Source of the DNA: Candidatus Staskawiczbacteria bacterium
GTDB lineage: Bacteria; Patescibacteriota; Minisyncoccia; Minisyncoccales; Staskawiczbacteraceae
Reading direction: 5' to 3'
NCBI GenBank assembly: GCA_026395295.1
Contig: JAPLYZ010000007.1
Span: 66,518-130,517 of the forward strand
DNA length: 64,000 nt
Part shown: positions 1 through 64,000 of the stretch, one piece after another
Numbering within the stretch: the first letter of the stretch is position 1
Layout: each line of letters opens with the position of its first letter
Position numbers and translations under genes: made by a program
Notes under the pieces: model-generated
What the model was told of the DNA's origin: nothing
Seen by the model: the letters and a program-made list of their open reading frames with translations, nothing else
The model's database searches: none

Positions 1-10
1 ATGTTATTTT

Positions 11-1339
11 TTATTTTTTAATTTTTTCTTTGCCCGTCAAACGGGACATTTCTTCTACGACCTTGTCGAGTTTTATTTCCTTTTGGATTCCCGTGTCCAT
101 ATCCCGCAAAGTGATGAAATCTTCCAACGCTTCTTTCTGACCAAAAATTAAAACCCATTTTATATTTAATTTATTAGCTGTTCTCAGCTGGGTTTTCAAA
201 GAATCTTTTGAAAAAGATTCTGCTACAGGAATCTTAGCTGACCTGAATTCTTCAAACAACTTCATACTTTTTCTTTTAGCTAACTGGCCTAATTGAGCTA
301 AAAATATTTTTGGCGGGCCGGATACTGCGTCTTTGCTAAAAGAAGTTTTCATCTCCCTGCTTTTCATTAACGCGACTATTCTTTCGATGCCGGCTGCAGA
401 ACCGCATCCCGGGACATCTCTGCCTCCCAGCATTTTTGACAAATTGTCGTACCTTCCTCCACCAATTAAGGTGCCCACAGCTGTTTCCGGATCATCGGCC
501 GAGCCTTCGGGTTTTGTCTTATCAACAATTTCAAAAACTGTTTTCGTGTAATAATCCAAACCGCGAACCAAATAAGGATTCAAAGTATATGGTAATTCCA
601 ACTCGTCTAAGAATTCCAGAACTTCTTTAAAATGAGCGTGGCAAGCCTCGCAAAGATGATCAATTACCTGAGGCGCTCCGGCTTTCACTCTCTGGCATTT
701 TTCTTCCTTGCAGTCTAAAATTCTTAATGGGTTTTCTTTAAGTCTTCTCTGACAATCAGAACACAAAGATGAGCGTTTTGATTTCAAGTAGCCCATTAAA
801 ATTTTTCTGAAATATGGCCTGCATTCCGAGTCTCCGATGGAATTTACCTCAATGGTTAAATTTTTAAATCCCAACTCTTTCAAAACGTCGTAGCTCATTT
901 GGATTATCTGTCCATCTATAGAAGGAGATGAGTCGCCTATGGCTTCAAACCCAAACTGGTGGAATTGGCGGAATCGTCCTGCCTGAGGTCTCTCATACCT
1001 GAAGAACGGACCAGTATACCAAAGCTTTACAGGCTGAGGCAAATTGTGCATTCCGTGCTCTAAATAACTTCTCATCACGCCGGCTGTGCCTTCTGGTCTT
1101 AAAGAAACCATGTCGCCTCCTTTTGTCCTGAAAGTATACATTTCTTTGCCCACAATATCTGTGTCATCTCCAACCGCTTTTTGAAAAACTTCCGTGAACT
1201 CCAAAATCGGAGTTTCAATTTTCTCAAAACTATAATAATTGGAAACAGATTCAACTGTTTTTTGAATCTTTTTAAAATAGGCCTGCTCCTGCGGTAAAAC
1301 ATCGTGCATTCCGGTTAAGCTTTGATATTTAATTTTCAT
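11..1339 (-). CDS. hisS: histidyl-tRNA synthetase
   Basis: Class II aaRS motifs (MYTFRTKGGDMVSLRPEGTAGV, GPFFRYERPQAGRFRQFHQFGFE); 442 aa. Confidence 0.9.
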   Translation of the reverse strand: MKIKYQSLTGMHDVLPQEQAYFKKIQKTVESVSNYYSFEKIETPILEFTEVFQKAVGDDTDIVGKEMYTFRTKGGDMVSLRPEGTAGVMRSYLEHGMHNLPQPVKLWYTGPFFRYERPQAGRFRQFHQFGFEAIGDSSPSIDGQIIQMSYDVLKELGFKNLTIEVNSIGDSECRPYFRKILMGYLKSKRSSLCSDCQRRLKENPLRILDCKEEKCQRVKAGAPQVIDHLCEACHAHFKEVLEFLDELELPYTLNPYLVRGLDYYTKTVFEIVDKTKPEGSADDPETAVGTLIGGGRYDNLSKMLGGRDVPGCGSAAGIERIVALMKSREMKTSFSKDAVSGPPKIFLAQLGQLAKRKSMKLFEEFRSAKIPVAESFSKDSLKTQLRTANKLNIKWVLIFGQKEALEDFITLRDMDTGIQKEIKLDKVVEEMSRLTGKEKIKK

Positions 1340-1362
1340 AATTTTTAATTAAAAACTCCAAA

Positions 1363-2004
1363 TTAATATGTGGGGCGAGAAATTTCTGACAAAGAATTTA
1401 TTGGCAAAAGTCTCAATGACGCTTTGCCGATTATATTTTGTTTCATAACAACTCCCCACATTCTCGAATCATAGGAACCATTTCTGTTATCTCCTAAAAC
1501 AAAATACTGGTCTGATTTTAGGGTTACGCGCTCGGGCGACAGCGAAAGATTATAACCGTTTGACGAGCCATATGTTTTTAAGCTGTCGGGCAAATATTTT
1601 TCGCTCAAAATTGTTGTTTTACCGTCTTTGGTTATTTGAACCGCGCCATTAGTTATTTCAATTGTCTCTCCCGGCAGTCCAATAAGCCTTTTAACAAAAC
1701 GCTGACCGGCGTATCCTGGTATAAAACCTGCATTAAAAACAATAACATCTCCCCTTTGAGGCTCGGCAAATCTGTATGAAATTTCATCAATAATCAAGTA
1801 ATTCCCGTCTTGGAGGTTAGGCGTCATTGACTCTCCTTTAACAATAAATGGCTGAAAAAGAAAATACCTGATGGGCGCTACTATTATAAAAGCAATAATT
1901 GCTATCTTAGCAAACTCCCAGATAAACGGAATATATTTCTGGGTCATTTCTGTTTTAAAGCTCTTTTTCTCTTGATTTATTTCCTCCATAGCTTTTTTAT
2001 GCAT
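1363..2004 (-). CDS. lepB: signal peptidase I
   Basis: N-terminal TM segment, GESMTPNL catalytic Ser box, GDNRNGSYDSRMWG box. Confidence 0.85.
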   Translation of the reverse strand: MHKKAMEEINQEKKSFKTEMTQKYIPFIWEFAKIAIIAFIIVAPIRYFLFQPFIVKGESMTPNLQDGNYLIIDEISYRFAEPQRGDVIVFNAGFIPGYAGQRFVKRLIGLPGETIEITNGAVQITKDGKTTILSEKYLPDSLKTYGSSNGYNLSLSPERVTLKSDQYFVLGDNRNGSYDSRMWGVVMKQNIIGKASLRLLPINSLSEISRPTY

Positions 2005-2099
2005 TATGTAGTGTATTTTATCACATTTTCAGAGGATTGCAAGCCCCCTGCGCCGGGTTGATGTCAATGTTAAAAAGTGCTACAATACCAAAAACAAAT

Positions 2100-2681
2100 A
2101 TGATTATAATAATAGGGCTGGGCAATCCCGGCGAACAATATAAAAATACCCGGCACAATGTCGGGTTTAACGCGATCGATAAAATCGCCACGAATTTTAA
2201 ATTTCCAATTTTCAATTTCCAATCAATTTCCAATTCAGAAATTTCTCAAAGTGAAATCTTGGGCAAGAAAGTCATGCTGGTCAAGCCTCAAACATTTATG
2301 AATGAGTCGGGGAAATCTGTAAAAAAAATACTATCAAAAAATAAAGACCAAGTTTCAAATATAATAGTCATACATGATGACGTTGACTTGCCGGTAGGTA
2401 AAATAAAAATTGTAGAAGAAAGAGGTTCAGCCGGACACAAGGGAGTTGAATCAATAATACAAAACATTGGAAACGACGGCCTAATAAGATTTCGCATCGG
2501 CATCGAATCAAAACAGTCCCGTGGTTCGGACTACAGGACTGAAGCAAAAGATATTGTGCTAAAAAATTTCTCAAAAGAAGAACAAAAATTAGTGGCTGAA
2601 ACTATTCAAAAAACAGTTGACGCCCTCGGTTTCTTTGTTGAACAAGGACTAGAAAAAACTATGAATGAATACAATAAGTGA
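2100..2681 (+). CDS. pth: peptidyl-tRNA hydrolase
   Basis: Internal start MIIIIGLGNPGEQY...TRHNVGF matches the Pth N-terminus. The ORF track starts further upstream at 2037. Contains a low-complexity segment encoded by TTTCCAA repeats. Confidence 0.85.
   Translation: MIIIIGLGNPGEQYKNTRHNVGFNAIDKIATNFKFPIFNFQSISNSEISQSEILGKKVMLVKPQTFMNESGKSVKKILSKNKDQVSNIIVIHDDVDLPVGKIKIVEERGSAGHKGVESIIQNIGNDGLIRFRIGIESKQSRGSDYRTEAKDIVLKNFSKEEQKLVAETIQKTVDALGFFVEQGLEKTMNEYNK
2194..2236. repeat. TTTCCAA(T) heptamer repeats inside pth coding sequence, encoding NFKFPIFNFQSIS
   Basis: atttccaa recurs three times with 3-4 nt spacers, in the coding-strand orientation. Confidence 0.6.
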
Positions 2682-4635
2682 AATAAATCAGTTACTGATA
2701 ACCGGCATTACCCCTTATTTTTTAGATAAGGAGTTTTTTTGGTTTCAAGAACATCTCCAAGAGGTGTTAGACGCGAGACATTCTCAAAATTTTTTTGAGG
2801 ACAATATAATTTTTTTGGAAAAGGATCACAGTTTCCAATTTTCACAATTTTTGAGAAAACTTGATGAAATGGGGTATGAAAGAGTTTTTAAGGTTTCTGA
2901 CCCCGGCGAATTTTCCCAACGTGGAGGCATAATTGACGTTTTTCCCATAAATTTAGCTAATGCTGTGCGTTTAGATTTTTTAGGAAACGAGGTTGATGGC
3001 ATAAGTCTGCTACCTATAAAAATTGACGACGAAAAAAAGGCAAAGGAACTGTTAAAGAAAAAATTAAAATCGCAAAAAATATTCTCTGAATTAAAAGGAT
3101 TAAAACCGGGAGATTATCTTGTACATCTTGATCACGGAATTGGAAAATTTACAGGCATAGAAAAATTTCAAACCGCAATTTCTGTGTTTCAGGAGTACTA
3201 TGTTCTAGAATACGCGCAAGAAGACAAGCTTTATGTGCCAGTTGGCTTAGAAAGAAAATTATCGAGGTACGTGGGGTTCCATGACCCAAAAATTTCGAGG
3301 CTGGGGTCTTCTCTGTGGCAAAAAACAAAACGAAAGATAAAAGAAGATGTTGAAAAATTAGCCAAAGAACTCTTGCAACTGTATGCGCAAAAAGAGATTA
3401 CAGAAAGAGCCCCTTATATAGAAGACAAGGAGCTTGAATCGCAACTTAAGTCCGGATTTATATTTCAAGAAACTCCCGACCAAACTCAAACGATAGAAGA
3501 TATTAAAGACGATTTACAGAAAACAAAACCAATGGACAGAATTGTTTGCGGAGATGTTGGATTTGGCAAAACAGAAGTGGCATTGAGAACGGCTCTGCTG
3601 GCTTGCGCCAACAACAGGCAAACAGCCCTAATATGCCCAACCACAATTCTGGCAAATCAGCACTTTAACTCTTTCAAAAAAAGGTTTGAGAAATTACCGG
3701 TCAGGGTTGCCTTGCTTTCAGGACTCCAGACAGCTTCAGAACAAACGAAGATTATAAAAGATTTGAAAGACGGTAAAGTAGACATTTTAATCGGCACCCA
3801 TCGACTTTTGTCAAAAGACGTGGATTTTAAAAACTTGCAACTTTTGATAATTGATGACGAGCAGAAATTCGGCGTTAAACAAAAAGAAAAACTAAGGCAA
3901 ATGAAAACAAGCTTAGACGTCTTGAGCCTGTCGGCCACCCCAATTCCCCGAACAATTTATTTAGCTCTTTCTTCTTTTAAAAACATAAGCCTAATGCAAA
4001 CTCCGCCAATTGGCAGACAGACTATAAAAACAGAAGTTTTGCCGTACAGTGAAAAAGCAATAAAAAAAATAATTGGCGCAGAGCTGAAAAGAAAGGGCCA
4101 GGTTTATTTTTTGCACAACAGGGTCCAAACTATTGAGGCGAAAGCAAAAGAGTTGGAAAAACTCTGCCCTAAATCGAAAATCAGTTTTATACACGGAGGA
4201 ATGCCAGAAAAAAAATTGATAAAAATAATGGACGAATTTCAAAAAGAAAAAACAAACGTGCTGGTTGCCACAACAATTATTGAGAACGGATTGGATCTGC
4301 CAAACGTAAATACAATTATAGTGGAAGACGCCACGCGACTTGGACTTTCTCAGGCGCACCAGATACGAGGCAGAGTTGGCAGGTCTGGAACGAAAAGTTT
4401 TGCTTACTTTATGTTCAGCGAAAAATCGCTGACGCCTTTGGCGAAAGAAAGGTTGAAGGCCCTGGAAGACGCGCAGGAATTGGGAGCCGGGTACAGAATC
4501 GCGATCAGAGACATGGAATTGAGGGGCGCCGGGAATATTTTAGGCAAAGAGCAATCAGGCGCCATAAACAGAATTGGCTTAAATTTATACAGCCAGATGA
4601 TATCAGAAGCAGTGGAGAAATTTAAGGTCTCCTGA
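2665..4635 (+). CDS. mfd: transcription-repair coupling factor, N-terminally short form
   Basis: Helicase motifs GDVGFGKTEVA, DEQKFGV, SATPIPRT and a C-terminal Mfd TRCF-like segment. Only about 290 aa precede motif I, so the UvrB-homology region appears absent. Confidence 0.8.
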   Translation: MNTISEINQLLITGITPYFLDKEFFWFQEHLQEVLDARHSQNFFEDNIIFLEKDHSFQFSQFLRKLDEMGYERVFKVSDPGEFSQRGGIIDVFPINLANAVRLDFLGNEVDGISLLPIKIDDEKKAKELLKKKLKSQKIFSELKGLKPGDYLVHLDHGIGKFTGIEKFQTAISVFQEYYVLEYAQEDKLYVPVGLERKLSRYVGFHDPKISRLGSSLWQKTKRKIKEDVEKLAKELLQLYAQKEITERAPYIEDKELESQLKSGFIFQETPDQTQTIEDIKDDLQKTKPMDRIVCGDVGFGKTEVALRTALLACANNRQTALICPTTILANQHFNSFKKRFEKLPVRVALLSGLQTASEQTKIIKDLKDGKVDILIGTHRLLSKDVDFKNLQLLIIDDEQKFGVKQKEKLRQMKTSLDVLSLSATPIPRTIYLALSSFKNISLMQTPPIGRQTIKTEVLPYSEKAIKKIIGAELKRKGQVYFLHNRVQTIEAKAKELEKLCPKSKISFIHGGMPEKKLIKIMDEFQKEKTNVLVATTIIENGLDLPNVNTIIVEDATRLGLSQAHQIRGRVGRSGTKSFAYFMFSEKSLTPLAKERLKALEDAQELGAGYRIAIRDMELRGAGNILGKEQSGAINRIGLNLYSQMISEAVEKFKVS

Positions 4636-4676
4636 AATTTTATGCTATTATAAATAAGTATTAACAAAAAAAACAC

Positions 4677-6725
4677 ATGAAAAGCTTAGTTATAGTTGAG
4701 AGCCCGACAAAGGCGAAGACAATTCAAAAATTTTTGGGAAGCGACTTTATTATCAAGTCGTCTTTTGGACATGTCAGAGATTTGCCCAAAAGAGAGCTTG
4801 GCGTTGATGTTGAAAACGGATTTCAACCAAAATATGTTATACCGACAAAGGCAAAAAAAGTTGTTGCTGAACTGAAAAAAGAATCAGCCAAGGCAGACAC
4901 CACCATACTGGCGACCGACGAAGACCGCGAGGGTGAATCAATTGCCTGGCACTTGCAAGAGGCCCTAAAATTAAAAGATCCTCAAAGGATTGTGTTTCAT
5001 GAAATTACCAAACCTGCAATAGAAAAAGCTCTTGAGAAGCCGAGGCATATTGATATGAATTTGGTCGATGCGCAACAGGCAAGACGCATTTTAGACAGAA
5101 TTGTGGGATACAAGATTTCGCCATTTCTATGGAAAAAAGTTGCCAAAGGTCTCTCGGCCGGTAGAGTACAATCAGTTGCCGTAAGATTAGTTGTAGAAAG
5201 AGAAAGAGAAATTGAAAAATTTGTCCCGACAGAATACTGGTCAATTGAAGCATTGCTAAAAAAGTTGGACAAAAAATTTAACGCCCTGTTGATAAAAAAA
5301 GACGATAAACCTGTTGAAAAGCTGGAAATTAAGAATAAAAATGAAGCAGATAAAATTTTACAAGATTTGAACAGCGCCGATTATATTGTTGAGTCTGTAG
5401 AAAAAAAGGAAACAAAAAGGTATCCTGCTCCCCCGTTCACCACAAGCACTTTGCAACAAGCGTCTTGGCAAAGATTTAAATTTTCGGCAAAAATGACAAT
5501 GTCCTTAGCTCAAAGGCTCTACGAAGAAGGAAACATTACCTATCACAGAACCGATTCATTGAATCTTTCTGAGATGTCTCTGGGTGAAGCCCAAAATTTC
5601 ATCACCGAAAAATATGGTCAAAATTATTGGGCAGGAAAAATAGTAAAATATAAAACCAAAGATAAGGGAGCCCAAGAAGCCCATGAAGCAATCAGACCGG
5701 CTTATGCCGACAAAACTCCCGAATCGCTAAAAGGCTTGGATGCCAGACAATTAAAGCTCTACACTTTAATTTGGCAAAGATTTATCGCCTGCCAAATGGC
5801 TCCTGCTATTTTCGATTCTGTTTTAACGGATATAAAAGCCCGTTCGACAAGCTCAGGACAAGCCGAAAGCTACACTTTCAGGGCCAACGGACAAACAGTG
5901 AAGTTTGATGGATTCTTGAAGGTTTACCCAACGAAAACCGAGGAAACAGAATTGCCCGACTTGGAAAAAAATGACAAATTAGATCTTTTGAAATTAAATT
6001 CTGTCCAGCATTTCACAGAACCGCCGGCAAGATACACGGAAGCCAGTTTGGTGAAAATTCTAGAGAAACACGGCATAGGCAGACCATCAACCTATGCGCC
6101 AATCATTTCCACCATACAAGACAGAAATTATGTCAGTAAAAACGACCAAAAAAGATTCTTTCCAAGCGAAATGGGAATAATAGTCAACGATGTTTTGGTA
6201 AAAAACTTCCCGGAAATTGTTGATGTTGATTTTACGGCAAAAATGGAAAAGGAGCTAGACGAAGTGGCTGACGGCAAAGACACATGGGAAAAAACTTGCA
6301 AAGATTTTTATAAACCATTCGCCAAAAATTTAGAGGAAAAATATAAAGAAGTGGTAAAATCCGATTTGATAAAAAAGACAGACAAGGTTTGCCCTAAGTG
6401 CGGAGCTCCCTTAATTGAACGGCTTGGGAGATTTGGCAGATTCTACGCCTGTTCAAAATTTCCGGAGTGCAAACACACAGAATCAGTTGAAGGAGACCCC
6501 GATACTTTGAATATAACCTGCCCAAAATGCAAAGAAGGAAAAATAACCGGAAAAAGGACCAGAAAGGGAAAAACATTTTATGGATGCGACCGTTTTCCAA
6601 AGTGCGACTTTGCTTTGTGGGATAAACCCATAAACGAATTTTGTCCGAAATGCGACTCTTTATTGATACAGAAAAGCAAAAACAAAATAAAGTGCTCAAA
6701 TAAAGAGTGCGATTATGTCAAATGA
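4677..6725 (+). CDS. topA: DNA topoisomerase I
   Basis: Toprim N-terminus MKSLVIVESPTKAKTI, catalytic core, C-terminal Cys4 zinc ribbons. Confidence 0.9.
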   Translation: MKSLVIVESPTKAKTIQKFLGSDFIIKSSFGHVRDLPKRELGVDVENGFQPKYVIPTKAKKVVAELKKESAKADTTILATDEDREGESIAWHLQEALKLKDPQRIVFHEITKPAIEKALEKPRHIDMNLVDAQQARRILDRIVGYKISPFLWKKVAKGLSAGRVQSVAVRLVVEREREIEKFVPTEYWSIEALLKKLDKKFNALLIKKDDKPVEKLEIKNKNEADKILQDLNSADYIVESVEKKETKRYPAPPFTTSTLQQASWQRFKFSAKMTMSLAQRLYEEGNITYHRTDSLNLSEMSLGEAQNFITEKYGQNYWAGKIVKYKTKDKGAQEAHEAIRPAYADKTPESLKGLDARQLKLYTLIWQRFIACQMAPAIFDSVLTDIKARSTSSGQAESYTFRANGQTVKFDGFLKVYPTKTEETELPDLEKNDKLDLLKLNSVQHFTEPPARYTEASLVKILEKHGIGRPSTYAPIISTIQDRNYVSKNDQKRFFPSEMGIIVNDVLVKNFPEIVDVDFTAKMEKELDEVADGKDTWEKTCKDFYKPFAKNLEEKYKEVVKSDLIKKTDKVCPKCGAPLIERLGRFGRFYACSKFPECKHTESVEGDPDTLNITCPKCKEGKITGKRTRKGKTFYGCDRFPKCDFALWDKPINEFCPKCDSLLIQKSKNKIKCSNKECDYVK

Positions 6726-8493
6726 TTTAGAAAAAATATTAAAGCAACTGACCGATAAAGCCCACCCCGTCATACGACGGGGTGCCCCATCGAATGATGG
6801 GGCAAAATTGATTTCTACGGCTTTTGAATTCGCGACACAAGCGTATAAAGAAAAAAATAGGCTGTCCGGAGAAAATTATATTTTTCATGCCGCAAGAGTC
6901 GCCTTGATGCTCGATAAAATGAACCTTGACTCAACGACAATTGCTTTTGGAATACTCCACGACGTTTTAGACGATACTCCTACCTCTGCCAAAAAAATAG
7001 AAATAAAAGAGATTGAAAAAAAGTTCGGGAAAGAAATGGGCCACTTGGTTGAGAAAACCTCAGAGTTAAGCAGGGTGAGATATTCTCTCATAATTGGAAT
7101 GAAAGACAAAAAGGCTTTTACAAAAGAGAAAGCTGAAAATCTGAGGAGAATGTTTCTTGCAATATCTGGAGACCTGAGAGTTGTCCTAATAGAGCTTTTA
7201 TCAAGATTAGACGGGCTAAACTTGTTGCACTATCTGCCGGAAGATAAACAAAAATTATTCTCTCTTGAAACTTTACAAATTTTCGTGCCGGTGGCTAACA
7301 GACTTGGCTTGTCTGAGATAAGAAGGAAGCTTGAAGACTTAGCCTTTTCTCATCTGTTCCCGGATAGGTTCAAGTGGCTGAAAGAAAACATCAAGAGCCA
7401 GTATGAAGAACGAGAAAAATATTTGAAGAAATTTATTCCTCGGCTAAAAAAAATATTGAGAAAAGAGGGGGTAAAAATTCTCGACATAAATTACCGTGCA
7501 AAATCTTATTGGAGCGCCTATCAGAAATTAATGAAACACCAGATGAACTTTGACGAAGTCCACGACTTGCTTGCGCTAAGAATAATTACGGCCGATGTTG
7601 AGAGTTGCTACAGGGTGCTAGGCATAATACATAAGCATTTTAAACCTATATCCGAAGAAATAAACGACTACATAGCGAAACCAAAGCCCAATGGTTACCG
7701 ATCGCTGCATACAACAATTTTCTCCAATGAAAACAAGATAACTGAGATTCAGATAAGAACAGATGAAATGCACAAAGAGGCAGAGTATGGTGTTTGCGCC
7801 CACTGGTCTTACAAAGAAAAAATAGACCTCAAAAAAGAAGGAAAAAACTTTGAGTGGGTGGAATCTGTTCCGGAGTTTTGGAAAACCTTTAAAATAGACT
7901 TTTTCGCGAATCAAGTTTTTACTTTTACCCCAAGAGGAGACATTGTTGTACTTCCCAAAAATTCAACTCCAATTGATTTTGCTTATGCGGTTCATTCAGA
8001 GATTGGAAATCATTGCGAATCCGCAAAAATAGACGGAAAAATTGTCCAGCTCGATAGCATCTTAAAAAACGGAGATGTGGTGGAAATATCCATTAATAAA
8101 AATAAAATCCCGTCAAAAGATTGGATGCGGTTTGTCAGAACATCTCTTGCGAAATCACATATAAAAAAGATAACAGGAGAAGACAAACCCGGCTTCAGGT
8201 TCCCATTACCGGAATTCATAAGAAAAAGAATCACAGAATTTTCCGAAGCCTCCAAAAAAAGACAGCAGGAGAGACAAAAAGCCAAAGAAGGAACTCCAAA
8301 ACAAATATATTTGGCAGGGCAAAAAGGAATGCTGACCCACATTGCCAAATGTTGCAATCCCCAGCCCGGCGACAAGGTTAGCGGGTATCTAGCCCAAAAC
8401 AGATCCGCTGTTTTGCACAAAACATCCTGCGACAATTTCAAAAAAATAGCTGAAAAATTCCCGGGGAAAATTGTCGACGCTTCATGGCAATAG
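6715..8493 (+). CDS. rel: bifunctional (p)ppGpp synthetase/hydrolase Rel/SpoT
   Basis: HD hydrolase domain (HAARVA...HDVLDDT), RelA/SpoT synthetase domain (YRSLHTT), TGS domain. The N-terminus carries an in-frame double-hairpin repeat. Confidence 0.85.
   Translation: MSNDLEKILKQLTDKAHPVIRRGAPSNDGAKLISTAFEFATQAYKEKNRLSGENYIFHAARVALMLDKMNLDSTTIAFGILHDVLDDTPTSAKKIEIKEIEKKFGKEMGHLVEKTSELSRVRYSLIIGMKDKKAFTKEKAENLRRMFLAISGDLRVVLIELLSRLDGLNLLHYLPEDKQKLFSLETLQIFVPVANRLGLSEIRRKLEDLAFSHLFPDRFKWLKENIKSQYEEREKYLKKFIPRLKKILRKEGVKILDINYRAKSYWSAYQKLMKHQMNFDEVHDLLALRIITADVESCYRVLGIIHKHFKPISEEINDYIAKPKPNGYRSLHTTIFSNENKITEIQIRTDEMHKEAEYGVCAHWSYKEKIDLKKEGKNFEWVESVPEFWKTFKIDFFANQVFTFTPRGDIVVLPKNSTPIDFAYAVHSEIGNHCESAKIDGKIVQLDSILKNGDVVEISINKNKIPSKDWMRFVRTSLAKSHIKKITGEDKPGFRFPLPEFIRKRITEFSEASKKRQQERQKAKEGTPKQIYLAGQKGMLTHIAKCCNPQPGDKVSGYLAQNRSAVLHKTSCDNFKKIAEKFPGKIVDASWQ
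6765..6803. repeat. double-hairpin repeat element (copy A) inside rel coding sequence
   Basis: CCCCGTCATACGACGGGG + GCCCCATCGAATGATGGGGC. A related copy lies at 54045-54086 with compensatory stem changes. Confidence 0.6.
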
Positions 8494-8503
8494 GCTCGGG
8501 TAA

Positions 8504-8532
8504 TTGAAAACTGGCGAAAAACATGATAGATT
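8504..8532 (+). promoter_or_regulatory. sigma70-like promoter upstream of tRNA-Leu 5' fragment / GIY-YIG / tRNA-Leu unit
   Basis: TTGAAA -N17- TAGATT, about 9 nt before the G that starts the tRNA-like sequence at 8542. Confidence 0.35.
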
Positions 8533-8541
8533 ATAAGCAAT

Positions 8542-8605
8542 GCCGAGGTGGCGGAATTAGCAGACGCACGGGACCTGCCTGCCGGCAGGCAGGCTCAAAA
8601 TCCCG
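8542..8605 (+). other. partial duplicate of tRNA-Leu 5' half (acceptor, D-arm, anticodon stem/loop) with a 20-nt palindromic hairpin inserted in the anticodon loop
   Basis: 8542-8574 is identical to 8851-8883. A 20-nt CTGCCTGCCGGCAGGCAGGC insertion sits between loop positions 32 and 33, followed by TCAAAATCCCG. The T-arm and acceptor 3' strand are missing. Confidence 0.6.
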
Positions 8606-8613
8606 ATACGCAT

Positions 8614-8850
8614 ATGTACTATGTCTATATAATAAAAAGTGAAAAAAGGAATTATAATTACGTTGGAATTACCAACAATCCCGAGCGACGGATAAAAGAA
8701 CATAATCGAGGATATAATAGAATAACTAAGCCCTATAAACCTTTTAAAATAATATTAATTGAGAAACATTTTGATAGAACCGAAGCCAGAAAAAGAGAAA
8801 AATTTCTAAAATCTGGATATGGCAAAGAATACGTTAAAGGCATCCAATAA
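8614..8850 (+). CDS. GIY-YIG nuclease family protein (UPF0213/YhbQ-like)
   Basis: YYVYIIKSEKRNYNYVGITNNPERRIKEHN...KPFKII, a GIY-YIG motif; 78 aa from the internal ATG. The ORF-track start at 8548 lies inside the tRNA fragment. Confidence 0.8.
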   Translation: MYYVYIIKSEKRNYNYVGITNNPERRIKEHNRGYNRITKPYKPFKIILIEKHFDRTEARKREKFLKSGYGKEYVKGIQ

Positions 8851-8934
8851 GCCGAGGTGGCGGAATTAGCAGACGCACGGGACTCAAAATCCCGCGACAG
8901 CAATGTCATGAGGGTGCAACTCCCTCCCCCGGCA
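8851..8934 (+). tRNA. tRNA-Leu (anticodon CAA), type II with long variable arm
   Basis: Cloverleaf folded by hand: acceptor GCCGAGG/CCCCGGC (one A-C mismatch), anticodon loop CTCAAAA, long variable arm. The T-loop TGCAACT is non-canonical with G at position 55. Discriminator A; CCA not encoded. Confidence 0.75.
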
Positions 8935-8936
8935 CA

Positions 8937-8976
8937 ATCAAAAAGCGAGTCATCACCATTTGACCCGCTTTTTATT
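8937..8976. terminator. hairpin + T-run between tRNA-Leu and the convergent MBL-fold gene (bidirectional terminator candidate)
   Basis: AGCGAGTCA..TGACCCGCT stem followed by TTTTTATTT. Confidence 0.4.
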
Positions 8977-8983
8977 TGATTCA

Positions 8984-9751
8984 TTAAGCAGTATATTCTT
9001 CTAAAGGGTTGGGCAGGATTATTTTTAATCCGGTTGAAGGGATTGCTTCTTTTACTTTTTTCCTTGTTTCGTCATTGAACGCTCTTTTGAAGTGAGCCAA
9101 CGCCAAACATTTTACATTCTGCCTTTTTGCCATTTCAAATACATCAACAGCCGCAACGTGCCCCTTAATTCTTTGGTCAAACATATAGCATTCGTGCATT
9201 AAAATATCAGCATTTTTATAAATCTTCTCGGTCCCCTCATCAAATGGTCCGTCCCCGCTGTAACAAACAACCTTATTGCCGCCCGCCTTGCCACGAGGCA
9301 GGTCATCAATCCTGATGGCAAGATTGTAGGCTGTATGACCGGTCTTGGCAAAAGATAATTTTAAATCGTTAAACTGAATTTCCTTACCATCCTCTGCCAT
9401 TATAAAATTTATTTTAAAACCATAGCTATCTATGCCAAAGTAAGCGTGCTGGCATAATCTTTCAATGTCTGCCTTAACCTGCTCAGAACAAATTATTGCC
9501 AGATCTTTTTTTCTTTCTTCCTCAAGCATACGACCCAAAAGAGCCGGAATTCCAAACAAATGGTCAGAGTGCCTGTGGGTAATATACAAAGCGTCAACCA
9601 AAGAATGATCCTGCGTATATTTCCACAGCTGCCGGACGGCAGAATCTCCGCAATCAAGCATTAACGCGGTGTTTTCTGATAAGACTAAGTGCGAATGATT
9701 GGGGTACCTTTCGTCAAAAGCCTCCCCTGTTCCTAAAAAAATTACTTTCAT
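8984..9751 (-). CDS. MBL-fold metallo-hydrolase
   Basis: HRHSDHLFG metal-binding motif; beta-lactamase fold signature. Confidence 0.7.
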
Positions 9752-10992
9752 TTTGGTAAAGGAAATTTTTTACATAATTTTTTTATTTCTTCCCTGACTT
9801 TTTTTACCGAATTTTTATTTGAAACAACCTCGTTTATCCAGCCGGCTATTATTTTCATTTCTTTTTCTTTCATTCCTCTTGTTGTAATTGCCGGGGTGCC
9901 CATTCTAATTCCCGAAGGCTTAAAAGGCGGAGCCGGGTCAAATGGAATACTATTTTTGTTAATTGTAATTCCGGCTTCTTCTAACAAATCTTGAGCTTCC
10001 GGTCCCGCAATATTCTTATTCCTCAAATCAATCAAAATTAAATGATTATCAGTTCCTCCAGAAACCAAGTTAAATCCGTATTCTTTTAATTCTTTAGCAA
10101 GGGCTCTGGCATTTTTAACTATTTGCTTGGCATATTTTTTGAACGCCGGTGTTGAAGCCTCTTTTAGGCACACAGCAATTCCTGCAATCTGATGCATGTG
10201 AGGTCCGCCTTGTAACCCGGGAAAAATTGCTCTATCTATTTTTTTTGGCAGATCAGGGTCTTTTTCAACTCCTTTTTGAGTTACCATAATCATCCCGCCC
10301 CTTGGCCCACGCAGAGTTTTGTGAGTTGTTGTTGAAACAATGTGTACATAAGGTACCGGACTTGGGTGAGCGCCTCCTGCAACTAATCCTGCAATGTGAG
10401 CTATGTCAGCTGCCAAATAAGCTCCAACGGAATCAGCAATTTCGCCCAATCTTTTCCAATCAAAAATTCTCGAATAAGCTGTTGCTCCAACAAAAATTAA
10501 TTTCGGCTTTTTCTCTTTCGCCAATTTTTCAACCTCATCATAATTTATCAAACCGGTTTTTTCATCAACTCCATACTGGACCGAATTATAAAACTTAGCG
10601 GAAAAATTAACTTTCCAGCCATGAGTTAAATGCCCGCCCATTGGCAAAGCCATGCCCATTATAGTGTCACCAGGCTCGCAAACAGCCATATAAACCGCTG
10701 CGTTTGCCGGCGAACCAGAATAAGGCTGAACATTTACATGCGCAACGCCAAATAATTTTTTTGCCCTATCTTGGCACAAATTTTCCAAAATATCGTAATA
10801 CTTTAATCCCGCATAATATCTTTTTCCCGGGTAACCCTCTGCATATTTGTCGGTGAGCAAAGAACCCAATGCCTCCCGCACAGCCGGAGAAGAATGGTTT
10901 TCTGAAGGAATCATTTCCAGAGACGTTTTTTGCCTCTCGGTTTCCAGCTCAATTAATTTTGCCACTTGCGGGTCCTGTTTTTTTAATTTCAT
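9748..10992 (-). CDS. glyA: serine hydroxymethyltransferase
   Basis: [20 protein letters not shown]-Lys region [13 protein letters not shown]. Confidence 0.9.
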
Positions 10993-11552
10993 GGTCGTAA
11001 AATATTAATTTTATTATTCGTTAAATCTATTATGGTTGAAGACTTGTTTTCTGACAAATTACCTGCGTCGACTATTGTAATGTCTTGATTTTTAAATTGC
11101 TCTAAAATATCTGCTATTTTAACAGTGGCTGGCTCGCCCGAAATGTTAGCCGAGGTCTGGGCAATTGGTTTGCCGAACTTTTCTAAAATTAAATTCAACA
11201 GCTCATATTTTGGAATTCTAATACCAATTGTTTTGTCTTTATAAACCAATTTTGGAAGACTGCTGTTTTTAGCTTTTAAAATTACCGTATTTTTATTATC
11301 TTTCAAAAATTTTTCGTGCCTACTTTCTACAAAAGCCATCTCTTTGGCAGCCTCTATTTCCTTTACAAAAACTCCTAATGGCTTTGATTTGTCTCTTTTT
11401 TTTATTTCAAAAATTTTTTTAACAGCTTCTTCATTCTCTGCATCGCAAATCAGTCCATACACAGTGTCAGTTGGCAAGACTAAAACTGCCCCGTTTTGCA
11501 GAGCAGTAATTATTTTGCTTACATTATTTTTGTTCCCCTTTATTATTTCCAT
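10989..11552 (-). CDS. tsaC: L-threonylcarbamoyladenylate synthase (YrdC/Sua5 family)
   Basis: LPTDTVYGL...KPLGV YrdC domain. Confidence 0.8.
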
Positions 11553-12282
11553 CTTCTAAAAATTTAGACATTTTTTCGATATCCTTTGGCTCGCCAAAAT
11601 CTAACCAGTTATTATTTATTTCTATCACCCTTACCTTTTTTTCTTCAGCCAAAAGAGAAACAGCATCTGTGAGTTCATACTCTCCTCTCGGCGATTTGTT
11701 TACTTGAAAAACCTTATTAAAAATCTCATAGGTAAACTTATATAATCCTACATTTACCAAATTTCCCGCATATTCTTTGGGTTTTTCAATTATTGTCTTC
11801 AATAAATTACCTTCTGCTATTAAGACTCCGTATTTTTCTGGATTGTCGTGAACCAATCCGGCAACATAATTATAACCATCGTCAATGTTTATCGCCTTCA
11901 AGTCTTCTACTGAAAACAAATTATCGCCCGAAATAAACAAAAATTGCTCATTGCCAACAAAATTTTTAATTTCTTTCAGCATTAACGGACAAGCAGTGCC
12001 ATACTTATCTTCGGGTTTAAATTCTTTATTTTGGTCTGCAAACTTTATTGTAAACTCTCCAGACACAGGGGCCGTGTAGTTTTTGATAGATTTTTCTACC
12101 AATTCCTTTTTGTAACCTGCCACTATTATTATTTCTCTATAGCCGGCTTTGAAAAGGTTGTCTAAAACGTAAAACAAAAACGGTTTTCCACTAACTTCAA
12201 TCAGATGCTTGGGCTTATCATCAGTTAAGCTCAGCATGCGCTTTCCCCTGCCTGCGGCCGCAATTACCACTTTATTGACCAT
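11524..12282 (-). CDS. sugar-phosphate nucleotidyltransferase
   Basis: N-terminal AAGRGKRM (GxGxR) NTP-transferase motif. Confidence 0.7.
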   Translation of the reverse strand: MVNKVVIAAAGRGKRMLSLTDDKPKHLIEVSGKPFLFYVLDNLFKAGYREIIIVAGYKKELVEKSIKNYTAPVSGEFTIKFADQNKEFKPEDKYGTACPLMLKEIKNFVGNEQFLFISGDNLFSVEDLKAINIDDGYNYVAGLVHDNPEKYGVLIAEGNLLKTIIEKPKEYAGNLVNVGLYKFTYEIFNKVFQVNKSPRGEYELTDAVSLLAEEKKVRVIEINNNWLDFGEPKDIEKMSKFLEDGNNKGEQK

Positions 12283-12844
12283 ATCCTAGTTCTAATGCTT
12301 TAATATTCATTTCTCTGTATTTTTCCGGAATAACGTTTTTTATCGCTTGTAATACAGACTCTTTTTTCAATGGCATTAACTTCCTGCTTATGGCGTATCC
12401 CAAAAGGTAAACGCTGGAAAGCACTTGGTTTCCAAGTTTGTCCTTGCATATTTCTGAAGCTTTCACTAAATTCAATTTATCTTTTGGTAATTTGTTCAAC
12501 TCATCTAAAATTTCCTGCTCTTTCATAGAACCAATAAAAGGCGAGTTGAACATATTTATTAAAAATTTTGTTTGCGAGCCTGCCAATTCAACAGATCTTA
12601 AACCTTCCAAAAGTTCCTGCCCGATTACCAGGTCTGCCTGACCCTTGTAGACCAATGGAGAATAAACTTTTTTTCCAAATTTTATGTGGGCTTGGACGCT
12701 TCCTTCTCTCTGCGAAAGGCCATGAAGCTCTGAAGATTTTACGTCATAGCCATTTAAAAATGCAGACTCTGCAATAATGGCAACAAGAGTAACAATTCCT
12801 TGTCCGCCAACCCCTTTTATCAACATGTTAAAATTTTTAACCAT
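12272..12844 (-). CDS. iorB: indolepyruvate:ferredoxin oxidoreductase subunit beta (2-oxoacid:Fd oxidoreductase gamma-like)
   Basis: GVGGQGIVT motif; about 190 aa; directly downstream of iorA. Confidence 0.7.
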   Translation of the reverse strand: MVKNFNMLIKGVGGQGIVTLVAIIAESAFLNGYDVKSSELHGLSQREGSVQAHIKFGKKVYSPLVYKGQADLVIGQELLEGLRSVELAGSQTKFLINMFNSPFIGSMKEQEILDELNKLPKDKLNLVKASEICKDKLGNQVLSSVYLLGYAISRKLMPLKKESVLQAIKNVIPEKYREMNIKALELGYGQ

Positions 12845-12846
12845 AA

Positions 12847-14484
12847 TTATTCTTTAGCTGCTTGTTGGCGGCGAGCTAACAAAGCACAAATTAATTTACA
12901 AACTATTACCGACACCTCGTCTTTTTCCAAAAATTCTTTTATTGTTGCGTCCAGCTCTTTGATGTTTGAAGGGTCCAGCACTTTAACATTTTTAACTCCG
13001 CAAGCCTTGGCAATATCTGCTATTTGCAATTCCTCAGCATCTTTGCCCATTAAATTTTTGCCCATGCCCGGATTGTTCTGATGCCCGGTCATTGCAGTTA
13101 TTCTGTTATCTAAAACAATAAGTATAGGGCTTGATTTGTTGTATACTGTATTAATTAAAGCTGGTATGCCGGCATGGAAAAATGTGCCGTCACCCATTAA
13201 GCTGATAACTTTTTGCCCGGTAGCTTTACTAACGCCATGGCTTATTCCTAGTCCGGCTCCCATAGCAAATTCATAGTCTTGCGTATTGTGAGGCGGATAA
13301 CCGGCAATCATATAACAACCAATGTCTCCTCCAAATACTGCATTAGGCGCTATTCTTTTGAGCGCGGCTATTGTGTACAAATGAGGACAGCCTTGGCACA
13401 ATTTTGGATAACGTCTTGGCGCTTTTGCGATAGATGCGCTCTCCTTGCTAAGCGTAAATTTTTTGCCGGTGATTTTAGATAAAGCTAACTCAATTTTCCC
13501 TGTGTCCAACTCGCCAATAACTGGCAACAAGTCTTTGCCGAATATTTGAAGTTTCGGGTTTGCCTCTTTAGCAATGGCCTTTATTTCTTTTTCTAAATAT
13601 CCGTCCAGCTCCTCAACAATTAGAACCTTTTTCAAACCCTTGATAAACTTTGCAATTTTCTTTTCTGTCAAAGGATAGAACAACCCCAGTTTCAAAACAG
13701 GCGCGCTCAGTTGCATTTCATCTAACGCCTCTAAGGTGTGCAAATGCGCCACTCCGCTTGTGATAATTCCAAGTTGGGGGGACGTCCGACGTCCGCTTAC
13801 TTTATTTAATACCGAAGATTTTTCCGCAAAAGCGCTAATTTTTTCTGTTTTCTCCAACAACTCTGCTTTCATTTCCAGAACTCTTGGAGGCATTGTGCAA
13901 AACTGCTTTGGATTTTTGACGAAGTCACCCCGCGTAGCTTTAGCAGAGTGGGGTTCTTCAAAATCAACTATCATTTTTTGGTGGTTAACTCTTGTAGTGG
14001 TTCTTAGAATAACCGGCGTATTAAACTTTTCAGAAATTTCAAATCCAAGTTTTGTAAAATCATAACACTCCTGCGGGTCGGCGGGCTCTAACATGGGAAT
14101 ATGGCTTAAATACGCGTAAGCCCTGGAATTTTGCTCTGTCTGCGCCGAACTCCAGCATGAAGGATCATCAGCCACAACAATAACCATTGGCGCTTTAGTG
14201 CCTGTGTAGGCTAACGGCAACAAGGAATCTGAACAAACATTTATTCCAAAACTTTTCATATTTACCAGAGATTTTAATCCTGAAAAGCTCGCTCCGATAG
14301 CTGCCTCTAATGCAACTTTTTCGTTGGTTGACCACTCGGCGTAAACACCATTCTTCTCGGCGATTTTTCCAAATTCATCTCCAATTTCAGCTGAAGGACA
14401 CCCAGGATAGCCCGAGACAAATGACACCCCAGACACCAGAGCCCCTTTGACTATTGCTTCATTACCTAATAATATTTTTTTCAT
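12847..14484 (-). CDS. iorA: indolepyruvate:ferredoxin oxidoreductase subunit alpha
   Basis: Pyruvate-flavodoxin oxidoreductase N-terminus, CQGCPH, TPP-binding GDGTFFHAG...DNRITAMTGHQ. Confidence 0.8.
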   Translation of the reverse strand: MKKILLGNEAIVKGALVSGVSFVSGYPGCPSAEIGDEFGKIAEKNGVYAEWSTNEKVALEAAIGASFSGLKSLVNMKSFGINVCSDSLLPLAYTGTKAPMVIVVADDPSCWSSAQTEQNSRAYAYLSHIPMLEPADPQECYDFTKLGFEISEKFNTPVILRTTTRVNHQKMIVDFEEPHSAKATRGDFVKNPKQFCTMPPRVLEMKAELLEKTEKISAFAEKSSVLNKVSGRRTSPQLGIITSGVAHLHTLEALDEMQLSAPVLKLGLFYPLTEKKIAKFIKGLKKVLIVEELDGYLEKEIKAIAKEANPKLQIFGKDLLPVIGELDTGKIELALSKITGKKFTLSKESASIAKAPRRYPKLCQGCPHLYTIAALKRIAPNAVFGGDIGCYMIAGYPPHNTQDYEFAMGAGLGISHGVSKATGQKVISLMGDGTFFHAGIPALINTVYNKSSPILIVLDNRITAMTGHQNNPGMGKNLMGKDAEELQIADIAKACGVKNVKVLDPSNIKELDATIKEFLEKDEVSVIVCKLICALLARRQQAAKE

Positions 14485-14489
14485 ATTTC

Positions 14490-16952
14490 TTAAATAACTA
14501 TGTTAATTAATTTATTGGGGACAAAGATTATTTTTACGGGCTTTTTATCACCCATCAAATTTTTTATTTTCTCTGATTTAAAAACTATCTTCTCTATTTC
14601 TTTTTGCGAAAGCCCGACATTGGCAATTATCTTATCTCTTACTTTACCATTTATCTGAACTATTAAAAGTATATTTTTTTCTTCAATTAATTTCTCGTCG
14701 TACTTCGGCCATTTTTGTTCGCAACACATTTCTTTGAACCCAGCATTACGCCAAAGTTCTTCTGCCAGGTGAGGGGCGAAAGGAGATAAAATTGTTAAAA
14801 AATCTGCTATGTCTTTCTTCTCTAAACCGATTTCCGAAACTTGCCATACATTTACAAATTCCATCATAGAACTTACAGCAGTATTGAATTTCATCAGCTC
14901 AATATCTTCCCCGACTTTCTTGATTGTTTTGTGCAAAAGTTTTTTCAAACTTTCTTCTGTCTTTGATGACAGATCCTTCTTTGTGACTAAATTATAAACT
15001 TTTTCAATAAATCTTCGGCAACCCACAACTCCTTTTGTGTCCCACGGAATCATTTGTTCAAAAGGGCCCATAAACATTTCGTAAAGGCGCAAAGTGTCGG
15101 CTCCGAACTGTTTCACAACTGTGTCAGGATTTATAACATTGCCCTTTGACTTTGACATTTTAATTCCGCCCTCTCCTAAAACCATTCCATGAGAAGTTCT
15201 TTTTTTATATGGCTCCGATCCAATTGAAGTTGACACAGCTCCAATATCCCACAAAAACTTAAAAATAAATCTTGAATACAAAAGGTGCAAAGTTGTGTGC
15301 TCCATTCCGCCATTATACCAATCAACCGGCATCCAGTATTTTGATAATGCTTCATCAACCAATTTCTTGCTGTTTTTTGGATCAACATATCTCAAATAAT
15401 ACCAGTTTGAACCTGCCCAGTTAGGCATTGTGTCTGTTTCTCTCTGAGCCAAACCTCCACATTTAGGACACTTAACCTCAACCCATTTTTTAATCAAAGC
15501 AAGCGGAGACTCTCCTGTGTCTGTCGGCTTGTATTTCTTAACGTTCGGCAATTTCACCGGCAAGTCTTTTTCGTCAACCGGCATCCAGCCTGCCTCAGCC
15601 GAACCGCCCATTGAAGCGCACTTTTTGCAATAAATCATTGGTATGGGCTCGCCCCAATAATGCTGGCGGGAAAAAACCCAGTCTCTCAGTTTATAACTTA
15701 TTTTCGGCTGAGCCAAACCCTTGAACGCCAGCCACGTTATTATTTTTGGTCTGGCTTCGGCTGACTTTAATCCATCAAACTGCGCCGAGTTATACAAGGT
15801 TCCTTCCCCTTCAAAAGATTCCTCTAAATTTTTTGTTTTTTGAGCCAAGACCTCATCATCGGGTCTTACAGAAGTCCTCAAGGGTATGCCATATTTTCTC
15901 CCCATTTTAAAATCTCTCTTGTCGTGAGCATCTGCAAAAACCGCGCCGGTACCGTACTGCTCTAAAACAAAATCAGCGACCCAAACCGGCATTTCCTCAT
16001 TGGTTGCCGGGTTTCTGACCGTAATTCCTTTCAGTTGCACGCCGGTTATTTCCTTGTCCTGATTTGTCCTGTCCATATCAGAAACATTTTTTGAGTCTTC
16101 TCTGTATTTGAAAACTTCATCTATATTTTCAATCTTGTTTTTGTATTTACCTATAAAACTATGCCCGGGCGATAAAATCAAAAAAGTTCCGGAAAAAATT
16201 GTATCAATTCTGGTTGTAAAAACTTCTATAAACTCTTCCACTCCTTCAACGGGAAACTTGACCAAAGCTCCGTGCGATTCGCCAATCCAATCTTTTTGCT
16301 GTGTTTTAATTTTTTCCAAATAATCAACCGAGTCCAAGTCCCTGATCAATCTTTCAGCATAGTTGGTAATTTTTATCATCCACTGGTCTTTTTCCCTTTT
16401 CTCAACTTTCGTCCCGCACCTTTCGCAGTTTCCCGCAACAACCTCCTCATTAGCCAAACCAATCTTACACGAAGGGCACCAGTTAATTGAAATTTTCGCT
16501 TTATAAGCCAAACCATTTTCAAACAGCTTCACAAAAATCCATTGAGTCCATTTGTAGTACTTCGGGTCGGTTGTATTTATTTCTCTTGACCAATCAAAAG
16601 ACAGCCCCAAACTTTTCATCTGACGCCTGAAATTATCTGTATTCTTTTTTGTAACAACAGACGGATGAACACCTTTTTTAATGGCGTAGTTTTCTGTTGG
16701 CAAGCCAAAGGCATCCCAGCCCATTGGATACAAAACATTATAGCCCTGCATCCTTCTTTTGCGGGCAATTATGTCAAAAGCAGTAAAACTCCGGCAATGA
16801 CCCACATGAAGCCCATCTCCCGAGGGATATGGAAACTCCACCATAAGATAGTATTTCTTCTTCTTAGAGCCGTTTTTTGCCTTAAAAACACTGGAGCCAT
16901 ACCACTTCTCCTGCCATTTTGCTTCAATTTTCCTCGGATTATACTTTGCCAT
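14490..16952 (-). CDS. leuS: leucyl-tRNA synthetase
   Basis: HVGHCRSF (HIGH-like), KMSKSKGN, editing domain; 820 aa. Confidence 0.9.
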   Translation of the reverse strand: MAKYNPRKIEAKWQEKWYGSSVFKAKNGSKKKKYYLMVEFPYPSGDGLHVGHCRSFTAFDIIARKRRMQGYNVLYPMGWDAFGLPTENYAIKKGVHPSVVTKKNTDNFRRQMKSLGLSFDWSREINTTDPKYYKWTQWIFVKLFENGLAYKAKISINWCPSCKIGLANEEVVAGNCERCGTKVEKREKDQWMIKITNYAERLIRDLDSVDYLEKIKTQQKDWIGESHGALVKFPVEGVEEFIEVFTTRIDTIFSGTFLILSPGHSFIGKYKNKIENIDEVFKYREDSKNVSDMDRTNQDKEITGVQLKGITVRNPATNEEMPVWVADFVLEQYGTGAVFADAHDKRDFKMGRKYGIPLRTSVRPDDEVLAQKTKNLEESFEGEGTLYNSAQFDGLKSAEARPKIITWLAFKGLAQPKISYKLRDWVFSRQHYWGEPIPMIYCKKCASMGGSAEAGWMPVDEKDLPVKLPNVKKYKPTDTGESPLALIKKWVEVKCPKCGGLAQRETDTMPNWAGSNWYYLRYVDPKNSKKLVDEALSKYWMPVDWYNGGMEHTTLHLLYSRFIFKFLWDIGAVSTSIGSEPYKKRTSHGMVLGEGGIKMSKSKGNVINPDTVVKQFGADTLRLYEMFMGPFEQMIPWDTKGVVGCRRFIEKVYNLVTKKDLSSKTEESLKKLLHKTIKKVGEDIELMKFNTAVSSMMEFVNVWQVSEIGLEKKDIADFLTILSPFAPHLAEELWRNAGFKEMCCEQKWPKYDEKLIEEKNILLIVQINGKVRDKIIANVGLSQKEIEKIVFKSEKIKNLMGDKKPVKIIFVPNKLINIVI

Positions 16953-16992
16953 AATTATTTATAATAGCAAAGTTCTTTTGTGCAGTAAACTC

Positions 16993-17022
16993 TTGACGCC
17001 GTCATAGAGATTATGCTATAAT
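16993..17022 (+). promoter_or_regulatory. sigma70-like promoter giving an apparently leaderless transcript for ORF 17029
   Basis: TTGACG -N18- TATAAT; the ATG lies 7 nt downstream of the -10 element. Confidence 0.4.
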
Positions 17023-17028
17023 TTTTAT

Positions 17029-17316
17029 ATGCACTTTAACAACTACACCATTCGGAGAATAATGAAAAAACGAAGCGTCAAATTAATATTCCGCTGGTCA
17101 ATACTAATCTTCATATCCAGTCTAACCTGGTATCTACTCTCGGGTGACCCCGTTCCCGTGCATCTCCTTGTTGGAGCACTCTGGGTCTGTCTAGTTTGCA
17201 CCATAGACATTGCTTTAACGGCGTTTATGGGATTCATTCTGCTAGGCTTCTTCTGCTGGCTCGCCTCACCAAATTCATGGAGAACAATCTATCACTGGCT
17301 ACTAGCCATAGATTGA
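17029..17316 (+). CDS. small membrane protein, hypothetical
   Basis: 95 aa with 2-3 predicted TM helices; promoter upstream and terminator downstream. Confidence 0.4.
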   Translation: MHFNNYTIRRIMKKRSVKLIFRWSILIFISSLTWYLLSGDPVPVHLLVGALWVCLVCTIDIALTAFMGFILLGFFCWLASPNSWRTIYHWLLAID

Positions 17317-17334
17317 TCAAGCCGAATAATTTAA

Positions 17335-17370
17335 AAGACTGTCGATAATCGTCGGACAGTCCTTTTTTTT
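17335..17370 (+). terminator. rho-independent terminator
   Basis: GACTGTCGA..TCGTCGGACAGTC hairpin followed by TTTTTTTT. Confidence 0.55.
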
Positions 17371-17430
17371 GTTCCAAAAATTACATTACAAACAACTTTG
17401 TAGATACTTTTTCACACTTTCTTACAGATA

Positions 17431-17460
17431 CTTTTTAATTTGCGACCGCAGAATAAAAAG
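17431..17460. repeat. palindromic repeat family P36, degenerate copy (core GCGACCGCAGAA)
   Basis: CTTTTTAATTTGCGACCGCAGAATAAAAAG. The core is the reverse-complement form of TTCTGCGGTCGC. Confidence 0.5.
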
Positions 17461-17484
17461 TATTCAACATATCTTACACTTTTC

Positions 17485-18057
17485 TTAGACTTTAAAAAAT
17501 TTTCTGAATTCTTTGTCGTCTCCTATGTCCTGTGAAATTACCAGCTTAGCTTCTTTGCCGTTTAACCCAAAAAAAGATTTTAACAAATTCACTTCTTTTG
17601 CGCAATCGTATGGATTAATCCAAGCGCTTTTCTGAAATAATTGAAAACCCAACTCTTTTAACTTCCCTCTCAGAGCTTCTCTATACGTTCTTTTCATCTC
17701 AGCTATATCAAATAATAGAATCCTCCATTTACCATCCCACTTTTTTGGTTTTATAATTCTTAAATCGTCTATCTGTAGCCAACCAGCTTTCTTTTTACCT
17801 CTCTCTGTAAGAGAAATATATATTTGGTTATTTTTCTCATAAAAATTAACGAACCCCCGCTCCTTCAATTTATAAAAAGTATCATAAACCTTTTTATGAG
17901 GATATTTTCTAAATTTCTTAAAACTCCGCGCAAGATTAACGACAAAAAATGGAGAGGTTGCCGCGATTACTACCATTCCTCCGATTATTAAAAATCCTAA
18001 TACATCTTTTACAATTTCCGACTTAGGGCTTGAAAAATAATTTCTGTATTTATTCAT
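17485..18057 (-). CDS. PaaX-like winged-helix transcriptional regulator with N-terminal TM anchor
   Basis: KWDGKWRILLFDIAEMKRTYREALRGKLKELGFQLFQKSAWINP matches the PaaX middle-domain signature (WDGKW...GFG...W..P). An upstream wHTH-like segment is present; the PaaX C-terminal domain is absent. Confidence 0.5.
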   Translation of the reverse strand: MNKYRNYFSSPKSEIVKDVLGFLIIGGMVVIAATSPFFVVNLARSFKKFRKYPHKKVYDTFYKLKERGFVNFYEKNNQIYISLTERGKKKAGWLQIDDLRIIKPKKWDGKWRILLFDIAEMKRTYREALRGKLKELGFQLFQKSAWINPYDCAKEVNLLKSFFGLNGKEAKLVISQDIGDDKEFRKFFKV

Positions 18058-18084
18058 ATTTTAATTATATCACAACAATCCAAA

Positions 18085-18120
18085 ATACGCCAAATTCTGC
18101 GGTCGCAGAATTTGGCGTAT
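18085..18120. repeat. palindromic repeat family P36 copy (perfect 17-nt arms)
   Basis: ATACGCCAAATTCTGCGGTCGCAGAATTTGGCGTAT, about 30 nt upstream of the PaaX-like gene start. Confidence 0.7.
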
Positions 18121-18143
18121 TCTAACTAGTACAAACATGCATA

Positions 18144-18986
18144 CTAAATGCGAAACAATTTTTTGGCGTTATCCGTGGTTTTATCCGCGACTTCTTGAAA
18201 AGTCATACCCTTTAAGTCTGCTATTTTTTGGATAACGTGTTTTACAAAAATCGGCTCATTCCTGCCAGCCTCCGCCAAAGCTACGGCGGCCAAGGGCGTT
18301 AGATAGGGGCAATCTGTCTCAACCAAAATTTTGTCCAGCGGAGTTTTTTCAATCACCTCCTTCAAATCCAATTTATCAATTATTCCATTAATGCCTAAGT
18401 AAAAACCTAGTTCCATATATTTCTGCGCCTCTGCCCAATTGCCGGTAAAACAATGAATCGTGCCTATAACTTTTTTGTTTGCCAAAATTTCTAACACGTC
18501 TTGATGCGCCATGCGACAATGAATGATCACAGGCAAGTTTAATTCTTCTGCCAATTCTAACTGTTGTATGAAAACTTTTTTCTGTTTCTGCTTAAATTGT
18601 TCTGTTTTGGTTTTACTTTTTGGTTTGTAATAGTAGTCTAAACCAATCTCGCCGATTGCTACCACCCGCCTTCGCCCTCCGGGCTTCGGCAGGGCAAGCT
18701 TTTTATAATTTTCGTAATTAAATTCTTCGCCAAGCGGTTCAAACGCGCCCTCCTCTTCGTCCATTCTTAATTTCAGTAAGTCTGTTTTTATATGGATAGG
18801 ATGCATTCCAATTGCAGCAAAAATTCCTTCATTCTTTTCAGCCAGTTCAACAGCTCTCTTTGAAGTTTCATATTTTGTTCCAACATCAATACAAAGCAAG
18901 CCTGCTTGTTGACAGCGTTTTACAACCTCCTCCCTATCAGCATCATACGCTTTGAAATTTAAATGACTATGCGTATCAATTATCAT
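18144..18986 (-). CDS. tatD: TatD family hydrolase
   Basis: MIIDTHSHL start; conserved His/Asp metal ligands. Confidence 0.85.
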   Translation of the reverse strand: MIIDTHSHLNFKAYDADREEVVKRCQQAGLLCIDVGTKYETSKRAVELAEKNEGIFAAIGMHPIHIKTDLLKLRMDEEEGAFEPLGEEFNYENYKKLALPKPGGRRRVVAIGEIGLDYYYKPKSKTKTEQFKQKQKKVFIQQLELAEELNLPVIIHCRMAHQDVLEILANKKVIGTIHCFTGNWAEAQKYMELGFYLGINGIIDKLDLKEVIEKTPLDKILVETDCPYLTPLAAVALAEAGRNEPIFVKHVIQKIADLKGMTFQEVADKTTDNAKKLFRI

Positions 18987-18988
18987 TT

Positions 18989-20458
18989 CTATTTAGCAAT
19001 TCTGGGAAACAAGTTCTCTGCTTTTTGGGTATCAACGGCCTTTTTTATTTTTTCGGCGGTTTCGGGTAAAAATGGTTCAAGCAGAACTCCAATTTCTTCT
19101 ATGGCTAAAAATAAATCGTTTATGATTTCTAATTTTTTTGCCTGCCCTGAGCTTGTCGAAGGGGTCTCCCACAATTTTTCTTCGTTTATGTATTTATCGC
19201 AAGCGCTTATAATTTCCCAAACAGCTATAAGCGCCTCGTTGAATTTGAAACTCTCCACCGCCAACTTATATTTTTTTTGTTCTTCTTTTATCTTTTTTTG
19301 TAAATTGAAATTTGAAAATTTATTGGAAATTGGAAATTGGAAATTGGAAATTTTCGTTGCTATTCCCAGCACTCTCGCCACCAAATTGCCTATGCCGCCG
19401 GCCAGGTCTGAATTGTATCTTTGTTCAAACTTTTCATAAGTAAAATCGCCGTCTTCCGTTGGAAGAATTTCTCGCAACAAATAATATCTAACTGCGTCAA
19501 CTCCATACTTTTTGACCAACTCAAACGGGTCAACCACATTTCCCAGGCTTTTAGACATCTTCTGCCCGGCAACATTAATAAACCCGTGCACAAAAATTGT
19601 TTTTGGCAATTCCAACCCGGCTGACAAAAGCATCGCCGGCCAAAAAATAGTATGAAATTTCATTATATCTTTTCCTATGCAGTGAACATTTGCCGGCCAT
19701 AATTTTTTAAATTGATCTGTTTCTTCTTCATATCCTATGGCCGAAATATAATTCGGCAAAGCGTCCATCCAAACATATAGGTTCTGCGAGGGGTCTTCAG
19801 GCACCGGCCAACCCCAATATTTATCTTTCATCCTTGAAAAACTAACATCTTCCATGCCCTGTTTTAACATGGACAAGGTCTCATTTTTTTTACCCTCCGG
19901 AACAATTTCCAGCTCTCCACTATTAATCCTTTTTTCAATCTCCTTTGTGTATTTTGAAAGCCTGAAAAAATAGTTTTCTTCTTCAACCAGTTCCAATTTT
20001 TTTAAATGTATCGGGCATTTTCCGTCTATTATTTCCCGATCCGTTTTGAAGGCTTCGCATCCCGGACAATAAAAGCCTTTGTACTTTTTCTTGTAAATAT
20101 CTCCACTTTTTTCTAATTTTTTCCAAAGCTTCTCCACTGCCGGCTTATGCCTGACTTCATCGGTTGTTCTGATAAAATCGTCGTTTGAGACGTTCAAAAC
20201 TTTAACAATATCCTTAAACTTTCCGGACATTTCGTCAGCAAAATCTTTGACATCTCGACCGGCTTCTCTTGCCACTCTCAATGTTTTAATCCCATGCTCA
20301 TCAGTGCCGGTTAAGAAAAAAACATCTTCTCCTAAACCTCTGTGATATCTGGCTAAAACATCTGCCTGAACCGCTTCCAACGCAAAACCAATGTGCGGAG
20401 GCGCATTTGTATATGGTATACTGGTAGTAACGTAGAACTTTTTGCTTTTATTTGTCAT
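18989..20458 (-). CDS. metG: methionyl-tRNA synthetase
   Basis: PYTNAPPHIGF (HIGH), KMSKSLGN, Zn knuckle CPGC..C. Contains two in-frame repeat insertions. Confidence 0.9.
   Translation of the reverse strand: MTNKSKKFYVTTSIPYTNAPPHIGFALEAVQADVLARYHRGLGEDVFFLTGTDEHGIKTLRVAREAGRDVKDFADEMSGKFKDIVKVLNVSNDDFIRTTDEVRHKPAVEKLWKKLEKSGDIYKKKYKGFYCPGCEAFKTDREIIDGKCPIHLKKLELVEEENYFFRLSKYTKEIEKRINSGELEIVPEGKKNETLSMLKQGMEDVSFSRMKDKYWGWPVPEDPSQNLYVWMDALPNYISAIGYEEETDQFKKLWPANVHCIGKDIMKFHTIFWPAMLLSAGLELPKTIFVHGFINVAGQKMSKSLGNVVDPFELVKKYGVDAVRYYLLREILPTEDGDFTYEKFEQRYNSDLAGGIGNLVARVLGIATKISNFQFPISNKFSNFNLQKKIKEEQKKYKLAVESFKFNEALIAVWEIISACDKYINEEKLWETPSTSSGQAKKLEIINDLFLAIEEIGVLLEPFLPETAEKIKKAVDTQKAENLFPRIAK
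19145..19164. repeat. intragenic 21-nt element (CCCTGAGC-NN-GTCGAAGGG) in metG, encoding ETPSTSSGQAKK
   Basis: One of four copies, all in the same orientation relative to the coding strand. Confidence 0.65.
19300..19353. repeat. TTGGAAA heptamer tandem repeat (x4) inside metG, encoding NFQFPISNKFSNF
   Basis: ttggaaattggaaattggaaattggaaatt; the coding strand reads TTTCCAA. Confidence 0.65.
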
Positions 20459-20483
20459 AATGTATTAATTATAACATTTTTTT

Positions 20484-20933
20484 ATGATTTTGCTCGTACA
20501 CCTGCTATTTGGTGCCGCAATTGGGTCTGCAATAAAAAACATTCCGCTGGCGATTATCTTGGCTTTTTTAAGCCATTACTTTTTGGATCTTTTCCCCCAT
20601 ATTGAGTATCCTATTGAAAATCTCAGAAAAAAGCAATGGGATAGGGTGGCAACCGAGGTTTTAAGCATATTCCTAGATTTTTGCTTAGGAATTTTAATTA
20701 TTATTTTTCTTGCCAAAAATCAGCTCTTTGTTTATGTCTGCGCCCTTTTAGCAATAATTCCAGACGGGTTAACGGTTTTAAGTTATCTTTTCCCAAACAA
20801 AGTCTTCACGCTACACGATATTTTCCATAGGCAAAAAATTCATTTTTTAAAAGATAAAAAAATCTCCAATTTTTGGAGAATCACAAGCCAAATTTTAGCG
20901 GCTATTATTTCTATCGCGATATTAATTTCCTAG
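20484..20933 (+). CDS. hypothetical membrane protein
   Basis: 149 aa with 4 predicted TM helices; no recognised motif. Confidence 0.4.
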   Translation: MILLVHLLFGAAIGSAIKNIPLAIILAFLSHYFLDLFPHIEYPIENLRKKQWDRVATEVLSIFLDFCLGILIIIFLAKNQLFVYVCALLAIIPDGLTVLSYLFPNKVFTLHDIFHRQKIHFLKDKKISNFWRITSQILAAIISIAILIS

Positions 20934-21964
20934 TCAGATTCAAAATTGCCCTCTCTTCTTTTTTCTAAGAACTCTTTCACAAACTCAAAAATAATTCCAA
21001 AAACAGGAACCGCAAAAATCGTTCCTAAAAATCCAAACAATTTGGCTCCTACAAGTAAAGATATTAAAACCAAAACTGGCGGCACGTCTACCAGTTTTTT
21101 CATTAAAAGCGGAGTTAAAATTTTATTGTCAATTTCCTGTATTATAAACACTGCTATTAAAATATACAGCACTGTAAGCCATGAGCCAGATGAAACGGCT
21201 ATGAATACAATTAACAACACAGTGGTTATCCATGGTCCTATATATGGCACAAAATTTAAGACTCCGGAAATCAAAGCCAAAATAAAAGCGTATTTTACCC
21301 CGAAAATAAAGAATACGACAAACGAGGCCACTCCCACAAAAAGACAGGAAAGAATTCTTGCGCCAAACCACCCGGAAACTTTGTTTTGAGCTCTTTGGAA
21401 AAGCGTTACAATATTTTCTTCAAATCTTTTTGGGAATACAAGCGTCAAAAATTTCTCAAAGGCCTTGTCTTCCAAAGAAAGAAAAAAGGCAGCTGTTAAA
21501 ATAAAGGCAGTGGAATACAATCCCCCAAAAAACGTTGCCACAGCGCTCATAACTCCCTTAGAGCTCTGGGCAAGACCTCCCACTAAAAGTTTAGTAAAAT
21601 CGTCAAAGGCTTTTGCTGTGTCAATTCCGGTTTGCTGTAAAATTGGGCTGATCTGCTCGAAGTAATCTGGCAAATGCTGGGATAGTTGCTTAAGTTCTGC
21701 GATGAAGAGCGGAGCTGTCAGATAAATTAAAATCCCTAAAATGCCAAAGATTGAAAGATAGACAAACACAACTGCCAAAATTTTCGGCACCCAGAACTTT
21801 TGCAAAAAATCAATCGCCGGCGCCAGCAAAACAGATATTGCCAAGGCAAAAAAGAACCAAAGGGCAATTTCCTTGGTCAAATAAATAAAGTAAAAAACAA
21901 AAATCGCTAAAAATATCTTAGCTATTGTCTGCCATGAAACGTCTAAAACCTGTTCTTTTTCCAT
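20930..21964 (-). CDS. AI-2E family transporter (UPF0118/PerM-like)
   Basis: 8-TM architecture and AI-2E family-like sequence. Confidence 0.75.
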   Translation of the reverse strand: MEKEQVLDVSWQTIAKIFLAIFVFYFIYLTKEIALWFFFALAISVLLAPAIDFLQKFWVPKILAVVFVYLSIFGILGILIYLTAPLFIAELKQLSQHLPDYFEQISPILQQTGIDTAKAFDDFTKLLVGGLAQSSKGVMSAVATFFGGLYSTAFILTAAFFLSLEDKAFEKFLTLVFPKRFEENIVTLFQRAQNKVSGWFGARILSCLFVGVASFVVFFIFGVKYAFILALISGVLNFVPYIGPWITTVLLIVFIAVSSGSWLTVLYILIAVFIIQEIDNKILTPLLMKKLVDVPPVLVLISLLVGAKLFGFLGTIFAVPVFGIIFEFVKEFLEKRREGNFESD

Positions 21965-21966
21965 TT

Positions 21967-23244
21967 TTATAGTTTTAATAACTGCTCCAGCTTGGAAGAA
22001 TCTTTTTCTTCCACCGGGCCAACGACAGCTAAATTGAGTTTCTCTGGAACAAAAATATCTTCTGCTACTTTCTTTATATCATTTATAGAAACCTCGTCAA
22101 TCTTCTTAAATTTTTCTTCGGGCGTTAAGATATTTTTTTCCAGTAGTTCTTGAGCTCCATAAAAAGACGCTTGATGGTCTGACGAATCCAAGGACAAAGA
22201 TGTAGTTCCTTTCAGATAATCCTTTGCTTTCTGCAATTCTTTTTCTGTAATTTTTTTGTCTCTCAAGTCTCTGTACTCCTGCAAAATCAATCCCATGGCC
22301 TTCTCCAAGTTTTTATGGTCAATGCCAGCCTGAGTAACCAAATATCCCGTGTCGGTTGAGGTGTCGGTTGAGGTGTGTATTGAATATGCTAATCCATTCC
22401 TCTCCCTTACTTTTATAAAAAGACGAGAGCTCATGTTTCCTCCCAAAATAATAGAAAGCAAAGCTAGAGCGTATCTCTTCTCATCAAATAAATTGTAAGC
22501 CCGAACTCCCAAACAAAAATGCGTCTGGTCTGTTTTTTTGTAGTGCAATAAAACTTTTGGCTCTTTCTGAATTTCTTCCGCTTTATTTTTTCCGGTTGTC
22601 TTGGCTTTTTGTGCTTTCCCAAAATAACTTTTAATCTTTTCTTCCGCTTCCTTTGACTTAACTCCTCCTGCAACACAAATTATTACGTTTGACGGAGAAT
22701 AATGAGATTTGTAATAATCCAAAACCTTTTTTCTGTTGAAGCTCAATATATTTTCTTTTTCTCCTATCACCATCCATCCTGCAGGCTGGTCGTCATACAA
22801 AAGCTTTTCCCAAAGGTCGCCAACATAAGCTGTCGGGGTGTCTAAATACATATTCATCTCCTCAATTATCACTCCTTTTTCTCTTTCCATTTCCTTTTCG
22901 TCAAACTTGGAATTCAAAAATATATCAGAAATCCAGTCTAATGCAACGCCAAAATGCTTCTTATCAACTTTCGCCCAAAAACCAGTGACTTCTTTAGAAG
23001 TAAAAGCATTATACTCTCCGCCAACTGAATCTAGGGTCTCGGAAATTTTTAAAGTGTTTGGTCGTTTTTCTGTTCCTTTAAAAAACATATGCTCTAAAAA
23101 ATGAGAGATGCCGTTTATGTCTTTTGTTTCGTATTTAGATCCGGTCCCAACCAATATCAAAACCGTGACAGAGTTAGCATTTTCCATCGGAATTGTAATC
23201 ACCCTTAACCCGTTATTTAATATTGTCTTATTATATGAGTTCAT
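21967..23244 (-). CDS. M16 family zinc peptidase (insulinase-like)
   Basis: HFLEHMFFKGT inverted zinc motif (HxxEH). Confidence 0.8.
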   Translation of the reverse strand: MNSYNKTILNNGLRVITIPMENANSVTVLILVGTGSKYETKDINGISHFLEHMFFKGTEKRPNTLKISETLDSVGGEYNAFTSKEVTGFWAKVDKKHFGVALDWISDIFLNSKFDEKEMEREKGVIIEEMNMYLDTPTAYVGDLWEKLLYDDQPAGWMVIGEKENILSFNRKKVLDYYKSHYSPSNVIICVAGGVKSKEAEEKIKSYFGKAQKAKTTGKNKAEEIQKEPKVLLHYKKTDQTHFCLGVRAYNLFDEKRYALALLSIILGGNMSSRLFIKVRERNGLAYSIHTSTDTSTDTGYLVTQAGIDHKNLEKAMGLILQEYRDLRDKKITEKELQKAKDYLKGTTSLSLDSSDHQASFYGAQELLEKNILTPEEKFKKIDEVSINDIKKVAEDIFVPEKLNLAVVGPVEEKDSSKLEQLLKL

Positions 23245-23914
23245 TTTTATAAAATGGAAGCATTAATCTTATTTTTAATATCTCAAACATCATTTTTAAT
23301 CTCAAAACAAACCCCCTGAAAAATCCCCACTTCTCTTCCTTTGTTACCACTTTTAAATTATCCAAAACAACATATTTAACCGTCGAGCCCTTAATTCTGC
23401 AATAGTAGTTAAGACTTGGCTCAACCGCAAACCCTTGTAAAAATTTATCGGGAATCTTTTCAAACAGTCCTCTTTTTATTGCCCTTTCTCCTCCAATGGC
23501 CATTAAAGGGTCGAGAGTGGCAATTAATCTTGGCAGACCCAATAAACGATCTCTTATCCCAACGCACATACCTACATCTTCCTCAAGCATCGGCTTTACC
23601 AGTTTGGAAATATGCTTTTGAGACAAACCAACCAAATCAGCATCAAAAAAAACAATAATTTCAGCGTCAGTTTTTTCCAGCCCAGCCTTCATCGCGTTGC
23701 CTTTGCCACTTCCGCCTATCTTCGGCAATTTCACAACTTCTGCCCCTAATTTTTTACCAATTTCCGCAGTTCTGTCGGTTGAGCCATCGTCCACCAAAAT
23801 AACCCTATCTAAAACTTTCGAATTTAGAAGAACTTTCAAAACTTTTCCGACATTAGCCTCTTCATCTAACGCCGGCACAATGGCCGCAATCTTTTTTTTA
23901 TTTGATTTTACCAT
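23231..23914 (-). CDS. glycosyltransferase family 2 (polyprenol-phosphate sugar transferase-like)
   Basis: IVPALDEE...LVDDGSTDRT GT2 signature; DAD motif. Confidence 0.75.
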   Translation of the reverse strand: MVKSNKKKIAAIVPALDEEANVGKVLKVLLNSKVLDRVILVDDGSTDRTAEIGKKLGAEVVKLPKIGGSGKGNAMKAGLEKTDAEIIVFFDADLVGLSQKHISKLVKPMLEEDVGMCVGIRDRLLGLPRLIATLDPLMAIGGERAIKRGLFEKIPDKFLQGFAVEPSLNYYCRIKGSTVKYVVLDNLKVVTKEEKWGFFRGFVLRLKMMFEILKIRLMLPFYKNELI

Positions 23915-25220
23915 CTAAAAATGCTGGCAAGTCTTTTATTTTTATTCTTTCCTGTTTCATGGTGTCTCTGTCTCTGACTGTTACGTCGTCATTCTTCAAA
24001 GTATCGAAGTCAATTGTTATACAAAAAGGAGTTCCAATTTCGTCTTGGCTGTAATAACGCTTGCCAATGTTCCCCCTGTCGTCAAAAGCAACTACAAAAT
24101 TTTTCTTCAAATCATGAAATACTTCTTTAGCTTTTTCTACCAACTCAGGCTTGTTTTTCAAAAGAGGAAAAACCGCAACCTTATACGGCGCCAATTTCGG
24201 TTTTAATTTCAAAACAACTCTTTCGCCATCCTCCGCATACGCATCGCAAAGCACAGCTAAAACCGACCTATCAACCCCGAAAGTCGGTTCAACAACATGA
24301 GGATACATTTTTTCTCCTGACTCAACGTCTTCATATGGCGGCTCTTTGAAATGATTTTTCAAATCAAAATCTGTGCGGTAAGCTAAGCCATATAATTCCG
24401 ACCTGCCGAAAGGATAATCATATTCTATGTCAATTGTTCTTTTGGAATAATGCGCCCGGTTTTCAGGAAGACACTCGCAATCATGAAGATTTTTCTTTTC
24501 AATGCCCAGTTCGTCGGTCGTCCAAGCCCACATTTCTTTCTGCCATGTTTCAAAAACTTTTTCCCAATCTTCAGCCTTAATAAAATATTCAATCTCCATT
24601 TGTTCAAATTCTCTTGTACGAAAAATGAAATTGCCGGGAGTTACTTCGTTTCTAAAAGCCTTGCCTATTTGCGCAATCCCAAAAGGAATTTTTCTTCTGG
24701 TTGTATCCAACACATTTTTAAAATCAACAAACATCGCCTGAGCTGTTTCCGGGCGAAAGTACACGGTGCTTGCGCTGTCTTCGGTCACACCCAAAAAGGT
24801 CTTCAACATTAAATTAAATTGTCTCGGTTCGCTCAGTTTTCCTTGGCAATCAGGACATTTAATGCTTTTATTAAATTTTTTCGTTTTTTCATAGTCAGGG
24901 TCAATGTGGTCAGCTCTAAATCTTCTTTTGCATTTTTCGCATTCAACCAGCGGGTCGGAAAACTCTTTAAGATGCCCCGAAGCTTCCCAAACTTTTGGGT
25001 TCATAATCAAGGCCGCGTCAATTCCCACCATGTCGTCTCGCTGATGGACAAAACGCTCCCACCAAAGATTTTTTATGTTATTTTTCAGTTCAACTCCCAA
25101 TGGGCCATAGTCAAACGAATTAGCCAATCCGCCATAAATTTCCGACCCGGGGAAAATAAAGCCCCGTCTTTTGCACAAAGACACAATTTTTTCTATTTTT
25201 TCCAAACTATTTTCTTTCAT
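23898..25220 (-). CDS. glyQS: glycyl-tRNA synthetase (class II, alpha2 type)
   Basis: RGFIFPGSEIYGG, FRNE, and class II motifs. Confidence 0.9.
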   Translation of the reverse strand: MKENSLEKIEKIVSLCKRRGFIFPGSEIYGGLANSFDYGPLGVELKNNIKNLWWERFVHQRDDMVGIDAALIMNPKVWEASGHLKEFSDPLVECEKCKRRFRADHIDPDYEKTKKFNKSIKCPDCQGKLSEPRQFNLMLKTFLGVTEDSASTVYFRPETAQAMFVDFKNVLDTTRRKIPFGIAQIGKAFRNEVTPGNFIFRTREFEQMEIEYFIKAEDWEKVFETWQKEMWAWTTDELGIEKKNLHDCECLPENRAHYSKRTIDIEYDYPFGRSELYGLAYRTDFDLKNHFKEPPYEDVESGEKMYPHVVEPTFGVDRSVLAVLCDAYAEDGERVVLKLKPKLAPYKVAVFPLLKNKPELVEKAKEVFHDLKKNFVVAFDDRGNIGKRYYSQDEIGTPFCITIDFDTLKNDDVTVRDRDTMKQERIKIKDLPAFLDGKIK

Positions 25221-25343
25221 GGTATCTATTTTTTTAATTTAGTTTATCTTACCTCTTAAATCGCCGAAATTCAACCTTTCACCCTCTTCAAAACAAAAAG
25301 CGAGCCGAATGATAAAATTGTCTCGCCTTAGTCTAAAAGCCAG

Positions 25344-25379
25344 ATACGTTTAATTCTGCGGTCGCAGAATTAAACGTAT
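25344..25379. repeat. palindromic repeat family P36 copy (perfect 17-nt arms)
   Basis: ATACGTTTAATTCTGCGGTCGCAGAATTAAACGTAT, just downstream of the hss stop codon. Confidence 0.7.
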
Positions 25380-25405
25380 TTGATGTTTTTACTATTTTTT
25401 TTATT

Positions 25406-26854
25406 TTATGGTAAAGTTAGAAAGTTTTTGAATTGCCAGGGGTCTGGGTCGGGCGTGCTTGCCGGGTTTTCCGGAAAGAAAACCGTCCTGCTTTTCAGAG
25501 GGGTCCAATCGCTTGCTTTGGAAATTAAATTTCCCAAATATGGTTTGGCTACTTTTAAAACATAATCGTGTGGCAAGTCTTCGGGCGAGCAAAGTCCTTT
25601 TTTAGGATTATCAATCATCCATTCTATGGCCCCCAAAAGTCCGGCGGCAACCTGCAAAGTTGTGGCATTCTTACCCTTAATTATTTTTCTTGTTTGCTCA
25701 ATGCTTAAAGAAGTTCCTGTCCACCAAGAATTGTAATCGTGCCCCATTAAAAATGCCCCCAAAATGTCTTTGCCCGAAGTTATGTCATCTGTCATTGTTC
25801 TTAATTTCGGTTGCATTATATATCGCCGGGCTTTTAATTCCACCAAAGACGAAAGAGCTTCGTGACAAGGCATATAAACATAATGAACAGTTGGTCTGTA
25901 AATGGCTTTTCCGCTTTGATCTCGCACAGTAAGCCTGTCCGAAATTCCAAAAGCTTCGCCGTGCCTGACAATCATTCCTTCTATTTCGCCAACCTCCGGA
26001 ACCCAAGACCTTGCCCAAGTATTTATTCCCATTCTGGCTAAAAAAATCTGGTTGTCGGGACCAATAACAGGTTTCTCGGCCAGCAGGGGCAATTCTTTTT
26101 CGTGCGTACCCCAGCCCATTTCCGAGGGAGCTGTTCCTTCTTCGTGAAACCCCGGGATAGACCAAGTGTTCACAAACTCATTTACCTGCTTTGGTTTGTT
26201 TGTAATTTGAGTATCTCTCTCCGAGCAATGAATAACCTTCACCCCAAGTTTTTGCGCCAGCCTCGGAAAATCTTTTTTATTTTTATATTCAAGCAATTCT
26301 TCTAAGTCTTTGCCTAGAATCTTTTTATCTTTGACCAGCTTGTCGGCAATATCCAGCAATCCCTTTTTCACAAAGTGCGATATTAACCCCGGGTTTGCGC
26401 CGTGGTCAATAACTGCTGTGGCTGAATCTTTCGGCCAAGTTTTTATCATTTCCCTCAAGCTCATCTGACGGGAATGCAAAGTTTTGCTGTAAACAGTCGG
26501 CAAATTGTTGGTGTCCCATAATTCCACGGAAGTATTTATGTATAAATTGTTGTGGTCATGGCACCATTTTATAATGTCATCTGCTCCTATGTTCCAGGCA
26601 AGGTCTATGACAAATCCGTTATCGCCGGCGTACTTTGTCATCACAGCATTTAAATTCTCTGGAGTAATCCTTTTTCTGTAATACTTCAAGCCCTTTTTTG
26701 TAAAAGGTTTCAATTGCTCCAATTTATTTTCAAAATCAATTATGGTTATATTTTTCAATGGAACATCCACGTGTTTTAAAAATAGAGGAAGCGTGCACTG
26801 TGCGACTGCGCCATAACCTAAAATTGTAATTTTTCCGTTAAATTTTTTGGACAT
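25406..26854 (-). CDS. hss: homospermidine synthase
   Basis: Aligns along its full length with bacterial HSS (ITILGYGAVAQCTLPL; DHGANPGLISHFVK; ERDTQ...VNTWS..GF; C-terminal DPWQFKNFL). Confidence 0.85.
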   Translation of the reverse strand: MSKKFNGKITILGYGAVAQCTLPLFLKHVDVPLKNITIIDFENKLEQLKPFTKKGLKYYRKRITPENLNAVMTKYAGDNGFVIDLAWNIGADDIIKWCHDHNNLYINTSVELWDTNNLPTVYSKTLHSRQMSLREMIKTWPKDSATAVIDHGANPGLISHFVKKGLLDIADKLVKDKKILGKDLEELLEYKNKKDFPRLAQKLGVKVIHCSERDTQITNKPKQVNEFVNTWSIPGFHEEGTAPSEMGWGTHEKELPLLAEKPVIGPDNQIFLARMGINTWARSWVPEVGEIEGMIVRHGEAFGISDRLTVRDQSGKAIYRPTVHYVYMPCHEALSSLVELKARRYIMQPKLRTMTDDITSGKDILGAFLMGHDYNSWWTGTSLSIEQTRKIIKGKNATTLQVAAGLLGAIEWMIDNPKKGLCSPEDLPHDYVLKVAKPYLGNLISKASDWTPLKSRTVFFPENPASTPDPDPWQFKNFLTLP

Positions 26855-26855
26855 T

Positions 26856-28046
26856 TTATTCGTTTATGTGAATAATTTTTGCAGGAGGAAAACCATTAAA
26901 ATTTGTTGCTGACGCATTCGAATATGCGCCGATGTTCTCCTGATAAATCAAATCTCCGTCTTCTAATTTTGGCAAAAAAGCATCTTTTGAATTGTGTATG
27001 TAAGAATTTTCCGAAAGTTCGTCTAAGCCATCGCAGGTCTGGCCAAAAACTTTGCACTTGATTTTTTCACCTTTTTTGAATGTTTCTAGGTTTGGTTCAA
27101 AATGGTCATATATAATAGCTGAAAAAGTATGATAAACTCCATCATCAATATGATAACAAGGCATCTCGGTTGAATGTTTCGCAAGAACAACTTTTGAAAT
27201 TGCTGTTCCGGCATTAGCCACCAAAAACCTGCCGGGCTCGGCAATTATGGCTGTATTTTCTCTTGGGAATAATTTATCGAGTTCTCTGTTTATCATTTCA
27301 GTCAATTTTCCAAAACAATTTTCATTTCCATTATACTGCGCGGGGAATCCTCCTCCTATATCCACGATTTTTATGGCGTGGTCAGAAGTTCTTTTTTCCC
27401 CAATTTCGAGTCCTCTTTTTTCCGCTTCCGCAAAAACTTCCGCCACAGACCTTAGCGCTTTTATAAAATTATCCGGATTATTGCATTGACTTCCGGCATG
27501 AAAACTTATGCCCTCAACCTCCAACCCTTCTTTGATTGTCTCCCCTATCAAATCCACCGCCAATTTTGGGTCAATACCAAATTTATTGGAAAATTTTACA
27601 ACAGAACCTTCGTCGCAAACCTTCAAACGCAATAATAATCCCGCATCGGGGCAGTGCTTTTTTATTTTTCTCATTTCTTCAACGCTGTCGTAAGTTAAGA
27701 GCGGTTTGTATAAATTCAAAACATGCAAAGAGTCGGGCTTCTTTACCGGATTAGCATAAATAATCTTATTCCAAATAAAATCTTGCAAGGCTTCCGGCTC
27801 GAGATACTTTACCATATTAAAAACAAGATTGAATTCAGGAAGCGATGCCACGTCAAAGCTGGCTCCCATGTCATACAAAGTTTTTATTATCTTCGGCTCT
27901 GAATTTGCCTTAACGGCAAAATAAACCTGCACCCGAGGAAGTTTTTTTCTAAACTCTGAATAATTTTTTCTTATTTTATCGTGGTCAATAACCAGCAACG
28001 GAGTCTCGTGCTCGTTAACTAAACTTTCAATTTTTTTTCTGTCCAT
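26856..28046 (-). CDS. ornithine/lysine decarboxylase (PLP-dependent, alanine-racemase fold)
   Basis: FAVKANSEP...GASFDVAS PLP-Lys motif; GGGF motif. Confidence 0.8.
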   Translation of the reverse strand: MDRKKIESLVNEHETPLLVIDHDKIRKNYSEFRKKLPRVQVYFAVKANSEPKIIKTLYDMGASFDVASLPEFNLVFNMVKYLEPEALQDFIWNKIIYANPVKKPDSLHVLNLYKPLLTYDSVEEMRKIKKHCPDAGLLLRLKVCDEGSVVKFSNKFGIDPKLAVDLIGETIKEGLEVEGISFHAGSQCNNPDNFIKALRSVAEVFAEAEKRGLEIGEKRTSDHAIKIVDIGGGFPAQYNGNENCFGKLTEMINRELDKLFPRENTAIIAEPGRFLVANAGTAISKVVLAKHSTEMPCYHIDDGVYHTFSAIIYDHFEPNLETFKKGEKIKCKVFGQTCDGLDELSENSYIHNSKDAFLPKLEDGDLIYQENIGAYSNASATNFNGFPPAKIIHINE

Positions 28047-28164
28047 TAATTTTTAATTTTAAATTTCTAAATTATTTTATTCTACTCTTTCCAAAATTAA
28101 ATTTCAATATCATTTTTATCCGTATAAAAAAATTCCCAATGTTCGGCAAAGCGTTCACTGGGAC

Positions 28165-28743
28165 TTAAGTCTTTCTTTTTTTAGAAGCTATTTCCAACAA
28201 TTTCTGCTTAGCATGCTCGTATTCCCCGTCAAGAATGGCTTTTATCTCCGGCTCAATTTTATCCCAATCTCTCGCCAGTTTTTCGGCAAGTGTTTGGTAC
28301 ACCGCCACCTCTAAAATTCCCCGGTCTTCCACCTGGACCCGCCACAGCTCCTCCAAATTTCCGAAATGTTCTATTGCGTCCGCCGCCGCTACACATTTCG
28401 CTTCAATTGTTTGAAATGCAATCCTTTGGCTTCCACGATGAGAATAAACGGCGCTTATTATTGGTCCTATCAACGGCAAGGGACATCCGCACTTAAGCAG
28501 AATCGGCCCAGCTTCTTGCGCTCCGGTAATATGATGGTTTTCCTTTCCATATTTCGCCGCTCCCACGTCGTGAAGAAGACCTCCTGCTTCAGCGACGAAC
28601 TTATCTCCCTGCATTTTTCCCGCAAAGTCTTTTGCATATTGCGCGACCCGTTGAGCGTGCCGCCAAATAAAAAGTTTGTAGTGAGGGCTGGACAGGTAAA
28701 TCGGTTTTACTTCCCTTCTTATTCTTCTGATGACGCATTCCAT
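28165..28743 (-). CDS. HD-domain phosphohydrolase
   Basis: H..HD motif (LLHDVG); higher GC than neighbouring genes. Confidence 0.6.
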   Translation of the reverse strand: MECVIRRIRREVKPIYLSSPHYKLFIWRHAQRVAQYAKDFAGKMQGDKFVAEAGGLLHDVGAAKYGKENHHITGAQEAGPILLKCGCPLPLIGPIISAVYSHRGSQRIAFQTIEAKCVAAADAIEHFGNLEELWRVQVEDRGILEVAVYQTLAEKLARDWDKIEPEIKAILDGEYEHAKQKLLEIASKKRKT

Positions 28744-28878
28744 AGTCAGCTCCTTTCTGTAAATTATTTTTTAATGTGCATTGAATTTATATTACATCGT
28801 TAAAACAATTTGTCAACAAACCGCACCCAAAAAATCGGCTCAAATGATGGAAATAATACGCCTTAGTCTCAGAGTCAA

Positions 28879-28914
28879 ATACGTTTTATTCTGCGGTCGC
28901 AGAATTCAGCGTAT
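28879..28914. repeat. palindromic repeat family P36 copy (imperfect arms)
   Basis: ATACGTTTTATTCTGCGGTCGCAGAATTCAGCGTAT, upstream of the HD gene. Shares the CGCCTTAGTCT flank with the 25344 copy. Confidence 0.65.
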
Positions 28915-28990
28915 CTGATATTTTCAATTGTTAATTGATTTATTTTGCTTTCTTAAAAATCAAATTTCCATTTATTGCTTTCGATCATAT

Positions 28991-29400
28991 AAAAAAATGC
29001 GCACGTCCTTTTGGTCGTGCGCTTTGTGCCAACTTGGAATGTTTCATCCTTCGCGAGACAGTCGGCGTGCCTATGGTCAGAAGACCATCCGTTGTTTCCC
29101 ATAAAAGCGTGAGCTCATACGGGTGATAAAATCCCTGTTCTCGGGGGTACAGCGGCGATTCCCTAAAAAGCAAAACCACTTTGTTCCTTGCGCATCTGTC
29201 CCTACCTAGTATGGAGGTATCAGCGCAAAATTCTGCTTTTCTGAAGAACAGCACCCACATGGCAGCACGGGTTTTCCCTTTTTATACCCGAAGGGTTCCC
29301 CGTGTGTGGGCTTTGAGCATACCAGGATTTTAGCGGGCGATGATATATCTCATAGGCATATCCTTTCTTGTCAAAGAGCAAACCATTTGCTCCGTACCTT
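28991..29400 (-). ncRNA. unassigned structured ncRNA candidate (GC-rich island, no plausible ORF)
   Basis: About 50% GC in a roughly 37% GC genome. Candidate promoter TTGACA -N17- ATTATA near 29430 on the minus strand. Clean terminator GCGCACG..CGTGCGC + T7 at 28991-29022. Only spurious ORFs cross it. Confidence 0.35.
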
Positions 29401-29484
29401 TATAATAATCCTAATCCCTATTTTGTCAAAACAAAAACCCAAAAGAATAACTTCGGACTTTGTTTCTAGAAAAATAAACCTTTT

Positions 29485-31146
29485 TTATTGGACGATGCCG
29501 CCGCCGGAGTTGGCAAAGTCATCTGGCAAGCTTGTGGTTATTCCAGAATCTTGGGCCGTGATAGTTGTATTTGTAAACTGGTTTTCTCCTGAAATTTGAG
29601 CCTGACCTATAAGAGGCGCCTGTGATCCTTTTTGCGAATTGGTCGGAGTAAGAGAAACTTGGAAAGAAAGAGAAATTGGGTCACCGGTCACCCCTGTTCC
29701 AGCCTGCACATCGCCAACTGACCAAACAATTTCGCGACTGGCTGAATCAAAAGAAAAATTTGATAACTCGTCCTGCGGCATAATTTTTCCGGTCAAACTT
29801 ACATTTGCCGGCAGAATTGCTTTTAACTTAACGTTTTTGGCGTCGCTGAAATAATTTTTAATTTCCCAATTTATTGTGTAAGTGGTTGCTTTGCCTGCCT
29901 GCGGAGGAATTGGTCCGGAATTGGAAATGTCGGAGCTCTGATAATATGCTCTTTGAGAAATCACCAACCCTGAGCTTACTTTTATTGTGAACTTTTGGGT
30001 TATCTGAGAAATATTTACTTCGTCAGTAATAACAGTGTTACTTGCGTCAATCGCCGACGAACTCCAGTTGTCTTTCACCTTCACGTTAAAATCAACTTCG
30101 CCTTGCTGCTGAACAGCCAAATGACTTAACTGCGAAGACTGGCTGTGGTCCCAAATAATCATGTTATCATTTTGCTGGACTTGACCTCCCGCCTCGGCTT
30201 GCAAAGTAGACAAATCCAAAGCCGGGCTGTCAATTTTTGCCACCAAAAATAAATCTTCAAAAGGGGTTGACCCAACATTGGTGAAAAAAATCTGATAATG
30301 AAGGGTCTCGCCGGGTTTGGCAACATAAGAAGATGAACTATTAACCAGCTGGGAAATAAACAGCAACGGCTGTATTGCCTGCGCAGTAACGCTGGCTTCT
30401 TTCACAACAATAAAACTTCCGTTCTGCCACATTCCCAGTTTCGCCGAAAAAATTAAACTCTGGCTGGTAGCTGCCGAAATTCTGCCCGAGATTGTAATTC
30501 TTCCTCCTTGCGCCTTGTTCAAGGTTTGCAGTTTCCATTCTAAATTATCCAAAGACTTCGGGTCAGATGATATAAAATCAAAACCGGGCATAGGGTCAAC
30601 TTTTATGCTCAAATTTTCCAGCGGATAGTTTACATTGGAAAAATAATTAATTGAGTACTGTAAATTTTTTCCTTGCTCCACCTTAGTTGGCAAATCGAAA
30701 TCCAAAGTAATAGGGCTTGCATCAATTTTAGTTATAAAAGTTGTGTCCGACTCGTAGGTGGCTGTTATATTTTTGGGCACATAAGAAAGCGATGCTTTGG
30801 CGGTTTTCAAATCTCCATCTTTGCCCAAAAGTCTGGCTTTAATTTTTACCGACTCCTGACCTCCAGGATATATATCTTTTAAACTCTGCACAAACATTGT
30901 CCTGCTGTCTTCGGTCAGAGAGTTGTCCGGCAAAATAAAAACTAACTTCGCTTTCTCTAAAACAAAGTTGCCGTTATTTTTGTATTGCACTGTATATTCT
31001 ATCTCGTCTCCTATTTTGGCTGTGCTGGGCCCAAAAATTTCCAGCCTCAAAATTTCTTTTGAAAACATACTGCTCTTGTAATACAAGAACACCGCCAACA
31101 CCACTATTATAATTATAAACAAAATTAAAAGTATTTTTTTCGCCAT
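29485..31146 (-). CDS. cell-surface protein with N-terminal TM anchor and DUF11-like (CARDB-like) repeats
   Basis: Signal-anchor followed by repeated beta-rich modules (Y.I...N.G pattern). Confidence 0.55.
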   Translation of the reverse strand: MAKKILLILFIIIIVVLAVFLYYKSSMFSKEILRLEIFGPSTAKIGDEIEYTVQYKNNGNFVLEKAKLVFILPDNSLTEDSRTMFVQSLKDIYPGGQESVKIKARLLGKDGDLKTAKASLSYVPKNITATYESDTTFITKIDASPITLDFDLPTKVEQGKNLQYSINYFSNVNYPLENLSIKVDPMPGFDFISSDPKSLDNLEWKLQTLNKAQGGRITISGRISAATSQSLIFSAKLGMWQNGSFIVVKEASVTAQAIQPLLFISQLVNSSSSYVAKPGETLHYQIFFTNVGSTPFEDLFLVAKIDSPALDLSTLQAEAGGQVQQNDNMIIWDHSQSSQLSHLAVQQQGEVDFNVKVKDNWSSSAIDASNTVITDEVNISQITQKFTIKVSSGLVISQRAYYQSSDISNSGPIPPQAGKATTYTINWEIKNYFSDAKNVKLKAILPANVSLTGKIMPQDELSNFSFDSASREIVWSVGDVQAGTGVTGDPISLSFQVSLTPTNSQKGSQAPLIGQAQISGENQFTNTTITAQDSGITTSLPDDFANSGGGIVQ

Positions 31147-31270
31147 AGTTTTTTATATGTTAAATTCGTTATTTTTTTGTATAGCTATTGACAAGGACAT
31201 ATAAAATGATAACATTAACTTACTAAACGTGGGGCGGATTCTATATGAGTCCGTCCCATTTACTTTTACT

Positions 31271-31921
31271 TTATTTTTTCTTATCTTCCATTTTCAGCAT
31301 ATATTTCAAATATTCAAAATCCCTAAAATTGCTTCCTGCGAACTGACGAATTTCTCTGGCAGTCCTTGGTCCTCTGGCTAAAACTACAACTTCTTTTTTC
31401 TGCTCTCTCAGATATTTCAAAACCGGTAAAAAATCACCATCGCCAGATAAAACTATAATCTTATCAAAATTATCCATTTCTTTCATCAGATAAAAAGTCA
31501 TGTCAACATCGCAATTTGCTTTCCTCTTGCTTACTAACATCTGTTGGTCTTCGTCATAATCATAATATAATTTTACCGGCTTTAAATGCAACTCATAGCC
31601 GAAACTTTTTAATTTCGAATAAAATTTTATCCTCTTTAGATGCCGATTTATCAATATCAATTTTACGTCATCAAGTTTATCGCTTTTGTTTTTTATCTTG
31701 TCCAATAAATGTCTTGCCACATCTTCAATCGGCACAGTATCTTGAAGTAGATAATTATAGTTGAAATCATATATTTCCGCCCCGCCAAAATACAACGCCC
31801 TTGATATACCATATTTTTCTTTCAAGTAATTCAAAAGCTTCTGATAGTCAATTTTCCAGCCTAAACTTTTCTCCCCGCCATAAAAAAGATTAGAAGCATC
31901 AATAAAAACAAACGTCCTCAT
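31271..31921 (-). CDS. NYN domain (LabA-like PIN-related) protein
   Basis: FIDASNL..., LSGDGDF acidic motifs typical of NYN/LabA. Confidence 0.7.
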   Translation of the reverse strand: MRTFVFIDASNLFYGGEKSLGWKIDYQKLLNYLKEKYGISRALYFGGAEIYDFNYNYLLQDTVPIEDVARHLLDKIKNKSDKLDDVKLILINRHLKRIKFYSKLKSFGYELHLKPVKLYYDYDEDQQMLVSKRKANCDVDMTFYLMKEMDNFDKIIVLSGDGDFLPVLKYLREQKKEVVVLARGPRTAREIRQFAGSNFRDFEYLKYMLKMEDKKK

Positions 31922-31954
31922 ATTTTTATTCTACTGCACTTTAACCAAAAAAGC

Positions 31955-31985
31955 GAGCTTAAGCTCGCTTTGTTAAGCTCTCTTT
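31955..31985. terminator. palindromic hairpin flanked by A- and T-runs (bidirectional terminator candidate)
   Basis: AAAAAAGCGAGCTTAAGCTCGCTTTGTT. Confidence 0.4.
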
Positions 31986-32148
31986 TATTCGTTAACCTAA
32001 TCTCAATTCCATTATTGCATAGAATTTATTAAAAGTAAAAAAAGAAGCGGTCTTCCACAAGGTGAGTTGTGAAAAACCGCTTTTTGGCCGCGAACGAAAG
32101 ATTCAAGGAATAAGAATTCGAAAGAATCAAGCGTTTGAGGCTTGAGGG

Positions 32149-33147
32149 TTACTGCGAGACGAACCCCGACGCAGAGCCGAAGTTGTCGCTCGGGCTGGAC
32201 ACATCGTCCGCGCCGAACTTGGCCTCGACGCTGAAGCCGAAGTACGGAGCGTGGCCGAACCGACCATCGCAGTCATCGGAGAATTCGTCGCCGGCCATGT
32301 CCATGTCCAGCTCTTCCCAGCGAACGAGGCGTTCCGGATGAACCAGAACGATTGAGCCTCCAGCGACGCTGGTAAGGCCGTACTCGCCCTTGGTGAAAGA
32401 TTCGCGTGCGAGACCGACGCAGTATCCGCCCCAACGCTTACCGAGCTGGCAAGCCTGAATACGGAAATCGCCTTGCTGTTGGTCCCGCATCTTCTGCATA
32501 ACTTCCCGAGTGTGCTGAGAGACGCGGATGTGAGCCGCGTCAATCTGGTTTTCGCGCCAGTTCGTGAACGAACGCGATTCGGCAATCTTCTGAAAGATGA
32601 GCTGCAGCGCCCGGCAGTACATCTCGGCGGGGTCTTTGACCTCGGGAAAATACTTTCGGGATAGCGCATCCTCCCACGGAACAAGGAATGCTCCTTCCAC
32701 CCAATTAGGTAGTGCGATTTTCTGCTGCACGTCCCTGTAGTAGCGAAACGCAGGTTCGGGGTCGAACCCGGGAAAATGCCGAAGCATCACCTCTGCCTGT
32801 TGCTGCATGGATTTGGGACCCTTGTACTCGCGCGGATAGTCGTAGGCCGGCCGAACCTTCTTACCCGCGTACTTGCTCTGTGGAGCGCGATGCTCCTCTA
32901 TCCAAGTAGCGATGTGTTCGGAGAGGCCAGGCGTGTCGTTAATACGCTGAGCTTCCCCTTCTGTACCATCTGACAAGCCGGCTTTATCGTAAGCGGCTGT
33001 CACGATTGACACGAACTTGAGACCTTTCGAGTCCCGTGATGTGACTGACGGAGCCAATTTTTGCATCGGAGCCATCCTTTCTACCGCGTTAAACGCGGTT
33101 TTCAATGTGCGTGTTGCGAATGCCCCGCAACAGGGCGTCCTAAACAT
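32149..33147 (-). CDS. hypothetical protein on a GC-rich (about 58% GC) foreign-looking segment
   Basis: Sharp GC and codon-usage shift (GC3-rich codons) confined to the ORF body. Putative extended -10 TGnTATAAT at 33166-33176 (minus strand). Terminator hairpin + T-run at about 32033-32079. Start is ambiguous (33147 or 33075). No recognisable family. Confidence 0.5.
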   Translation of the reverse strand: MFRTPCCGAFATRTLKTAFNAVERMAPMQKLAPSVTSRDSKGLKFVSIVTAAYDKAGLSDGTEGEAQRINDTPGLSEHIATWIEEHRAPQSKYAGKKVRPAYDYPREYKGPKSMQQQAEVMLRHFPGFDPEPAFRYYRDVQQKIALPNWVEGAFLVPWEDALSRKYFPEVKDPAEMYCRALQLIFQKIAESRSFTNWRENQIDAAHIRVSQHTREVMQKMRDQQQGDFRIQACQLGKRWGGYCVGLARESFTKGEYGLTSVAGGSIVLVHPERLVRWEELDMDMAGDEFSDDCDGRFGHAPYFGFSVEAKFGADDVSSPSDNFGSASGFVSQ

Positions 33148-33190
33148 TGTGTTCAGTATGCATTTATTATATCAAATAGTGGTTTTTATG

Positions 33191-33955
33191 TCAATGGTGA
33201 TAATTATTTTTGGAGGAATGGCCGGACAATATGTAAGCATAATAATTTTCGGAAACGTTTTCAAATAATTTTTGGCTGGACACCTCAATTTTTAATTTTG
33301 ACAGCATCTGCCAATCCTTCTTAAAAATCAATCTGAAAATTTTCACGATATCAGAATTTATCTTGGTCGCAGAGGCGTCGTGTCCTAAACACTTTTTGCA
33401 AATAGTCCCGCCAATTTTATCGGAAAAATAGATTGCGTATGGATTAAGTTTCTGCTGACATATATTACATTTTTCCACCTGAGGATGGTAACCCAACAGA
33501 GAAAGGAGACTCCACAAAAAATAATAATACAAAGCTTGGAACTTGGAACTTGGAACTTGGAACTTATCCAGCGTGGTAAATGTTTCGTTTAATAAGTTGA
33601 AGACATTTTCATCTTTTTGCTCGCCTTTTATAAAATTATCTAAAACTTCGCCTATTCTATTGGCAGTTTTAAATTTTTCTAAATCCTGCCAGACATTATT
33701 GAATTTTTCTGTTGCCACCGCATCTGTGAGAGTCTTTCGCGTCTTGCCCTGTATAAATTCTATCTCCGACATAAAAAAAATATCAATCCCGCTTCTTAGC
33801 TTAGAGGCTGTTTTCCTTATAGCCTTGCCAAAAATTTCCAGCCTGCCGAATTCTTCGGTAAAAACAGAAAAAAACCTGTCCGACTCGCCCATGTCGCTTT
33901 TCTTAAAAACAAAAGCTCTTGTTTTATATTTTAAAGCCATGCTATTTGATGCCAC
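33191..33955 (-). CDS. recO: DNA repair protein RecO
   Basis: OB-fold N-terminus and Cys4 zinc motif (CNICQQK...CKKC). Contains an in-frame heptamer repeat. Confidence 0.8.
   Translation of the reverse strand: MASNSMALKYKTRAFVFKKSDMGESDRFFSVFTEEFGRLEIFGKAIRKTASKLRSGIDIFFMSEIEFIQGKTRKTLTDAVATEKFNNVWQDLEKFKTANRIGEVLDNFIKGEQKDENVFNLLNETFTTLDKFQVPSSKFQALYYYFLWSLLSLLGYHPQVEKCNICQQKLNPYAIYFSDKIGGTICKKCLGHDASATKINSDIVKIFRLIFKKDWQMLSKLKIEVSSQKLFENVSENYYAYILSGHSSKNNYHH
33534..33564. repeat. CTTGGAA heptamer tandem repeat (x4) inside recO, encoding KFQVPSSKFQ
   Basis: cttggaacttggaacttggaacttggaactt; the coding strand reads GTTCCAA. Confidence 0.65.
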
Positions 33956-34991
33956 CGATTTTTTTTAGAAAATTTACTTCTTTCCTAATCTTAGAGTGCT
34001 CTGTGGCATTTTTAGCGCCAGACATTTTCTGATTTAGTTTTCTGATGCCTTGTTTCAAATCTGCCTTAGAAATATTACTCCCGAAATCAGAAGAAAACAC
34101 GTTCTCAATCAACTTCTCTCTTTCCATAGGACTTAACGTAAGCCCGGCCTGCTTTGCCGCCTTCCATATCTTAGTGTCTGTTTCCATTTCGTGCTCCAGT
34201 TTTAATTTAGAAACTTCAGATTTGCCCTCAAAAATAGACTGATCTGTGCTACCGGGGTGAATTGTTGATAGTTTCGTCCTGGCGCCAATTACCACATCTT
34301 GGCGCGCCACATTTTGATGCATAGAATGGGAACCCAATTTATCTTCTACAAAACCTGGCTTTTGAAGGTCTTGCTCGCCATGATCAGCGCCAATCACCGA
34401 TGCCGGAATAGACGCTGTCGGATTATGTCCTGGAATTGGAATTTTTATTCCCTGGATTGACCCCTGTGCTCTATTACCTTCCTGCGGACCAGAAGCGTTA
34501 TTGGCTCGCGATGGCATTTTCGATTCTAGCGATTCTTCATCTTGTACTTGTTTCGATTTCAGCTTACCAAGACTTTCTGAAATATCCTTCTTTTCTTTTT
34601 CCTCATAAGTTTTTACAACATCCTTCTCTTTTTCAGCAGATGCCTCGGCATTAGCGGGCGGTTTTTTCTCGCCGGCGTTAAAACTCCCCAGAGAATCTCC
34701 GCCGGAAACCTTTGGCGCAGGATTATTATTTATCTGTTCTTGATCTTTTGGCTGATGCAACCATTCTGTGCTCTGTTTTTTATTGAACTTAGCTTTTTTA
34801 ACATCTGCGCCAAATATCTTAATAATAATTTTCCTCAAAGCTTTTATAATTTTAGAAATGATTATAAAAACAACCGAGATGATAATTACGGCTGCAACTA
34901 AAAATATAGACAAAAATATTAAGTTGTCTCTGTTGGAGAGATCAATATTTTTTAATATTGAGAAATCAATTGCCATTAATAATTTTGACAA
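33942..34991 (-). CDS. hypothetical membrane-anchored protein with long low-complexity region
   Basis: N-terminal TM helix; K/E/S/G-rich disordered body; no recognised motif. Confidence 0.4.
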   Translation of the reverse strand: MSKLLMAIDFSILKNIDLSNRDNLIFLSIFLVAAVIIISVVFIIISKIIKALRKIIIKIFGADVKKAKFNKKQSTEWLHQPKDQEQINNNPAPKVSGGDSLGSFNAGEKKPPANAEASAEKEKDVVKTYEEKEKKDISESLGKLKSKQVQDEESLESKMPSRANNASGPQEGNRAQGSIQGIKIPIPGHNPTASIPASVIGADHGEQDLQKPGFVEDKLGSHSMHQNVARQDVVIGARTKLSTIHPGSTDQSIFEGKSEVSKLKLEHEMETDTKIWKAAKQAGLTLSPMEREKLIENVFSSDFGSNISKADLKQGIRKLNQKMSGAKNATEHSKIRKEVNFLKKIGGIK

Positions 34992-37863
34992 GGCGTTTAG
35001 CGCCAGTGGCGTCTGCGTTCCCTTTTGCAGAAATTTCTGTTGCTCTGAATTCTTTTAGTAAAAATTCTTTATTTTTTTCTATCAACAGTTTTTCTTTTTC
35101 CGGAACAACTAGCTCAACAGATATTTTATCTTGTGGCACCAAGTTCTGCGCCTTTCTCTCAGCTTGAACTAACCTTATTATCTCTCTTAGAATTCCCTCG
35201 TTCTCCAGCTCTTCTGTAATATTCAAATCCAGTTCCACCTCATTTTTAATCTTACCATCGAAAATAATTTCTTTAACATTCACCTCATCTTTAATCAACT
35301 CTAATAATTCTTCACCCAAAACTTTTAACTTTATACTTTTAACTTTCAACTTCGCCAACGGCTGTTTAACTTTTATCCCTTTGGCGGTTCTTTCAGCTAA
35401 AGCCAAATTAACAATTTGCCTTACTTCTTCCATTTTATTTTCTAAATCTTTATCAATTTTTTTCTTATCGAACTTTGGCCACTCACACAAATGCACAGAC
35501 TCTGGCAACTTATCTACTTTCAAATCCTGATAAACTTGTTCTGCAAAAAATGGCATCACCGGAGCCGACAGCTTGGCAGTATTCAAAAGAATATAATAAA
35601 AAGTGGCAATGGCTTCATCTTTTTCTGGGTTGTCTTCGTGCAATCTTTTCCTGGATCTTCTAATATACCACAACGATAAATCGTTTATGAAGAAATCCTC
35701 TAAATTAGAGACAAACCTGGCGATGTCATATTTGTCTAAATTAATCCCTGATGCATAAATCAAACTATTTATCCTTGAGATAATCCATTTGTCTAAAATA
35801 TTCTTTGATTTTGTTTTCAAAAATTTCTCGGGGTTTCCACTTGCGGTCATCTCCTCTTTTTTTACATAAGTGTTGAAAAAAACATATGAATTGTACAAAG
35901 TCATCAATTTTCTTTTTGTTTCCTCAGCCACGTTGTAGCCAAACCCAAGATTTTCGGCCGGGTTTTGTTTGGCATAAAGCCATCTCATTGGGTCAGCTCC
36001 AATTTTTTCCACCGCGTCGTCAAACCAGATGGCGTTTCCTTTGGACTTGTGCATTTCCTCTCCTTTTTCGTCCTTAACAGAAGCATAACCAAAAATTGTT
36101 TCTGTGGGCTCCTTATCCTCTAAAACAGCCGACATTACCAGCAAAGAATAAAACCAATTTTTAAACTGACCCGGGAAAGATTCACAAACCAAATTCGCCG
36201 GAAACCATTTCTTCCAATATTTTTTATCTCCAAAATATTTCATTGTGGAGAAAGAAACAATGCCGGCGTCTAACCAAGGGTTTCCAACGTCTTCAACTCT
36301 TGAAACAATCTCTCCGCATTTCTTACACTTTATTTTTACATTATCAATAAATGGCTTGTGTGGAGATTTTCCTTCAAACTGATCCCATCCTTCAACGGCC
36401 CTCTTTTTTAATTCTTCCTTCCCGCCAACCACCTCAAAATTCCCGCATTTCTTGCATTCAAAAACCGGCAAAGCCAGCCCCCAATATCGATTCTTTTTGG
36501 AAATCAGCCAGTCGTGCATATTTTTTAGCCAATCCAGTTCTCTTTCTTTTCCAAATTCCGGTATCCAGTTTATTTTTTTTGTTATCTCAACCAGCGACTT
36601 TCTGATTTTATCCATAGAAATATACCATTCATCAGCCACCTTCCAAACTAATTCTGTTTTGCATCTCCAGCAGGCAGGGTATCTGTGTTTATATGAAAAA
36701 ATTGAAAAAAGAAAATCCTGATTGCTCATGAAATAATTCAAAATTATTTCTGGATGCTTTTTAGCATTTTTCCCGGAAAATTCGCCAAGCCCTGTCAGAT
36801 AATCTGCGCTATCATTAATAACTGAAATTACGGGCAAGCCTAATTTTTTGCCAAGCCTAAAATCTTCTCCTCCAGCGCCGGGGGCCATGTGCACCATTCC
36901 GGTTCCTTCTTCTGTTGATATGGGCATAATCAAAGAATCGGTTAAAACAACTGAATGAAATTTTTCTGGATTTTCTTGTCTTGCCGTTTCAACAACTGCC
37001 AAACTGTCAAAAATAGTTTTGTAATGCAATCCTTCCAGCGACTTTCCCTTTTCTGTATTCAAAATTTTATAACTTTTTTCCTTAAAAACCGTTTTTACCA
37101 AAGCATCAGCTACCCAATATTTTTTATCTGTTAGCTTCACCAGCGAATAATCAATTTTTTTATCAACTGCAACCGCAACATTAGCCGGAATTGTCCAAGG
37201 AGTTGTTGTCCAAACTAAAAGATACTCCTTTTCTCGCCCAACTATGGGCAACTGCATTATTATAGACTCGTGAACCAGCTCTTTGTAGTCCTCGGTCAAA
37301 ATTTCGTGTTGCGAAATTGCTGTTTCACATCTTGGACACCATGGCACAGAATCATGTCCTTTGTAAACTAATCCTTTCTCGTGACAAACTTTCAAAAAGT
37401 GCCAAATAGCATAGTTATTTTCGTCAGACATCGTGTAATACGAATTTTCCCAATCCATCCACTGGCCCAGCCTAATTGACTGCTGAGTCTGAATTGCCGA
37501 ATATTTTCTTACCCTCTCTTTGCATTTTTCAACAAATTTATCAATTCCATAAACCTCAATGTCCTTCTTATTTTTAAATCCCAGTTCTTTTTCAACTTCA
37601 ACTTCAACCCAAAGTCCTTGGCAATCAAATCCGTTTTGATACCTCTCATCAAACCCTTGCATTGCCTTGTATCTTTGCAATAAATCCTTATAAGTCCTTC
37701 CCCAAGCGTGGTGCACGCCCATTGGGTTGTTGGCAGTAATTGGCCCATCTAAAAACGACCAGGGCTTTCCCTTTTTATTTTTTTCTCTCAGTTTCTCAAA
37801 AATCTTATTCTCCTCCCAAAACTTTAAAACTTTTTTTTCTTCCTCTGGAAAATTATACGCCAT
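34966..37863 (-). CDS. ileS: isoleucyl-tRNA synthetase
   Basis: HIGH-type motif (PMGVHHAWG), KMSKSKGN, editing domain; 965 aa. Confidence 0.9.
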   Translation of the reverse strand: MAYNFPEEEKKVLKFWEENKIFEKLREKNKKGKPWSFLDGPITANNPMGVHHAWGRTYKDLLQRYKAMQGFDERYQNGFDCQGLWVEVEVEKELGFKNKKDIEVYGIDKFVEKCKERVRKYSAIQTQQSIRLGQWMDWENSYYTMSDENNYAIWHFLKVCHEKGLVYKGHDSVPWCPRCETAISQHEILTEDYKELVHESIIMQLPIVGREKEYLLVWTTTPWTIPANVAVAVDKKIDYSLVKLTDKKYWVADALVKTVFKEKSYKILNTEKGKSLEGLHYKTIFDSLAVVETARQENPEKFHSVVLTDSLIMPISTEEGTGMVHMAPGAGGEDFRLGKKLGLPVISVINDSADYLTGLGEFSGKNAKKHPEIILNYFMSNQDFLFSIFSYKHRYPACWRCKTELVWKVADEWYISMDKIRKSLVEITKKINWIPEFGKERELDWLKNMHDWLISKKNRYWGLALPVFECKKCGNFEVVGGKEELKKRAVEGWDQFEGKSPHKPFIDNVKIKCKKCGEIVSRVEDVGNPWLDAGIVSFSTMKYFGDKKYWKKWFPANLVCESFPGQFKNWFYSLLVMSAVLEDKEPTETIFGYASVKDEKGEEMHKSKGNAIWFDDAVEKIGADPMRWLYAKQNPAENLGFGYNVAEETKRKLMTLYNSYVFFNTYVKKEEMTASGNPEKFLKTKSKNILDKWIISRINSLIYASGINLDKYDIARFVSNLEDFFINDLSLWYIRRSRKRLHEDNPEKDEAIATFYYILLNTAKLSAPVMPFFAEQVYQDLKVDKLPESVHLCEWPKFDKKKIDKDLENKMEEVRQIVNLALAERTAKGIKVKQPLAKLKVKSIKLKVLGEELLELIKDEVNVKEIIFDGKIKNEVELDLNITEELENEGILREIIRLVQAERKAQNLVPQDKISVELVVPEKEKLLIEKNKEFLLKEFRATEISAKGNADATGAKRLVKIINGN

Positions 37864-37870
37864 TTTTTTA

Positions 37871-38863
37871 TTATTTTTTATCTTCTATTTTTATAGCTCT
37901 TGTTTCTTCGCCTAATTTCCTGAATGCTCCTTTGCCATAGGTTTTCTCTACCAAACGAGCAACCCTTAACCTTTTACCGGTAAAATACGCTTCTGCAAAA
38001 ACATTAAAAACATCTTCTCTCGTTTGAAATTGTTCAGGATTTTTTAGCTGAATATCTTTCATCATTCCCTTTAACTTTTTCCGTTCCTCGCGATATGCAT
38101 AAGGTCTGCCCGCTGTAGATTTTTCTTTTGTTACAAATAGACTGGCTACAACCCCTGGATTAACTCTAACTGTCGCGCTAAAACTATCTCTTTCCCGTAT
38201 ATCGTCTGCCAACACTGAAATTGATCCAAAATATTCTTTATCAAATCTTTTTGTAAGCTCTTCTGTAACAGCCTCATTGATACCCTTAAAATAGTCTTCT
38301 TCTGCTTTCGTCGTCGATACAAATCCTTCAACCCTACTCGATATTTTTCCATCTTTAGAACCATAATTAGCAGACTGGAAAGCATTAAAATGTATCAGCT
38401 CATGAGCCACTCTTTGGGCAAAATATAATCTACTTTCCATTTCAGGAAGAATAAAGATGGAAACTGCCTGTTTATAAGGACGGTACCGCCCTCCAACCTT
38501 ATTTTTAGCATTATCAATCTTTTCTCTTTGCTCTTCCGTTAATTCACTCAAATCTACCTTATCAAAGTCTATAATATGAACATGCTCAGGCTTTATAGGT
38601 GCTGGATCACCTCCATATTTTTCAATAAATTCAGGAATGCAAGATGAAATTTGACTTATTATCTCCAATTCTTCTGGGCTTTTCTCTCGCTCTATCCCGT
38701 AGGGAGCTTGTTTGTCGAATAATTCTGTTTTAACGTTTTTTAAAATTGTTTTTTCCTGTCCCCGCGAAACACCGACAACCCTCATCAAGCCCGAAGTTCT
38801 TTCTGGCTTTTGCTCTTCCGGCTGTGGTTCTTCTTCGAAATGTTCGCCTGGCTCTTTTAACAT
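37871..38863 (-). CDS. hypothetical protein with HExxH motif (putative metallopeptidase)
   Basis: VAHELIHF motif; otherwise unassigned. Confidence 0.35.
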   Translation of the reverse strand: MLKEPGEHFEEEPQPEEQKPERTSGLMRVVGVSRGQEKTILKNVKTELFDKQAPYGIEREKSPEELEIISQISSCIPEFIEKYGGDPAPIKPEHVHIIDFDKVDLSELTEEQREKIDNAKNKVGGRYRPYKQAVSIFILPEMESRLYFAQRVAHELIHFNAFQSANYGSKDGKISSRVEGFVSTTKAEEDYFKGINEAVTEELTKRFDKEYFGSISVLADDIRERDSFSATVRVNPGVVASLFVTKEKSTAGRPYAYREERKKLKGMMKDIQLKNPEQFQTREDVFNVFAEAYFTGKRLRVARLVEKTYGKGAFRKLGEETRAIKIEDKK

Positions 38864-38935
38864 AAATTTTATTTTCTATTCTTTATTATCTCAGGTTATC
38901 ATACGATAACCAACGTTTTATATTGCAAATTGCAT

Positions 38936-38973
38936 ATAGTAAGTTTTTTGGCTCGAGCCAAAAAACTTACTAT
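38936..38973. terminator. perfect 38-nt palindrome after the phosphatase gene (terminator/operator candidate)
   Basis: ATAGTAAGTTTTTTGGCTCGAGCCAAAAAACTTACTAT. Confidence 0.45.
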
Positions 38974-38977
38974 TCTG

Positions 38978-39676
38978 TTATATTAAATCTTTCAATGACT
39001 TTAAAATTTTACCCTTGCCTTGCCTAAATTCTCTCTCGCTAATTTTGACTCTTCTCAACAAATTTCCGTCATCCTCTTTTTTATACGGATTAAGCTCTAT
39101 TAATTCGCCTTTTGTGACTTTTTTCTCTTGAAGAATCTTTTTCAGTTTTTCTACGTCTTTCAAAACAGAAGCGTCTATAATTTTTGCCCGCAAAAGCATA
39201 AGAGGGGCTTGGTGGCTGACAACCAAAATGTTTTTGCTTCTATATTTCTCGTTTATTTCTTTGAAAAAATCAAACACTCTTTTAACAACCTCTGTATAAT
39301 TTTCCCCGCCCGGAGTTTTATTTTTTATCCTATCTATGTCTGCTAATCCCGGACCCTTAAAATATCTTACAAATTCATCAACTGGCTTAGAATTAAAAAT
39401 TCCGACATCAATTTCTCTCAAGCGCTTATCAAAAATCACTTTTAGCCCCAGCTTTTTTGCAACAATCTCTGCTGTTTGTTCTGTTCTTAGTAAATCTGAC
39501 GCAAAAATCAAATCAATATTTTTTGCTTTCAATTTCTCGGCCTCTTCTTTTATTTTTTCCTTGCCATTTTTTGTAAGTGGATTTTTGAACTTCTCCGGCC
39601 AAGAGGAAACAACATCTTTGACATTTGACTTCGCCTCTCCATGCCTCAACAAAAAATACTTGTTATTAAGTTTCAT
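38978..39676 (-). CDS. histidine phosphatase family protein (phosphoglycerate mutase-like)
   Basis: LLRHGE catalytic RHG motif; SHQ. Confidence 0.7.
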   Translation of the reverse strand: MKLNNKYFLLRHGEAKSNVKDVVSSWPEKFKNPLTKNGKEKIKEEAEKLKAKNIDLIFASDLLRTEQTAEIVAKKLGLKVIFDKRLREIDVGIFNSKPVDEFVRYFKGPGLADIDRIKNKTPGGENYTEVVKRVFDFFKEINEKYRSKNILVVSHQAPLMLLRAKIIDASVLKDVEKLKKILQEKKVTKGELIELNPYKKEDDGNLLRRVKISEREFRQGKGKILKSLKDLI

Positions 39677-39680
39677 TTTA

Positions 39681-41378
39681 TTACATTCTATTCAAAGTTT
39701 TCATCCCCAACAGCCATAAACCGTTTTCCATAATCCGAGTAAATGCGATGGTCAGCGCCACCCTATAAGGCGATGTCTCTTTTTCGTCAACAATTTTATT
39801 CTCCGCATAATAAGTATTAAATGTTGCGGCAAGTTCCGTCAGGTACAGCGAAACATAGTGAGGCTCATAACTTTTACCGGCTTGTACCACAATATCTGGG
39901 AAATAGCACATTATTTTTTCCAACTGAGTAATTTTTTCCGGCGCATTCTTAAAGGATGCTTTTAGCCCCTGTTCTTTGGCTTTCCTTAAAACCGACTTCG
40001 CCCTCGCATATGAGTATTGTAGGTAAGGACCCGAATCGCCCTCAAAAGAAATTGAATGTTCAAAATTAAAAATAATATCGTGTCCTATCGTCTGTTTTAA
40101 AATTGAATACTTTATGGCGCCTATAGCAACATCTTCAATAATTTCTTTTTTTTCTTTTTCTGACAATTCTCTGTCTTTTATTTTTTCTCTTACCAATTCT
40201 TCAACTTTTTCTATTAAAGATTCTCCGGTTATAACTTTCCCCGTGCGAGATGACATCTTTCCTTCGGGCAGCCTCAACATTCCATGACCGATATGTTTTG
40301 TTTTCTCTGCGAGCTTTGGTAAAACTTTATCCATTGCACAAAGCATCACCTTGAAATAATCATTCACCTCATTTCCGGTGACAATCACCGATTTGTCATA
40401 AGCATATTTTTCATACTTTATTTTCGCCAATCCCAAATCTTTTGCCTCGTACGTGGGTAAGCCATCCGAATTGATAAACACCCTTGTGTGTAAACCATAT
40501 TTTTCACCTTTAAAAATAATCGCTCCATTCTCTCCCTTCTCAAAAATTCCATCTTTTAACCCTTTCTCAACGATTTTTTTACCCAAATCGGCGACCTGGC
40601 TCTCAAAGATGAAATAGTCAAATTCTGTTCCGAGTTTTTTATAAATCTCGTTAAAATACTTTAGACTTACTTTTTTGCCTTCGTTATAAAGTTTATTTAT
40701 ATTTTTATCGCTCTTCTCAAATATTTTTTTATTTAATTCTGTTATTTCTTTCTTGGATATATCACTACTTTCGTATGCTTCAGAACCAAATCTATATGCT
40801 GTCCCCCAGATATGAACCATATCTGTCAGAGTGTCATTCTTTCTAATAAAATGACTGTTTTTTTCCATTTGTATCGCACCCCAAACCGCTTTTGCAATGC
40901 TAATTCCCACGTCTGACTGATAACAAGCTCTCTTTACTTTGGCTCCCTGAAATTCAAAGATACGAGATAATGATTCGCCGATAGCATTGCTCATCAGGTG
41001 TCCGATATGGAACTCTTTCAGTATGTTCGGGTCCGTGTAATCAATAATAATTTTTTTACTCTTTAATTCGTTTCCTTTACCAAAATCTTCATCTATATTT
41101 TTCAAATTCTCTATAAAAACTTTATCAGAAACAAAAAAATTAATGAAACCATTCGCCACTTCAATCTTCTCAAAAAAATCTTGCTTGCCAATCTTTTCTT
41201 TTATTGAATTGGCGACCTCAGAGGGATTCTTTCCTAATTTCTTAGCCAAAATCAGCGCGACATTTGTTGAGTAATCGCCATTTCTTTTGTCGCTGGGAAC
41301 TTCAACTGAAAAATCGCTGACTTCATTAAAGTCCTTAACAACCTCCTTAATTAAATTTATTATTTTTGCTTTTAACAT
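39681..41378 (-). CDS. argS: arginyl-tRNA synthetase
   Basis: HIGH-region HIGHLMSNAIG, catalytic core, DALR anticodon-binding C-terminus. Confidence 0.9.
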   Translation of the reverse strand: MLKAKIINLIKEVVKDFNEVSDFSVEVPSDKRNGDYSTNVALILAKKLGKNPSEVANSIKEKIGKQDFFEKIEVANGFINFFVSDKVFIENLKNIDEDFGKGNELKSKKIIIDYTDPNILKEFHIGHLMSNAIGESLSRIFEFQGAKVKRACYQSDVGISIAKAVWGAIQMEKNSHFIRKNDTLTDMVHIWGTAYRFGSEAYESSDISKKEITELNKKIFEKSDKNINKLYNEGKKVSLKYFNEIYKKLGTEFDYFIFESQVADLGKKIVEKGLKDGIFEKGENGAIIFKGEKYGLHTRVFINSDGLPTYEAKDLGLAKIKYEKYAYDKSVIVTGNEVNDYFKVMLCAMDKVLPKLAEKTKHIGHGMLRLPEGKMSSRTGKVITGESLIEKVEELVREKIKDRELSEKEKKEIIEDVAIGAIKYSILKQTIGHDIIFNFEHSISFEGDSGPYLQYSYARAKSVLRKAKEQGLKASFKNAPEKITQLEKIMCYFPDIVVQAGKSYEPHYVSLYLTELAATFNTYYAENKIVDEKETSPYRVALTIAFTRIMENGLWLLGMKTLNRM

Positions 41379-42131
41379 TTAGCTAATTACTGTGCCTATA
41401 AACGGCTTGTTATTTAAAAAATCTTCTAACCGCTCTAAATTTTTACCATTAATCATTATGACTTTTAGTTTTAACTGAGCCGCCAATTTTGAAGCTTTTG
41501 GGTCAAACGGCATTGAAAGGCCTGGTATCCATTTATCGCCCACAATTCTTTCAAAATTTTTCCAATCAATATCTTTTAGGGGCTTAGCATCGGGAAATTG
41601 AAGTGGATTCTTGTCATACACATAATCAACATTTGTAAGGTTAATTATGGTTTTTAATCCGTAATTTTTGGCTGTTAAAACAGAAACGTAATCGGTTGAC
41701 CAGCCGGGCTTGTATCCTGCGCCAACTATAATTTCCTTGGTGGTTTTTATTTTCTTTTTCGGGTCTGTAACAATTTTAGGATAAGAATAGCCGGAAAATA
41801 ACTGTTTTACAACTTCTGCGTTTAATTTTGTAACATCAATTCCAATCCAATCTCTTTCATTAGACTTTGCGCCAAATTCCAAAAGAGCTTTTTGATATGC
41901 TCTCGCAATTTTCCCTCCACCAACCAAGACAAAGAATTGTCTTGCCCTGAGCGGAGTCGAAGGGCTATCCCCGATATATTTACTAAGAGAGTGCCGGAAA
42001 TTCTTCAAAAATCCTAAATCAATCTCATCTGGCGCCACCAACGACCCTCCCAAAGATATAATTATTGTTTCCCTCGCCCCGCGAAGCGGGGTACCCTTTG
42101 GGTCGGAAGTGGGGTTTTTTACATTATCCAT
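41379..42131 (-). CDS. pyrH: UMP kinase, archaeal-type (amino-acid kinase family)
   Basis: IIISLGGSLV, VLVGGGKIAR, LTNVDYVYDKNP match archaeal-type PyrH. Extra in-frame segment DSPSTPLRARQ relative to homologues. Confidence 0.65.
   Translation of the reverse strand: MDNVKNPTSDPKGTPLRGARETIIISLGGSLVAPDEIDLGFLKNFRHSLSKYIGDSPSTPLRARQFFVLVGGGKIARAYQKALLEFGAKSNERDWIGIDVTKLNAEVVKQLFSGYSYPKIVTDPKKKIKTTKEIIVGAGYKPGWSTDYVSVLTAKNYGLKTIINLTNVDYVYDKNPLQFPDAKPLKDIDWKNFERIVGDKWIPGLSMPFDPKASKLAAQLKLKVIMINGKNLERLEDFLNNKPFIGTVIS
41945..41965. repeat. intragenic 21-nt element (CCCTGAGC-GGA-GTCGAAGGG) in pyrH, encoding SPSTPLRARQ
   Basis: Shares the TTGTCTTGC upstream flank with the polX copy. Confidence 0.65.
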
Positions 42132-42191
42132 AATAAAATTTTAGCACATATCCGCATAAAATTAAAGTTTTTGTCTTCCATTCGATTAATT

Positions 42192-42250
42192 CAAACTATC
42201 AACCTCGTGTCAGGTTAACATTATGTTAACCTGAATTAATTTGATAGTGG
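42192..42250. promoter_or_regulatory. nested palindromes in the pyrH-argS upstream region
   Basis: CAGGTTAACATTATGTTAACCTG flanked by CAAACTATCAA / TTGATAGTG. A further palindrome TTTTTTCACGTGGCGTGAAAAAA lies at 42307-42329. Confidence 0.4.
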
Positions 42251-42442
42251 TAAGATTTTTGTCGTTCGGCAAAAAACCTACCATTATCTTTTTCGTTATT
42301 TTCATATTTTTTCACGTGGCGTGAAAAAATACCCATTGTAGTTTCTTCATGTTGTTTGTTCTGTCTAACAAAGCAGTGCGATATCAAAAGGATGACAAAG
42401 CTGAGCCATGCAAAAAAAGAGCACCTACTTAATTTCGGTGCC

Positions 42443-42856
42443 TTACTTGGTAACGGAGGGCATTCCCATGAGGATTAAAATTTCTCGTAACTCCCGTATA
42501 GACTTTTTCCCCATGTTCCGAGCCTTAATCAATTCCATTTCTGTTGTTTCGGCTACATCCTTTACGGTCCAGCACGCGATTCGGTGCAGTGCATTGCGTA
42601 TCCTCGTAGATACGGGCAGGTCGTCGATAGACAGGTCTCCCACTTTTCCGTTCTTAATCGCACGTTGCAATCGACTCATTCGTTCGATAATTAGTTCACC
42701 TTCCCCGATCAATATAGTAACACGCGATTCCGATATGCAAAATCGCTTGCCGATTTTTCCAAGACTCTTACCACTTTTGCGCAACCTTAGAATAGCTTTT
42801 ATCCGTCCATCGGACACCAGATTAATCTTAGCTTCACTGAATCTTATTATTTTCAT
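42443..42856 (-). CDS. putative transcription regulator: sigma-70 region-4-like HTH fused to RNA polymerase alpha C-terminal-domain-like (HhH) domain
   Basis: N-terminal half ILRLRKSGKSLGKIGKRFCISESRVTILI resembles sigma region 4.2. C-terminal half DDLPVSTRIRNALHRIACWTVKDVAETTEMELIKARNMGKKSIRELREIL aligns with the alpha-CTD DDLELTVRSANCLK...LLKTPNLGKKSLTEIK. GC is higher than flanking DNA. Confidence 0.5.
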   Translation of the reverse strand: MKIIRFSEAKINLVSDGRIKAILRLRKSGKSLGKIGKRFCISESRVTILIGEGELIIERMSRLQRAIKNGKVGDLSIDDLPVSTRIRNALHRIACWTVKDVAETTEMELIKARNMGKKSIRELREILILMGMPSVTK

Positions 42857-42958
42857 TCCTATCCTTATTATACAGTTTAAAGTGCTACATAATACATAGC
42901 ATATAAAGAGTACGATGTCAATATTTTCTGAAATGCAAATAAATGATAATCTTAATCA

Positions 42959-43405
42959 ATGAAGATATTTAGTGAAAATAAAAAAGCGGGGTTTGATTAT
43001 GAAGTCCTGGAAAGGTTTGAGGCAGGGCTGGTTTTGTTTGGCCAAGAGGTAAAATCCATAAAAACCGGACATATAAATTTATCTGGAGCTTACGTGAGTT
43101 TGGCGTCAGGCGAGCCTTTTTTGGTGGGGGTAAAAGTGCCTCCCTACCAGCCAAATAATGCCGGAGCCGGCTACAACGACGAACGTCAAAGAAAGCTTCT
43201 TCTAAACAAAAAAGAGATTGATTATTTGCAAGGAAAGACAAAAGTTAAGGGTTTTTCGCTTATACCCTTGAAAGTTTACGAAAAGAGTGGTAGGATAAAG
43301 CTCGAATTCGGATTAGCCCGCGGTAAGAAGAAATTTGATAAAAAAGAGAAAATAAAAAAGAGAGACGTGGAAAGAGAGGTTAATCGCGAATTATCAAGGG
43401 AGTGA
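42959..43405 (+). CDS. smpB: SsrA-binding protein
   Basis: FDYEVLERFEAGLVLFGQEVKS... canonical SmpB sequence. Confidence 0.9.
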   Translation: MKIFSENKKAGFDYEVLERFEAGLVLFGQEVKSIKTGHINLSGAYVSLASGEPFLVGVKVPPYQPNNAGAGYNDERQRKLLLNKKEIDYLQGKTKVKGFSLIPLKVYEKSGRIKLEFGLARGKKKFDKKEKIKKRDVEREVNRELSRE

Positions 43406-43751
43406 ATGTTTCGATGGATAGTTTTTTTGAGTAAGGCAAGTTGAGCTTTCTTGGGGCTCGTTAATATCCGGGAAAAAACATAATTGCTAATTTATTTAAC
43501 TTTAATAAGCAACCAGCGTTAGCTTTCGCTTAATGCTGCATCCTTACCGTTGACTCCTAATAAACGGACCAAGGGTGTTATATTATTAGGATAGGCATTT
43601 CATTTCTCCGGTGACTTGCCGAAACTAAGGAGATAAGGCGTTAAAAATTTTGTTAATTCTTTATTTAACGTTCGAACACCAGAATTAACTAAACTTGTAG
43701 AATTGCTTTCAAAAACTTTTCAGACGCGAGTTCAATCTCGCCACTTCCACA
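43398..43751 (+). ncRNA. ssrA: tmRNA (ssrA)
   Basis: 5' GGGAGUGAAUGUUUCGAUGG resembles the tmRNA 5' end. 3' tRNA-like end GACGCGAGTTCAATCTCGCCACTTCCA, with acceptor GGGAGTG/CACTTCC pairing. Tag ORF 43486-43533 encodes ANLFNFNKQPALAFA*. Overlaps the smpB stop codon. Confidence 0.7.
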
Positions 43752-43782
43752 CTTCGACAAACTCAGTGTAAACCAAAAAACT

Positions 43783-44289
43783 TTGGATAAAATTTTAATC
43801 AACAATTTCATAAGGGCAAAAGAGGTACGGGTTATTTCAGAAACCGGCGAACAGCTGGGAGTTATGAATATCTTTCAAGCAATTGATTTGGCAAAATCAA
43901 AAAGTTTGGACTTAATCCAAGTTACAGAAAAGGTTGAACCGCCAGTTTGCAGGATTGGAAATTACGGAAAATATCTTTATCAGCAACAAAAAAAGGAAAA
44001 GAAAATGACAAAACCCAAGGGCGGAGACTTGAAAGAAATAAGATTAACTTTTAACATTTCACCCCACGACATGGAAGTAAGGGCAAAACAAGCTAAAAAA
44101 TTCTTAGACGATGGCGACAAAGTTAAAATAAATATGTCGCTAAGGGGCAGAGAGAAAGCAATGGGCGGATTTGCCACAGAAAAAGTAAAATTATTTTTAG
44201 GAAATTTAAATTCGTTAATACCAATTAAAACAGAGAGAGAATTAAAACGTGAACCCAGAGGTTTCACAATGATTGTCTCTAAGCAATAA
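43783..44289 (+). CDS. infC: translation initiation factor IF-3
   Basis: INNFIRAKEVRVI...; the C-terminal domain is conserved. Confidence 0.85.
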   Translation: MDKILINNFIRAKEVRVISETGEQLGVMNIFQAIDLAKSKSLDLIQVTEKVEPPVCRIGNYGKYLYQQQKKEKKMTKPKGGDLKEIRLTFNISPHDMEVRAKQAKKFLDDGDKVKINMSLRGREKAMGGFATEKVKLFLGNLNSLIPIKTERELKREPRGFTMIVSKQ

Positions 44290-44290
44290 T

Positions 44291-44479
44291 ATGAATAAGA
44301 CTAAAAAAGCCTTGATAAAAAGGTTCAAAATAACAAAAAACGGCAAAATTTTAAGACGAGCAACCGGCCAAAACCATTATAGATCAAAAAAAACCGGCGA
44401 GCAGAGGAGAAAAGGTCGCAAATGGATACCTCTAGCAAAAAACGAGGCGCAAAAATTAAAAAAGTTTTTAACCAAGTAA
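44291..44479 (+). CDS. rpmI: 50S ribosomal protein L35
   Basis: MNKTKKALIKRFKITKNGKILRR; internal start used. Confidence 0.8.
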   Translation: MNKTKKALIKRFKITKNGKILRRATGQNHYRSKKTGEQRRKGRKWIPLAKNEAQKLKKFLTK

Positions 44480-44480
44480 C

Positions 44481-44834
44481 ATGTCAAGAGTCAAAAGAGC
44501 TGTGCTTGCCCGCAAACACAGAAAAGGCATAATGAAACATGCCAAGGGCTACAGGCAGGCAAGAAAATCAAAATTTAAAGCGGCAAAAGACGCATTAAGA
44601 CATGCGTGGACTTATGCATACAGAGACAGAAAAAATAAAAAGAGAACTTTCAGGAATTTGTGGAATTTGCAGATCAATGCGTTAGCAAGACAAAACGGGA
44701 TCACGTACAGCAGGCTGATGGAGGGCTTAAGAAAGAAAAGCATAGAATTAGACAGAAAAGTTTTGTCTGAATTAGCAAACGATTATCCCGAAGTGTTTAT
44801 AAAAATCGTAGAAGAAGTACGTTCAACCAAATAG
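44481..44834 (+). CDS. rplT: 50S ribosomal protein L20
   Basis: MSRVKRAVLARKHRK...; infC-rpmI-rplT operon order. Confidence 0.9.
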   Translation: MSRVKRAVLARKHRKGIMKHAKGYRQARKSKFKAAKDALRHAWTYAYRDRKNKKRTFRNLWNLQINALARQNGITYSRLMEGLRKKSIELDRKVLSELANDYPEVFIKIVEEVRSTK

Positions 44835-44908
44835 AAAACAAAAAAAGAACCGCTTCCTGAAAAGGGGGCGGTTTTCGTTTGTGTTATATCCATAAATCAC
44901 GCCAAAGT

Positions 44909-45196
44909 TTAGCCTGATGGATACCTTATCGTTGTGAATATTTCAAGGTTCCTGAATGCGCGACTCAGCAGGACCGCTATCTCTGACTCGGTTACTGGGA
45001 AAAAATAGAAACTGGCTGCTGTTGCAGAATATCTTGATCCGCTCCAGCGAAGATGTCGAACAACATCGTGCGCTTCTTTGGTAAACACATAGACCTCCGC
45101 TCCAAACAGGGGCATTATCTTAACAACTAAATCATACCCATTAGACATTGATATCTCGCAATCTCCCCAGACGTTTTTCATTAGAAGAGCTCTCAT
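44909..45196 (-). CDS. hypothetical small protein (compositionally atypical, about 46% GC)
   Basis: 95-aa ORF with no recognised motif; convergent with rplT. Confidence 0.3.
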   Translation of the reverse strand: MRALLMKNVWGDCEISMSNGYDLVVKIMPLFGAEVYVFTKEAHDVVRHLRWSGSRYSATAASFYFFPVTESEIAVLLSRAFRNLEIFTTIRYPSG

Positions 45197-45306
45197 TTTT
45201 GCCTCCTTCTCAAATCAATAGGTGTATCATCATATCTCTTACTATCACATTTTTTGCTCTAAGTAAACAAAAAAACGCCACTGCGTCTATAATTTTTAAT
45301 TGGGCA

Positions 45307-45792
45307 CTATCTTTCAATTTTTATAATGAAATCATTTGCCTCTTTCAATAATTTTTTTGAATTTTTGAACGTTGTTTTCTTAATTGCCTCGGCAATGGGC
45401 AACCATAAAAATCCTGAATGCTCAGAAGAAATTTTAATTTCTTTGGTTTTTGTTTCTGCAGCAAAAAATGCCACCAATTTAAAAACCCATGGAGTTTTCC
45501 CTGCCTTTCTGTCTGCTTCAGAAACATTTTCTTTATATTGTCTGAAAAAATATTTCATATACTTTTTGAAACCCGGAATAAGTTTTAAATCTTTGATGCC
45601 GGTTTCTTCTGCCACCTCTCTTCTTACGGTCTCTTCCTCGGTCTCTTTTCCTTCAATGTGCCCCTTGGGAAACTCCCAATGACCCGACCCGTAATGCAAA
45701 AGTAAAAAATATCTTTTATATTTTTTACCCTGAGCCGAGTCGAAGGGCTCGTCTCTGAAAATTATAGCTCCTGCTGATTTTTCTTTAGGCAT
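45307..45792 (-). CDS. NUDIX hydrolase
   Basis: Nudix box GHWEFPKGHIEGKETEEETVRREVAEETG. Extra in-frame segment DEPFDSAQGKK. Confidence 0.75.
   Translation of the reverse strand: MPKEKSAGAIIFRDEPFDSAQGKKYKRYFLLLHYGSGHWEFPKGHIEGKETEEETVRREVAEETGIKDLKLIPGFKKYMKYFFRQYKENVSEADRKAGKTPWVFKLVAFFAAETKTKEIKISSEHSGFLWLPIAEAIKKTTFKNSKKLLKEANDFIIKIER
45728..45748. repeat. intragenic 21-nt element (CCCTGAGC-CGA-GTCGAAGGG) in NUDIX gene, encoding EPFDSAQG
   Basis: Different reading frame through the element than in the other three copies. Confidence 0.65.
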
Positions 45793-47570
45793 TACTTAAA
45801 AAATTCTAATAATTTTTCTACGGACAACGTGTTTATTATATCTGCTTTTTCTGCCCAGCCACGATGTGCTTGACCAATTCCATATTCCATCAAATTCAAC
45901 TGTTCTTTATTGTGGCTGTCTGTGTTTATTATCATCTTTAATCCATGCGTTTTGGCTCTTCGAATGTTGAAACCATTCAGATCCAATCTCAAGGGCGAGG
46001 AATTAATTTCTAAAATTGTGCCATTTTCCTTGGCAACTTCTAAAATTTTATCAAAATCCATTTGATATTCGTCTCTTTTTCCAATCAGCCTCCCGGTTGG
46101 ATGGCCAAATATATCAACATTACGGTTCTTTATGGCTTTTATTATTCTGGCTGTCATTTTTTTCTTTTCCATTTTCATACCTGAATGCACGCTGGCAATA
46201 ACATAATCTAATTTTTCTAAAATTTCGTCCTTCGCATTAAGCGATCCGTCCAACATTATGTCTGCCTCGCACCCATGCAACACTCTAAATTTCAAATTTT
46301 GTTTTTTAAATTTTGCATTTAGCTCTTCTATTTTTTTATGCTGTTTTAGAATTTCTTTTTCGTCTAGCCCATTGGTCACTCCCAAAAATTTCGTATGGTC
46401 GGAAATTCCCACATATTCATAGCCTAAATCCATTGCCGAACGAACCATTTCTTCAATTGAATCTTTTCCGTCGGAAGCAACCGTGTGGCAGTGCAGGTCG
46501 CCCTTTATATCTTTTTGTTTAATCAAAACAGGCAACGAACCGTTTAAAACAGCTTGAATTTCTCCATCGTCTTCGCGCATTTCCGGAGCTACAAAAGAAA
46601 GTCCAATTGCTTTATAAACATCTTCCTCGGTTGCCCCCGCTATTTGTCTTGCTCGCCCTGAGCCTGTCGAAGGGTTCCCTTCGAAAACTCCGTATTCAGA
46701 AAGTTTTAACCCTTTCTCAATGGCAATTTTCCGCGTGCTAATGTTGTGTTCCTTGGAGCCTGTAAAATATTGTAAAGCCGAGCCAAAACTTTCTCTTTTC
46801 ACCATTCTCAAGTCCACATCAAAGCCAGCTTTAAGCCTTACAGAGCATTTTGTAGAACCTTCTGCCCAAATTTTTTCAACCTCGGGCAAGCTAACAAAAA
46901 AATCAGCTGTTTTTTTAGGATTTTCCGACACCACTAAAATATCGATGTCTCCAATTGTCTCCTTCTGTCGTCTTACCGAGCCGGCAACGCTCACTTCTTT
47001 TATTTCCTTTCTTGCCCTTAAGCTCTCCTCAATAATTTTTACAGTCGGCATAATATCTCCAAGCAAAAACCTGCCTTTACTCCTCTTCAAAAATTCCAAC
47101 CCTTGCAAAATATTCTGCTCTGTTTTTTCTCCAAAACCAAAAAGCGGAGATATTTTATGGGCTTTAGCGGCTTTTCCCAAATCTTTCAAATCTTTAACTC
47201 CCAGTTCCCGATAAAGAACTTTTATTTTTTTAGGACCAAGGCTTTCAACCCTCAACAACTCGTCAACCTTCAGGGGTAACTTTTTTTTGAGCTCTTCCAA
47301 GCTTTTTATTTTTCCGCTTTTTAAATATTCCTCAATAGCTTTGGCAATTCCTTCGCCAACTCCCGGAATTTCTTGCAAACCTTTAATTCCTTTGCTTCTG
47401 TAAATTTCGCCAACATCCTCTTTCCAGTTATCTAAAGATAACGCCACTTTTCTGTAAGCATAGGGCTTAAAATCCACGCCTTCTATTTCCAAATAATCAG
47501 CCATTTCAAAAAATATTTTAGATAATTCCTGATTTTTCACCCCGTTAGAAGTCTTCTTTTTATTTTTCAA
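45792..47570 (-). CDS. polX: DNA polymerase X family protein with C-terminal PHP domain
   Basis: HhH motifs, pol-beta nucleotidyltransferase GSVRRQKETIGDIDILV, PHP domain DLHCHTVASDG. Confidence 0.85.
   Translation of the reverse strand: MKNKKKTSNGVKNQELSKIFFEMADYLEIEGVDFKPYAYRKVALSLDNWKEDVGEIYRSKGIKGLQEIPGVGEGIAKAIEEYLKSGKIKSLEELKKKLPLKVDELLRVESLGPKKIKVLYRELGVKDLKDLGKAAKAHKISPLFGFGEKTEQNILQGLEFLKRSKGRFLLGDIMPTVKIIEESLRARKEIKEVSVAGSVRRQKETIGDIDILVVSENPKKTADFFVSLPEVEKIWAEGSTKCSVRLKAGFDVDLRMVKRESFGSALQYFTGSKEHNISTRKIAIEKGLKLSEYGVFEGNPSTGSGRARQIAGATEEDVYKAIGLSFVAPEMREDDGEIQAVLNGSLPVLIKQKDIKGDLHCHTVASDGKDSIEEMVRSAMDLGYEYVGISDHTKFLGVTNGLDEKEILKQHKKIEELNAKFKKQNLKFRVLHGCEADIMLDGSLNAKDEILEKLDYVIASVHSGMKMEKKKMTARIIKAIKNRNVDIFGHPTGRLIGKRDEYQMDFDKILEVAKENGTILEINSSPLRLDLNGFNIRRAKTHGLKMIINTDSHNKEQLNLMEYGIGQAHRGWAEKADIINTLSVEKLLEFFK
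46656..46685. repeat. intragenic 21-nt element (CCCTGAGC-CT-GTCGAAGGG) in polX, encoding NPSTGSGRARQ
   Basis: This copy is extended into a perfect palindrome TCGAAGGGTTCCCTTCGA. Confidence 0.65.
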
Positions 47571-47634
47571 AAACTTCTGTACTTTTTATTTAATTTTTCC
47601 CCGTCCGACTTCTAACGGGGTTCATTTTTCTAAT

Positions 47635-48279
47635 TTACGGCTCTACAACTGGTTTTTCTCCGGAAAAAATAACGAAATGACCATCTCTGGCAAAAACGTG
47701 CTTCCTTATCGAAAACAATAAAATTGCGGAGACTATCGTGAGCGCACTTACACAAATAAAAAGAGTGTGGAATCCTGCAATAGATACTAAAAGACCGCTC
47801 AGCCCCCCTGCTATGCCAGCCCCTGTGCCAATTGAAGAAGTTTCCATGCCCCATTCAAAAGCTTCTTTCCCTTTATCTATATGACGAGTGAATATGGCCA
47901 ACCAAGAAGGAAGAGTCATAGCCATGCCTGCGGCATAAATAACCTGAAGCAAATAAATGTGCCATGGCACAGTGGCAAAAGTATAACCTATTGGGATCAA
48001 TGATATTATAAACATTCCTATAATCATTGACCAAAAATCATCCTTTTCTCCGTGGTGCTTATCTAGATAAATGGCTATTGGTATTTCAAAAAATGATTTT
48101 GGTATCCAATAAAAAAGAGCAGCTAACCCTGCTATCTCTGCCGCCTGCAAGGGGTTGCCACGAGTGATGTTCTCTAAAATAAAAATTGCGAACACCGGGG
48201 ACAAAAGACCCCACCCTAAATTTATGAAAAGATCGCTTATTATTAGTGTTTTTATAACCTTGTTGATAATTTTTGCCAT
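47635..48279 (-). CDS. MFS-like membrane protein (short, about 6 TM)
   Basis: Hydrophobic 6-TM pattern, MFS-like loop; possibly a truncated transporter. Confidence 0.45.
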   Translation of the reverse strand: MAKIINKVIKTLIISDLFINLGWGLLSPVFAIFILENITRGNPLQAAEIAGLAALFYWIPKSFFEIPIAIYLDKHHGEKDDFWSMIIGMFIISLIPIGYTFATVPWHIYLLQVIYAAGMAMTLPSWLAIFTRHIDKGKEAFEWGMETSSIGTGAGIAGGLSGLLVSIAGFHTLFICVSALTIVSAILLFSIRKHVFARDGHFVIFSGEKPVVEP

Positions 48280-48363
48280 TTTTTTACTTTTAATGTTATT
48301 ACAGCATTATACTATAAAACAATTAAACAAAAAACCCCGAAAAGGGGCTTTGTGCTTGTTTCA

Positions 48364-48981
48364 CTATGGGTGGAACTTTTTAGCTATCTCATCAACGAAT
48401 TCCAAAGAAACAGGATCGTCGAAAAATTCTCTTGCCCATTCCCACCAAGGACCTTTGGGCGGATTTTTATACTTTTTATGGTATTCCATCGCCTGCAAAA
48501 AATTTTCCAACCTGTCGGCTTGTTTGAAAAATCTTCCCTCTTTTGTCAAACCTTTCTCATAATCAAGCCAAAGGTGTCTGATTTCACTGCTTAACTCCCT
48601 GGGCAAATCTTTTATAATTTTTTCTAAAGAAGCCTTTTCTTTCTTATATTTCTTTTCTTTTAATCTAGTTCTTTCCTTTTCAGACAATCTCGGCCATGTC
48701 TTCATCAACTCCTTTCTTTTCTTAGCATCTTTCGGCAGAATGGAGTCATACGGGGTTGTGTCTCCGGCATAAACTTCACAAATGTCGTGTATCAACGCAG
48801 TTTTCAGAACTCTTTCTATATTGAGTTTTTGTTTGCTACCCAAAATCCAGGCCATCAAAGATGCTCTAAAAATGTGATCGGCGATGCTCTCCGGATTTTT
48901 AATGTCATTTATCACCCATCCACGCCGGGGCATATCTTTTAGCTTGCCGACTTGATTGAAAAAATTAATTAAATCTTTCAT
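48364..48981 (-). CDS. HD-domain 5'-deoxynucleotidase-like hydrolase (YfbR-like)
   Basis: HIFRASLMAW...LIHDICEVYAGD HD motif. Confidence 0.7.
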   Translation of the reverse strand: MKDLINFFNQVGKLKDMPRRGWVINDIKNPESIADHIFRASLMAWILGSKQKLNIERVLKTALIHDICEVYAGDTTPYDSILPKDAKKRKELMKTWPRLSEKERTRLKEKKYKKEKASLEKIIKDLPRELSSEIRHLWLDYEKGLTKEGRFFKQADRLENFLQAMEYHKKYKNPPKGPWWEWAREFFDDPVSLEFVDEIAKKFHP

Positions 48982-48989
48982 TTTGGCAA

Positions 48990-49466
48990 TTAGCTAATTT
49001 CGTATTTTATGTTTTTTATTTTATATGATATTTCCACCGGCGAAGAAATAACCACCTCATCTCCAATTTTATGACCCAAAAGAGCCCTGCCAACAGGAGA
49101 CTCGTTACTAATTTTTCCCAAAGCCGGGTTTGCCTCAAGCGTTCCGACAATCAAAAACTCGTCTTTTTGCCCATCCACGGCAATTTTAACTTTCGCGCCC
49201 AGTCCAATGACTCCTTGCTTGTCTTTTGGCGGATTTTTTATTAATTCATGATGCCCCATAATATTCCCCAACTCATCAATCCTTGCCCTCAAAAAACCGA
49301 TGTCTTCCTGGAAACTTACAAACTCGGGATTTAAATCTTCTGACTCTAAAATTTTCGGCGCTTCTTGCCCTAAAGATTTTTTCCGCTCAAAATCTACAAG
49401 CTCTTCGTATTCATTTTTGAGCTCCTGCAATTTCGCCTTTGTTATGTAAAAAATTTTTCCCTCCAT
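48990..49466 (-). CDS. greA: transcription elongation factor GreA
   Basis: N-terminal coiled coil, C-terminal FKBP-like domain GKISNESPVGRALLGHKIGDEV. Confidence 0.85.
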   Translation of the reverse strand: MEGKIFYITKAKLQELKNEYEELVDFERKKSLGQEAPKILESEDLNPEFVSFQEDIGFLRARIDELGNIMGHHELIKNPPKDKQGVIGLGAKVKIAVDGQKDEFLIVGTLEANPALGKISNESPVGRALLGHKIGDEVVISSPVEISYKIKNIKYEIS

Positions 49467-49524
49467 AACATTATATTATTATCCTATATTATTCCGTGAG
49501 CTTAGAAAAGTCAACTCCCGTTTT

Positions 49525-50814
49525 TTATAACAAGGTTTTTTGCTTCAAAATTTTGCTTTTGCTTTTTAGCCTATTTCCATCTGCAAAAATTTTGATTTTT
49601 CCGTAAACTCCATCGTACCCGGGCTCAATTAAAACTTTTCCTTGTCGCATGCTTAAAACAGCTTCTGCAATCTCGGGCAAAGACTCTTTGGTGATTTCTT
49701 TTTCTGTTGATTCCAAAAGTATCTTAAATTCGCTGCCTAAAGTTTTTATCAAATTGTTGTAATGTCTCAAAACTTCTTTCCCTGCCACAGAAACTCCAAT
49801 TGACTCGGCGATTATTTCATTTAAGGGAATTAGACTTTTGAATGGAATTGCATTTTTCGGGACAAATCCTTCGGGTCTGTCAGCTAATTCCTCAACCCTG
49901 TTCAATACCCCAATTACCAGGGGCTTTGCGCATTTTGGGCAAATATTATTATATTTTTTTGATTGTTGCGGAGTCAGGCTCAAACTGCACAATCTGTGGC
50001 CATCATAGTGGTATTTTCCTTCTTCCGGAAAAAATTCCATTGTGTAAAGAAATTTTTTGCTGTCTTTAAACTTAATGGCTTCTGCAATTCCCTGATAACT
50101 TAATTCTGTGTCAAAAACATTTGCTTCCCTGCCAATTTTCTGCGGAGAATGAGCGTCGCTGTTGGAAATTAAAGTTATTTTGTCCAGTTGAGACAACCTC
50201 CAGTTCATTTTAGGGTCTGACGAAAGCCCTGTTTCAATTGCATAAATGTATTTTGTGTATTCATCAAAACATTCTTCCAAAGAATTAAATCCGGATTTTG
50301 AACCAAAAACAGCAAACCATGGCGTCCAGGCGTGAGCAGGCACCACCAGACAATTTTCATCAGCATCTAAAACAATTTTTGCCAATTCTTTTGCGTCTAA
50401 TCCTAAAATTGGTCTGCCATCTGAATGCAGGTTTCCAATTTTGTTTAATTTTTCATTTATTTTTTCAACAACTCTTACAGATGGGGCAAAAACAATAATA
50501 TGAACCTTCCTGACTTTGTTATTTTTTTTATAAATACAGCTGATTTCCGATGTGAGTAAAAATCTAGTAGCAAAATTATCATCAAATTGTCCCGCCTTTG
50601 GCGTGATCTGACTGTGGCGGGAAAAAAGACCCCGCTCAGCGGGGTTCAATTCTTTCTTTATGCTCTCAAACCATTTAGGGTGGGTAAAGTCGCCCGTGCC
50701 CAAAACTTTAATCCCCTTTATCTTCGCCCATCTGTCCAAATTTTCTAAATCCATAGACGGCGAAGTCGCCCTGGAATATTTTGAATGTATGTGAAAATCT
50801 CCAATAAACTTCAT
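49525..50814 (-). CDS. endoQ: endonuclease Q-like PHP-domain nuclease
   Basis: DFHIHSKYSRA, LGTGD, PAHAWTPW, SNSDAHSP, Zn finger CPKCAKP, PGYDGVYGKIKI. Aligns along its length with archaeal EndoQ. Confidence 0.75.
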   Translation of the reverse strand: MKFIGDFHIHSKYSRATSPSMDLENLDRWAKIKGIKVLGTGDFTHPKWFESIKKELNPAERGLFSRHSQITPKAGQFDDNFATRFLLTSEISCIYKKNNKVRKVHIIVFAPSVRVVEKINEKLNKIGNLHSDGRPILGLDAKELAKIVLDADENCLVVPAHAWTPWFAVFGSKSGFNSLEECFDEYTKYIYAIETGLSSDPKMNWRLSQLDKITLISNSDAHSPQKIGREANVFDTELSYQGIAEAIKFKDSKKFLYTMEFFPEEGKYHYDGHRLCSLSLTPQQSKKYNNICPKCAKPLVIGVLNRVEELADRPEGFVPKNAIPFKSLIPLNEIIAESIGVSVAGKEVLRHYNNLIKTLGSEFKILLESTEKEITKESLPEIAEAVLSMRQGKVLIEPGYDGVYGKIKIFADGNRLKSKSKILKQKTLL

Positions 50815-51296
50815 ACCTTTATGCTACTTTTTTCAATTAAACTTAGTATTACATGACCCAGTTCTTTTGTTTCTATCAAAAATTTTGAGTATTTGCTTTT
50901 CTGTTTAAAGTCCAGAGGCGCTTCAAATCTTAAAAAACCCTGGGCAACTTCGGCAATATCCTTGAATTGCAAACTGGGCACCAGCCAGATATAATTACCA
51001 AGCTTCTGTCCAACCTCGTCAAAATAAGCAAAAAGCATGTAAAAGTTCTTGTCGGCCTTAAAACCCTCTTGCTGAAAATCTTTTATTAAAATTTCCTCTT
51101 TAGCCGGTCCGGCGAGAATATTGATTTTTAAGTGAGCCTCCCTGCCTTTCTCCTTGTACTCTCCTCTTTTCTCTACAACTAAATCAGCTCCGAAAAGACT
51201 TTTTTCCGGCTTAAAAATCACAAGCCGTCCGTTAACCCCGGAATTAATGCAATCAATCACCTTGTCTTCTATTTCCTCTTGTATGTTGTCTGCCAT
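50811..51296 (-). CDS. hypothetical protein co-transcribed with endoQ (4-nt overlap)
   Basis: 161 aa, no recognised motif. A possible nuclease-like acidic motif (GADLVVEK) is weak. Confidence 0.3.
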   Translation of the reverse strand: MADNIQEEIEDKVIDCINSGVNGRLVIFKPEKSLFGADLVVEKRGEYKEKGREAHLKINILAGPAKEEILIKDFQQEGFKADKNFYMLFAYFDEVGQKLGNYIWLVPSLQFKDIAEVAQGFLRFEAPLDFKQKSKYSKFLIETKELGHVILSLIEKSSIKV

Positions 51297-51299
51297 ATA

Positions 51300-51602
51300 T
51301 TATATTTTGAAAACGCGATACCCTTCGTGCACCTTCTCCTTTATTTTCATACCAACTCCGTCTCCTTTCTTGCCGGACTTAACCTTTTCATGATCAATTT
51401 GAAGAGACTCAACCTCTTGTTCGAAATCTGTCTCTTGCCCGCCCACAACTCTAATTGTGTCTCCAACCTTCAACGGAGCCGACAAATCAATAACCGCCAC
51501 TTCAATCTCGGAGAAATAATGAGTAATTTTTCCTATTAATTTCCCCTCTTTATCTTTTTTTGCTATTTTTTCAATTGATTTTTTTACTATTTTCTTTACC
51601 AT
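51300..51602 (-). CDS. hypothetical small beta-barrel-like protein
   Basis: 100 aa, K-rich N-terminus; no recognised motif. Confidence 0.3.
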   Translation of the reverse strand: MVKKIVKKSIEKIAKKDKEGKLIGKITHYFSEIEVAVIDLSAPLKVGDTIRVVGGQETDFEQEVESLQIDHEKVKSGKKGDGVGMKIKEKVHEGYRVFKI

Positions 51603-51926
51603 AATTTTTTAGTTTATTTTATTAATATGACCTTTACTCTTATCTTATCACTCTATAAAAATTTTTCAAACACAAAACACCAGTTTTGACTGGTGTTCTC
51701 TGGTGAGGGGGTTAATAACCTACAACGAGTTAGTGTTTTTCCTCGAGTCTAAATTCGGACAATGAATTCAGTTATATACTTTTTTTCACCTTCGTTGCAG
51801 GCTACTGTGTCCTTGAGAATAATTCTCGCACCCCCTCATAAATGCCATTGTATTATAAAATGCCTTAATGTCAACAGGGAACAGGTTGATGAGTATTAAC
51901 CTGACATTTTTTATCCTTCCATAAAA

Positions 51927-53051
51927 TTATTTTTCCATTAAGAACAGGTATTCTTGGTGCGCGCCATCACTGTTTACCCATTCGTTTGTCCAGCGCATGT
52001 TTGCCATTACATTTTTTCTATAGTCTATCTCTATCGCTTTTAATAATTTCCCCGATTCGCTTATAATGCCATTTAGTTCTTCCTTTGTGGCTCTGCCACC
52101 AGAGCTGTATGATAATAAAATATAATGCGACTTGGTCTCTTTTATCAATCTACGCAACGCTTTCATTGCGATGAATGAACCGTCCGTATCTCTTCTAAAC
52201 TCTTCAAAAACAGAACCTGCGACTTGGTCTCTGCTGTCTTCCCTGCGATTAGCTTTTCCAAAAACAACCGGCTTATCGTGTTTTATTATTGTTGTCCAAA
52301 TATGATAATAGGAGGCATAGCGCACTCTGCTCGGCGGCATTTTTTCGTTGTTTGAACCGTATGGAGGGTCAAAATAAACGAAATCAAATTCATTATTTTT
52401 TATTGTTTCGAAGATATCTCCTCTCGTAACTTTATGCTGGTCGTTATTTACAAGCCTGTTTGGTAATTTTAAAACCATATCTTTATATGAACGAGGAGAC
52501 CATTTTGATAAATAGGCGACATAATGTCCGAGCGTACTGTCAACAGAGTCGAGGGCGCGAATTAAACTTGTAAGAATTACGCACTTATCCTCCCAATTTA
52601 AATTCAATTTTTCAATTTCGTCTCTAATAGCGTCTAATTTTCTGGTATTTTTTGCCTGAAATGGTTTTTTTTCTCCCTCTTTTCTTGCCCCATAATGCTC
52701 TGTATACCAGCCGTCGTGACCCTTCAAATTATTTAAATTGTCTATAATTTCTTGATAAAACTTATCCGGTTTTTTTGATAACAAATAGCAAGTAGCAAAA
52801 ACCTCAGACCAGGTCGAAATATCGCTCGACGTCGTGTTGTATCCTAACTTTGCGAATGCCTGAGAGACGCGAGTGGACCCGCTGAATCCATCTAAAACAT
52901 TTTTTACTCCATTCAATCCATTTAAAATTTCTACAATGTAGGGTAAAATTTTTAATTTTGAACCGGCATATTTTATCCCCTCTGTTTTTGGGGTTGCTAA
53001 AATTGTTCTCCCGTAAATATTTAATTGCCGGCTCAGTTGCTGGTTTGTCAT
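51927..53051 (-). CDS. N6-adenine DNA methyltransferase (Dam/D12 class)
   Basis: KYAGSK (motif I-like) and DPPY (motif IV). Confidence 0.8.
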   Translation of the reverse strand: MTNQQLSRQLNIYGRTILATPKTEGIKYAGSKLKILPYIVEILNGLNGVKNVLDGFSGSTRVSQAFAKLGYNTTSSDISTWSEVFATCYLLSKKPDKFYQEIIDNLNNLKGHDGWYTEHYGARKEGEKKPFQAKNTRKLDAIRDEIEKLNLNWEDKCVILTSLIRALDSVDSTLGHYVAYLSKWSPRSYKDMVLKLPNRLVNNDQHKVTRGDIFETIKNNEFDFVYFDPPYGSNNEKMPPSRVRYASYYHIWTTIIKHDKPVVFGKANRREDSRDQVAGSVFEEFRRDTDGSFIAMKALRRLIKETKSHYILLSYSSGGRATKEELNGIISESGKLLKAIEIDYRKNVMANMRWTNEWVNSDGAHQEYLFLMEK

Positions 53052-53920
53052 TTGTTAAAATTATTTTTCAATTTATCAATATCTTTCTGTAAAATTTCGC
53101 TTGCTAACTTATGACCCTCCTCTGTGCTGTTGAGCGCAAGACTAAATAATCTTACCAATATTTTATTGTGTGAATAATTTATCCATCCGTTCGTAAGCGA
53201 ATCAAAATAGAAAATGGCATTTTTGGTGTGCGTCCAAAGACCTCTTTGCAGGGCGTTAGCCGATGCTCCGCCATATCTTACCTCGCAAATATAATTCCCT
53301 TGGTTATCTAAAAACATAAAAATTGGGTGCTTCCTTCCTTTGCCGGCGACCACTTTATTCAAATTTTTATCAAATTTTTGTTTTTTATCAATGAAAATAA
53401 TCCTGTCAGTTTTCTGCGCCGCTTTTTTATTATCAAAAATTATTATATTGCAAATCTGCTTTTTTTCGTTATAAATAAGGGGCATAACGTTTATTGAACC
53501 AAAATCTTTAAATTCTTCTGATTTAAAAATTGCCTCAATCTGTTTCTTGCCCTTGATGTCCTTCCCCTGTTTCATCAGGAAAGGAAACATTTTCTGTTCG
53601 CTATCTGTTGAAAGTTGCAATGGTCCGTCTCCATACGCCTTCAAGCTTATGGGAAATTCAGCTTTTGTAATTTCATTTATAATCATAATGTCTTCTTCGT
53701 GCTCTTTAGCCCTGAATAAATCCTTGCCCACATGAATACTTTTATAGTCATACATAAACTGATTTATAAACTCAGCAATGCCGATTTCTGCCAAATCGCC
53801 GTGGGTTTTATTTCCTATTAGTCGCATTGTAAAAATATTAGATAAAGTATTTATTACTAATTTATGATTTTTACTCGCCAATAGTTTAAACCTATTTTTA
53901 AATTCTTCGTATTCTTTCAT
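53048..53920 (-). CDS. putative type II restriction endonuclease (cognate of the adjacent methyltransferase)
   Basis: 4-nt overlap with the MTase gene; 290 aa. No family assignable by eye. Confidence 0.45.
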   Translation of the reverse strand: MKEYEEFKNRFKLLASKNHKLVINTLSNIFTMRLIGNKTHGDLAEIGIAEFINQFMYDYKSIHVGKDLFRAKEHEEDIMIINEITKAEFPISLKAYGDGPLQLSTDSEQKMFPFLMKQGKDIKGKKQIEAIFKSEEFKDFGSINVMPLIYNEKKQICNIIIFDNKKAAQKTDRIIFIDKKQKFDKNLNKVVAGKGRKHPIFMFLDNQGNYICEVRYGGASANALQRGLWTHTKNAIFYFDSLTNGWINYSHNKILVRLFSLALNSTEEGHKLASEILQKDIDKLKNNFNK

Positions 53921-54044
53921 ATTTTTTTATTTAAAATATATTACTTTATTCTATCCCTAAAAAAGAGCGCTTTCAAGCCCGACGCCATTCGGGTCAAAAG
54001 CGTCGCATCTGACCCGAATCATCTTTAAAACAAACCTGTGCCCT

Positions 54045-54086
54045 CAACAGGAATCGCCCAGTCATACGACTGGGCGCCCTATCGTA
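54045..54086. repeat. double-hairpin repeat element (copy B), intergenic next to tRNA-Arg
   Basis: GCCCAGTCATACGACTGGGC + GCCCTATCGTATGATGGGGC. Compensatory G-to-A / C-to-T changes relative to copy A preserve the first stem. Confidence 0.6.
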
Positions 54087-54095
54087 TGATGGGGC

Positions 54096-54168
54096 GAACC
54101 ATTAGTGTCCCCGAGCTGATTTGAACAGCTATTTTTTCCTTCGGAGGGAAATGTTCTATCCAATTGAA
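54096..54168 (-). tRNA. tRNA-Arg (anticodon CCG)
   Basis: Acceptor GTCCCCG/CGGGGAC, D-arm GTTC..GAAC, anticodon loop CTCCGAA, T-arm AGCTG-TTCAAAT-CAGCT, discriminator A. Confidence 0.8.
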
Positions 54169-54182
54169 CTACGGGGACGAAA

Positions 54183-55082
54183 TCAAAAAAACAAAGTTGC
54201 CAAATATCCCATTATGGAGAACAAAGCAATTGGAGGAAGAGCTGGAATCGGTTCTTTTTCCTTCATAAATATGTAATAGCTGAAAAATAAACCAAACAGC
54301 GAAAATAAGGCAATAATTAACGACTTGGAAAACCCAAAAGGAATTACTGAAACCGCCAGTAAGCTTGGGAAAACAACGTCCCCTCCGCCTAAAATCATAA
54401 AATTTTCAGAATACTTTTCGGGCCGCTTAATTTCTTTCAAATTACTCGAAAAAAACCTAAATGCTTTCGGAATTATAAACCCTAAAATAACCTTTTTCTC
54501 AATCATCTCCTTAAGCATCGCAACCATATGTTTAGTCTTATAAACCGCAACGAAATCGTAAACAGAAAAAATTAACAAAAGCGCCACCACAACCGCAGGG
54601 GCAAACCCCAGCCCAAAAAAACCGGCGGCTCCGGCCAATCCTAGAATCACTAAAACATCATGCACCCAAACAGATGGCGCTTCTAGCCACAAAGCCATCA
54701 AAATTCCCATTATTAAGATAGCAACAAAAACCGGCATAAATAAATTTAAAACAGTCATTCCTCCCCAGAAAACAGTTATAATAAAAATTCCTTTATAAAT
54801 TACTTCCTTAAACTTATTTATTTTTTTGTTATTATACAAGGCAAAAATTAAAACAAAGAACATTACAAACAAAAAAGAAAATAAAAAATCCTGCAAAGAA
54901 TTTTGCGGCAGATAAATTTTCTGCGCTTGGGCTAATTTGTCCAACTTAAAGGCTGAAACAACAGACAAAACAGAAGTTAGTAAAAATAACCCGCCCTCAA
55001 TTAAAAAAACTTTCCAAAATTGCTTTTGATTTTCTGCTTTATTTTTTTTATCTCTTATAATTTTCGGCAATTTATATTTCAT
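54183..55082 (-). CDS. presenilin/signal-peptide-peptidase-like intramembrane aspartyl protease
   Basis: Multi-TM protein with YD (SVYDFVAVY), GxGD (LGGGDVVFP) and PAL (IPALPP) motifs in the canonical order. Confidence 0.5.
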   Translation of the reverse strand: MKYKLPKIIRDKKNKAENQKQFWKVFLIEGGLFLLTSVLSVVSAFKLDKLAQAQKIYLPQNSLQDFLFSFLFVMFFVLIFALYNNKKINKFKEVIYKGIFIITVFWGGMTVLNLFMPVFVAILIMGILMALWLEAPSVWVHDVLVILGLAGAAGFFGLGFAPAVVVALLLIFSVYDFVAVYKTKHMVAMLKEMIEKKVILGFIIPKAFRFFSSNLKEIKRPEKYSENFMILGGGDVVFPSLLAVSVIPFGFSKSLIIALFSLFGLFFSYYIFMKEKEPIPALPPIALFSIMGYLATLFF

Positions 55083-55181
55083 ATATAATAGTATATTCTA
55101 CCGCGTCCCTCCGAAGCTTTCAAGCGAAGGGGGATCAAAAAACCGCCTCAATGAAAAGACGGCTTTTGAAAATAACATTTT

Positions 55182-56126
55182 TTAAACTCTGGAAAAACGC
55201 GTGAAGCCCGAGCAGGGGATAATCTCAATACCTTGTTCTTCCAACTCGTCCATAAATAAATTCACTCCCAAAGAATCCGAAGACATGTGCCCGGCTATAA
55301 CAACATTTATATGGGCTCCTTCAGCTTCTTTTTTATGTTCCTCGGAAATATGCATTCCAACAACTGTGCCAACTCCTGCCTGGGCCAGTTTCTCATAAAG
55401 TTTGGAAGAACCTTCTGTGCCCCCGGTAATTTCGGTCAAGGCAATTTTTCCGCAATGATTTTCCGGACTGCCCACAAAAATTTTCGGACCAACTCCAATT
55501 TTCATCGCCTCTTTATATTCGGGAATTTCTTTTAATGCTTCAATTAGCTCGCCGACTTTTTCTATTTTTTTGCCCTCAATAAAATTTTTCAAAAATTTAG
55601 CGGCTAAATTATCGCAAGGGGTGTGAGAGTTCATTAAGTTAACTTTCATAAGTCGCGCCGCGTCAACTGTCCGCTGGTGGTTTGAAGAATTCACTCCTCT
55701 GGCAACTTCGGAAATTCTTTCCCTCATCATTCCTTCGGCAACATTAATCGGCACTCCATAATGATTGTAAACATCTGCCTGCAACTCCATAACATCTGCA
55801 AGTTTTGCCAATCCTTTTCCCATTGGATGGTGGGCAATAACTAAATCAATATTGCCCAATTCTTTGGCAATTAAAACTTCCTCGGGTCCAATGTCTATTC
55901 CAACCAAAACTTTTTTGATTTCTTTATCATCGGCAACATTATAAACCCCCGAATCTAAATATGGGTTTTCCAAGGCGTCTTTATCAAACTCCTGCTTCTC
56001 CTTTTCCGACATTTTTTCAAACTTATTCTTTTTTGCATCCAAAAGCTTCTGCGCGCCATCTCGGCCCCTGAAGTCAGAGTCCATGCCCAGCTTAATTGAT
56101 AAATTTTGGATATCTTGTATCTTCAT
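55182..56126 (-). CDS. Nif3-family dinuclear metal centre protein
   Basis: VIAHHP motif, C-terminal His ligands. Confidence 0.6.
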   Translation of the reverse strand: MKIQDIQNLSIKLGMDSDFRGRDGAQKLLDAKKNKFEKMSEKEKQEFDKDALENPYLDSGVYNVADDKEIKKVLVGIDIGPEEVLIAKELGNIDLVIAHHPMGKGLAKLADVMELQADVYNHYGVPINVAEGMMRERISEVARGVNSSNHQRTVDAARLMKVNLMNSHTPCDNLAAKFLKNFIEGKKIEKVGELIEALKEIPEYKEAMKIGVGPKIFVGSPENHCGKIALTEITGGTEGSSKLYEKLAQAGVGTVVGMHISEEHKKEAEGAHINVVIAGHMSSDSLGVNLFMDELEEQGIEIIPCSGFTRFSRV

Positions 56127-56128
56127 TT

Positions 56129-56290
56129 TTACACTTTTTCTTTTATTATTTTAACAGGATTAAGCTTTACATACATTTCTTTAATGGCTTCTTCCTGTTT
56201 TTTTGCATCCCAAAACTGGCGCCTTATTTGCGCTTTTTGTGAGCGAATAAATATCCTTATTGACTTTGGAAACTTTTTGTGTGTTTTCAT
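56129..56290 (-). CDS. rpsU: putative 30S ribosomal protein S21 (N-terminus may extend upstream)
   Basis: KVRIHKN...PKSIRIFIRSQKAQIRRQFWDAKK loosely matches S21 KVREN..ALRRFKRS..EVRRREFYEKP. Start is uncertain. Confidence 0.35.
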   Translation of the reverse strand: MKTHKKFPKSIRIFIRSQKAQIRRQFWDAKKQEEAIKEMYVKLNPVKIIKEKV

Positions 56291-56333
56291 ATTTTTGTGT
56301 ATTCTCACCTTACCATAGATTAAGGAAAAGAGC

Positions 56334-56365
56334 AAAAAAACTGGACTCTACGTGAGGTAGGGTCC
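56334..56365 (-). terminator. rho-independent terminator immediately upstream of the putative rpsU start
   Basis: GGACCCTACCTCACGTAGAGTCC + TTTTTTT on the minus strand. Confidence 0.5.
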
Positions 56366-56419
56366 ATTGTTCGCGCCTTTTACAGCGCTTTTGTTGCAAT
56401 GTGCAACCCATTGCTCGGG

Positions 56420-56518
56420 TCACATGCCGGTAACGATCGCGCTGGTCCAACTGGCGCCGTTGATAATCGCCGTAACCGATGCCTGACTCCGAAGAGTCCA
56501 TTTATTGATCTTCATCAT
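56420..56518 (-). CDS. candidate 32-aa small ORF / leader peptide in the GC-rich intergenic region
   Basis: RBS GAAGGAAAGGAAC 5 nt before ATGATG; encodes MMKINKWTLRSQASVTAIINGASWTSAIVTGM; followed by the terminator. Not in the ORF track because it is under 60 aa. Confidence 0.25.
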   Translation of the reverse strand: MMKINKWTLRSQASVTAIINGASWTSAIVTGM

Positions 56519-56688
56519 ACGTTCCTTTCCTTCGTACTGCATTCATTGCAGGTTAGAGGGCTGCCATAAGCAATTGAGGCAGCCATAGCCATAAAACTCC
56601 AAAATTAATTAGGGACTTATGGCTACAACTGCCAAAATAAAATTGTTAAAGAGCTATTTACTTTTAATTTATTTTATCAAAAAGCCAA

Positions 56689-57891
56689 TTACCTTGTCAA
56701 GCTTTCAACAGCTTCTCTGGCTATTTTTCTGTCGTCCCAAGGAATTTTCTTACCATTTTCTATACACATCCATGGCTCTGACCCTTTTCCGGTTATCACA
56801 ACAACATCCCCTGGCTTAGCCAGCTTTATAGCTTTTTTAATCGCCTCCCTGCGATCTAAGATTATTTGGTGTCTGGAATTTGCCCCGTCAGCCGACAGGG
56901 CGCTTTCTATCTCTTTAATGATAGAAAGCGGGTTTTCGTCGTATGGGTCTTCATTGGTGATTATAATTTTTTTGCAATATTTCTCTGCAATCTGGCCTAA
57001 TATTGGCCTCTTCCATTTGTCCCTTCCTCCTCCACAACTCCCTAAAACACAAATCAAATTTTTGCCTTGGAAAGTTTTATAAACCGCCTCAAGCTGAGCC
57101 GGCGTATGAGCATAATCCACAACAACCCCAAATGGTTCTTTTGCTACAACTTCCATTCTTCCGGAAATCACTTTCGCTTTTTCCAAGGCGCGCTTGCAGG
57201 TTTCCAAATCAATGCCATAGGCTTTTGCAACCGTAATTGCGGCCAAAGCGTTTAAAACATTGAAATCCCCAAGTAAATTTAATCTTAGCCCAACTTTTTC
57301 TGCATCTTTTGCCGAAAATCCAATTTTTTGTTTTGCCGGAATGTTCCAAAAGTATTTTGAATTTTCGTCATCGGTGTTTATAACATGAATATTTTTTGTG
57401 GCGTGAAACAATTTTAGCTTTTCGTTTCTATAATTTTCAAAACCGCCATGGCTCTCAATGTGCTCGGGGGTTAAATTGGTAAAAACAACCGCGTCAAAAT
57501 TTATAAACTTATGGCGAAATTGCCTGATGCCTTCTGATGTAACTTCCAAAACAACATATTTACAGCCGGCAGTTTTCGCCTGCCTTAAAAATTTCCGAAC
57601 CACAAATCTGCCGGGCATTGTCATTTTATATTTATTCTCCCATTCTTTTTCGCCAACCTTAAACCTTATTGAAGACGCCGAAGCCACCTTGCTTCCAGAC
57701 TCTTCTAAAATTCTGGTAATAAAATCAACTGTTGTAGATTTTCCGCTGGTGCCGGTAACTCCAATTATTTTCAGCGATTTGTCCATGCCAGGGAAACCAA
57801 AAAGCACAGCTCCCAAAAAAGCCAAACAAAAATGGTAGAACCTCAGCAAAAACTTTGGTATAAATTTTTTAATTACCTCTTTGGCGCTCAT
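56689..57891 (-). CDS. Mur ligase family protein (MurE/MurF-like)
   Basis: GVTGTSGKSTT P-loop, TNLTPEHIESHG, DYAHTP motif. Confidence 0.65.
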   Translation of the reverse strand: MSAKEVIKKFIPKFLLRFYHFCLAFLGAVLFGFPGMDKSLKIIGVTGTSGKSTTVDFITRILEESGSKVASASSIRFKVGEKEWENKYKMTMPGRFVVRKFLRQAKTAGCKYVVLEVTSEGIRQFRHKFINFDAVVFTNLTPEHIESHGGFENYRNEKLKLFHATKNIHVINTDDENSKYFWNIPAKQKIGFSAKDAEKVGLRLNLLGDFNVLNALAAITVAKAYGIDLETCKRALEKAKVISGRMEVVAKEPFGVVVDYAHTPAQLEAVYKTFQGKNLICVLGSCGGGRDKWKRPILGQIAEKYCKKIIITNEDPYDENPLSIIKEIESALSADGANSRHQIILDRREAIKKAIKLAKPGDVVVITGKGSEPWMCIENGKKIPWDDRKIAREAVESLTR

Positions 57892-57944
57892 ATTGTTAAT
57901 TTATCACAATAAACGAATAAAAAAAAGCCAGTCATATGACCGAC

Positions 57945-58391
57945 CTACGATTTGGCTGAAGCCGACAAATAAAGGAGCCCCTTTTTCAAACCTTTTACCA
58001 CGGAGCCCAGGCTGGCATCAATCAAGTTCTCGGAACATTCTTCTCCACTGCAACGAAGCTGACCGTTAAAAAACGCAACTCTGACCCGAGCAAGAGACTT
58101 GACGTCACCGTTGGAGTGCTCCTCATGAACCCTGCGCTCAACGAGACTCATGCTCGCCACCGCCGGGAAAAAAGGAGCGAGTGTATTTCTCATGGCAATG
58201 TCTATCACCTCAATCAACACCTTGCCGTCGGCGACTCCCCGCACTACTATCGCCTTTTTGCCCTTTGCTTTCACCGCGACTTTCACGACCACCTCCAGCG
58301 AACTTGTCTGTTTCCCCCCGGAAAAAACTCCTACCCCGTGGACGCTGTATCCAATGACCTTAAAAGACTCATACACTGTTTTCATAATCAA
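57945..58391 (-). CDS. hypothetical protein (about 50% GC, compositionally atypical)
   Basis: 148 aa with no recognised motif. Codon usage differs from neighbouring genes. Confidence 0.3.
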   Translation of the reverse strand: MIMKTVYESFKVIGYSVHGVGVFSGGKQTSSLEVVVKVAVKAKGKKAIVVRGVADGKVLIEVIDIAMRNTLAPFFPAVASMSLVERRVHEEHSNGDVKSLARVRVAFFNGQLRCSGEECSENLIDASLGSVVKGLKKGLLYLSASAKS

Positions 58392-58454
58392 TTCTTTCCA
58401 TATCTTTTTTCAAACAACTGCTGTTAATTTACTCTGAACTGGCGCTTTTGTCAA

Positions 58455-59009
58455 TTATTTTCCAAGCAACTTCAAGGCTTGCTTTATTCGTTCCTCCGGG
58501 TCTTTGCTGGAAACTCGGCTTAACGCGTCTTTTGCTTGCTGTTTGGAAAACCCAAGTTGCGTCAACGCGCTTTCGGCTTCGTCAGCTGAACCTTTTTTTT
58601 GCCCCAACATTTTTATTTTCCCCGTTAGCTCCAAAATTATTGTCATAGCTTTTTTAGAACCAATGCCCGGAATGCCCTCAAAAATTTTCTCGTCTTGTTT
58701 TAAAATTCTGTCTTTTATTTTATCTAAAGAACCAAGAGCCGAAATGTCTAGGGCCGACTTTGGCCCCACCCCGCGAATGTCCATTAATGTTTCAAAAAAT
58801 TCCAGCTCGTCGTAGGTAAAAAATCCGTATAAATCTAATGCCTCCTCTTTAACATTCTGAAATGTAAACGCCTTGATTGTCTCGCCAATTTCGGGTAATC
58901 TTAATAAGTTCTGGCGGTTTAGAAAAACCTTGTAGCCAACACCGGCCACTTCCAAAATTATAAACTTATCTTTCTTTAATATGATTTTTCCCTGCAAATA
59001 GCTTATCAT
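58455..59009 (-). CDS. ruvA: Holliday junction DNA helicase RuvA
   Basis: MISYLQGK start, HhH pairs (GVGPKSA; IPGIGSKKA), C-terminal domain III. The ORF track extends spuriously upstream of this start. Confidence 0.8.
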   Translation of the reverse strand: MISYLQGKIILKKDKFIILEVAGVGYKVFLNRQNLLRLPEIGETIKAFTFQNVKEEALDLYGFFTYDELEFFETLMDIRGVGPKSALDISALGSLDKIKDRILKQDEKIFEGIPGIGSKKAMTIILELTGKIKMLGQKKGSADEAESALTQLGFSKQQAKDALSRVSSKDPEERIKQALKLLGK

Positions 59010-59016
59010 TAATATA

Positions 59017-60969
59017 TTGTATATGAAGTTCCAACTAAAATCAAAATTCCACCCCACCGGCGACCAGCCAAAAGCCATAAAACAACTGGTGAAAAATTTA
59101 GAATCTGGAGTAGAAGCCCAGGTGCTTTTAGGCGTAACCGGCAGTGGGAAAACCTTTACTATGGCAAAGGTAATTGAAAAAATGCAAAAACCAACTTTGG
59201 TTATTTCCCCCAACAAAACCTTGGCGGCCCAGCTTTACCAAGAATTCAAAGAGTTTTTTCCCGACAATGCGGTCCACTATTTTGTTTCTTACTACGATTA
59301 CTATCAGCCCGAGGCCTACATCCCGCAATCAGACACATATATAGAGAAGGATGCAAAAATCAATGAAGAAATTGACAGGTTAAGGCATGCGGCGGTCCAA
59401 GACGTTACAACAAGAAAAGATGTTATTGTGGTTGCCTCGGTTTCCTGCATTTACAACATTGGCTCGCCTGAAAACTATGAGAATATCTCGTTGGAAATAA
59501 AATTAAAGCAGGGAATTAAAAGAAAAGATTTTTTAATTTTGTTGAGTAATCTGCAGTACCAAAGAAATGACATTGACTTCAAGCCCGGGTTTTTCCGCGT
59601 TCGCGGAGATATTGTTGAAATTTACATTGTCACTGGCGAAAAAATCCTAAGAATAGAATTTAACGGCAATATAATAGAAAAAATTTCTGAAACAGAACCC
59701 GGCTTAATTTCCAGCTACAAGCTACAAGATAAAAGCTACAAGCTCTTCCCTGCTCATTTCTGGGTAACTCCGCAAGACAAAGTCAACATCGCCATGAATA
59801 ATATAAAATTAGAATTGGACACAAGATTGAAAGAACTGAAAAACCAAAATAAATTACTGGAAGCGGAAAGATTGGAGCAAAAAACAAGCTATGACTTAGA
59901 GATGCTTAAAGAAACCGGCTGGTGCCATGGCATTGAAAATTATTCAAGCCACATGGAATTCAGAAAACCAGGTGAGGCGCCGTTCTCTTTGGTTGATTAT
60001 TTCGGATATTTTAATCCTAAGAACTTTTTGCTTTTTATTGATGAGTCGCACATTTCGGTTTCACAAATTCGGGCTATGTCAGTCCAAGACAGAATAAGAA
60101 AACAAACTTTAATAGACTTTGGATTCCGCCTGCCCTCGGCAATAGACAACAGGCCCTTAACTTTCAGCGAGTTTGAAGAAAGACAAAACCAAACAATTTA
60201 TGTGTCGGCCACTCCGGCCAATTTTGAACGGCAAAAAGCCGGTGAACATATTGCAGAACAGCTGATAAGACCAACCGGTTTGTTGGAGCCGTCAATTGAA
60301 ATCAGAAAAACCGAAAATCAAATTAAAAACTTGGTAGAAGAAATAAAAAAACAAGTTTCTAACAAACACCGAACACTGGTTGTTACCCTAACAAAACGAC
60401 TGGCAGAAGAAATTTCCGACTATTTAATTGAGAAAGGAATCAAAACTCAATACTTGCATTCGGAAGTTAAAACAATGGAACGGCCAGAAATTTTAAAAAA
60501 TCTTAGAGAAGGAAAATATGATGTGCTGGTTGGAATAAATTTGTTAAGAGAGGGCATTGATCTGCCCGAAGTTTCGCTGGTGGCCATATTAGACGCTGAC
60601 AAAGAAGGATTTTTAAGAAATGAAACAACATTGATACAAACAATGGGCAGGGCAGCCCGCCACATAAATGGCAGAATAATTTTGTATGCCGACAAAGAGA
60701 CTCTCTCAATGAAAAACGCCATTAACGAAATAAACAGAAGGAGAAAAATCCAGGAAACCTATAATAAAAAAAATAATATAACTCCTAAAACAATTATTTC
60801 GGGCATACGAGATTGGAGTTTCTCAAAAAAAGAAGAAGTTGCCGATGAGTTCGGCTTTGTGAACGACAAAAAACTTTTAGAAAAAGAAATGAAATTAGCG
60901 GCCAAAAATTTAGACTTTGAACGCGCCGCCGAACTCCGCGACCTAATTGAGAAACTAAAAACAAAGTAG
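59017..60969 (+). CDS. uvrB: excinuclease ABC subunit B
   Basis: GVTGSGKTFT Walker A, beta-hairpin region, C-terminal UVR domain (FERAAELRD). Confidence 0.9.
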   Translation: MYMKFQLKSKFHPTGDQPKAIKQLVKNLESGVEAQVLLGVTGSGKTFTMAKVIEKMQKPTLVISPNKTLAAQLYQEFKEFFPDNAVHYFVSYYDYYQPEAYIPQSDTYIEKDAKINEEIDRLRHAAVQDVTTRKDVIVVASVSCIYNIGSPENYENISLEIKLKQGIKRKDFLILLSNLQYQRNDIDFKPGFFRVRGDIVEIYIVTGEKILRIEFNGNIIEKISETEPGLISSYKLQDKSYKLFPAHFWVTPQDKVNIAMNNIKLELDTRLKELKNQNKLLEAERLEQKTSYDLEMLKETGWCHGIENYSSHMEFRKPGEAPFSLVDYFGYFNPKNFLLFIDESHISVSQIRAMSVQDRIRKQTLIDFGFRLPSAIDNRPLTFSEFEERQNQTIYVSATPANFERQKAGEHIAEQLIRPTGLLEPSIEIRKTENQIKNLVEEIKKQVSNKHRTLVVTLTKRLAEEISDYLIEKGIKTQYLHSEVKTMERPEILKNLREGKYDVLVGINLLREGIDLPEVSLVAILDADKEGFLRNETTLIQTMGRAARHINGRIILYADKETLSMKNAINEINRRRKIQETYNKKNNITPKTIISGIRDWSFSKKEEVADEFGFVNDKKLLEKEMKLAAKNLDFERAAELRDLIEKLKTK

Positions 60970-61033
60970 ACATTTTGTGGTTTCATTTATTAGGAGTATA
61001 ATAAATGAATAGAAATTAACTAAATAAAAAAAT

Positions 61034-61603
61034 ATGGAAAAAATTTCGTCAGGAAAAACAGCCTCTCTAATTTTTAGCTCGGTGGTTTTTTGTTTCGCGG
61101 TTGTCTCTCTTTCCTTTGCCGCGTGGCAAGGACCGCAAGGAGTTCCGCCAGCAAACAATGTTTATGCCCCGATAAACATAAGTGCGAATGCGCAAGGCAA
61201 GCTGGGAAACTTAGGCATTGGCACAGCAAGTCCGCTTGAAGCGCTTCATGTTGTTGGAAATGTGAAAATAGGCGGCGCTAATAAACAATTAATTTTTAAT
61301 TCTTCTTCTGATGTCCCTGCTTGGAATTCAGCGGCAATATCAGCTTATGATGAGGGCGGTAACTATAAAGCTTCACTAAAATTCTTTACTAACTCTGGCG
61401 GAGGAAACACCAATTTGTCGGAAGCAATGAGAATAACCAGCTCTGGCAATGTTGGCATTGGAACAACAACGCCAAGCAAAAAACTTGAAATAGTTGGCGG
61501 ACCAACCAAAACAACCGGCGGGTTAATTATTGAAACAACAACATCAGACCCCGGCGCCCCGGAAACAGGCAGAATGTGGCTAAGAACAGACATCAATAAT
61601 TAA
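61034..61603 (+). CDS. secreted protein with tail-fibre-like G/T/S-rich repeats
   Basis: Signal peptide; repeated GN(V)GIGT(A/T)SP..LE(V/I)VG modules. Confidence 0.4.
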   Translation: MEKISSGKTASLIFSSVVFCFAVVSLSFAAWQGPQGVPPANNVYAPINISANAQGKLGNLGIGTASPLEALHVVGNVKIGGANKQLIFNSSSDVPAWNSAAISAYDEGGNYKASLKFFTNSGGGNTNLSEAMRITSSGNVGIGTTTPSKKLEIVGGPTKTTGGLIIETTTSDPGAPETGRMWLRTDINN

Positions 61604-61625
61604 AAAATTATTAAAACAAAAAACA

Positions 61626-63098
61626 ATGTCCAAAAAAAATAATCTAATTTTATTTATTTTTACAGTTTTCTTTGTTTTTTCTTTTGCCACAATTTCTGCC
61701 CAAATCGCCAATCCGCCATCACCACTCGAGATCCAAAACAGAGCTCGCGAGTCTGGACAAACGAGATTTGCGCAATATGGTAATGAGGTAGAGCAATTTG
61801 GTACACCCCAACAAAAAGCCGCATTAAACATTCCCCAGCCGCCAACAGGTTCTAATTTTCCTAAAGACACGTTCAATTGTTTTGACTACTATCATTTTGG
61901 AAGCGTTCAAACCACATTAACGGCCCAGAGTTTCAATTTTAACCCCGGGGACACTATAACTTTCAGCGGACCAATAACCAACCAAAATGATTATCCAATT
62001 GTAGATGGCCAATTATATATAAAAATTTTGAGAAGCAGGGGAACAACAAAAGACATTAACGGGCCCGATGTTGTTGACCAATTTGTTGCAATTGACAACA
62101 TCACAATACCTACCAAAGGAAAATCGCCTGTTTCTTTTTCGTGGAAAGTTCCAACTTCCTTAAGCGCTGGCGAGTATAAAATAGCCAGCTTTTTTACAGT
62201 TGCTCATAAATTCAATCTTCTGGGTTTGAGTTTCACTAACGATGTAATAGGAAATACTTTTGATTTTAATGTAAGCGGAACAAAATCTAATGTTCAATTT
62301 GACGAGGCAGGGGTTGCAATAAACAATTCTCCATATTTTTTCGCGGCTTTTCCACCAAACATTCCAAGCCAAAACCCCGCAATTGTTTCGGCGAAGATAA
62401 ATAATTCCACAAATAAAGATGAAACCGTTGACATAACGTGGAAATTATACAGCTGGGACAGCGCAGACCCTTCCAACTTAATCAGAACCGCCACAGCAAA
62501 AGCCACCATAAAAGCCAACTCGTCCAATAATGTCCAAATAACTATTCCTGAAAACACTGAGCCGGTTTATTATCTGGTTGGAGAATTAAATTACAAAGAT
62601 TCAAAATCCATTCTTGATATTCGTTTTGTCAGACCCGAAAATGACAAGTTAAGAATAAACTTTCCGTCAATTATGAGCTTCCCGATAAAAAAGGGCGCAA
62701 ACTCCACAATGTTTTCCTGTCTTTACCACTCCGGCAATCCGGGACAATCTGACCTCAACGGGAAGTTAGTTCTTAATCTTGCCAACGCCAGCAAAAAAAC
62801 CATTGCCACATACACCTATGACGGACCAATTACCGGCATGATGGCTGTTAAAAAAGACTTTGTGACAAAAAGCAACCTTGACCATTTCTTCTTAACTGCC
62901 CAAATTTTTCATTCTGACAAATTGGTTGACCAAGCCACATTAGAATACGATTGTAACAAAATTGATTCCAAATTATGCAATCTTAAAAATGAAAGTAATA
63001 TAAATATTTATATAATTATCGGAATAATTATTTTGTTGGCAATAATAATTAGCGCAATTGTTGTGTTTGTCAAAAGGAAACAAAACAGTGAAAAGTAA
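61626..63098 (+). CDS. cell-surface protein (signal peptide + C-terminal TM anchor)
   Basis: N-terminal signal peptide, beta-rich body, C-terminal IIIGIIILLAIIISAIVVFVKRK anchor. Confidence 0.4.
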   Translation: MSKKNNLILFIFTVFFVFSFATISAQIANPPSPLEIQNRARESGQTRFAQYGNEVEQFGTPQQKAALNIPQPPTGSNFPKDTFNCFDYYHFGSVQTTLTAQSFNFNPGDTITFSGPITNQNDYPIVDGQLYIKILRSRGTTKDINGPDVVDQFVAIDNITIPTKGKSPVSFSWKVPTSLSAGEYKIASFFTVAHKFNLLGLSFTNDVIGNTFDFNVSGTKSNVQFDEAGVAINNSPYFFAAFPPNIPSQNPAIVSAKINNSTNKDETVDITWKLYSWDSADPSNLIRTATAKATIKANSSNNVQITIPENTEPVYYLVGELNYKDSKSILDIRFVRPENDKLRINFPSIMSFPIKKGANSTMFSCLYHSGNPGQSDLNGKLVLNLANASKKTIATYTYDGPITGMMAVKKDFVTKSNLDHFFLTAQIFHSDKLVDQATLEYDCNKIDSKLCNLKNESNINIYIIIGIIILLAIIISAIVVFVKRKQNSEK

Positions 63099-64000
63099 AA
63101 ATTATATTTCAATTTTAATAATTGTTTTAATTGCAACCGGATTATCGGCCTCTGTTTGCTTGGCCACCACCTACCCTACCACAAAAAGCCAAGTGTGGAC
63201 TAATACTGACCCTAACGCACTGGCTTTTGCTTGGTGGGGACAATGGCTGGCGGGATTAAATTCAAGAACCGTTAATATAACTTACAGTGTTGGCGTAAAA
63301 AATCTCACAACGGGCGATAACGTCAGCAATGGTGGCACAGTAAATGTAGGAGATCAACTGCTTCTCAGCTTCACGCCTCATGCATATACTGATATTAATT
63401 GGTTCAGTAGCGGATACACTTTTTCCGGATCAACGGGTATACCATATGACAGCCCATTTGGAAAATGGGATAACTTCTGCACTAATATTTATGGAAATTT
63501 AGTGCCGTGCGGAGGATTCTCGGCATGTGGCAATAATGATTTTGTTCAACGTGTCAACACATGTGGTTGCGACATCAACGTGTATGCTTCTCTTGTGATA
63601 GCCCCTCCTACAGAAACTATCACTGACGCCGACAGCTCGGGGGGAATGGTGTGCGGAAATTTAACAACTACTGCAGACGGCGGGACTATGACCTGCACGG
63701 TAACAATCGCCGGCACAATAAATCCGACATTTAATTTTAATTCTACTGTCGGACGGTATTATTATAGCTTCCAAGATTTGGGCGTAGATCCCGATCCCGG
63801 CTACTGGACCTACGCCGCGGATGGTATACACTACTGCAGTCTTAAAATCGGAAAGGGAAAATGTTTTGATAATTATACTGGATATGGCTTCAGTTCATAT
63901 GCTATGGCAGCAATAGGTCATCCGGTTGCTTTCAGCTCTTGTGCGGGCAATAGTTACGTTGGCCTTAATAGATATGATCTTAATGTCCCCGCTCAAACAA
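63088..64000 (+). CDS. secreted Cys-containing protein, partial (runs off window end)
   Basis: GTG start overlapping the previous stop; signal peptide; no stop codon before 64000. Confidence 0.35.
   Translation, partial: MKSKNYISILIIVLIATGLSASVCLATTYPTTKSQVWTNTDPNALAFAWWGQWLAGLNSRTVNITYSVGVKNLTTGDNVSNGGTVNVGDQLLLSFTPHAYTDINWFSSGYTFSGSTGIPYDSPFGKWDNFCTNIYGNLVPCGGFSACGNNDFVQRVNTCGCDINVYASLVIAPPTETITDADSSGGMVCGNLTTTADGGTMTCTVTIAGTINPTFNFNSTVGRYYYSFQDLGVDPDPGYWTYAADGIHYCSLKIGKGKCFDNYTGYGFSSYAMAAIGHPVAFSSCAGNSYVGLNRYDLNVPAQT

Follow-up and report, generated by a model that had tools for sequence, protein, structure and literature searches.

Conserved palindromes flanking a PaaX-like gene in Candidatus Staskawiczbacteria are probable operators of a small regulator

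Why should a long palindrome stand on both sides of a small regulator gene and recur on both sides of a polyamine gene block in the same genome? The question is raised by a 64-kb stretch of a Candidatus Staskawiczbacteria (Patescibacteria) MAG, here called the window, in which four 36-base palindromes (c1 to c4) bracket these two units (Table 1). To our knowledge, very few transcription factors have been characterised in Patescibacteria (CPR) and essentially no cis-regulatory sites have been validated, and literature searches on PaaX with Cas2-like, PaaX with GATACA, or REP in Patescibacteria returned nothing relevant. A first-pass annotation had offered two readings, an operator of the adjacent PaaX-like protein or a REP-like structured terminator. 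Our preferred reading, which we hold to be probable from comparative sequence analysis, is that the palindromes (36-38 bp) serve as operators, bound as double-stranded DNA by the small PaaX-like regulator, which is predicted to repress itself.

The palindrome family and its surroundings

The four palindromes are real, as first noted, and follow the pattern ATACG-N4-ATTCTGCG-GT-CGCAGAAT-N4-CGTAT, for which the chance expectation in the window is 0. The full 36-nt pattern gave 6 strand-hits in the 64 kb (0.00 expected) and its 16-mer core, with up to 3 mismatches, gave 7 (0.55 expected), while a covariance-model scan of the 64 kb with filters off found no fifth copy, the next match reaching 13.6 bits (E 0.5). 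All copies lie where the first-pass annotation had placed them, c1 being slightly wider than its original 17431-17460, and the two perfect ones are indeed c2 (ATACGCCAAATTCTGCG GT CGCAGAATTTGGCGTAT) and c3, which differ in their arms (CCAA/TTGG vs TTTA/TAAA) and are each perfectly paired. Pairing of the 17-nt arms leaves 2 mismatches in c1 (15/18 paired, ends ATACT...AGTAT) and 3 in c4, and the central dinucleotide on the plus strand is GT in c2, c3, and c4 and AC in c1. No Rfam family matched the palindromes or the modules around c3 and c4. Local duplications occur around c1 (AGATACTTTTT at 17402 and 17427; CAC(A)CTTT(T)CTTA at 17413 and 17476), and such duplications are also present in L052.

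Table 1. Coordinates of the palindromes and associated features in the window.
Feature	Position	Strand	Remarks
Canonical bidirectional intrinsic terminator	17333-17370		A-run, GGACTGTC...GACAGTC, T-run; beyond c1
Palindrome c1	17428-17463		downstream copy of PaaX-like gene; degenerate, 54.5 bits
PaaX-like gene	17485-18057	-	190 aa; PaaX_M domain, Pfam PF20803, E 1e-19
Predicted extended -10	18058-18069	-	TGTGATATAAT; hexamer TATAAT at 18069-18064, 6 nt before ATG
Palindrome c2	18085-18120		promoter-proximal copy upstream of PaaX-like gene
Module with c3	25295-25406		~100-112 nt; carries CGCCTTAGTCT flank
Palindrome c3	25344-25379		perfect 17-nt arms
Polyamine block	25406-28743	-	between c3 and c4; Pfam
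Homospermidine synthase (hss)	25406-26854	-	Pfam
Ornithine decarboxylase (ODC)	26856-28046	-	Pfam
HD hydrolase	28165-28743	-	Pfam
Second module copy, with c4	28830-28941		75% identical to 25295-25406
Palindrome c4	28879-28914		imperfect, 14/18 paired

The genes neighbouring the four copies are all on the minus strand. The pair described around the PaaX-like gene, with one copy about 30 nt upstream, is borne out, c2 starting 23 nt past the TatD stop codon and ending 27 nt before the start codon at 18057, and c1 starting 21 nt past the stop codon. The pair around the polyamine block is equally present: c3 starts 26 nt past the end of hss and precedes the GlyRS start by 123 nt, and c4 precedes the start of the HD gene by 135 nt and a promoter-like site (TTGACA-16-TAATAT) by 62 nt. 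The extra flank shared by c3 and c4 is real as well and belongs to a longer repeat of ~112 nt, the copy at c4 having an additional ATACGCC half-arm-like stretch (28856-28862); among the genomes compared, this ~100-nt duplicated module was found only in that of the window.

Two familiar repeat systems were set aside. CRISPR arrays have regular spacers of ~25-50 nt and a leader and usually lie near cas genes, and here the copy-to-copy spacings are 657, 7259, and 3535 nt, no array was found, and PADLOC returned weak Cas2 matches only and no defence system. Integron arrays consist of tandem cassettes, each with a 3' attC, beside an intI integrase; here there are two separate units 7 kb apart with inconsistent copy orientation, and no integrase was present among the ORFs examined at 14-32 kb.

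Co-occurrence with a PaaX-like regulator and its promoter

The 190-aa protein consists of a hydrophobic N-terminal helix, a winged helix (weak TrmB winged-helix match at residues 52-80), and a PaaX_M (Cas2-like) domain, and thus shows the winged helix and central Cas2-like dimerisation domain that define the PaaX type. Its fold is taken from an AF2 model (pLDDT 78), for which the best PDB folds in Foldseek were E. coli PaaX (8a39) and Rv0674 (3kfw), followed by Cas2 proteins. The protein ends after PaaX_M, with no Pfam match to the aryl-CoA-responsive PaaX_C effector domain (PF08223), and its score on the NCBIfam PaaX equivalog TIGR02277 (32.1 bits) is far under the cutoff of 264.55. We found 1177 homologues, and most of these ~1200 proteins have no functional name. 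The paa catabolic genes are absent nearby, the neighbours being aminoacyl-tRNA synthetases, TatD, an M16 peptidase, and the polyamine genes. In the model, the very hydrophobic, low-confidence helix preceding the winged helix may be a membrane anchor, so that DNA binding by this protein is not assured.

In all seven Staskawiczbacteria species compared (the window, L049, L050, L051, L054, L060, and L061), palindromes of this family, 36-38 bp long, stand on either side of the orthologous gene (63-100% identity), the downstream copy starting -1 to 25 nt past the stop codon. Even in L054, whose gene has other neighbours, the flanking palindromes are present, and the syntenic 21-kb loci of L044 and L047, from which the gene is missing, contain no palindrome copy. 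The absence of the gene from these two loci had suggested a recent cassette insertion, an idea we rejected: since five other species have the gene in the TatD-LeuRS slot, it looks ancestral there. Across the species, 18 copies fit ATACG-N26-CGTAT (36 bp) or ATACGC-N26-GCGTAT (38 bp), and what is conserved are sequence blocks (the ATAC ends, the TGCG(G/A)TCGCA centre, and AATT) more than pairing alone. In L054 and L060 the blocks are altered jointly in both copies of each genome. In L061 the downstream copy matches the reverse complement of its upstream counterpart (35/38), and both retain two unlike half-arms that pair poorly (11-12/18), which fits a protein site and not a hairpin. The relative orientation of the two flanking copies varies between species.

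A second constant is the distance to the predicted promoter. On the minus strand, c2 is followed by a 15-nt spacer, TATAAT, 6 nt, and the ATG, and this short interval suggests a leaderless or very short-leader mRNA; a promoter-like site near c2 has its -35 (TTGGCG) within the palindrome arm. The spacer between the palindrome end and the extended -10 (TGTGATATAAT, GGTATAAT, or TGTGGTATTAT) is 15 nt in the window, L049, L050, L054, and L061, 16 nt in L051, and 10 nt in L060, thus 15-16 nt in 6/7 species, and its length is kept though its sequence differs between species. L049 and L061 share the geometry of the window exactly (15-nt spacer, -10, 6 nt, ATG), and predicted 5'UTRs of ~40 nt are found in L050, L051, and L054. 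Neither c3 nor c4 has the 15-nt promoter geometry.

The best-studied relative supplies a template for such a site. The E. coli PaaX operator is TGATTC(N27)GAATCA, and PaaX acts as a repressor of Px, its own promoter, where it hinders RNA polymerase (PMC9493321). The window locus resembles the E. coli / Pseudomonas PaaX system in the winged helix and Cas2-like PaaX_M core of its protein, in a binding site of 36-39 bp whose two short inverted blocks are spaced by about three turns of the helix (PMC9493321), and in a site that overlaps the regulator's own predicted promoter, so that the architecture matches (ATACG(N26)CGTAT vs TGATTC(N27)GAATCA) while the sequence differs. It also differs in its short protein, which lacks PaaX_C, has the hydrophobic helix, and falls well under the equivalog cutoff, in having no paa genes near, in a 26-bp interval that is palindromic throughout with a conserved GC-rich centre, and in a second site just past the stop codon. 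We know of no PaaX system with a site in that position. Taken together, the co-occurrence in 7/7 species, the fixed -10 distance, and the PaaX-operator geometry lend strong comparative support to the suggestion that the adjacent PaaX-like protein is the predicted ligand of the palindromes.

On the operator reading, a dimer joined via PaaX_M would place its two winged helices on the outer ATACG and CGTAT blocks, which are ~31 bp apart centre to centre, or about three helical turns, and hence on the same DNA face, and the conserved TGCG-NN-CGCA centre might be a second contact or a spacing element. The upstream copy would span approximately -63 to -28 in the promoter of the regulator itself, and binding there would therefore control the regulator's own transcription, most simply through repression by RNA polymerase occlusion, in the manner of E. 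coli PaaX at Px. Past the stop codon, the other copy could be a second site that either lets a repression loop form across the gene (~650 bp) or works as a roadblock. Two-operator looping repressors (GalR OE/OI, LacI O1/O2, DeoR) likewise have equivalent palindromic sites that bracket a promoter or transcription unit, one of them within or beyond the transcribed region, but here the second site is past the stop codon and the candidate loop would enclose the whole gene.

The ~100-nt site-bearing module, duplicated to both ends of the HD-ODC-hss operon, may add the same control to polyamine synthesis. This part of the first-pass annotation holds for the window genome and does not generalise. In L060, HD-hss fills the same slot but no copy of the motif accompanies it, and the closest hss (83%, in L057) is found in another context, again with no motif, so that a conserved polyamine regulon was rejected. 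In L044, L047, and L051 the slot is taken by PvlArgDC, alone or together with DS or arginase, and a search of the window slot for remnants of PvlArgDC, DS, and arginase found none. A possible plus-strand small RNA from the c3/c4 module (extended -10-like TGATAAAAT, 20-nt leader, hairpin, U-rich tail) was also considered.

Hairpins, mobile repeats, and cassettes as alternatives

The palindromes might instead work as RNA hairpins that end transcripts or act as insulators (intrinsic terminators or 3' stabilisers), shielding the regulator gene and the polyamine operon from transcription next to them, with their similarity due to common descent, a reading we regard as unlikely. The predicted RNA hairpins are stable (-10 to -30 kcal/mol, z -4 to -10), each window copy is 21-70 nt after a minus-strand stop codon or terminator, and c3 stands at a spot where L060 has an unrelated terminator hairpin. 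Like the bidirectional intrinsic terminators of compact genomes, the copies are long GC-centred hairpins in short spacers just past stop codons; A and T runs flank c2 and L038, and both have the intrinsic-terminator form of a stem-loop followed by a T-run. However, the U-tracts of c1, c3, and c4 are poor and most copies have none, the upstream copy of L054 sits between divergently transcribed genes, where no terminator role is possible, and canonical terminators occur farther downstream of c1 and of the downstream copies of L054, L060, and L061. The one beyond c1 indicates that this genome has ordinary terminators in use and a stop signal other than c1. Nor would RNA hairpins explain the ATAC and TGCG blocks conserved across species, the fixed -10 spacing, or the exclusive tie to one gene family. 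The divergent L054 copy, the separate terminators, and the very low copy number likewise leave the REP-like structured terminator initially proposed unsupported.

The arms do covary, and the compensatory changes reported at first, read as selection for a hairpin or cruciform, stand in part. Arm complementarity over 14 copies was 100 vs 63.4 +/- 6.4 in randomly re-paired arms (0/20000), but when arms were swapped only within a genome the real arrangement ranked 28th of 768 (p ~0.036). Perfect palindromes across positions that vary within one genome (c2, c3, L038, and both L051 copies) are not required by a dimer site; even so, evidence for hairpin selection within genomes is weak, and the symmetry of the arms comes mostly from a half-site consensus common to the copies of each genome, as for a homodimer site. 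The mismatches show no bias to wobble pairs (8 GT, 3 AC, ~17 other), and the L061 arms are conserved despite being non-complementary. The case for selection of a hairpin or cruciform is accordingly weaker than it had seemed.

Quite unlikely, in our estimate, is a REP/RAYT-like unit, in which a domesticated Cas2-fold nucleic-acid binder recognises the flanking single-stranded hairpins and occasionally copies them (c3, c4, L038, L029). As in REPtrons (REP + RAYT), a single-copy gene is set between palindromes of ~36 nt in every species, with few extra intergenic copies in some genomes only; c3 and c4 lie within the duplicated module, local duplications occur at c1 and in L052, the perfect arms of several copies suggest a recent origin through a hairpin, and Foldseek supports the Cas2-like fold. 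L029 has a close relative of c2, in frame within an rsmA gene, with 28/28 inner bases identical and without the ATAC ends. REP/RAYT units nevertheless form tens to hundreds of dispersed extragenic copies, and copy number in the loci covered here appears two orders of magnitude lower: the 64 kb contain 4, and the relatives' loci of 8-21 kb none beyond the pair at the gene. The 18-mer ATTCTGCGGTCGCAGAAT had 15 matches in 185,579 species genomes (an estimated ~17 expected by chance) and 18 in metagenome contigs, at most one per contig and spread over many phyla; at such chance-level counts the palindrome is neither a widespread nor a high-copy element. Clear relatives among these matches were only L038 and L029. 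In L016, L031/L034, and L024 the core is combined with different outer arms, and these matches may be terminators that resemble the family by chance; matches in Marinimicrobia were set aside for a different conserved flank common to them. Also unlike REPtrons, the protein lacks an HUH/Y1 transposase motif (a single histidine, no Y1_Tnp Pfam match), there is no GTAG head, no clear target-site duplications were seen, and the upstream copy has a fixed promoter geometry.

There is a slender chance that the palindromes are recognised as folded hairpins (ssDNA or RNA) by a winged-helix and Cas2-fold protein that may help to generate or maintain them. Such a low-copy system, REP/RAYT-like or a proto-repeat, would rest on a Cas2 fold in place of an HUH transposase. 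If true, this would explain the perfect copy-specific arms, the in-frame rsmA copy, and the ~100-nt modules bracketing a recently exchanged polyamine operon, beyond what an ordinary operator explains.

Recombination sites at the ends of exchangeable gene cassettes (attC- or dif-module-like) are very improbable. In their favour, L044 and L047 have nothing or something else in the TatD-LeuRS slot, the contents of the polyamine slot differ in L044, L047, L051, and L060, c3 and c4 are direct repeats around their block, and no remnant of alternative genes persists in the window slot. Against them, the regulator keeps the same TatD-LeuRS slot in five other species, the HD-hss of L060 has no such site, the window shows no adjacent recombinase, empty slots retain no single 'scar' copy, and copy orientation is inconsistent between species.

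A minimal PaaX and its candidate site

With the palindromes read as operators, a widely conserved family of 190-aa proteins (~1200 homologues) is now paired with a precise candidate site of 36-38 bp, in a predicted arrangement of one site over the family's own promoter and another past its stop codon. Regulator and site together form a pair open to testing, in a group of bacteria that is little understood. The protein itself would be a minimal PaaX, with a DNA-binding head and a Cas2-like dimeriser, no ligand domain, and possibly a membrane anchor, a layout that bears on the relation of the PaaX family to Cas2-like domains. Polyamine synthesis is important in these reduced genomes, and if c3 and c4 are functional, it would be under the PaaX-like regulator in at least one lineage.

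Palindromes at the PaaX-like gene

When loci holding orthologues of the PaaX-like gene or of its neighbours were compared, a 36-38 bp palindrome of one family stood on both sides of the PaaX-like gene in 7/7 species that have it, the window included. This comparison supports well the proposal of the first-pass annotation that the palindromes are operators of the adjacent PaaX-like regulator, which, judged from the sequences, is probably though by no means certainly their function. At one locus (L054) the gene lies in another neighbourhood, among ClpB and cadherin-like genes, yet both copies are kept, the upstream one between divergently transcribed genes. The closest relatives by MetRS (81%; L044 and L047) retain the synteny with a TatD-LeuRS slot that has no PaaX-like gene, and no palindrome copy occurs anywhere in the 21 kb of each.

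All four copies reported earlier for the window (c1-c4) are present, with the common form ATACG-N4-ATTCTGCG-GT-CGCAGAAT-N4-CGTAT. With up to three mismatches, the 16-mer core gave 7 strand-hits in the 64-kb window against 0.55 expected, and the 36-nt pattern gave 6 against 0.00. A covariance model (R1), built on nine family members (alignment A3) and run with filters off, found only c1-c4 in the 64 kb, the next-best match reaching 13.6 bits (E 0.5). Another perfect palindrome of the same length class, 4 nt past a histidine-phosphatase stop codon and 72 nt ahead of a gene for a 330-aa protein, scores only 13.6 bits under this model. Short local duplications surround c1 (17402-17488), namely AGATACTTTTT at 17402 and 17427 and CAC(A)CTTT(T)CTTA at 17413 and 17476, and an extra half-arm lies 23 nt left of c4.

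The window's proteins place it in a MAG of Candidatus Staskawiczbacteria, on a contig 162,653 bp long, and samples containing the organism include SRR20698651 and ERR15302187. Every gene between 14.4 and 31 kb of the window is on the minus strand, in the order LeuRS, the 190-aa PaaX_M protein, TatD, MetRS, AI-2E permease, M16 peptidase, glycosyltransferase, GlyRS, homospermidine synthase (hss), ornithine decarboxylase (ODC), HD hydrolase and a 553-aa protein. The upstream palindrome ends at a near-constant distance from a predicted extended -10 (TGTGATATAAT, GGTATAAT or TGTGGTATTAT): 15 nt in the window, L049, L050, L054 and L061, 16 nt in L051 and 10 nt in L060, with spacers that differ in sequence among loci. 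At this distance the upstream site would occupy roughly positions -63 to -28. The predicted -10 lies 6 nt ahead of the ATG in the window, L049 and L061, which suggests a leaderless mRNA. The downstream copy starts -1 to 25 nt past the stop codon, and canonical terminators lie farther downstream in the window, L054, L060 and L061; a terminator or REP-like element, the other possibility raised at first, is the less likely reading of the palindromes.

A 90-nt tandem duplication in one strain of the L051 species (L052) reaches from the final 36 nt of the PaaX-like gene, across the downstream palindrome, to 16 nt past it, and is either a local duplication provoked by the palindrome or an assembly artefact. 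Between TatD and the PaaX-like gene, L050 and L061 share a conserved GC-rich element (~330-440 nt) that has a TTGACA promoter-like site and a terminator of its own and two ends 71-73% identical between species; it has no Rfam match and is missing at the corresponding position in the window.

Palindromes and associated features in the window and at loci of related species (L-numbers; percentages are identities of the PaaX-like protein)
Feature	Locus	Position	Description
PaaX-like gene	window	17485-18057	minus strand
c1	window	17428-17463	degenerate; plus-strand centre AC; 15/18 positions paired; minus-strand start 21 nt past PaaX-like stop
c2	window	18085-18120	perfect 17-nt arms; on minus strand starts 23 nt past TatD stop, ends 27 nt before PaaX-like ATG
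c3	window	25344-25379	perfect 17-nt arms; minus-strand start 26 nt past hss stop
c4	window	28879-28914	14/18 positions paired; minus strand, 135 nt upstream of HD start
Long repeat around c3 and c4	window	25295-25406 and 28830-28941	75% identical
Half-arm	window	28856-28862	ATACGCC
Bidirectional terminator	window	~17333-17370	ordinary; beyond c1
Other palindrome	window	38936-38973	perfect, 38 nt; ATAGTAAGTTTTTTGGCTCGAGCCAAAAAACTTACTAT
Candidate RNA	window	28990-29430	minus strand
tRNA-Leu(CAA) partial copy	window	8542-8574	region 8542-8935
Flanking pair	L049		77%; upstream ATACGCTATAAATATGCGGTCGCATAGTTATGGCGTAC, downstream ATACGCCGAATTATGCGGTCGCAAGAATTGGAGTAT
Flanking pair	L050		74%; upstream ATACTTAGAATTCTGCGGTCGCAGAGATTGAAGTAT, downstream ATACTCCGAATTTTGCGATCGCAGAATTATAAGTAT
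Flanking pair	L051		69%; upstream ATACGCCATAATCTAGCGGTCGCTAGATTATGGCGTAT, downstream ATACGCCTTAATTATGCGTACGCATAATTAAGGCGTAT; both perfect palindromes
Flanking pair	L054		63%; upstream TTACGTTATATAAATGCTATCGCAGGTATATAGAGTAA, downstream TTACGCTGTATAAATGCTATCGCAGGTATATAGAGTAA
Flanking pair	L060		both copies present, upstream and downstream
Flanking pair	L061		73%; both copies present, upstream and downstream
Tandem duplication	L052	10540-10720	compared with L051
GC-rich element	L050	5440-5885
GC-rich element	L061	9540-9905
Palindrome in rsmA/ksgA	L029	1634-1667	perfect, 34 nt

Hairpin or protein site

Compensatory changes in the palindrome arms had been read from the window alone. Over the variable arm positions of 14 copies, self-complementarity was 100 compared with 63.4 +/- 6.4 for randomly re-paired arms (0/20000), and a formal pair count on A3 gave 90% paired and 14 double-sided changes against 5.8 expected. 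Complementarity thus lies far above random re-pairing, but once arm swaps were limited to copies of one genome the real arrangement ranked only 28th of 768 (p ~0.036), and much of the signal is the half-site consensus common to the copies within each genome. Exactly such a genome-shared half-site pattern would arise in a homodimer site co-evolving with its own protein. Arm mismatches have no wobble-pair bias. The arms of L061 are unlike (11-12/18 paired) and both are still kept in both copies, the downstream copy matching the reverse-complemented upstream copy at 35/38 positions; the two L054 copies are 36/38 identical in direct orientation. Taken with the mismatch pattern, these two loci show concerted evolution of the two sites and no dependence on orientation, as would be expected, on both counts, of a symmetric protein site.

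A plain operator leaves unexplained the perfect pairing of c2, c3, both L051 copies and L038 (a locus found by scanning sequence collections for the 18-mer palindrome core) at positions that vary between the copies of one genome. A possible neutral cause of this copy-specific perfect pairing is template-switch 'correction' of quasi-palindromes, an established process.

Polyamine block and wider distribution

The flank CGCCTTAGTCT that the first-pass annotation saw in both c3 and c4 is indeed shared, as part of a longer repeat of ~100-112 nt. Different species fill the slot that separates the 553-aa gene from GlyRS with different genes (PvlArgDC in L044; DS and PvlArgDC in L047; PvlArgDC, DS and arginase in L051; HD-hss in L060), and no remnant of the alternative genes was found in the window slot. 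The PaaX-like gene, flanked by sites of its own, is also present in L060, whose polyamine block contains no palindrome of the c1-c4 family and has an unrelated hairpin after hss. The closest hss (83%, L057) is located elsewhere and likewise comes without the motif. The suggested link between palindrome and polyamine genes therefore holds in the window, where c3 and c4 bracket the block, but not at the hss of L060 or L057, and its absence at both of these loci identifies c3 and c4 as copies of a ~100-nt module duplicated specifically in this lineage. Neither copy shows the 15-nt promoter geometry, and candidate roles are regulator recruitment to the polyamine operon, transcript ends, or merely dispersed copies. 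A cassette reading of the palindromes is less likely than that of operators.

The window also holds a candidate structured non-coding RNA (~400 nt) with a strong promoter-like site (TTGACA-16-TATTAT at 29429..29402), 49% GC versus ~38% locally, an MFE z-score of -3.2 and a canonical terminator at its end (GCGCACG...CGTGCGC + T7, 29025-28994). It has no Rfam match, its internal 91-aa ORF has no protein-family match, and it is missing from the corresponding slot in relatives. Elsewhere, the first 33 nt of tRNA-Leu(CAA) (8851-8883) are exactly duplicated upstream, in a partial copy whose anticodon stem is interrupted by an inserted hairpin and which continues into a 100-aa ORF (8548-8850) resembling a GIY-YIG nuclease (YYVYIIKSEKRNYNYVGITNNPERRIKEHN). 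The duplicated tRNA start, the hairpin and the ORF together suggest a small mobile insertion beside the tRNA gene.

Scans for the 18-mer core returned 15 matches in the genome collection and 18 in the metagenome collection, about the chance number by our own estimate, and never more than one per contig; the palindrome element is thus neither widespread nor high-copy. Two matches are clear relatives. L038 differs from c2 by one compensated pair and lies after a gene, flanked by A and T runs. The L029 palindrome is identical to c2 over the inner 28/28 nt, with ends TGC/GCA replacing ATAC/GTAT, and lies in frame within the rsmA/ksgA coding sequence (encoding ...TAPNSATAEFGA...), whose product is presumably no longer than E. 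coli KsgA despite the palindrome. In Marinimicrobia contigs (L017, L023, L025, L030, L037, L039, L041, L043) the core is common to all within a conserved flank (cctgagcaaaytraATTCTGCGGTCGCAGAATaa...); this is probably a conserved hairpin in orthologous positions, unrelated to the palindromes.

Comparison with PaaX

Searches detected 1177 homologues of the PaaX-like protein, most of them ~191 aa long and highly conserved. The protein matches Pfam PaaX_M (Cas2-like; E 1e-19) and, weakly, a winged helix, has no PaaX_C domain, and scores 32 bits with the NCBIfam PaaX model, far under the cutoff of 264; PADLOC yielded weak Cas2 matches and nothing more. In the AlphaFold model (pLDDT 78) residues 14-34 form a low-confidence hydrophobic N-terminal helix, and among solved structures the model comes closest to E. 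coli PaaX (8a39, E 4e-4) and Rv0674 (3kfw), with many Cas2 proteins ranking next.

A review on phenylacetate catabolism gives the operator of E. coli PaaX as TGATTC(N27)GAATCA and describes repression by PaaX of its own Px promoter, where it hinders RNA polymerase (PMC9493321). The window motif ATACG(N26)CGTAT likewise pairs two short inverted blocks across about three helical turns, with one copy over the regulator's own, here predicted, promoter. However, its half-site sequence is not that of the PaaX operator, its centre is conserved and GC-rich, the interval between the blocks is itself palindromic, a second site lies past the stop codon, and the protein is truncated, without the effector domain and with no paa genes nearby. 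Given the shared architecture but these five differences, we treat protein and palindromes as working like a PaaX-operator pair, not the protein as a PaaX orthologue. Their main value is that they provide a directly testable candidate regulator-site pair in CPR bacteria.

What the first reader, a model, noticed from the sequence alone, without database searches (positions are those of the whole stretch)
19145..46685. A 21-nt GC-rich element (CCCTGAGC-N2-3-GTCGAAGGG) inserted in frame in four unrelated housekeeping genes
Copies occur at 19145-19164 (metG), 41945-41965 (pyrH), 45728-45748 (NUDIX) and 46656-46685 (polX). All share one orientation relative to the coding strand. All are translated straight through: ETPSTSSGQAKK, SPSTPLRARQ, EPFDSAQGKK, NPSTGSGRARQ. 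In pyrH and the NUDIX gene the encoded residues are extra relative to the conserved family alignment. The pyrH segment lies between the ..LS.. region and the VGGG motif; the NUDIX segment lies before the LLL..HW.FPKG box. Two subfamilies share extended flanks: TTGTCTTGC in pyrH/polX and a T6 run in metG/NUDIX. The polX copy completes a perfect palindrome TCGAAGGGTTCCCTTCGA. The behaviour resembles Rickettsia palindromic elements, which insert into ORFs without destroying them, but this element is far shorter at 7 codons. It could be a miniature in-frame mobile or selfish element, or a DNA/RNA motif under selection that proteins tolerate.
Basis: seen in the sequence. Interest (0 to 1): 0.8.

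Follow-up and report, generated by a model that had tools for sequence, protein, structure and literature searches.

The report
Tiny hairpin repeat inserted inside genes
A 24-base hairpin-forming DNA repeat, found across many bacterial phyla, has landed in frame inside at least five essential genes of this tiny-genome bacterium, adding 8 harmless amino acids each time; this kind of event is already documented for similar repeats in other bacteria.

Summary
The motif occurs four times exactly (none expected), and I found two degenerate copies: one in topA and one just after the tmRNA gene. The source is a Candidatus Staskawiczbacteria genome (CPR). In metG, pyrH, NUDIX, polX and topA, most orthologues, including close ones, lack exactly 8 codons (24 nt) at the site. 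So these are clean in-frame insertions, without target duplication, each immediately 5' of an A-run.

Occupancy is patchy: the metG site needs at least 12 gain/loss events among 119 homologues. Some copies are decayed, some nested. The element is a small hairpin with a conserved TGAGC-N2-3-GTCGAA interior and a covarying 3-6 bp stem. It belongs to a family present in many phyla and in viral contigs. There it is mostly intergenic, as inverted doublets and arrays, like REP/BIME elements.

Published work (Di Nocera et al. 2013) already documents REPs inside housekeeping genes encoding 7-8 residues, and a REP class with no dedicated transposase. I found no RAYT link and no Rfam or literature match for this sequence family.

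Verdict: a new member of a known kind (a REP-like hairpin repeat, RPE-like in behaviour). How it moves is unknown. Interest is moderate.

The parts
19139..19162 (-). 24-nt insert in metG (sense CCTTCGACAAGCTCAGGGCAGGCA, peptide PSTSSGQA); hairpin core at 19145-19163
   Evidence: Exact motif. The empty allele in a close relative reads GAG ACC|AAA AAA, against GAG ACC|24 nt|AAA AAA in the window. 103 of 119 homologues are empty. The insert lies at an inter-helix coil/helix N-cap in the AF2 model.
41943..41966 (-). 24-nt insert in the pyrH-like kinase gene (sense AGCCCTTCGACTCCGCTCAGGGCA, peptide SPSTPLRA); 3-nt-spacer variant
   Evidence: Exact motif. 8 of 10 orthologous loci lack exactly 8 codons; L171 and L140 carry mutationally decayed versions at the same site.
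45724..45747 (-). 24-nt insert in the NUDIX gene (sense CCCTTCGACTCGGCTCAGGGTAAA, peptide PFDSAQGK); 3-nt-spacer variant
   Evidence: Exact motif. About 45 orthologues lack 8 codons; only the window, L147 and L166 are filled, at the identical codon position.
46651..46674 (-). 24-nt insert in polX (sense CCCTTCGACAGGCTCAGGGCGAGC, peptide within NPSTGSGRA)
   Evidence: Exact motif. About 70 of 80 polX orthologues, including those at 75-80% identity, lack exactly 8 codons. L135 has the same insert with a second unit nested at its apex.
5841..5864 (+). Degenerate 24-nt insert in topA (peptide RSTSSGQA; core TTCGACAAGCTCA intact, stem decayed)
   Evidence: 2-mismatch match at 5840-5858. About 112 of 120 TopA homologues lack these 8 residues; 5 others have related inserts and one has the composite form.
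43750..43773 (+). Intergenic copy (CAC-TTCGACAAACTCA-GTG plus tail TAAAC) starting right after the tmRNA 3' end, upstream of infC
   Evidence: 3-mismatch match. tmRNA is at 43398-43752. The same arrangement is present in L145, L151 and L210 but absent from about 30 other tmRNA loci.

Best explanation
The copies belong to a REP-like miniature hairpin repeat. The unit is about 24 nt. On the strand that reads as sense in these genes it is a 3-4 nt stem arm, TTCGAC, a 2-3 nt spacer, GCTCA, the complementary stem arm, and a 4-5 nt tail (C/T-R-R-R-C).

Shown: it folds as a hairpin in single-stranded nucleic acid, because the stem covaries while the interior is invariant. Inferred: on the complementary strand the interior can form T-A, tandem sheared G.A and G-C pairs closing a 5-6 nt apical loop that holds the variable spacer.

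Shown: in most phyla the family is intergenic, as inverted doublets and arrays. In this Staskawiczbacteria lineage, single units have been inserted into genes without target duplication, immediately 5' of A-runs.

Inferred: copies persist in coding sequence only when they add a multiple of 3 nt (24, 48 or 51 seen), carry no stop codon (the sense orientation is open in all three frames), and fall in surface loops. There they are translated as 8 Pro/Ser/Thr/Gly/Gln-rich residues. So they are tolerated passengers, not functional parts of the proteins.

Inferred, with no enzyme identified: the unit is copied or moved in trans through a single-stranded DNA intermediate, by an enzyme or host replication process not encoded in the window.
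For: Not chance: 4 exact copies against 0 expected; core 5 against 0.01 expected.

Clean 24-nt insertions relative to orthologues at all five genic sites.

Patchy occupancy: at least 12 gain/loss events at the one metG site, with 16 of 119 filled. Filled NUDIX sites occur in three scattered lineages. The tmRNA-adjacent site is filled in only about 4-5 of 36 lineages.

Two different variants (2-nt spacer PSTSSGQA and 3-nt spacer PSTPLRAG) occupy the same metG site, both 24 nt, which argues for more than one insertion event.

Decayed copies exist (pyrH in L171 and L140; metG P0009) alongside perfect ones. Nested or composite units occur at the apex (L135, L213), and the same composite appears in a topA homologue.

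Hairpin: 82.9% of cells paired against 34-51% when slid; covariation score 0.47 against 0.17 in shuffles, 0 of 500 reaching it.

Family-wide: the same spacer and flank signature in 120 genome loci from many phyla and 120 viral contigs. REPIN/BIME-like doublets and arrays. Unannotated and intergenic on proteobacterial plasmids.

All of roughly 15 genic copies (about 10 independent sites) in 937 kb of Staskawiczbacteria-like DNA are sense.

The insert lies at a coil/helix cap with lowered pLDDT in MetRS.

Precedent for intragenic 7-8-residue REP inserts, and for REP classes without a transposase (PMC3733652).
Against: No mobilising enzyme was found. There is no Y1/RAYT homologue in the window or in any Staskawiczbacteria locus. 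The one RayT-like gene next to a copy (L052) belongs to a clade whose canonical members are flanked by an unrelated palindrome.

Movement was never observed; it is inferred from presence/absence.

Repeated occupancy of exactly the same nucleotide position could also reflect one old insertion plus precise losses, or selection.

Conservation of the 13-nt interior across phyla is unusual for REPs, which are normally lineage-specific, and hints at a constraint beyond selfish spread.

The sense-only bias in genes is not fully explained by stop avoidance (3 sense frames open against 2 antisense). One antisense genic copy exists (L061, a prepilin leader).

Only 64 kb of the source genome was examined.
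Confidence: 0.62

Rival explanations
1. It is a functional nucleic-acid signal under selection, for example a protein-binding or processing hairpin in RNA, or a DNA signal such as an uptake or replication/repair site. Proteins merely tolerate it, and it is maintained because the cell uses it.
For: The 13-nt interior is invariant across many phyla and in viral contigs while the stems covary. The four window copies are perfect. Filled NUDIX sites in lineages with diverged flanks keep 23 of 24 nt. Orientation in genes is strongly biased. A copy recurs directly after the tmRNA (and one tRNA-Glu) 3' end.
Against: Presence is patchy even among close relatives at every site, including the tmRNA site. 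Decayed copies are tolerated. Density is low and uneven: 6 per 64 kb here against 17 per 873 kb in relatives. Intergenic copies have the opposite polarity to genic ones relative to neighbouring genes. There is no Rfam family even at E <= 10.
Confidence: 0.17
2. It propagates without a transposase. The hairpin is copied into new sites by the host replication/repair machinery, through template switching or microhomology-mediated copying at A/T runs, so no dedicated enzyme exists.
For: No transposase was found in 1.86 Mb of held DNA apart from one unrelated RayT clade. All mapped insertion points abut an A-run and show 1-2 nt of junction microhomology (ACC|CC......GCA|AAAAAA). Published CGTC-type REPs likewise lack a dedicated transposase. 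Cross-phylum conservation would follow from a physical property of the hairpin and not from one protein's specificity.
Against: This is purely inferential. Template switching would not obviously give a fixed 24-nt unit with defined ends, nor repeated use of the identical nucleotide position. There is no experimental precedent that I can cite for this element.
Confidence: 0.15
3. The peptides are ancestral loop sequence, or convergent low-complexity linkers, and not insertions; the DNA similarity is a by-product.
For: All sites are variable loops where length differences are common, and some other lineages have unrelated inserts in the same polX loop.
Against: 17-20 identical nucleotides are shared by unrelated genes and read in different frames. 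Most orthologues, including close ones, lack exactly 24 nt. The same DNA word is repeated in intergenic DNA of many phyla.
Confidence: 0.02
4. The element is not translated. It is skipped or removed, by translational bypass or by excision from the RNA.
For: In L166 the NUDIX gene has an in-frame TAA immediately 5' of the element, while the reading frame is conserved on both sides.
Against: Every genic copy adds a multiple of three nucleotides and is stop-free in the host frame, which would be unnecessary if it were skipped. The hairpins are weak. The single L166 case may be a pseudogene, a sequencing error or an alternative start.
Confidence: 0.03

Closest known systems
REP / BIME / REPIN elements (repetitive extragenic palindromes), as surveyed by Di Nocera, De Gregorio and Rocco 2013 (PMC3733652)
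   Same: Both are 20-40 nt imperfect palindromes forming small hairpins. Both occur as singletons, head-to-head doublets and arrays with alternating unit types. Both are mostly intergenic and unannotated. Occasional copies lie inside genes, encode 7-8 residues per single unit, and are thought neutral when in loops. Copy number varies between related lineages.
   Different: There is no GTAG tag, and no RAYT was found. The interior (TGAGC-N2-3-GTCGAA) is conserved across many phyla, whereas typical REPs are lineage-specific. In this CPR lineage most copies are intragenic single units, not extragenic. The encoded peptides (PFDKLRA / PSTSSGQA / LRQAQG; antisense LSLSKG / PELVEG) are absent from the published tables.
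CGTC-tagged REP superfamily (includes Rickettsia RPE-4/RPE-6 and Neisseria dRS3)
   Same: If the tandem G.A pairs are counted, the architecture is close: an 8-9 'bp' stem, a 5-nt loop and a short tail. Both are predominantly head-to-head dimers, are found in several phyla including sphingomonads, have no dedicated transposase, and have intragenic members. A subset of this family carries a TGTC tag directly 5' of the stem (11 of 206 genome copies, 15 of 146 viral copies).
   Different: The window copies lack an adjacent CGTC/TGTC/CCTC tag, lack the A-T pairs at stem positions 1-2, and lack the CCA tail. The stem and loop sequences differ from the four published CGTC families.
Rickettsia palindromic elements (RPE-1; Ogata et al. 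2000, cited from my own knowledge and via PMC3733652 and PMC3184786)
   Same: Both are palindromic repeats inserted in frame into essential genes (including tRNA synthetases and nucleic-acid enzymes), translated, and located in surface regions without destroying function.
   Different: RPE-1 is about 100-150 bp (30-50 residues) and restricted to Rickettsia. This unit is 24 nt (8 residues) and belongs to a family spread over many phyla.
MITEs and IS200/IS605-derived palindrome-associated elements
   Same: Both are small, non-autonomous and hairpin-forming, and empty/filled site comparisons indicate insertion. Like IS200/IS605 derivatives, there is no target duplication.
   Different: There are no terminal inverted repeats beyond the 3-4 nt stem, no target-site duplication (unlike MITEs), no fixed 4-5 nt target word, no TnpA found, and the unit is far shorter.

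Membership tests
REP (RAYT-associated, GTAG type) | Short (20-40 nt) imperfect palindrome able to form a stem-loop | tested here: met
   19-20 nt hairpin with a covarying stem; 82.9% of cells paired against 34-51% in slid controls.
REP (RAYT-associated, GTAG type) | Unpaired GTAG tetranucleotide at one end | tested here: not met
   The flanks of the six window copies and of 206 genome copies show no GTAG; the 5-nt flank is G-Y-Y-Y-R / C-R-R-R-C.
REP (RAYT-associated, GTAG type) | A RAYT (Y1 HUH transposase) gene in the genome, typically flanked by the REPs | tested here: inconclusive
   There is no Y1/RAYT hit in the window or in about 1 Mb of Staskawiczbacteria-like loci (the queries were written from memory). 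L052 has a RayT-like gene 55 nt from a copy, but homologues in L216 and L217 are flanked by a different palindrome. The whole source genome was not available.
REP (RAYT-associated, GTAG type) | Predominantly extragenic, often as inverted dimers or clusters | tested here: inconclusive
   Met for the family in other phyla (33 of 50 copies intergenic in low-GC loci, doublets and arrays). Not met in this lineage, where about 15 of 22 copies are intragenic singletons.
CGTC-tagged REP superfamily (PMC3733652) | Terminal unpaired CGTC (or TGTC/CCTC) motif | tested here: not met
   The window copies are preceded, on the TGAGC strand, by GCCTG, TCTTG, TTTTA and GCTCG. Only a minority elsewhere have TGTCA (11 of 206 and 15 of 146).
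CGTC-tagged REP superfamily (PMC3733652) | 8-9 bp stem with A-T pairs at positions 1-2, a 4-5 nt loop, and a CCA-like tail | tested here: not met
   The stem is 8 'pairs' only if two G.A mismatches are counted. The outer pairs are G-C, not A-T. The loop is 5-6 nt. The tail is C-R-R-R-C, not CCA.
CGTC-tagged REP superfamily (PMC3733652) | No dedicated transposase; head-to-head dimers predominate; intragenic members occur | tested here: met
   for this family; for the published definition.
Rickettsia palindromic elements (RPE) | In-frame insertion into protein-coding genes with the host protein retained | tested here: met
   Five genes with clean 8-codon inserts and intact conserved domains.
Rickettsia palindromic elements (RPE) | Element length about 100-150 bp and Rickettsia-type consensus sequence | tested here: not met
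   The unit is 24 nt. The host is Staskawiczbacteria.
MITE | Terminal inverted repeats plus a target-site duplication | tested here: not met
   Filled against empty sites show no duplicated target. The only inverted repeat is the 3-4 nt stem.
DNA uptake sequences (DUS/USS) | Very high genomic density (about 1 per kb), arising by point mutation, not by insertion | tested here: not met
   6 per 64 kb here and 17 per 873 kb in relatives. The copies are 24-nt insertions.
Any curated RNA family (Rfam 15) | Match to a covariance model | tested here: not met
   No hit overlaps any copy at gathering thresholds or at E <= 10.

The most novel reading that the evidence does not exclude
The TGAGC-N2-3-GTCGAA hairpin is a pan-bacterial (and phage-borne) self-propagating DNA unit of only 24 nt. 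It moves without any dedicated transposase, inserting and perhaps excising precisely next to A-runs by exploiting universal replication/repair machinery. That would explain both its cross-phylum sequence constancy and the repeated hits at identical nucleotide positions. It is still active in CPR bacteria, where it remodels the loops of essential proteins.
Probability: 0.18. Interest if true: 0.75.

Novelty: new member of a known kind. Interest (0 to 1): 0.4.

Why it matters
If the reading is right, this is an uncatalogued REP-like family with three useful properties. It has an unusually constant interior across many phyla and on viral DNA. It has a very small, well-defined unit (24 nt). And in CPR bacteria it shows many filled/empty site pairs inside well-aligned essential genes. 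Those pairs give nucleotide-exact insertion junctions, which are hard to obtain for intergenic REPs. They could therefore help answer the old question of how REP-type elements without a RAYT are generated and lost. Practically, the element also explains recurring 'junk' peptides (PFDKLRA.., LSLSKG.., LRQAQG.., PSTSSGQA) in predicted proteins, and 8-residue indels that can mislead alignments and phylogenies of CPR housekeeping proteins.

Tried and rejected
(1) RAYT/Y1 transposase link. A tblastn search with E. coli RAYT and IS200 TnpA (sequences from memory) against all 1.86 Mb of held DNA gave only one weak hit, L052. That ORF is RayT-like, but its homologues are flanked by GGAGACGCAATGCATTGCGTCTCC or sit inside type I R-M operons. 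Rejected as support.

(2) tRNA/tmRNA 3'-end function. ARAGORN found only one tRNA-adjacent copy (L021). nhmmer over 35 tmRNA loci showed the tmRNA-adjacent copy is patchy, not conserved.

(3) Transposon ends with cargo. The distance distribution between matching half-sites is 2 nt (155) or 3 nt (63); the few longer forms carry only an extra small hairpin at the apex.

(4) Replication-strand explanation of the orientation. Intergenic copies in L134 and L164 have the opposite polarity to genic copies on the same strand.

(5) Which strand folds. G.T against A.C counts were 29 against 16, p = 0.07, and base composition predicts a similar skew, so the test is inconclusive. ViennaRNA energies are weak for both strands.

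(6) Rfam at gathering thresholds and at E <= 10: nothing.

(7) Literature searches for the DNA strings and encoded peptides: no relevant hit.

(8) A seventh candidate at 435-449 (the peptide word FDKLS) is the conserved HisRS motif read on the other strand, not a copy.

(9) By inspection only, with no tool test: the motif does not fit the hammerhead core (CUGANGA...GAAA), a k-turn, or a 7-nt T-loop.

(10) A gene bracketed by inverted copies (L117) is an IS5-type transposase that probably inserted into a doublet.

Full report
OBSERVATION. The pattern CCCTGAGC-N2-3-GTCGAAGGG occurs four times in the window (19145, 41945, 45728, 46656), all on the + strand, and none of 100 dinucleotide-preserving shuffles gave a match. 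Allowing mismatches adds two copies on the - strand. One is 5840-5858 (TCCTGAGCTTGTCGAACGG). The other is 43750-43768 (CACTGAGTTTGTCGAAGTG) (0.02 expected). The shorter core TGAGC-N2-3-GTCGAA occurs 5 times against 0.01 expected.

The four exact copies lie in minus-strand ORFs that Pfam identifies as MetRS, an amino-acid-kinase-family (UMP-kinase-like) protein, a NUDIX hydrolase and PolX. The fifth lies in plus-strand topA. All five are read through in the host frame, so all five have the same polarity relative to the coding strand (mRNA sense = CCC-TTCGAC-NN(N)-GCTCA-GGG). The frames differ, however: PST... in metG, pyrH, polX and topA, and PFD... in NUDIX. The sixth copy begins immediately after the 3' end of a tmRNA gene (Rfam, 43398-43752) and precedes infC. 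The source organism is a Candidatus Staskawiczbacteria MAG (CPR/Parcubacteria); the window's MetRS and TopA are identical to NCBI proteins on a 162,653-bp contig.

THEY ARE INSERTIONS. I fetched 80 metagenome loci encoding PolX relatives (51-80% identity). About 70 read EYGVFKG--------KQIAG where the window reads EYGVFEGNPSTGSGRARQIAG. In the same loci, about 45 NUDIX orthologues lack exactly 8 codons; only the window, L147 and L166 are filled. For pyrH, 8 of 10 orthologues lack 8 codons, and L171 and L140 carry decayed versions (DPTSPRLRGALR, DPAKSPNGVRGVK).

For MetRS, 103 of 119 homologues read EEKLWET--------KK. For TopA, about 112 of 120 lack the 8 residues. At the DNA level the difference is always 24 nt. 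For example, the empty metG site is GAG ACC|AAA AAA and the filled one is GAG ACC|CCTTCGACAAGCTCAGGGCAGGCA|AAA AAA. There is no target duplication and no flanking direct repeat. All mapped insertion points lie just 5' of an A-run: ACC|AAAAAA, GGGAA|AAAACAA, AAAGAA|AAT, AAC|AAGCAA, and after the tmRNA TCCACA|AAAAA.

An AlphaFold2 model of the window's MetRS (mean pLDDT 86) places the insert at an inter-helix coil and the N-cap of the next helix, with a local dip in confidence.

TURNOVER. Filled metG sites are scattered over the MetRS tree with empty sister lineages. Fitch parsimony on the NJ tree needs at least 12 changes. Two different variants occupy that one site. One is the 2-nt-spacer form (PSTSSGQA). 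The other is the 3-nt-spacer form, whose downstream half is therefore read in another frame (PSTPLRAG). Both are exactly 24 nt, which is hard to derive one from the other and suggests separate insertions.

PolX has a second site in other lineages (GEIQAAL[RQAQGK..]LP), where the element is read in its third frame. Nested forms exist. L135 polX carries a 24-nt unit inserted at the apical spacer of a resident copy, and L213 metG carries a 27-nt unit at the same place. The same composite (…RASTEF[S/G]RMSSGQA) recurs in a TopA homologue. The tmRNA-adjacent copy is present in the window, L145, L151 and the distant L210, with different stems and spacers, but absent from about 30 other tmRNA loci. 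It is therefore another recurrent insertion point and not a conserved tmRNA feature. Copy density is 6 per 64 kb in the window against 17 per 873 kb in relatives.

WHAT THE ELEMENT IS. These came from Bacteroidota, Actinomycetota (including cultured Microbacterium, Agromyces and Microlunatus), Cyanobacteria, Chloroflexota, Acidobacteriota, Proteobacteria, Planctomycetota, Spirochaetota, Saccharibacteria, Parcubacteria, Peregrinibacteria and others. Seventeen fixed bases in about 600 Gb would give on the order of 100 chance hits, so the count alone proves nothing. But the free positions are far from random. The spacer is TT in 47, CT in 34 and GGA in 10 of 133 copies. The flanks recur (CCGTTCG, GCCTG, TGTCA). 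Many copies have an inverted partner 25-65 nt away. Viral contigs show the same signature (146 copies; TT 47, CT 45, GNA spacers).

In copies not selected on their stems, the positions flanking the invariant TGAGC-NN-GTCGAA interior pair in 93%, 92% and 78% of cases, using many different sequences. Overall 82.9% of cells pair, against 34-51% when partners are slid. The covariation score is 0.47 against 0.17 in shuffles, with 0 of 500 shuffles reaching it. So the element is a hairpin with a covarying 3-6 bp stem and a conserved interior.

My structural reading is an inference from the Y-GA-R context, not a test. On the TGAGC strand the interior continues the stem as T-A, tandem sheared G.A, and G-C, closing a 5-6 nt apical loop that contains the variable spacer. 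The 3-nt spacers are mostly GNA. Consistent with this, the spacer is 2 nt (155 copies) or 3 nt (63 copies), and the rare longer versions carry an extra small hairpin exactly there. Which strand matters could not be decided.

In Microbacterium and elsewhere the units form arrays and doublets that alternate two stem types in opposite orientation, like the Y/Z units of BIMEs (the comparison is from my own knowledge). On Sphingobium and other proteobacterial replicons the doublet occurs up to 14 times per record, always without an annotated feature. In low-GC non-CPR genomes the copies are intergenic (33 of 50). The in-gene habit appears in CPR lineages: Staskawiczbacteria; Saccharibacteria L048 (HPSTSLRAN); and one antisense case in Parcubacteria L061, where the element encodes a prepilin leader, ALSQSKG|FTIVELL.

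ORIENTATION. In 937 kb of window plus relatives, all of roughly 15 genic copies, at about 10 independent sites, are sense. The sense strand is open in all three frames (PFDKLRAG / PSTSSGQA / LRQAQGR), whereas the antisense strand has TGA in one frame. Stop avoidance alone therefore predicts only 3:2, which gives about 0.6^10 = 0.006 for independent sites. The bias is not a replication-strand effect. Intergenic copies in L134/L171 and L164 lie between co-directional genes, after a terminator-like hairpin and 12-20 nt before the next ATG, and they have the opposite polarity. Whether the bias reflects the peptide, the mRNA structure or a transcription-coupled insertion step is open.

MECHANISM. 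What is shown: a hairpin-forming 24-nt unit; clean insertion next to A-runs; patchy occupancy; decay; nesting; an intergenic doublet/array lifestyle elsewhere; and presence on viral DNA.

What is inferred: copies are made or moved in trans through single-stranded DNA, and only 3n-long, stop-free copies in surface loops survive within genes.

I looked for the obvious candidate enzyme and did not find it. There is no Y1/RAYT homologue in the window or in any Staskawiczbacteria locus. The single RayT-like gene beside a copy (L052; NCBIfam REP_Tyr_transpos E = 2.7e-13, below the curated cutoff) belongs to a clade whose canonical members are flanked by an unrelated palindrome or are embedded in type I R-M operons. 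A transposase-free route (template switching at A-runs with 1-2 nt microhomology) remains a live alternative.

COMPARISON WITH WHAT IS KNOWN. Di Nocera et al. 2013 (PMC3733652) sorted REPs into GTAG- and CGTC-tagged superfamilies. They reported head-to-head dimers. They found CGTC REPs in five phyla, including Sphingomonas and Sphingobium, with Rickettsia RPE-4/RPE-6 as members, and noted that this class has no dedicated transposase. They also listed intragenic REPs in many housekeeping genes, with single units encoding 7-8 residues, for example in Opitutus terrae FtsY, SUI1, RF3, DNA ligase and UvrA, and in tRNA synthetases of sphingomonads.

The present family matches the kind (architecture, organisation, lack of a transposase, intragenic members) but fails the defining tags of both superfamilies. 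Its encoded peptides are not in their tables. Its DNA strings and peptide words are not in the searchable literature. No Rfam model matches it. I therefore file it as a new member of a known kind: a REP-like hairpin repeat, RPE-like in its in-frame behaviour.

VERDICT. The 'inserted, selfish, RPE-like' interpretation is supported. The claim of a new class of element is not. The points of real interest are the cross-phylum constancy of the interior, the 24-nt unit, the repeated occupancy of identical nucleotide positions, and the abundance of exact filled/empty junctions in CPR essential genes. Interest 0.4.

Noticed in passing
L166:5314-5400: The NUDIX orthologue has an in-frame TAA immediately 5' of its element copy (…IIYIK*PFDNAQGKEDSR…), while the reading frame is conserved on both sides. 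It could be a pseudogene, a sequencing error, an alternative start, or a hint of read-through or bypass.
   Followed up: partly
L061:~6150 (minus strand of the locus): In a Parcubacteria genome the element sits in antisense orientation inside a gene and encodes the leader of a prepilin-type protein (MALSQSKG|FTIVELL). The LSLSKG-frame peptide supplies the KG before the cleavage motif, which looks like possible co-option.
   Followed up: no
L213:516-2006 (metG) and one TopA homologue: The same 51-nt composite recurs in two different genes of other genomes. It is a GGC/GCC-stem unit nested at the apex of a CCC/GGG-stem unit, with peptide …(T/A)RASTEF(S/G)RMSSGQA. The nested form therefore seems to propagate as a unit.
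   Followed up: partly
L145, L154, L155, L164, L165, L188, L201 (polX, after GEIQAAL): There is a second polX insertion site in other lineages, where the element is read in its third frame (LRQAQGK…). It is independent of the window's polX site.
   Followed up: partly
window 8000-9000: Gene orientation switches from + (2037-8493) to - (8984 onward). The GC skew changes sign and the cumulative skew peaks here, with a tRNA at 8851-8934. This is a possible replication terminus, or simply a local strand switch.
   Followed up: no
window 32001-34000: This is the locally highest G+C in the window (0.46 against about 0.38), over ORFs 32149-33147 and 33191-33955. No Rfam hit. Not examined.
   Followed up: no
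L215:473-5973 and L218:473-6272: A RayT-family (REP-associated tyrosine transposase-like) gene is embedded between an HsdR-like helicase/nuclease gene and an N6-adenine methyltransferase gene, with overlapping start and stop codons. This suggests a domesticated RayT within a type I restriction-modification-like operon.
   Followed up: no
L216:2800-3800 and L217:2750-3950: Canonical RayT genes in Marivirga and Chryseobacterium are flanked on both sides by copies of a perfect palindrome, GGAGACGCAATGCATTGCGTCTCC. This is presumably their own REP and is unrelated to the element studied here.
   Followed up: partly
window 43741-43790: The tmRNA gene does not encode CCA (…ACTTCCA|CAC…). infC appears to start at TTG 43783 or at an upstream non-ATG codon, and the element copy occupies most of the 30-nt gap between the two genes.
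   Followed up: no
L212:11675-11932 and L213:2172-2510: Relatives carry a csrA gene directly downstream of metG. The window has TatD-like and other genes there instead, so local synteny differs.
   Followed up: no

Follow-up and report, generated by a model that had tools for sequence, protein, structure and literature searches.

Large structured bacterial RNAs without an assigned job are few, and several of them have later turned out to be ribozymes or parts of protein-RNA machines. The OLE, ROOL, GOLLD and raiA classes comprise hundreds to thousands of members across phyla. Genomes of the CPR/Patescibacteria are tiny and leave little intergenic space; the Candidatus Staskawiczbacteria MAG studied here belongs to this group. 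Long GC-rich intergenic regions have been the route to discoveries of the OLE, ROOL, GOLLD and raiA type, as described in two earlier accounts (PMC6429828, PMC8723152), and the same route is followed here.

The locus of interest lies in a stretch of ordinary chromosome of 64,000 nucleotides from a 162,653-bp contig, referred to below as the window, that carries genes for RecO and GlyRS, polyamine genes, uvrB, a tmRNA and two tRNAs. An initial annotation had singled out a GC-rich region between a DUF11-domain gene and an HD-domain gene, suggesting a lineage-specific structured RNA, a 6S-like RNA or a riboswitch leader for the HD gene. The first of these proposals is the one that sequence comparison favors, as the region is conserved, non-coding and constrained in structure, and appears to be equipped with its own promoter and terminator. 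We consider it probable that it is a stand-alone gene for a structured noncoding RNA (ncRNA), read from the minus strand between a promoter at 29429-29402 and a terminator at 29022-28991 and belonging to no Rfam family. It seems to define a new and rare family, known so far from two Staskawiczbacteria genomes. Like the OLE, ROOL, GOLLD and raiA RNAs it would be a stand-alone molecule of several hundred nt with many helices, invariant junctions and a GC content above background, yet it has no Rfam 15 match to any of them at E<=10. Unlike those classes it has two known members from one CPR lineage and, in contrast to OLE with oapA, no conserved partner gene.

Locus and Transcription Unit

Coordinates of the features discussed below are collected in Table 1; every sequence feature of the initial annotation was confirmed at the position given for it. 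In the window the stop of the DUF11 gene and the HD-domain gene are separated by a gap of 740 nt, and the GC content of positions 29000-29399 is 0.475-0.51 as compared with 0.384 for the whole window, in keeping with the enrichment reported initially. The tmRNA is encoded elsewhere, again as annotated. Foreign-looking genes are found among the neighbors in the window, including a 332-aa ORF with a GC3 of 0.66, a gene with an NYN nuclease domain and the HD gene itself, which is GC-rich. Upstream, the gene order IleRS-x-RecO-DUF11 is stable among relatives. On the downstream side 24-150 nt separate DUF11 from the next gene, whose identity changes with almost every relative. On scaffold L026, for example, DUF11 is followed directly by ArgDC, SacDH and GlyRS, and compared with this arrangement the window shows the RNA region and the HD gene as an insertion. 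We regard the locus, which lies downstream of a highly conserved gene for a surface protein, as a hot spot of rearrangement.

Table 1. Predicted elements of the RNA and surrounding features (window positions unless L051 is named)
Feature	Position	Strand	Description
HD-domain gene	28165-28743	minus	HD phosphohydrolase
HD gene promoter-like site	28816..28789	minus	175 nt past RNA terminator
Intrinsic terminator	28991..29022	minus	7+2 bp stem, one A/A mismatch, AAAA loop, then A + U7; pair probability 1.0
Hairpin G	29028..29066	minus	GCCGACU...AGUUGGC, inner stem GGA/UCC; 2 double changes, 2 one-sided changes, 1 broken pair
Conserved RNA core	29028..29369	minus	~340 nt; alignable end to end with L051 3958-4302
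Hairpin F	29073..29088	minus	AUGGUC-UUCU-GACCAU; stem invariant, loop varies; preceded by invariant AAACAAC
Hairpin E	29098..29123	minus	CCCGUA...UAUGGG; 6-bp stem
Hairpin D	29155..29252	minus	~30 pairs; tip invariant CCUCC...GGUAGG; invariant bulge GAACAA
Hairpin C	29253..29311	minus	three stacked helices; invariant 6-nt bulge CUGCCA, A-rich internal loops; pair probability 0.96-1.0
Helices B and P, 5' strands	29317..29327	minus	UCCUG (B) and GUAUGC (P), within invariant block AAAUCCUGGUAUGCU
Seven-codon mini-ORF	29330..29353	minus	AUG AGA UAU AUC AUC GCC CGC UAA (MRYIIAR), read directly from the sequence
Helix A, 5' strand	29354..29359	minus	AUGCCU; partner AGGCAC at 29067-29072; closes core
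Shine-Dalgarno-like motif	29361..29369	minus	AAGAAAGGA; start of conserved core
5' hairpin	29375..29393	minus	GGAGCAAA-UGG-UUUGCUCU; pair probability 0.92
RNA promoter	29402..29429	minus	-35 TTGACA (29429-29424), 16-nt spacer, -10 TATTAT (29407-29402); 11/12 consensus positions
DUF11-domain gene	29485-31146	minus	553 aa
tmRNA	43398-43752		
GlyRS promoter-like site	L051 4338-4366		TTGGAA-17-TATATT, after terminator

Among all of the loci that were fetched, including 80 DUF11 loci obtained through a scan, nhmmer returned a single homologue of the RNA, at 3956-4345 of locus L051, also given as 3956-4336 (E=4.6e-40). The genes there are arranged in the order RecO, DUF11, a 46-codon zinc-ribbon ORF with its own terminator, the RNA, GlyRS and an M16 peptidase, so that the RNA occupies the same slot downstream of the conserved DUF11 gene. 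Its sequence is identical in an independent ENA assembly (L115) and is therefore no assembly artefact; a third contig of the same organism (L117) stops short of the RNA, and a look-up of the relative P0060 returned identical L051 copies only.

The sigma70-like promoter that had been proposed near 29430 of the minus strand is indeed present (Table 1), and transcription would start at ~29395. Because weaker promoter matches are equally common in shuffled sequences, the promoter alone is no proof of a gene. The -10 region is kept in L051 as GATTAG[G/T]ATTA[T/C]TATAAA, and a layout consisting of the T-run of the upstream gene followed by TTGAC is the same behind DUF11 in relatives, where the DUF11 gene has its own terminator and the next promoter comes directly after it, an arrangement identical to that of the window.

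At the other end, the rho-independent terminator noted initially reads GCGCACGACC-AAAA-GGACGTGCGC, its 3' arm also given as GGACGUGCGC, followed by A and U7. A terminator scanner missed this hairpin on account of the one A/A mismatch in the stem; partial matches to Rfam models treat it as a terminator hairpin. At the equivalent position of L051 there is an 11-bp hairpin of unrelated sequence followed by U7, so that the terminators of the two copies have the same form and place and a different sequence. Similarity between the window and L051 begins at the -10 box and ends at the U-run, corresponding to RNAs of ~400 nt in the window genome and ~385 nt in L051. Taken at face value these boundaries make the RNA its own transcription unit and neither a leader nor a 3' UTR of DUF11. 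A palindrome located 75 nt past the terminator, around 28889-28917, is a branching point of assembly graphs.

The region is non-coding. As the initial annotation had held, there is no credible ORF: all six frames are broken by stops throughout, with the exception of a single 91-codon frame in which the GC content by codon position is flat (0.49/0.47/0.48). In a test for pseudogenes the stop-free pieces of the six frames, joined as one query, gave no match at E<=10 among 5.8 billion proteins, and the 91-codon frame as a protein query gave no confirmed match among viral contigs. A tblastx comparison with the fetched loci yielded nothing beyond a single short and weak match (E=0.025) at another place in L015/L016. 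The L051 copy has stops in every frame, and translated-piece matches between the two copies jump frames and fall on both strands, with no common reading frame.

Over ~340 nt the identity between the RNAs of the window and L051 is 72-74%. For the same pair of genomes the identity at four-fold degenerate sites is 38% in DUF11, 35% in GlyRS and 32% in RecO, which amounts to saturation. The comparison points clearly to purifying selection on the RNA, and since silent sites are randomized and the genomes are tiny a 400-nt RNA gene preserved to this extent is evidently being paid for. The region thus combines conservation above neutral in the absence of a reading frame with compensating changes of base pairs (two sequences), as would be expected for a stand-alone ncRNA.

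Secondary Structure and Strand

Compared with shuffled sequences the window copy has folding z scores of -3.15 (minus strand) and -3.22 (plus strand), and as both strands fold better than shuffles the folding energy alone decides nothing. It is the evidence from the L051 homologue, rather than that from the window by itself, that makes an RNA more than chance. The two copies were aligned structurally by hand, helix by helix. In this alignment, which is partly fitted to the structure and amounts to one pairwise comparison of two distinct sequences, as do all covariation counts given here, 63 of the 90 pairs are unchanged, 14 are changed on both sides, 11 have a change on one side only with pairing intact and 2 are broken; a further 5 whole base pairs are inserted or deleted as pairs. 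Among the pairs that are standard in the window copy and differ in L051, 25/26 are still standard, as compared with a null expectation of 0.34 derived from random column pairs of the same kind (binomial 4e-11). With hairpin C, whose alignment was re-registered, left out, 18/19 changed pairs remain standard (5e-8).

Alignments produced by MAFFT and left untouched lead to the same picture. For the D domain all 29 pairs are formed in 100% of cells with 1 double and 3 one-sided changes, as against 35-61% of cells when the 3' partners are slid by 1-3 columns. The 3' domain, with 23 pairs, is 97.8% paired and contains 5 double changes. Slid controls for the D and 3' domains together give 21-61% pairing with 0-1 double changes. 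From this comparison of two sequences it would follow that the secondary structure has been kept through compensating changes. Helices B, P, D1, D3, D4 and F are invariant and for that reason obtain no support from covariation.

The strand can be decided as well. Of the 90 pairs, 88 are standard in both copies when read on the minus strand, compared with 69 in the antisense reading, and the G-U pairs responsible identify the minus strand of the window as the RNA strand. The L051 copy folds to -131 kcal/mol (z -4.1) in the forward direction and to -105 (z -2.6) in reverse.

In the predicted fold, with helices in the order A-(B-(P-(C,D)))-E-F-A'-G, helix A would close the core of ~340 nt, inside which the nested helices B and P would carry a junction with the long hairpins C and D; hairpins E and F would come next and, once helix A has closed, hairpin G and then the terminator. 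The 5' hairpin at 29393-29375 is present in the window copy only and is a 26-nt insertion relative to L051. Helix A reads GUGUUU/AGGCGC in L051, with three one-sided changes and with pairing kept on the minus strand only; by taking in the AUG it can grow to 8-9 bp, in which case the base of hairpin F is given up. Helices B and P, whose partners are CAGGG (29133-29137) and GCUGUAC (29147-29153), respectively, are invariant except for one change from G-C to G-U, which is compatible with the structure and uninformative as covariation. In hairpin C the outer stem has 3 double changes and has lost one whole base pair; for the middle stem, the register cannot be assigned unambiguously across the two copies. 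Covariation is seen most cleanly in hairpin E, where ACCAAC/GUUGGU in L051 results from 3 double changes and 1 one-sided change. An internal hairpin that the initial annotation had recognized, CCCACACACGGG...CCCGUG...UGUGGG, is predicted with a pair probability of at least 0.96. Invariant unpaired stretches are AAAUCCUGGUAUGCU, CUGCCA, GAACAA, CCCCGA..GAACAGGGA, AAACAAC and GUCUCG.GAAGG.

Distribution among Relatives

Searches of 1.16 Mb of related loci, using nhmmer with filters on and off and two covariance models, recovered the two known copies only, and runs with filters off on seven loci with unexplained space behind DUF11 yielded no further copy. A 12.8-bit match in L090 was full of mismatches and was rejected; L015 has a GC-rich gap as well, which is accounted for by a frameshifted gene for a membrane protein. 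The RNA is therefore carried by 2 of about 95 loci and is absent from about 90 related genomes, a figure that refers to the DUF11 slot and to the loci fetched, so that these genomes may hold the RNA elsewhere. The gap behind DUF11 is shorter than 200 nt in 61/66 measurable loci. Neither P0049 nor the closest DUF11 relatives P0026, P0027 and P0029 have the RNA at their loci, and the two carriers are not nearest neighbors, ranking 26 and 31 of 119 to each other by DUF11 identity. So patchy a distribution would reflect repeated loss, relocation or transfer. Absence from ~90 slots, in combination with carriers that are not nearest neighbors, suggests an element that is dispensable or mobile and makes a housekeeping role unlikely.

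Relatives of the HD gene (<=67% identity) in GTDB genomes, ENA, JGI and NCBI have unrelated surroundings, and a similar RNA is not present there. Exact and loop-only DNA patterns gave 0 matches in viral contigs, and the loop-only pattern gave 0 matches in JGI metagenome contigs; the latter pattern would have missed L051 because of its different apical loop. BLAST against phage and plasmid collections found no match, ARAGORN found no tRNA-like element in the RNA, and RNAduplex against gene starts produced physically meaningless long-loop duplexes only, without a target.

Searches against Rfam 15 at gathering thresholds assign the tmRNA and tRNAs of the window and nothing else. With permissive filters (E<=10) the intervals 28700-29700 and 29030-29400 return only fragments that align to the terminator hairpin, and L051 3930-4350 returns no family at E<=10. 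The trivial outcome that a common family accounts for the region, raised initially as something to check, did not materialize.

Possible Function and Alternative Explanations

With low confidence we favor an RNA that acts in trans through its folded shape, with a protein partner or possibly as a catalyst, over an antisense seed or a cis leader. A reading as trans-acting scaffold or catalyst is suggested by the closed multi-junction fold with its invariant junction nucleotides, which resembles scaffold and ribozyme RNAs. A seed alignment is thereby available for a new RNA family, together with a secondary structure that has been put to the test; with two members, the family may be a narrow lineage curiosity.

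Some likeness is also seen to the CsrB/RsmZ and CrcZ sponges, which are of similar length (~400 nt) and have their own promoter and terminator. The A/C-rich unpaired motifs GAACAA, AAACAAC and GAGAACAG are sponge-like, and by our own count there are about ten GGA triplets against ~seven by chance, a rough estimate. Unlike those of CsrB-type sponges, however, the motifs are not placed on repeated similar hairpins.

The 5' end of the conserved core deserves separate comment. The Shine-Dalgarno-like motif AAGAAAGGA is invariant in both copies, its L051 form being written AAGAAAGGAGGUG; the HD gene and the ORFs at 47011 and 48716 carry this motif as well, 4-10 nt ahead of their starts; in sequence family D1 the AAGAAAGGA region resembles the start region of the HD gene. 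In each copy an AUG follows 5-7 nt after the motif, and then seven codons and a UAA, which abuts helix B and stands at the head of the invariant block from which helices B and P are formed. The peptide at the same place in L051 is MYVMTVR, with only M and R (2/7 residues) in common with that of the window, and the mini-ORF is the least conserved stretch of the RNA (9/21 nt identical). Given that neither the stretch nor its peptide is conserved, the mini-ORF may be an accident of a linker between conserved anchors. RNAIII/hld, SgrS/SgrT and SR1 are alike in being structured RNAs of regulatory size with a real-looking translation start near the 5' end. Known dual-function RNAs encode conserved peptides of at least 26 residues, whereas the present ORF is 7 codons long and encodes an unconserved peptide.

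The ribosome-binding site nevertheless looks genuine, and because the stop abuts the core helices one may speculate that translation could open the fold; a terminating ribosome, if the mini-ORF is translated at all, might cover these helices. We offer as a tentative and unlikely idea that the molecule is an undescribed large RNA of complex fold, restricted to a few Staskawiczbacteria and serving as an RNP scaffold or ribozyme, whose fold is gated by translation of the seven-codon ORF. If true, a trans-acting RNA in a minimal-genome organism would have its activity coupled directly to ribosome traffic.

The same ribosome-binding site, AUG, seven codons and UAA, present in both copies with the stop at the foot of the core helices, might instead belong to a cis leader of the downstream same-strand gene, be it a riboswitch, a T-box-like element or an attenuator operating through translation of the short ORF. 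An intrinsic terminator follows, the next gene is on the same strand in both genomes, and in L051 this gene, 70 nt past the terminator, is that for glycyl-tRNA synthetase; aminoacyl-tRNA synthetase genes are classic targets of leader control. A riboswitch leader would be expected ahead of the same class of downstream gene with no promoter in between, but L051 has GlyRS as its next gene and the window an HD phosphohydrolase at a distance of 250 nt, and the HD and GlyRS genes each have a promoter-like site after the terminator. The terminator stems of the two copies are unrelated and by inspection no conserved upstream segment is complementary to both, so that no antiterminator can be drawn. Models for T-box, glycine and other riboswitches gave no match at E<=10 with either copy, the mini-ORF peptide is unconserved and shows no amino-acid enrichment, and both the GlyRS and the HD genes of relatives occur without the RNA. 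We thus regard a leader as unlikely, and the initial suggestion of a riboswitch for the HD gene in particular does not hold up, as the gene downstream in L051 is GlyRS and HD homologues in six genomes are without the RNA.

The distribution described above raises the question of whether the stand-alone RNA could be the RNA component of an accessory or mobile module, of a defence or addiction system for instance, that resides in a rearrangement hot spot and works with a protein encoded nearby or elsewhere. Such a module would account for the patchy occurrence in 2 of about 95 loci, for carriers that are not sisters by DUF11 and for the different gene behind DUF11 in almost every relative, and would fit the foreign-looking neighbors in the window and the branching of assembly graphs at the palindrome 75 nt past the terminator. 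Nevertheless, DUF11 is all that the two copies have in common beside them, and about 90 genomes have DUF11 without the RNA. The loci lack flanking repeats and encode no integrase, reverse transcriptase or transposase, phage, plasmid and viral-contig collections contain no match, and we consider a module of this kind quite improbable.

Among housekeeping RNAs, 6S RNA is a rod of ~180-200 nt whose large central bubble imitates an open promoter. The 6S-like RNA proposed initially is not supported, as RF00013 gives no match at E<=10 and the RNA is a closed multi-helix junction, not a rod, of twice the 6S size. SRP RNA (RF00169/RF01854), for which a domain IV (helix 8) motif would be expected, is likewise without a match at E<=10, and AAGCAG of the window is AAGUAG in L051.

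There remains a strongly diverged RNase P RNA, which we judge to be highly improbable. The RNA resembles RNase P of class A (RF00010) in its size of ~340-400 nt, GC enrichment and long-range closing helix, its own promoter and terminator would fit, no such gene is found elsewhere in the 64-kb window and AAAAUCC...ACAGGGAUUUUAUC is faintly like two P4 strands. Divergence of this RNA in CPR is also documented: for 10/35 complete CPR genomes the RF00010 threshold was lowered to ~5 bits, and helices P12-P18 are often missing (PMC8172020). Nevertheless, neither copy matches RF00010, RF00011 or other RNase P models at E<=10, and the P4 motifs GGAAAGUCC (5' strand) and ACAGAA-CCGGCUUA (3' strand) are absent from the RNA. 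In the only P4-like pairing 4/9 pairs, including the AAAA/UUUU portion in which UUUU has become AGAU, are lost in L051 and uncompensated, and there is no bulged U. The helices do not follow the RNase P order P1-P2-P3-P4-(P5..P12)-P15/P18-P4'-P2'-P1'. Beyond the inner long-range helix, the stretch from the would-be P4 3' strand to the closing helix contains two hairpins; ahead of the 3' strand of that inner helix, at the place of P15-P18, there are none. An RNA gene of RNase P size and high GC content in a CPR genome is therefore not automatically RNase P. One RF00010 match in the window, at 59611-59722 (16.8 bits, E=0.0047), is a chance match (ACAGAACCCGGCTTA) inside uvrB, and from a chance score of this size we extrapolate an effective cut-off of ~5 bits here.

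Gene Order around the RNA Gene

The gene upstream of the structured RNA encodes a DUF11/DUF7619 'surface protein' whose conservation is unusually high: over 100 Staskawiczbacteria (loci L024-L114) have it at 70-81% identity, and a search with the protein gave 1568 matches at E≤1e-10. Upstream of this gene the order IleRS-x-RecO is fixed among relatives, whereas a different gene is found downstream in nearly every one, so that the DUF11 gene marks the boundary between fixed and variable gene order. A sub-threshold match to the 'skipping-rope' RNA lies within the 5' part of its coding sequence; it scores 24.3 bits (E=0.3), whereas the gathering threshold is 36.7, and is probably due to chance.

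Positions of the features discussed, in window coordinates unless L051 is named
Feature	Location	Strand	Remarks
tRNA gene	8851-8934	+	one of the two window tRNAs has a long variable arm
Decarboxylase/saccharopine dehydrogenase pair	25406-28046	-	adjoining genes
HDIG-domain gene	28165-28743	-	192 aa; also in relatives' loci L015, L019, L021
Imperfect palindrome	28875-28918		21+21 nt; ~75 nt beyond RNA terminator
DUF11 gene	29485-31146	-	553 aa
'Skipping-rope' match	30975-31055	-	sub-threshold
332-aa ORF	32149-33147	-	57% GC, GC3 0.66 (genome 38% GC)
tmRNA	43398-43752	+	one-piece; 109 bits
tRNA gene	54106-54178	-	second of two
RF00010 match	59611-59722	+	sub-threshold, 16.8 bits
46-codon ORF	L051 3644-3784		Lys/Arg-rich; CxC...CxxC, zinc-ribbon-like; between DUF11 and RNA
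16-bp hairpin	L051 3870-3905		perfect; after 46-codon ORF, immediately upstream of RNA promoter

The exact HD protein is encoded on 15 Logan contigs, which all begin at 28917, and the exact DUF11 protein on 3, which all stop at 28889; both points lie past the RNA terminator. Assembly graphs from several samples therefore fork at the imperfect palindrome, and the fork may reflect either structural variation or a recombination junction.

In the relative's contig L051, the interval between DUF11 and the RNA holds a small zinc-ribbon-like ORF, with its own terminator, followed by a perfect hairpin; the window contains no counterpart of either.

Neighboring Genes

In each genome found to carry it, the HDIG-domain gene has a GC content of 47-55%, exceeding that of the host by 10-15 points, and every occurrence is in a different neighborhood, with none repeated. 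The adjoining Orn/Arg/DAP decarboxylase-family and saccharopine-dehydrogenase-family genes, a pairing known from polyamine synthesis by way of carboxy(nor)spermidine, are kept together beside GlyRS in a relative's scaffold (L026). The 332-aa ORF is probably a foreign gene, recently acquired, since its GC content is high, it has no match in Pfam and it does not resemble the ORFs found at the corresponding position in relatives.

Other RNA Matches

Besides the tmRNA and the two tRNA genes, the window gives a sub-threshold match to RF00010, the Rfam model of class A bacterial RNase P RNA, that was rejected as a chance hit caused by a perfect ACAGAACCCGGCTTA within the uvrB coding sequence; RNase P searches at low threshold thus give false positives in CPR genomes.
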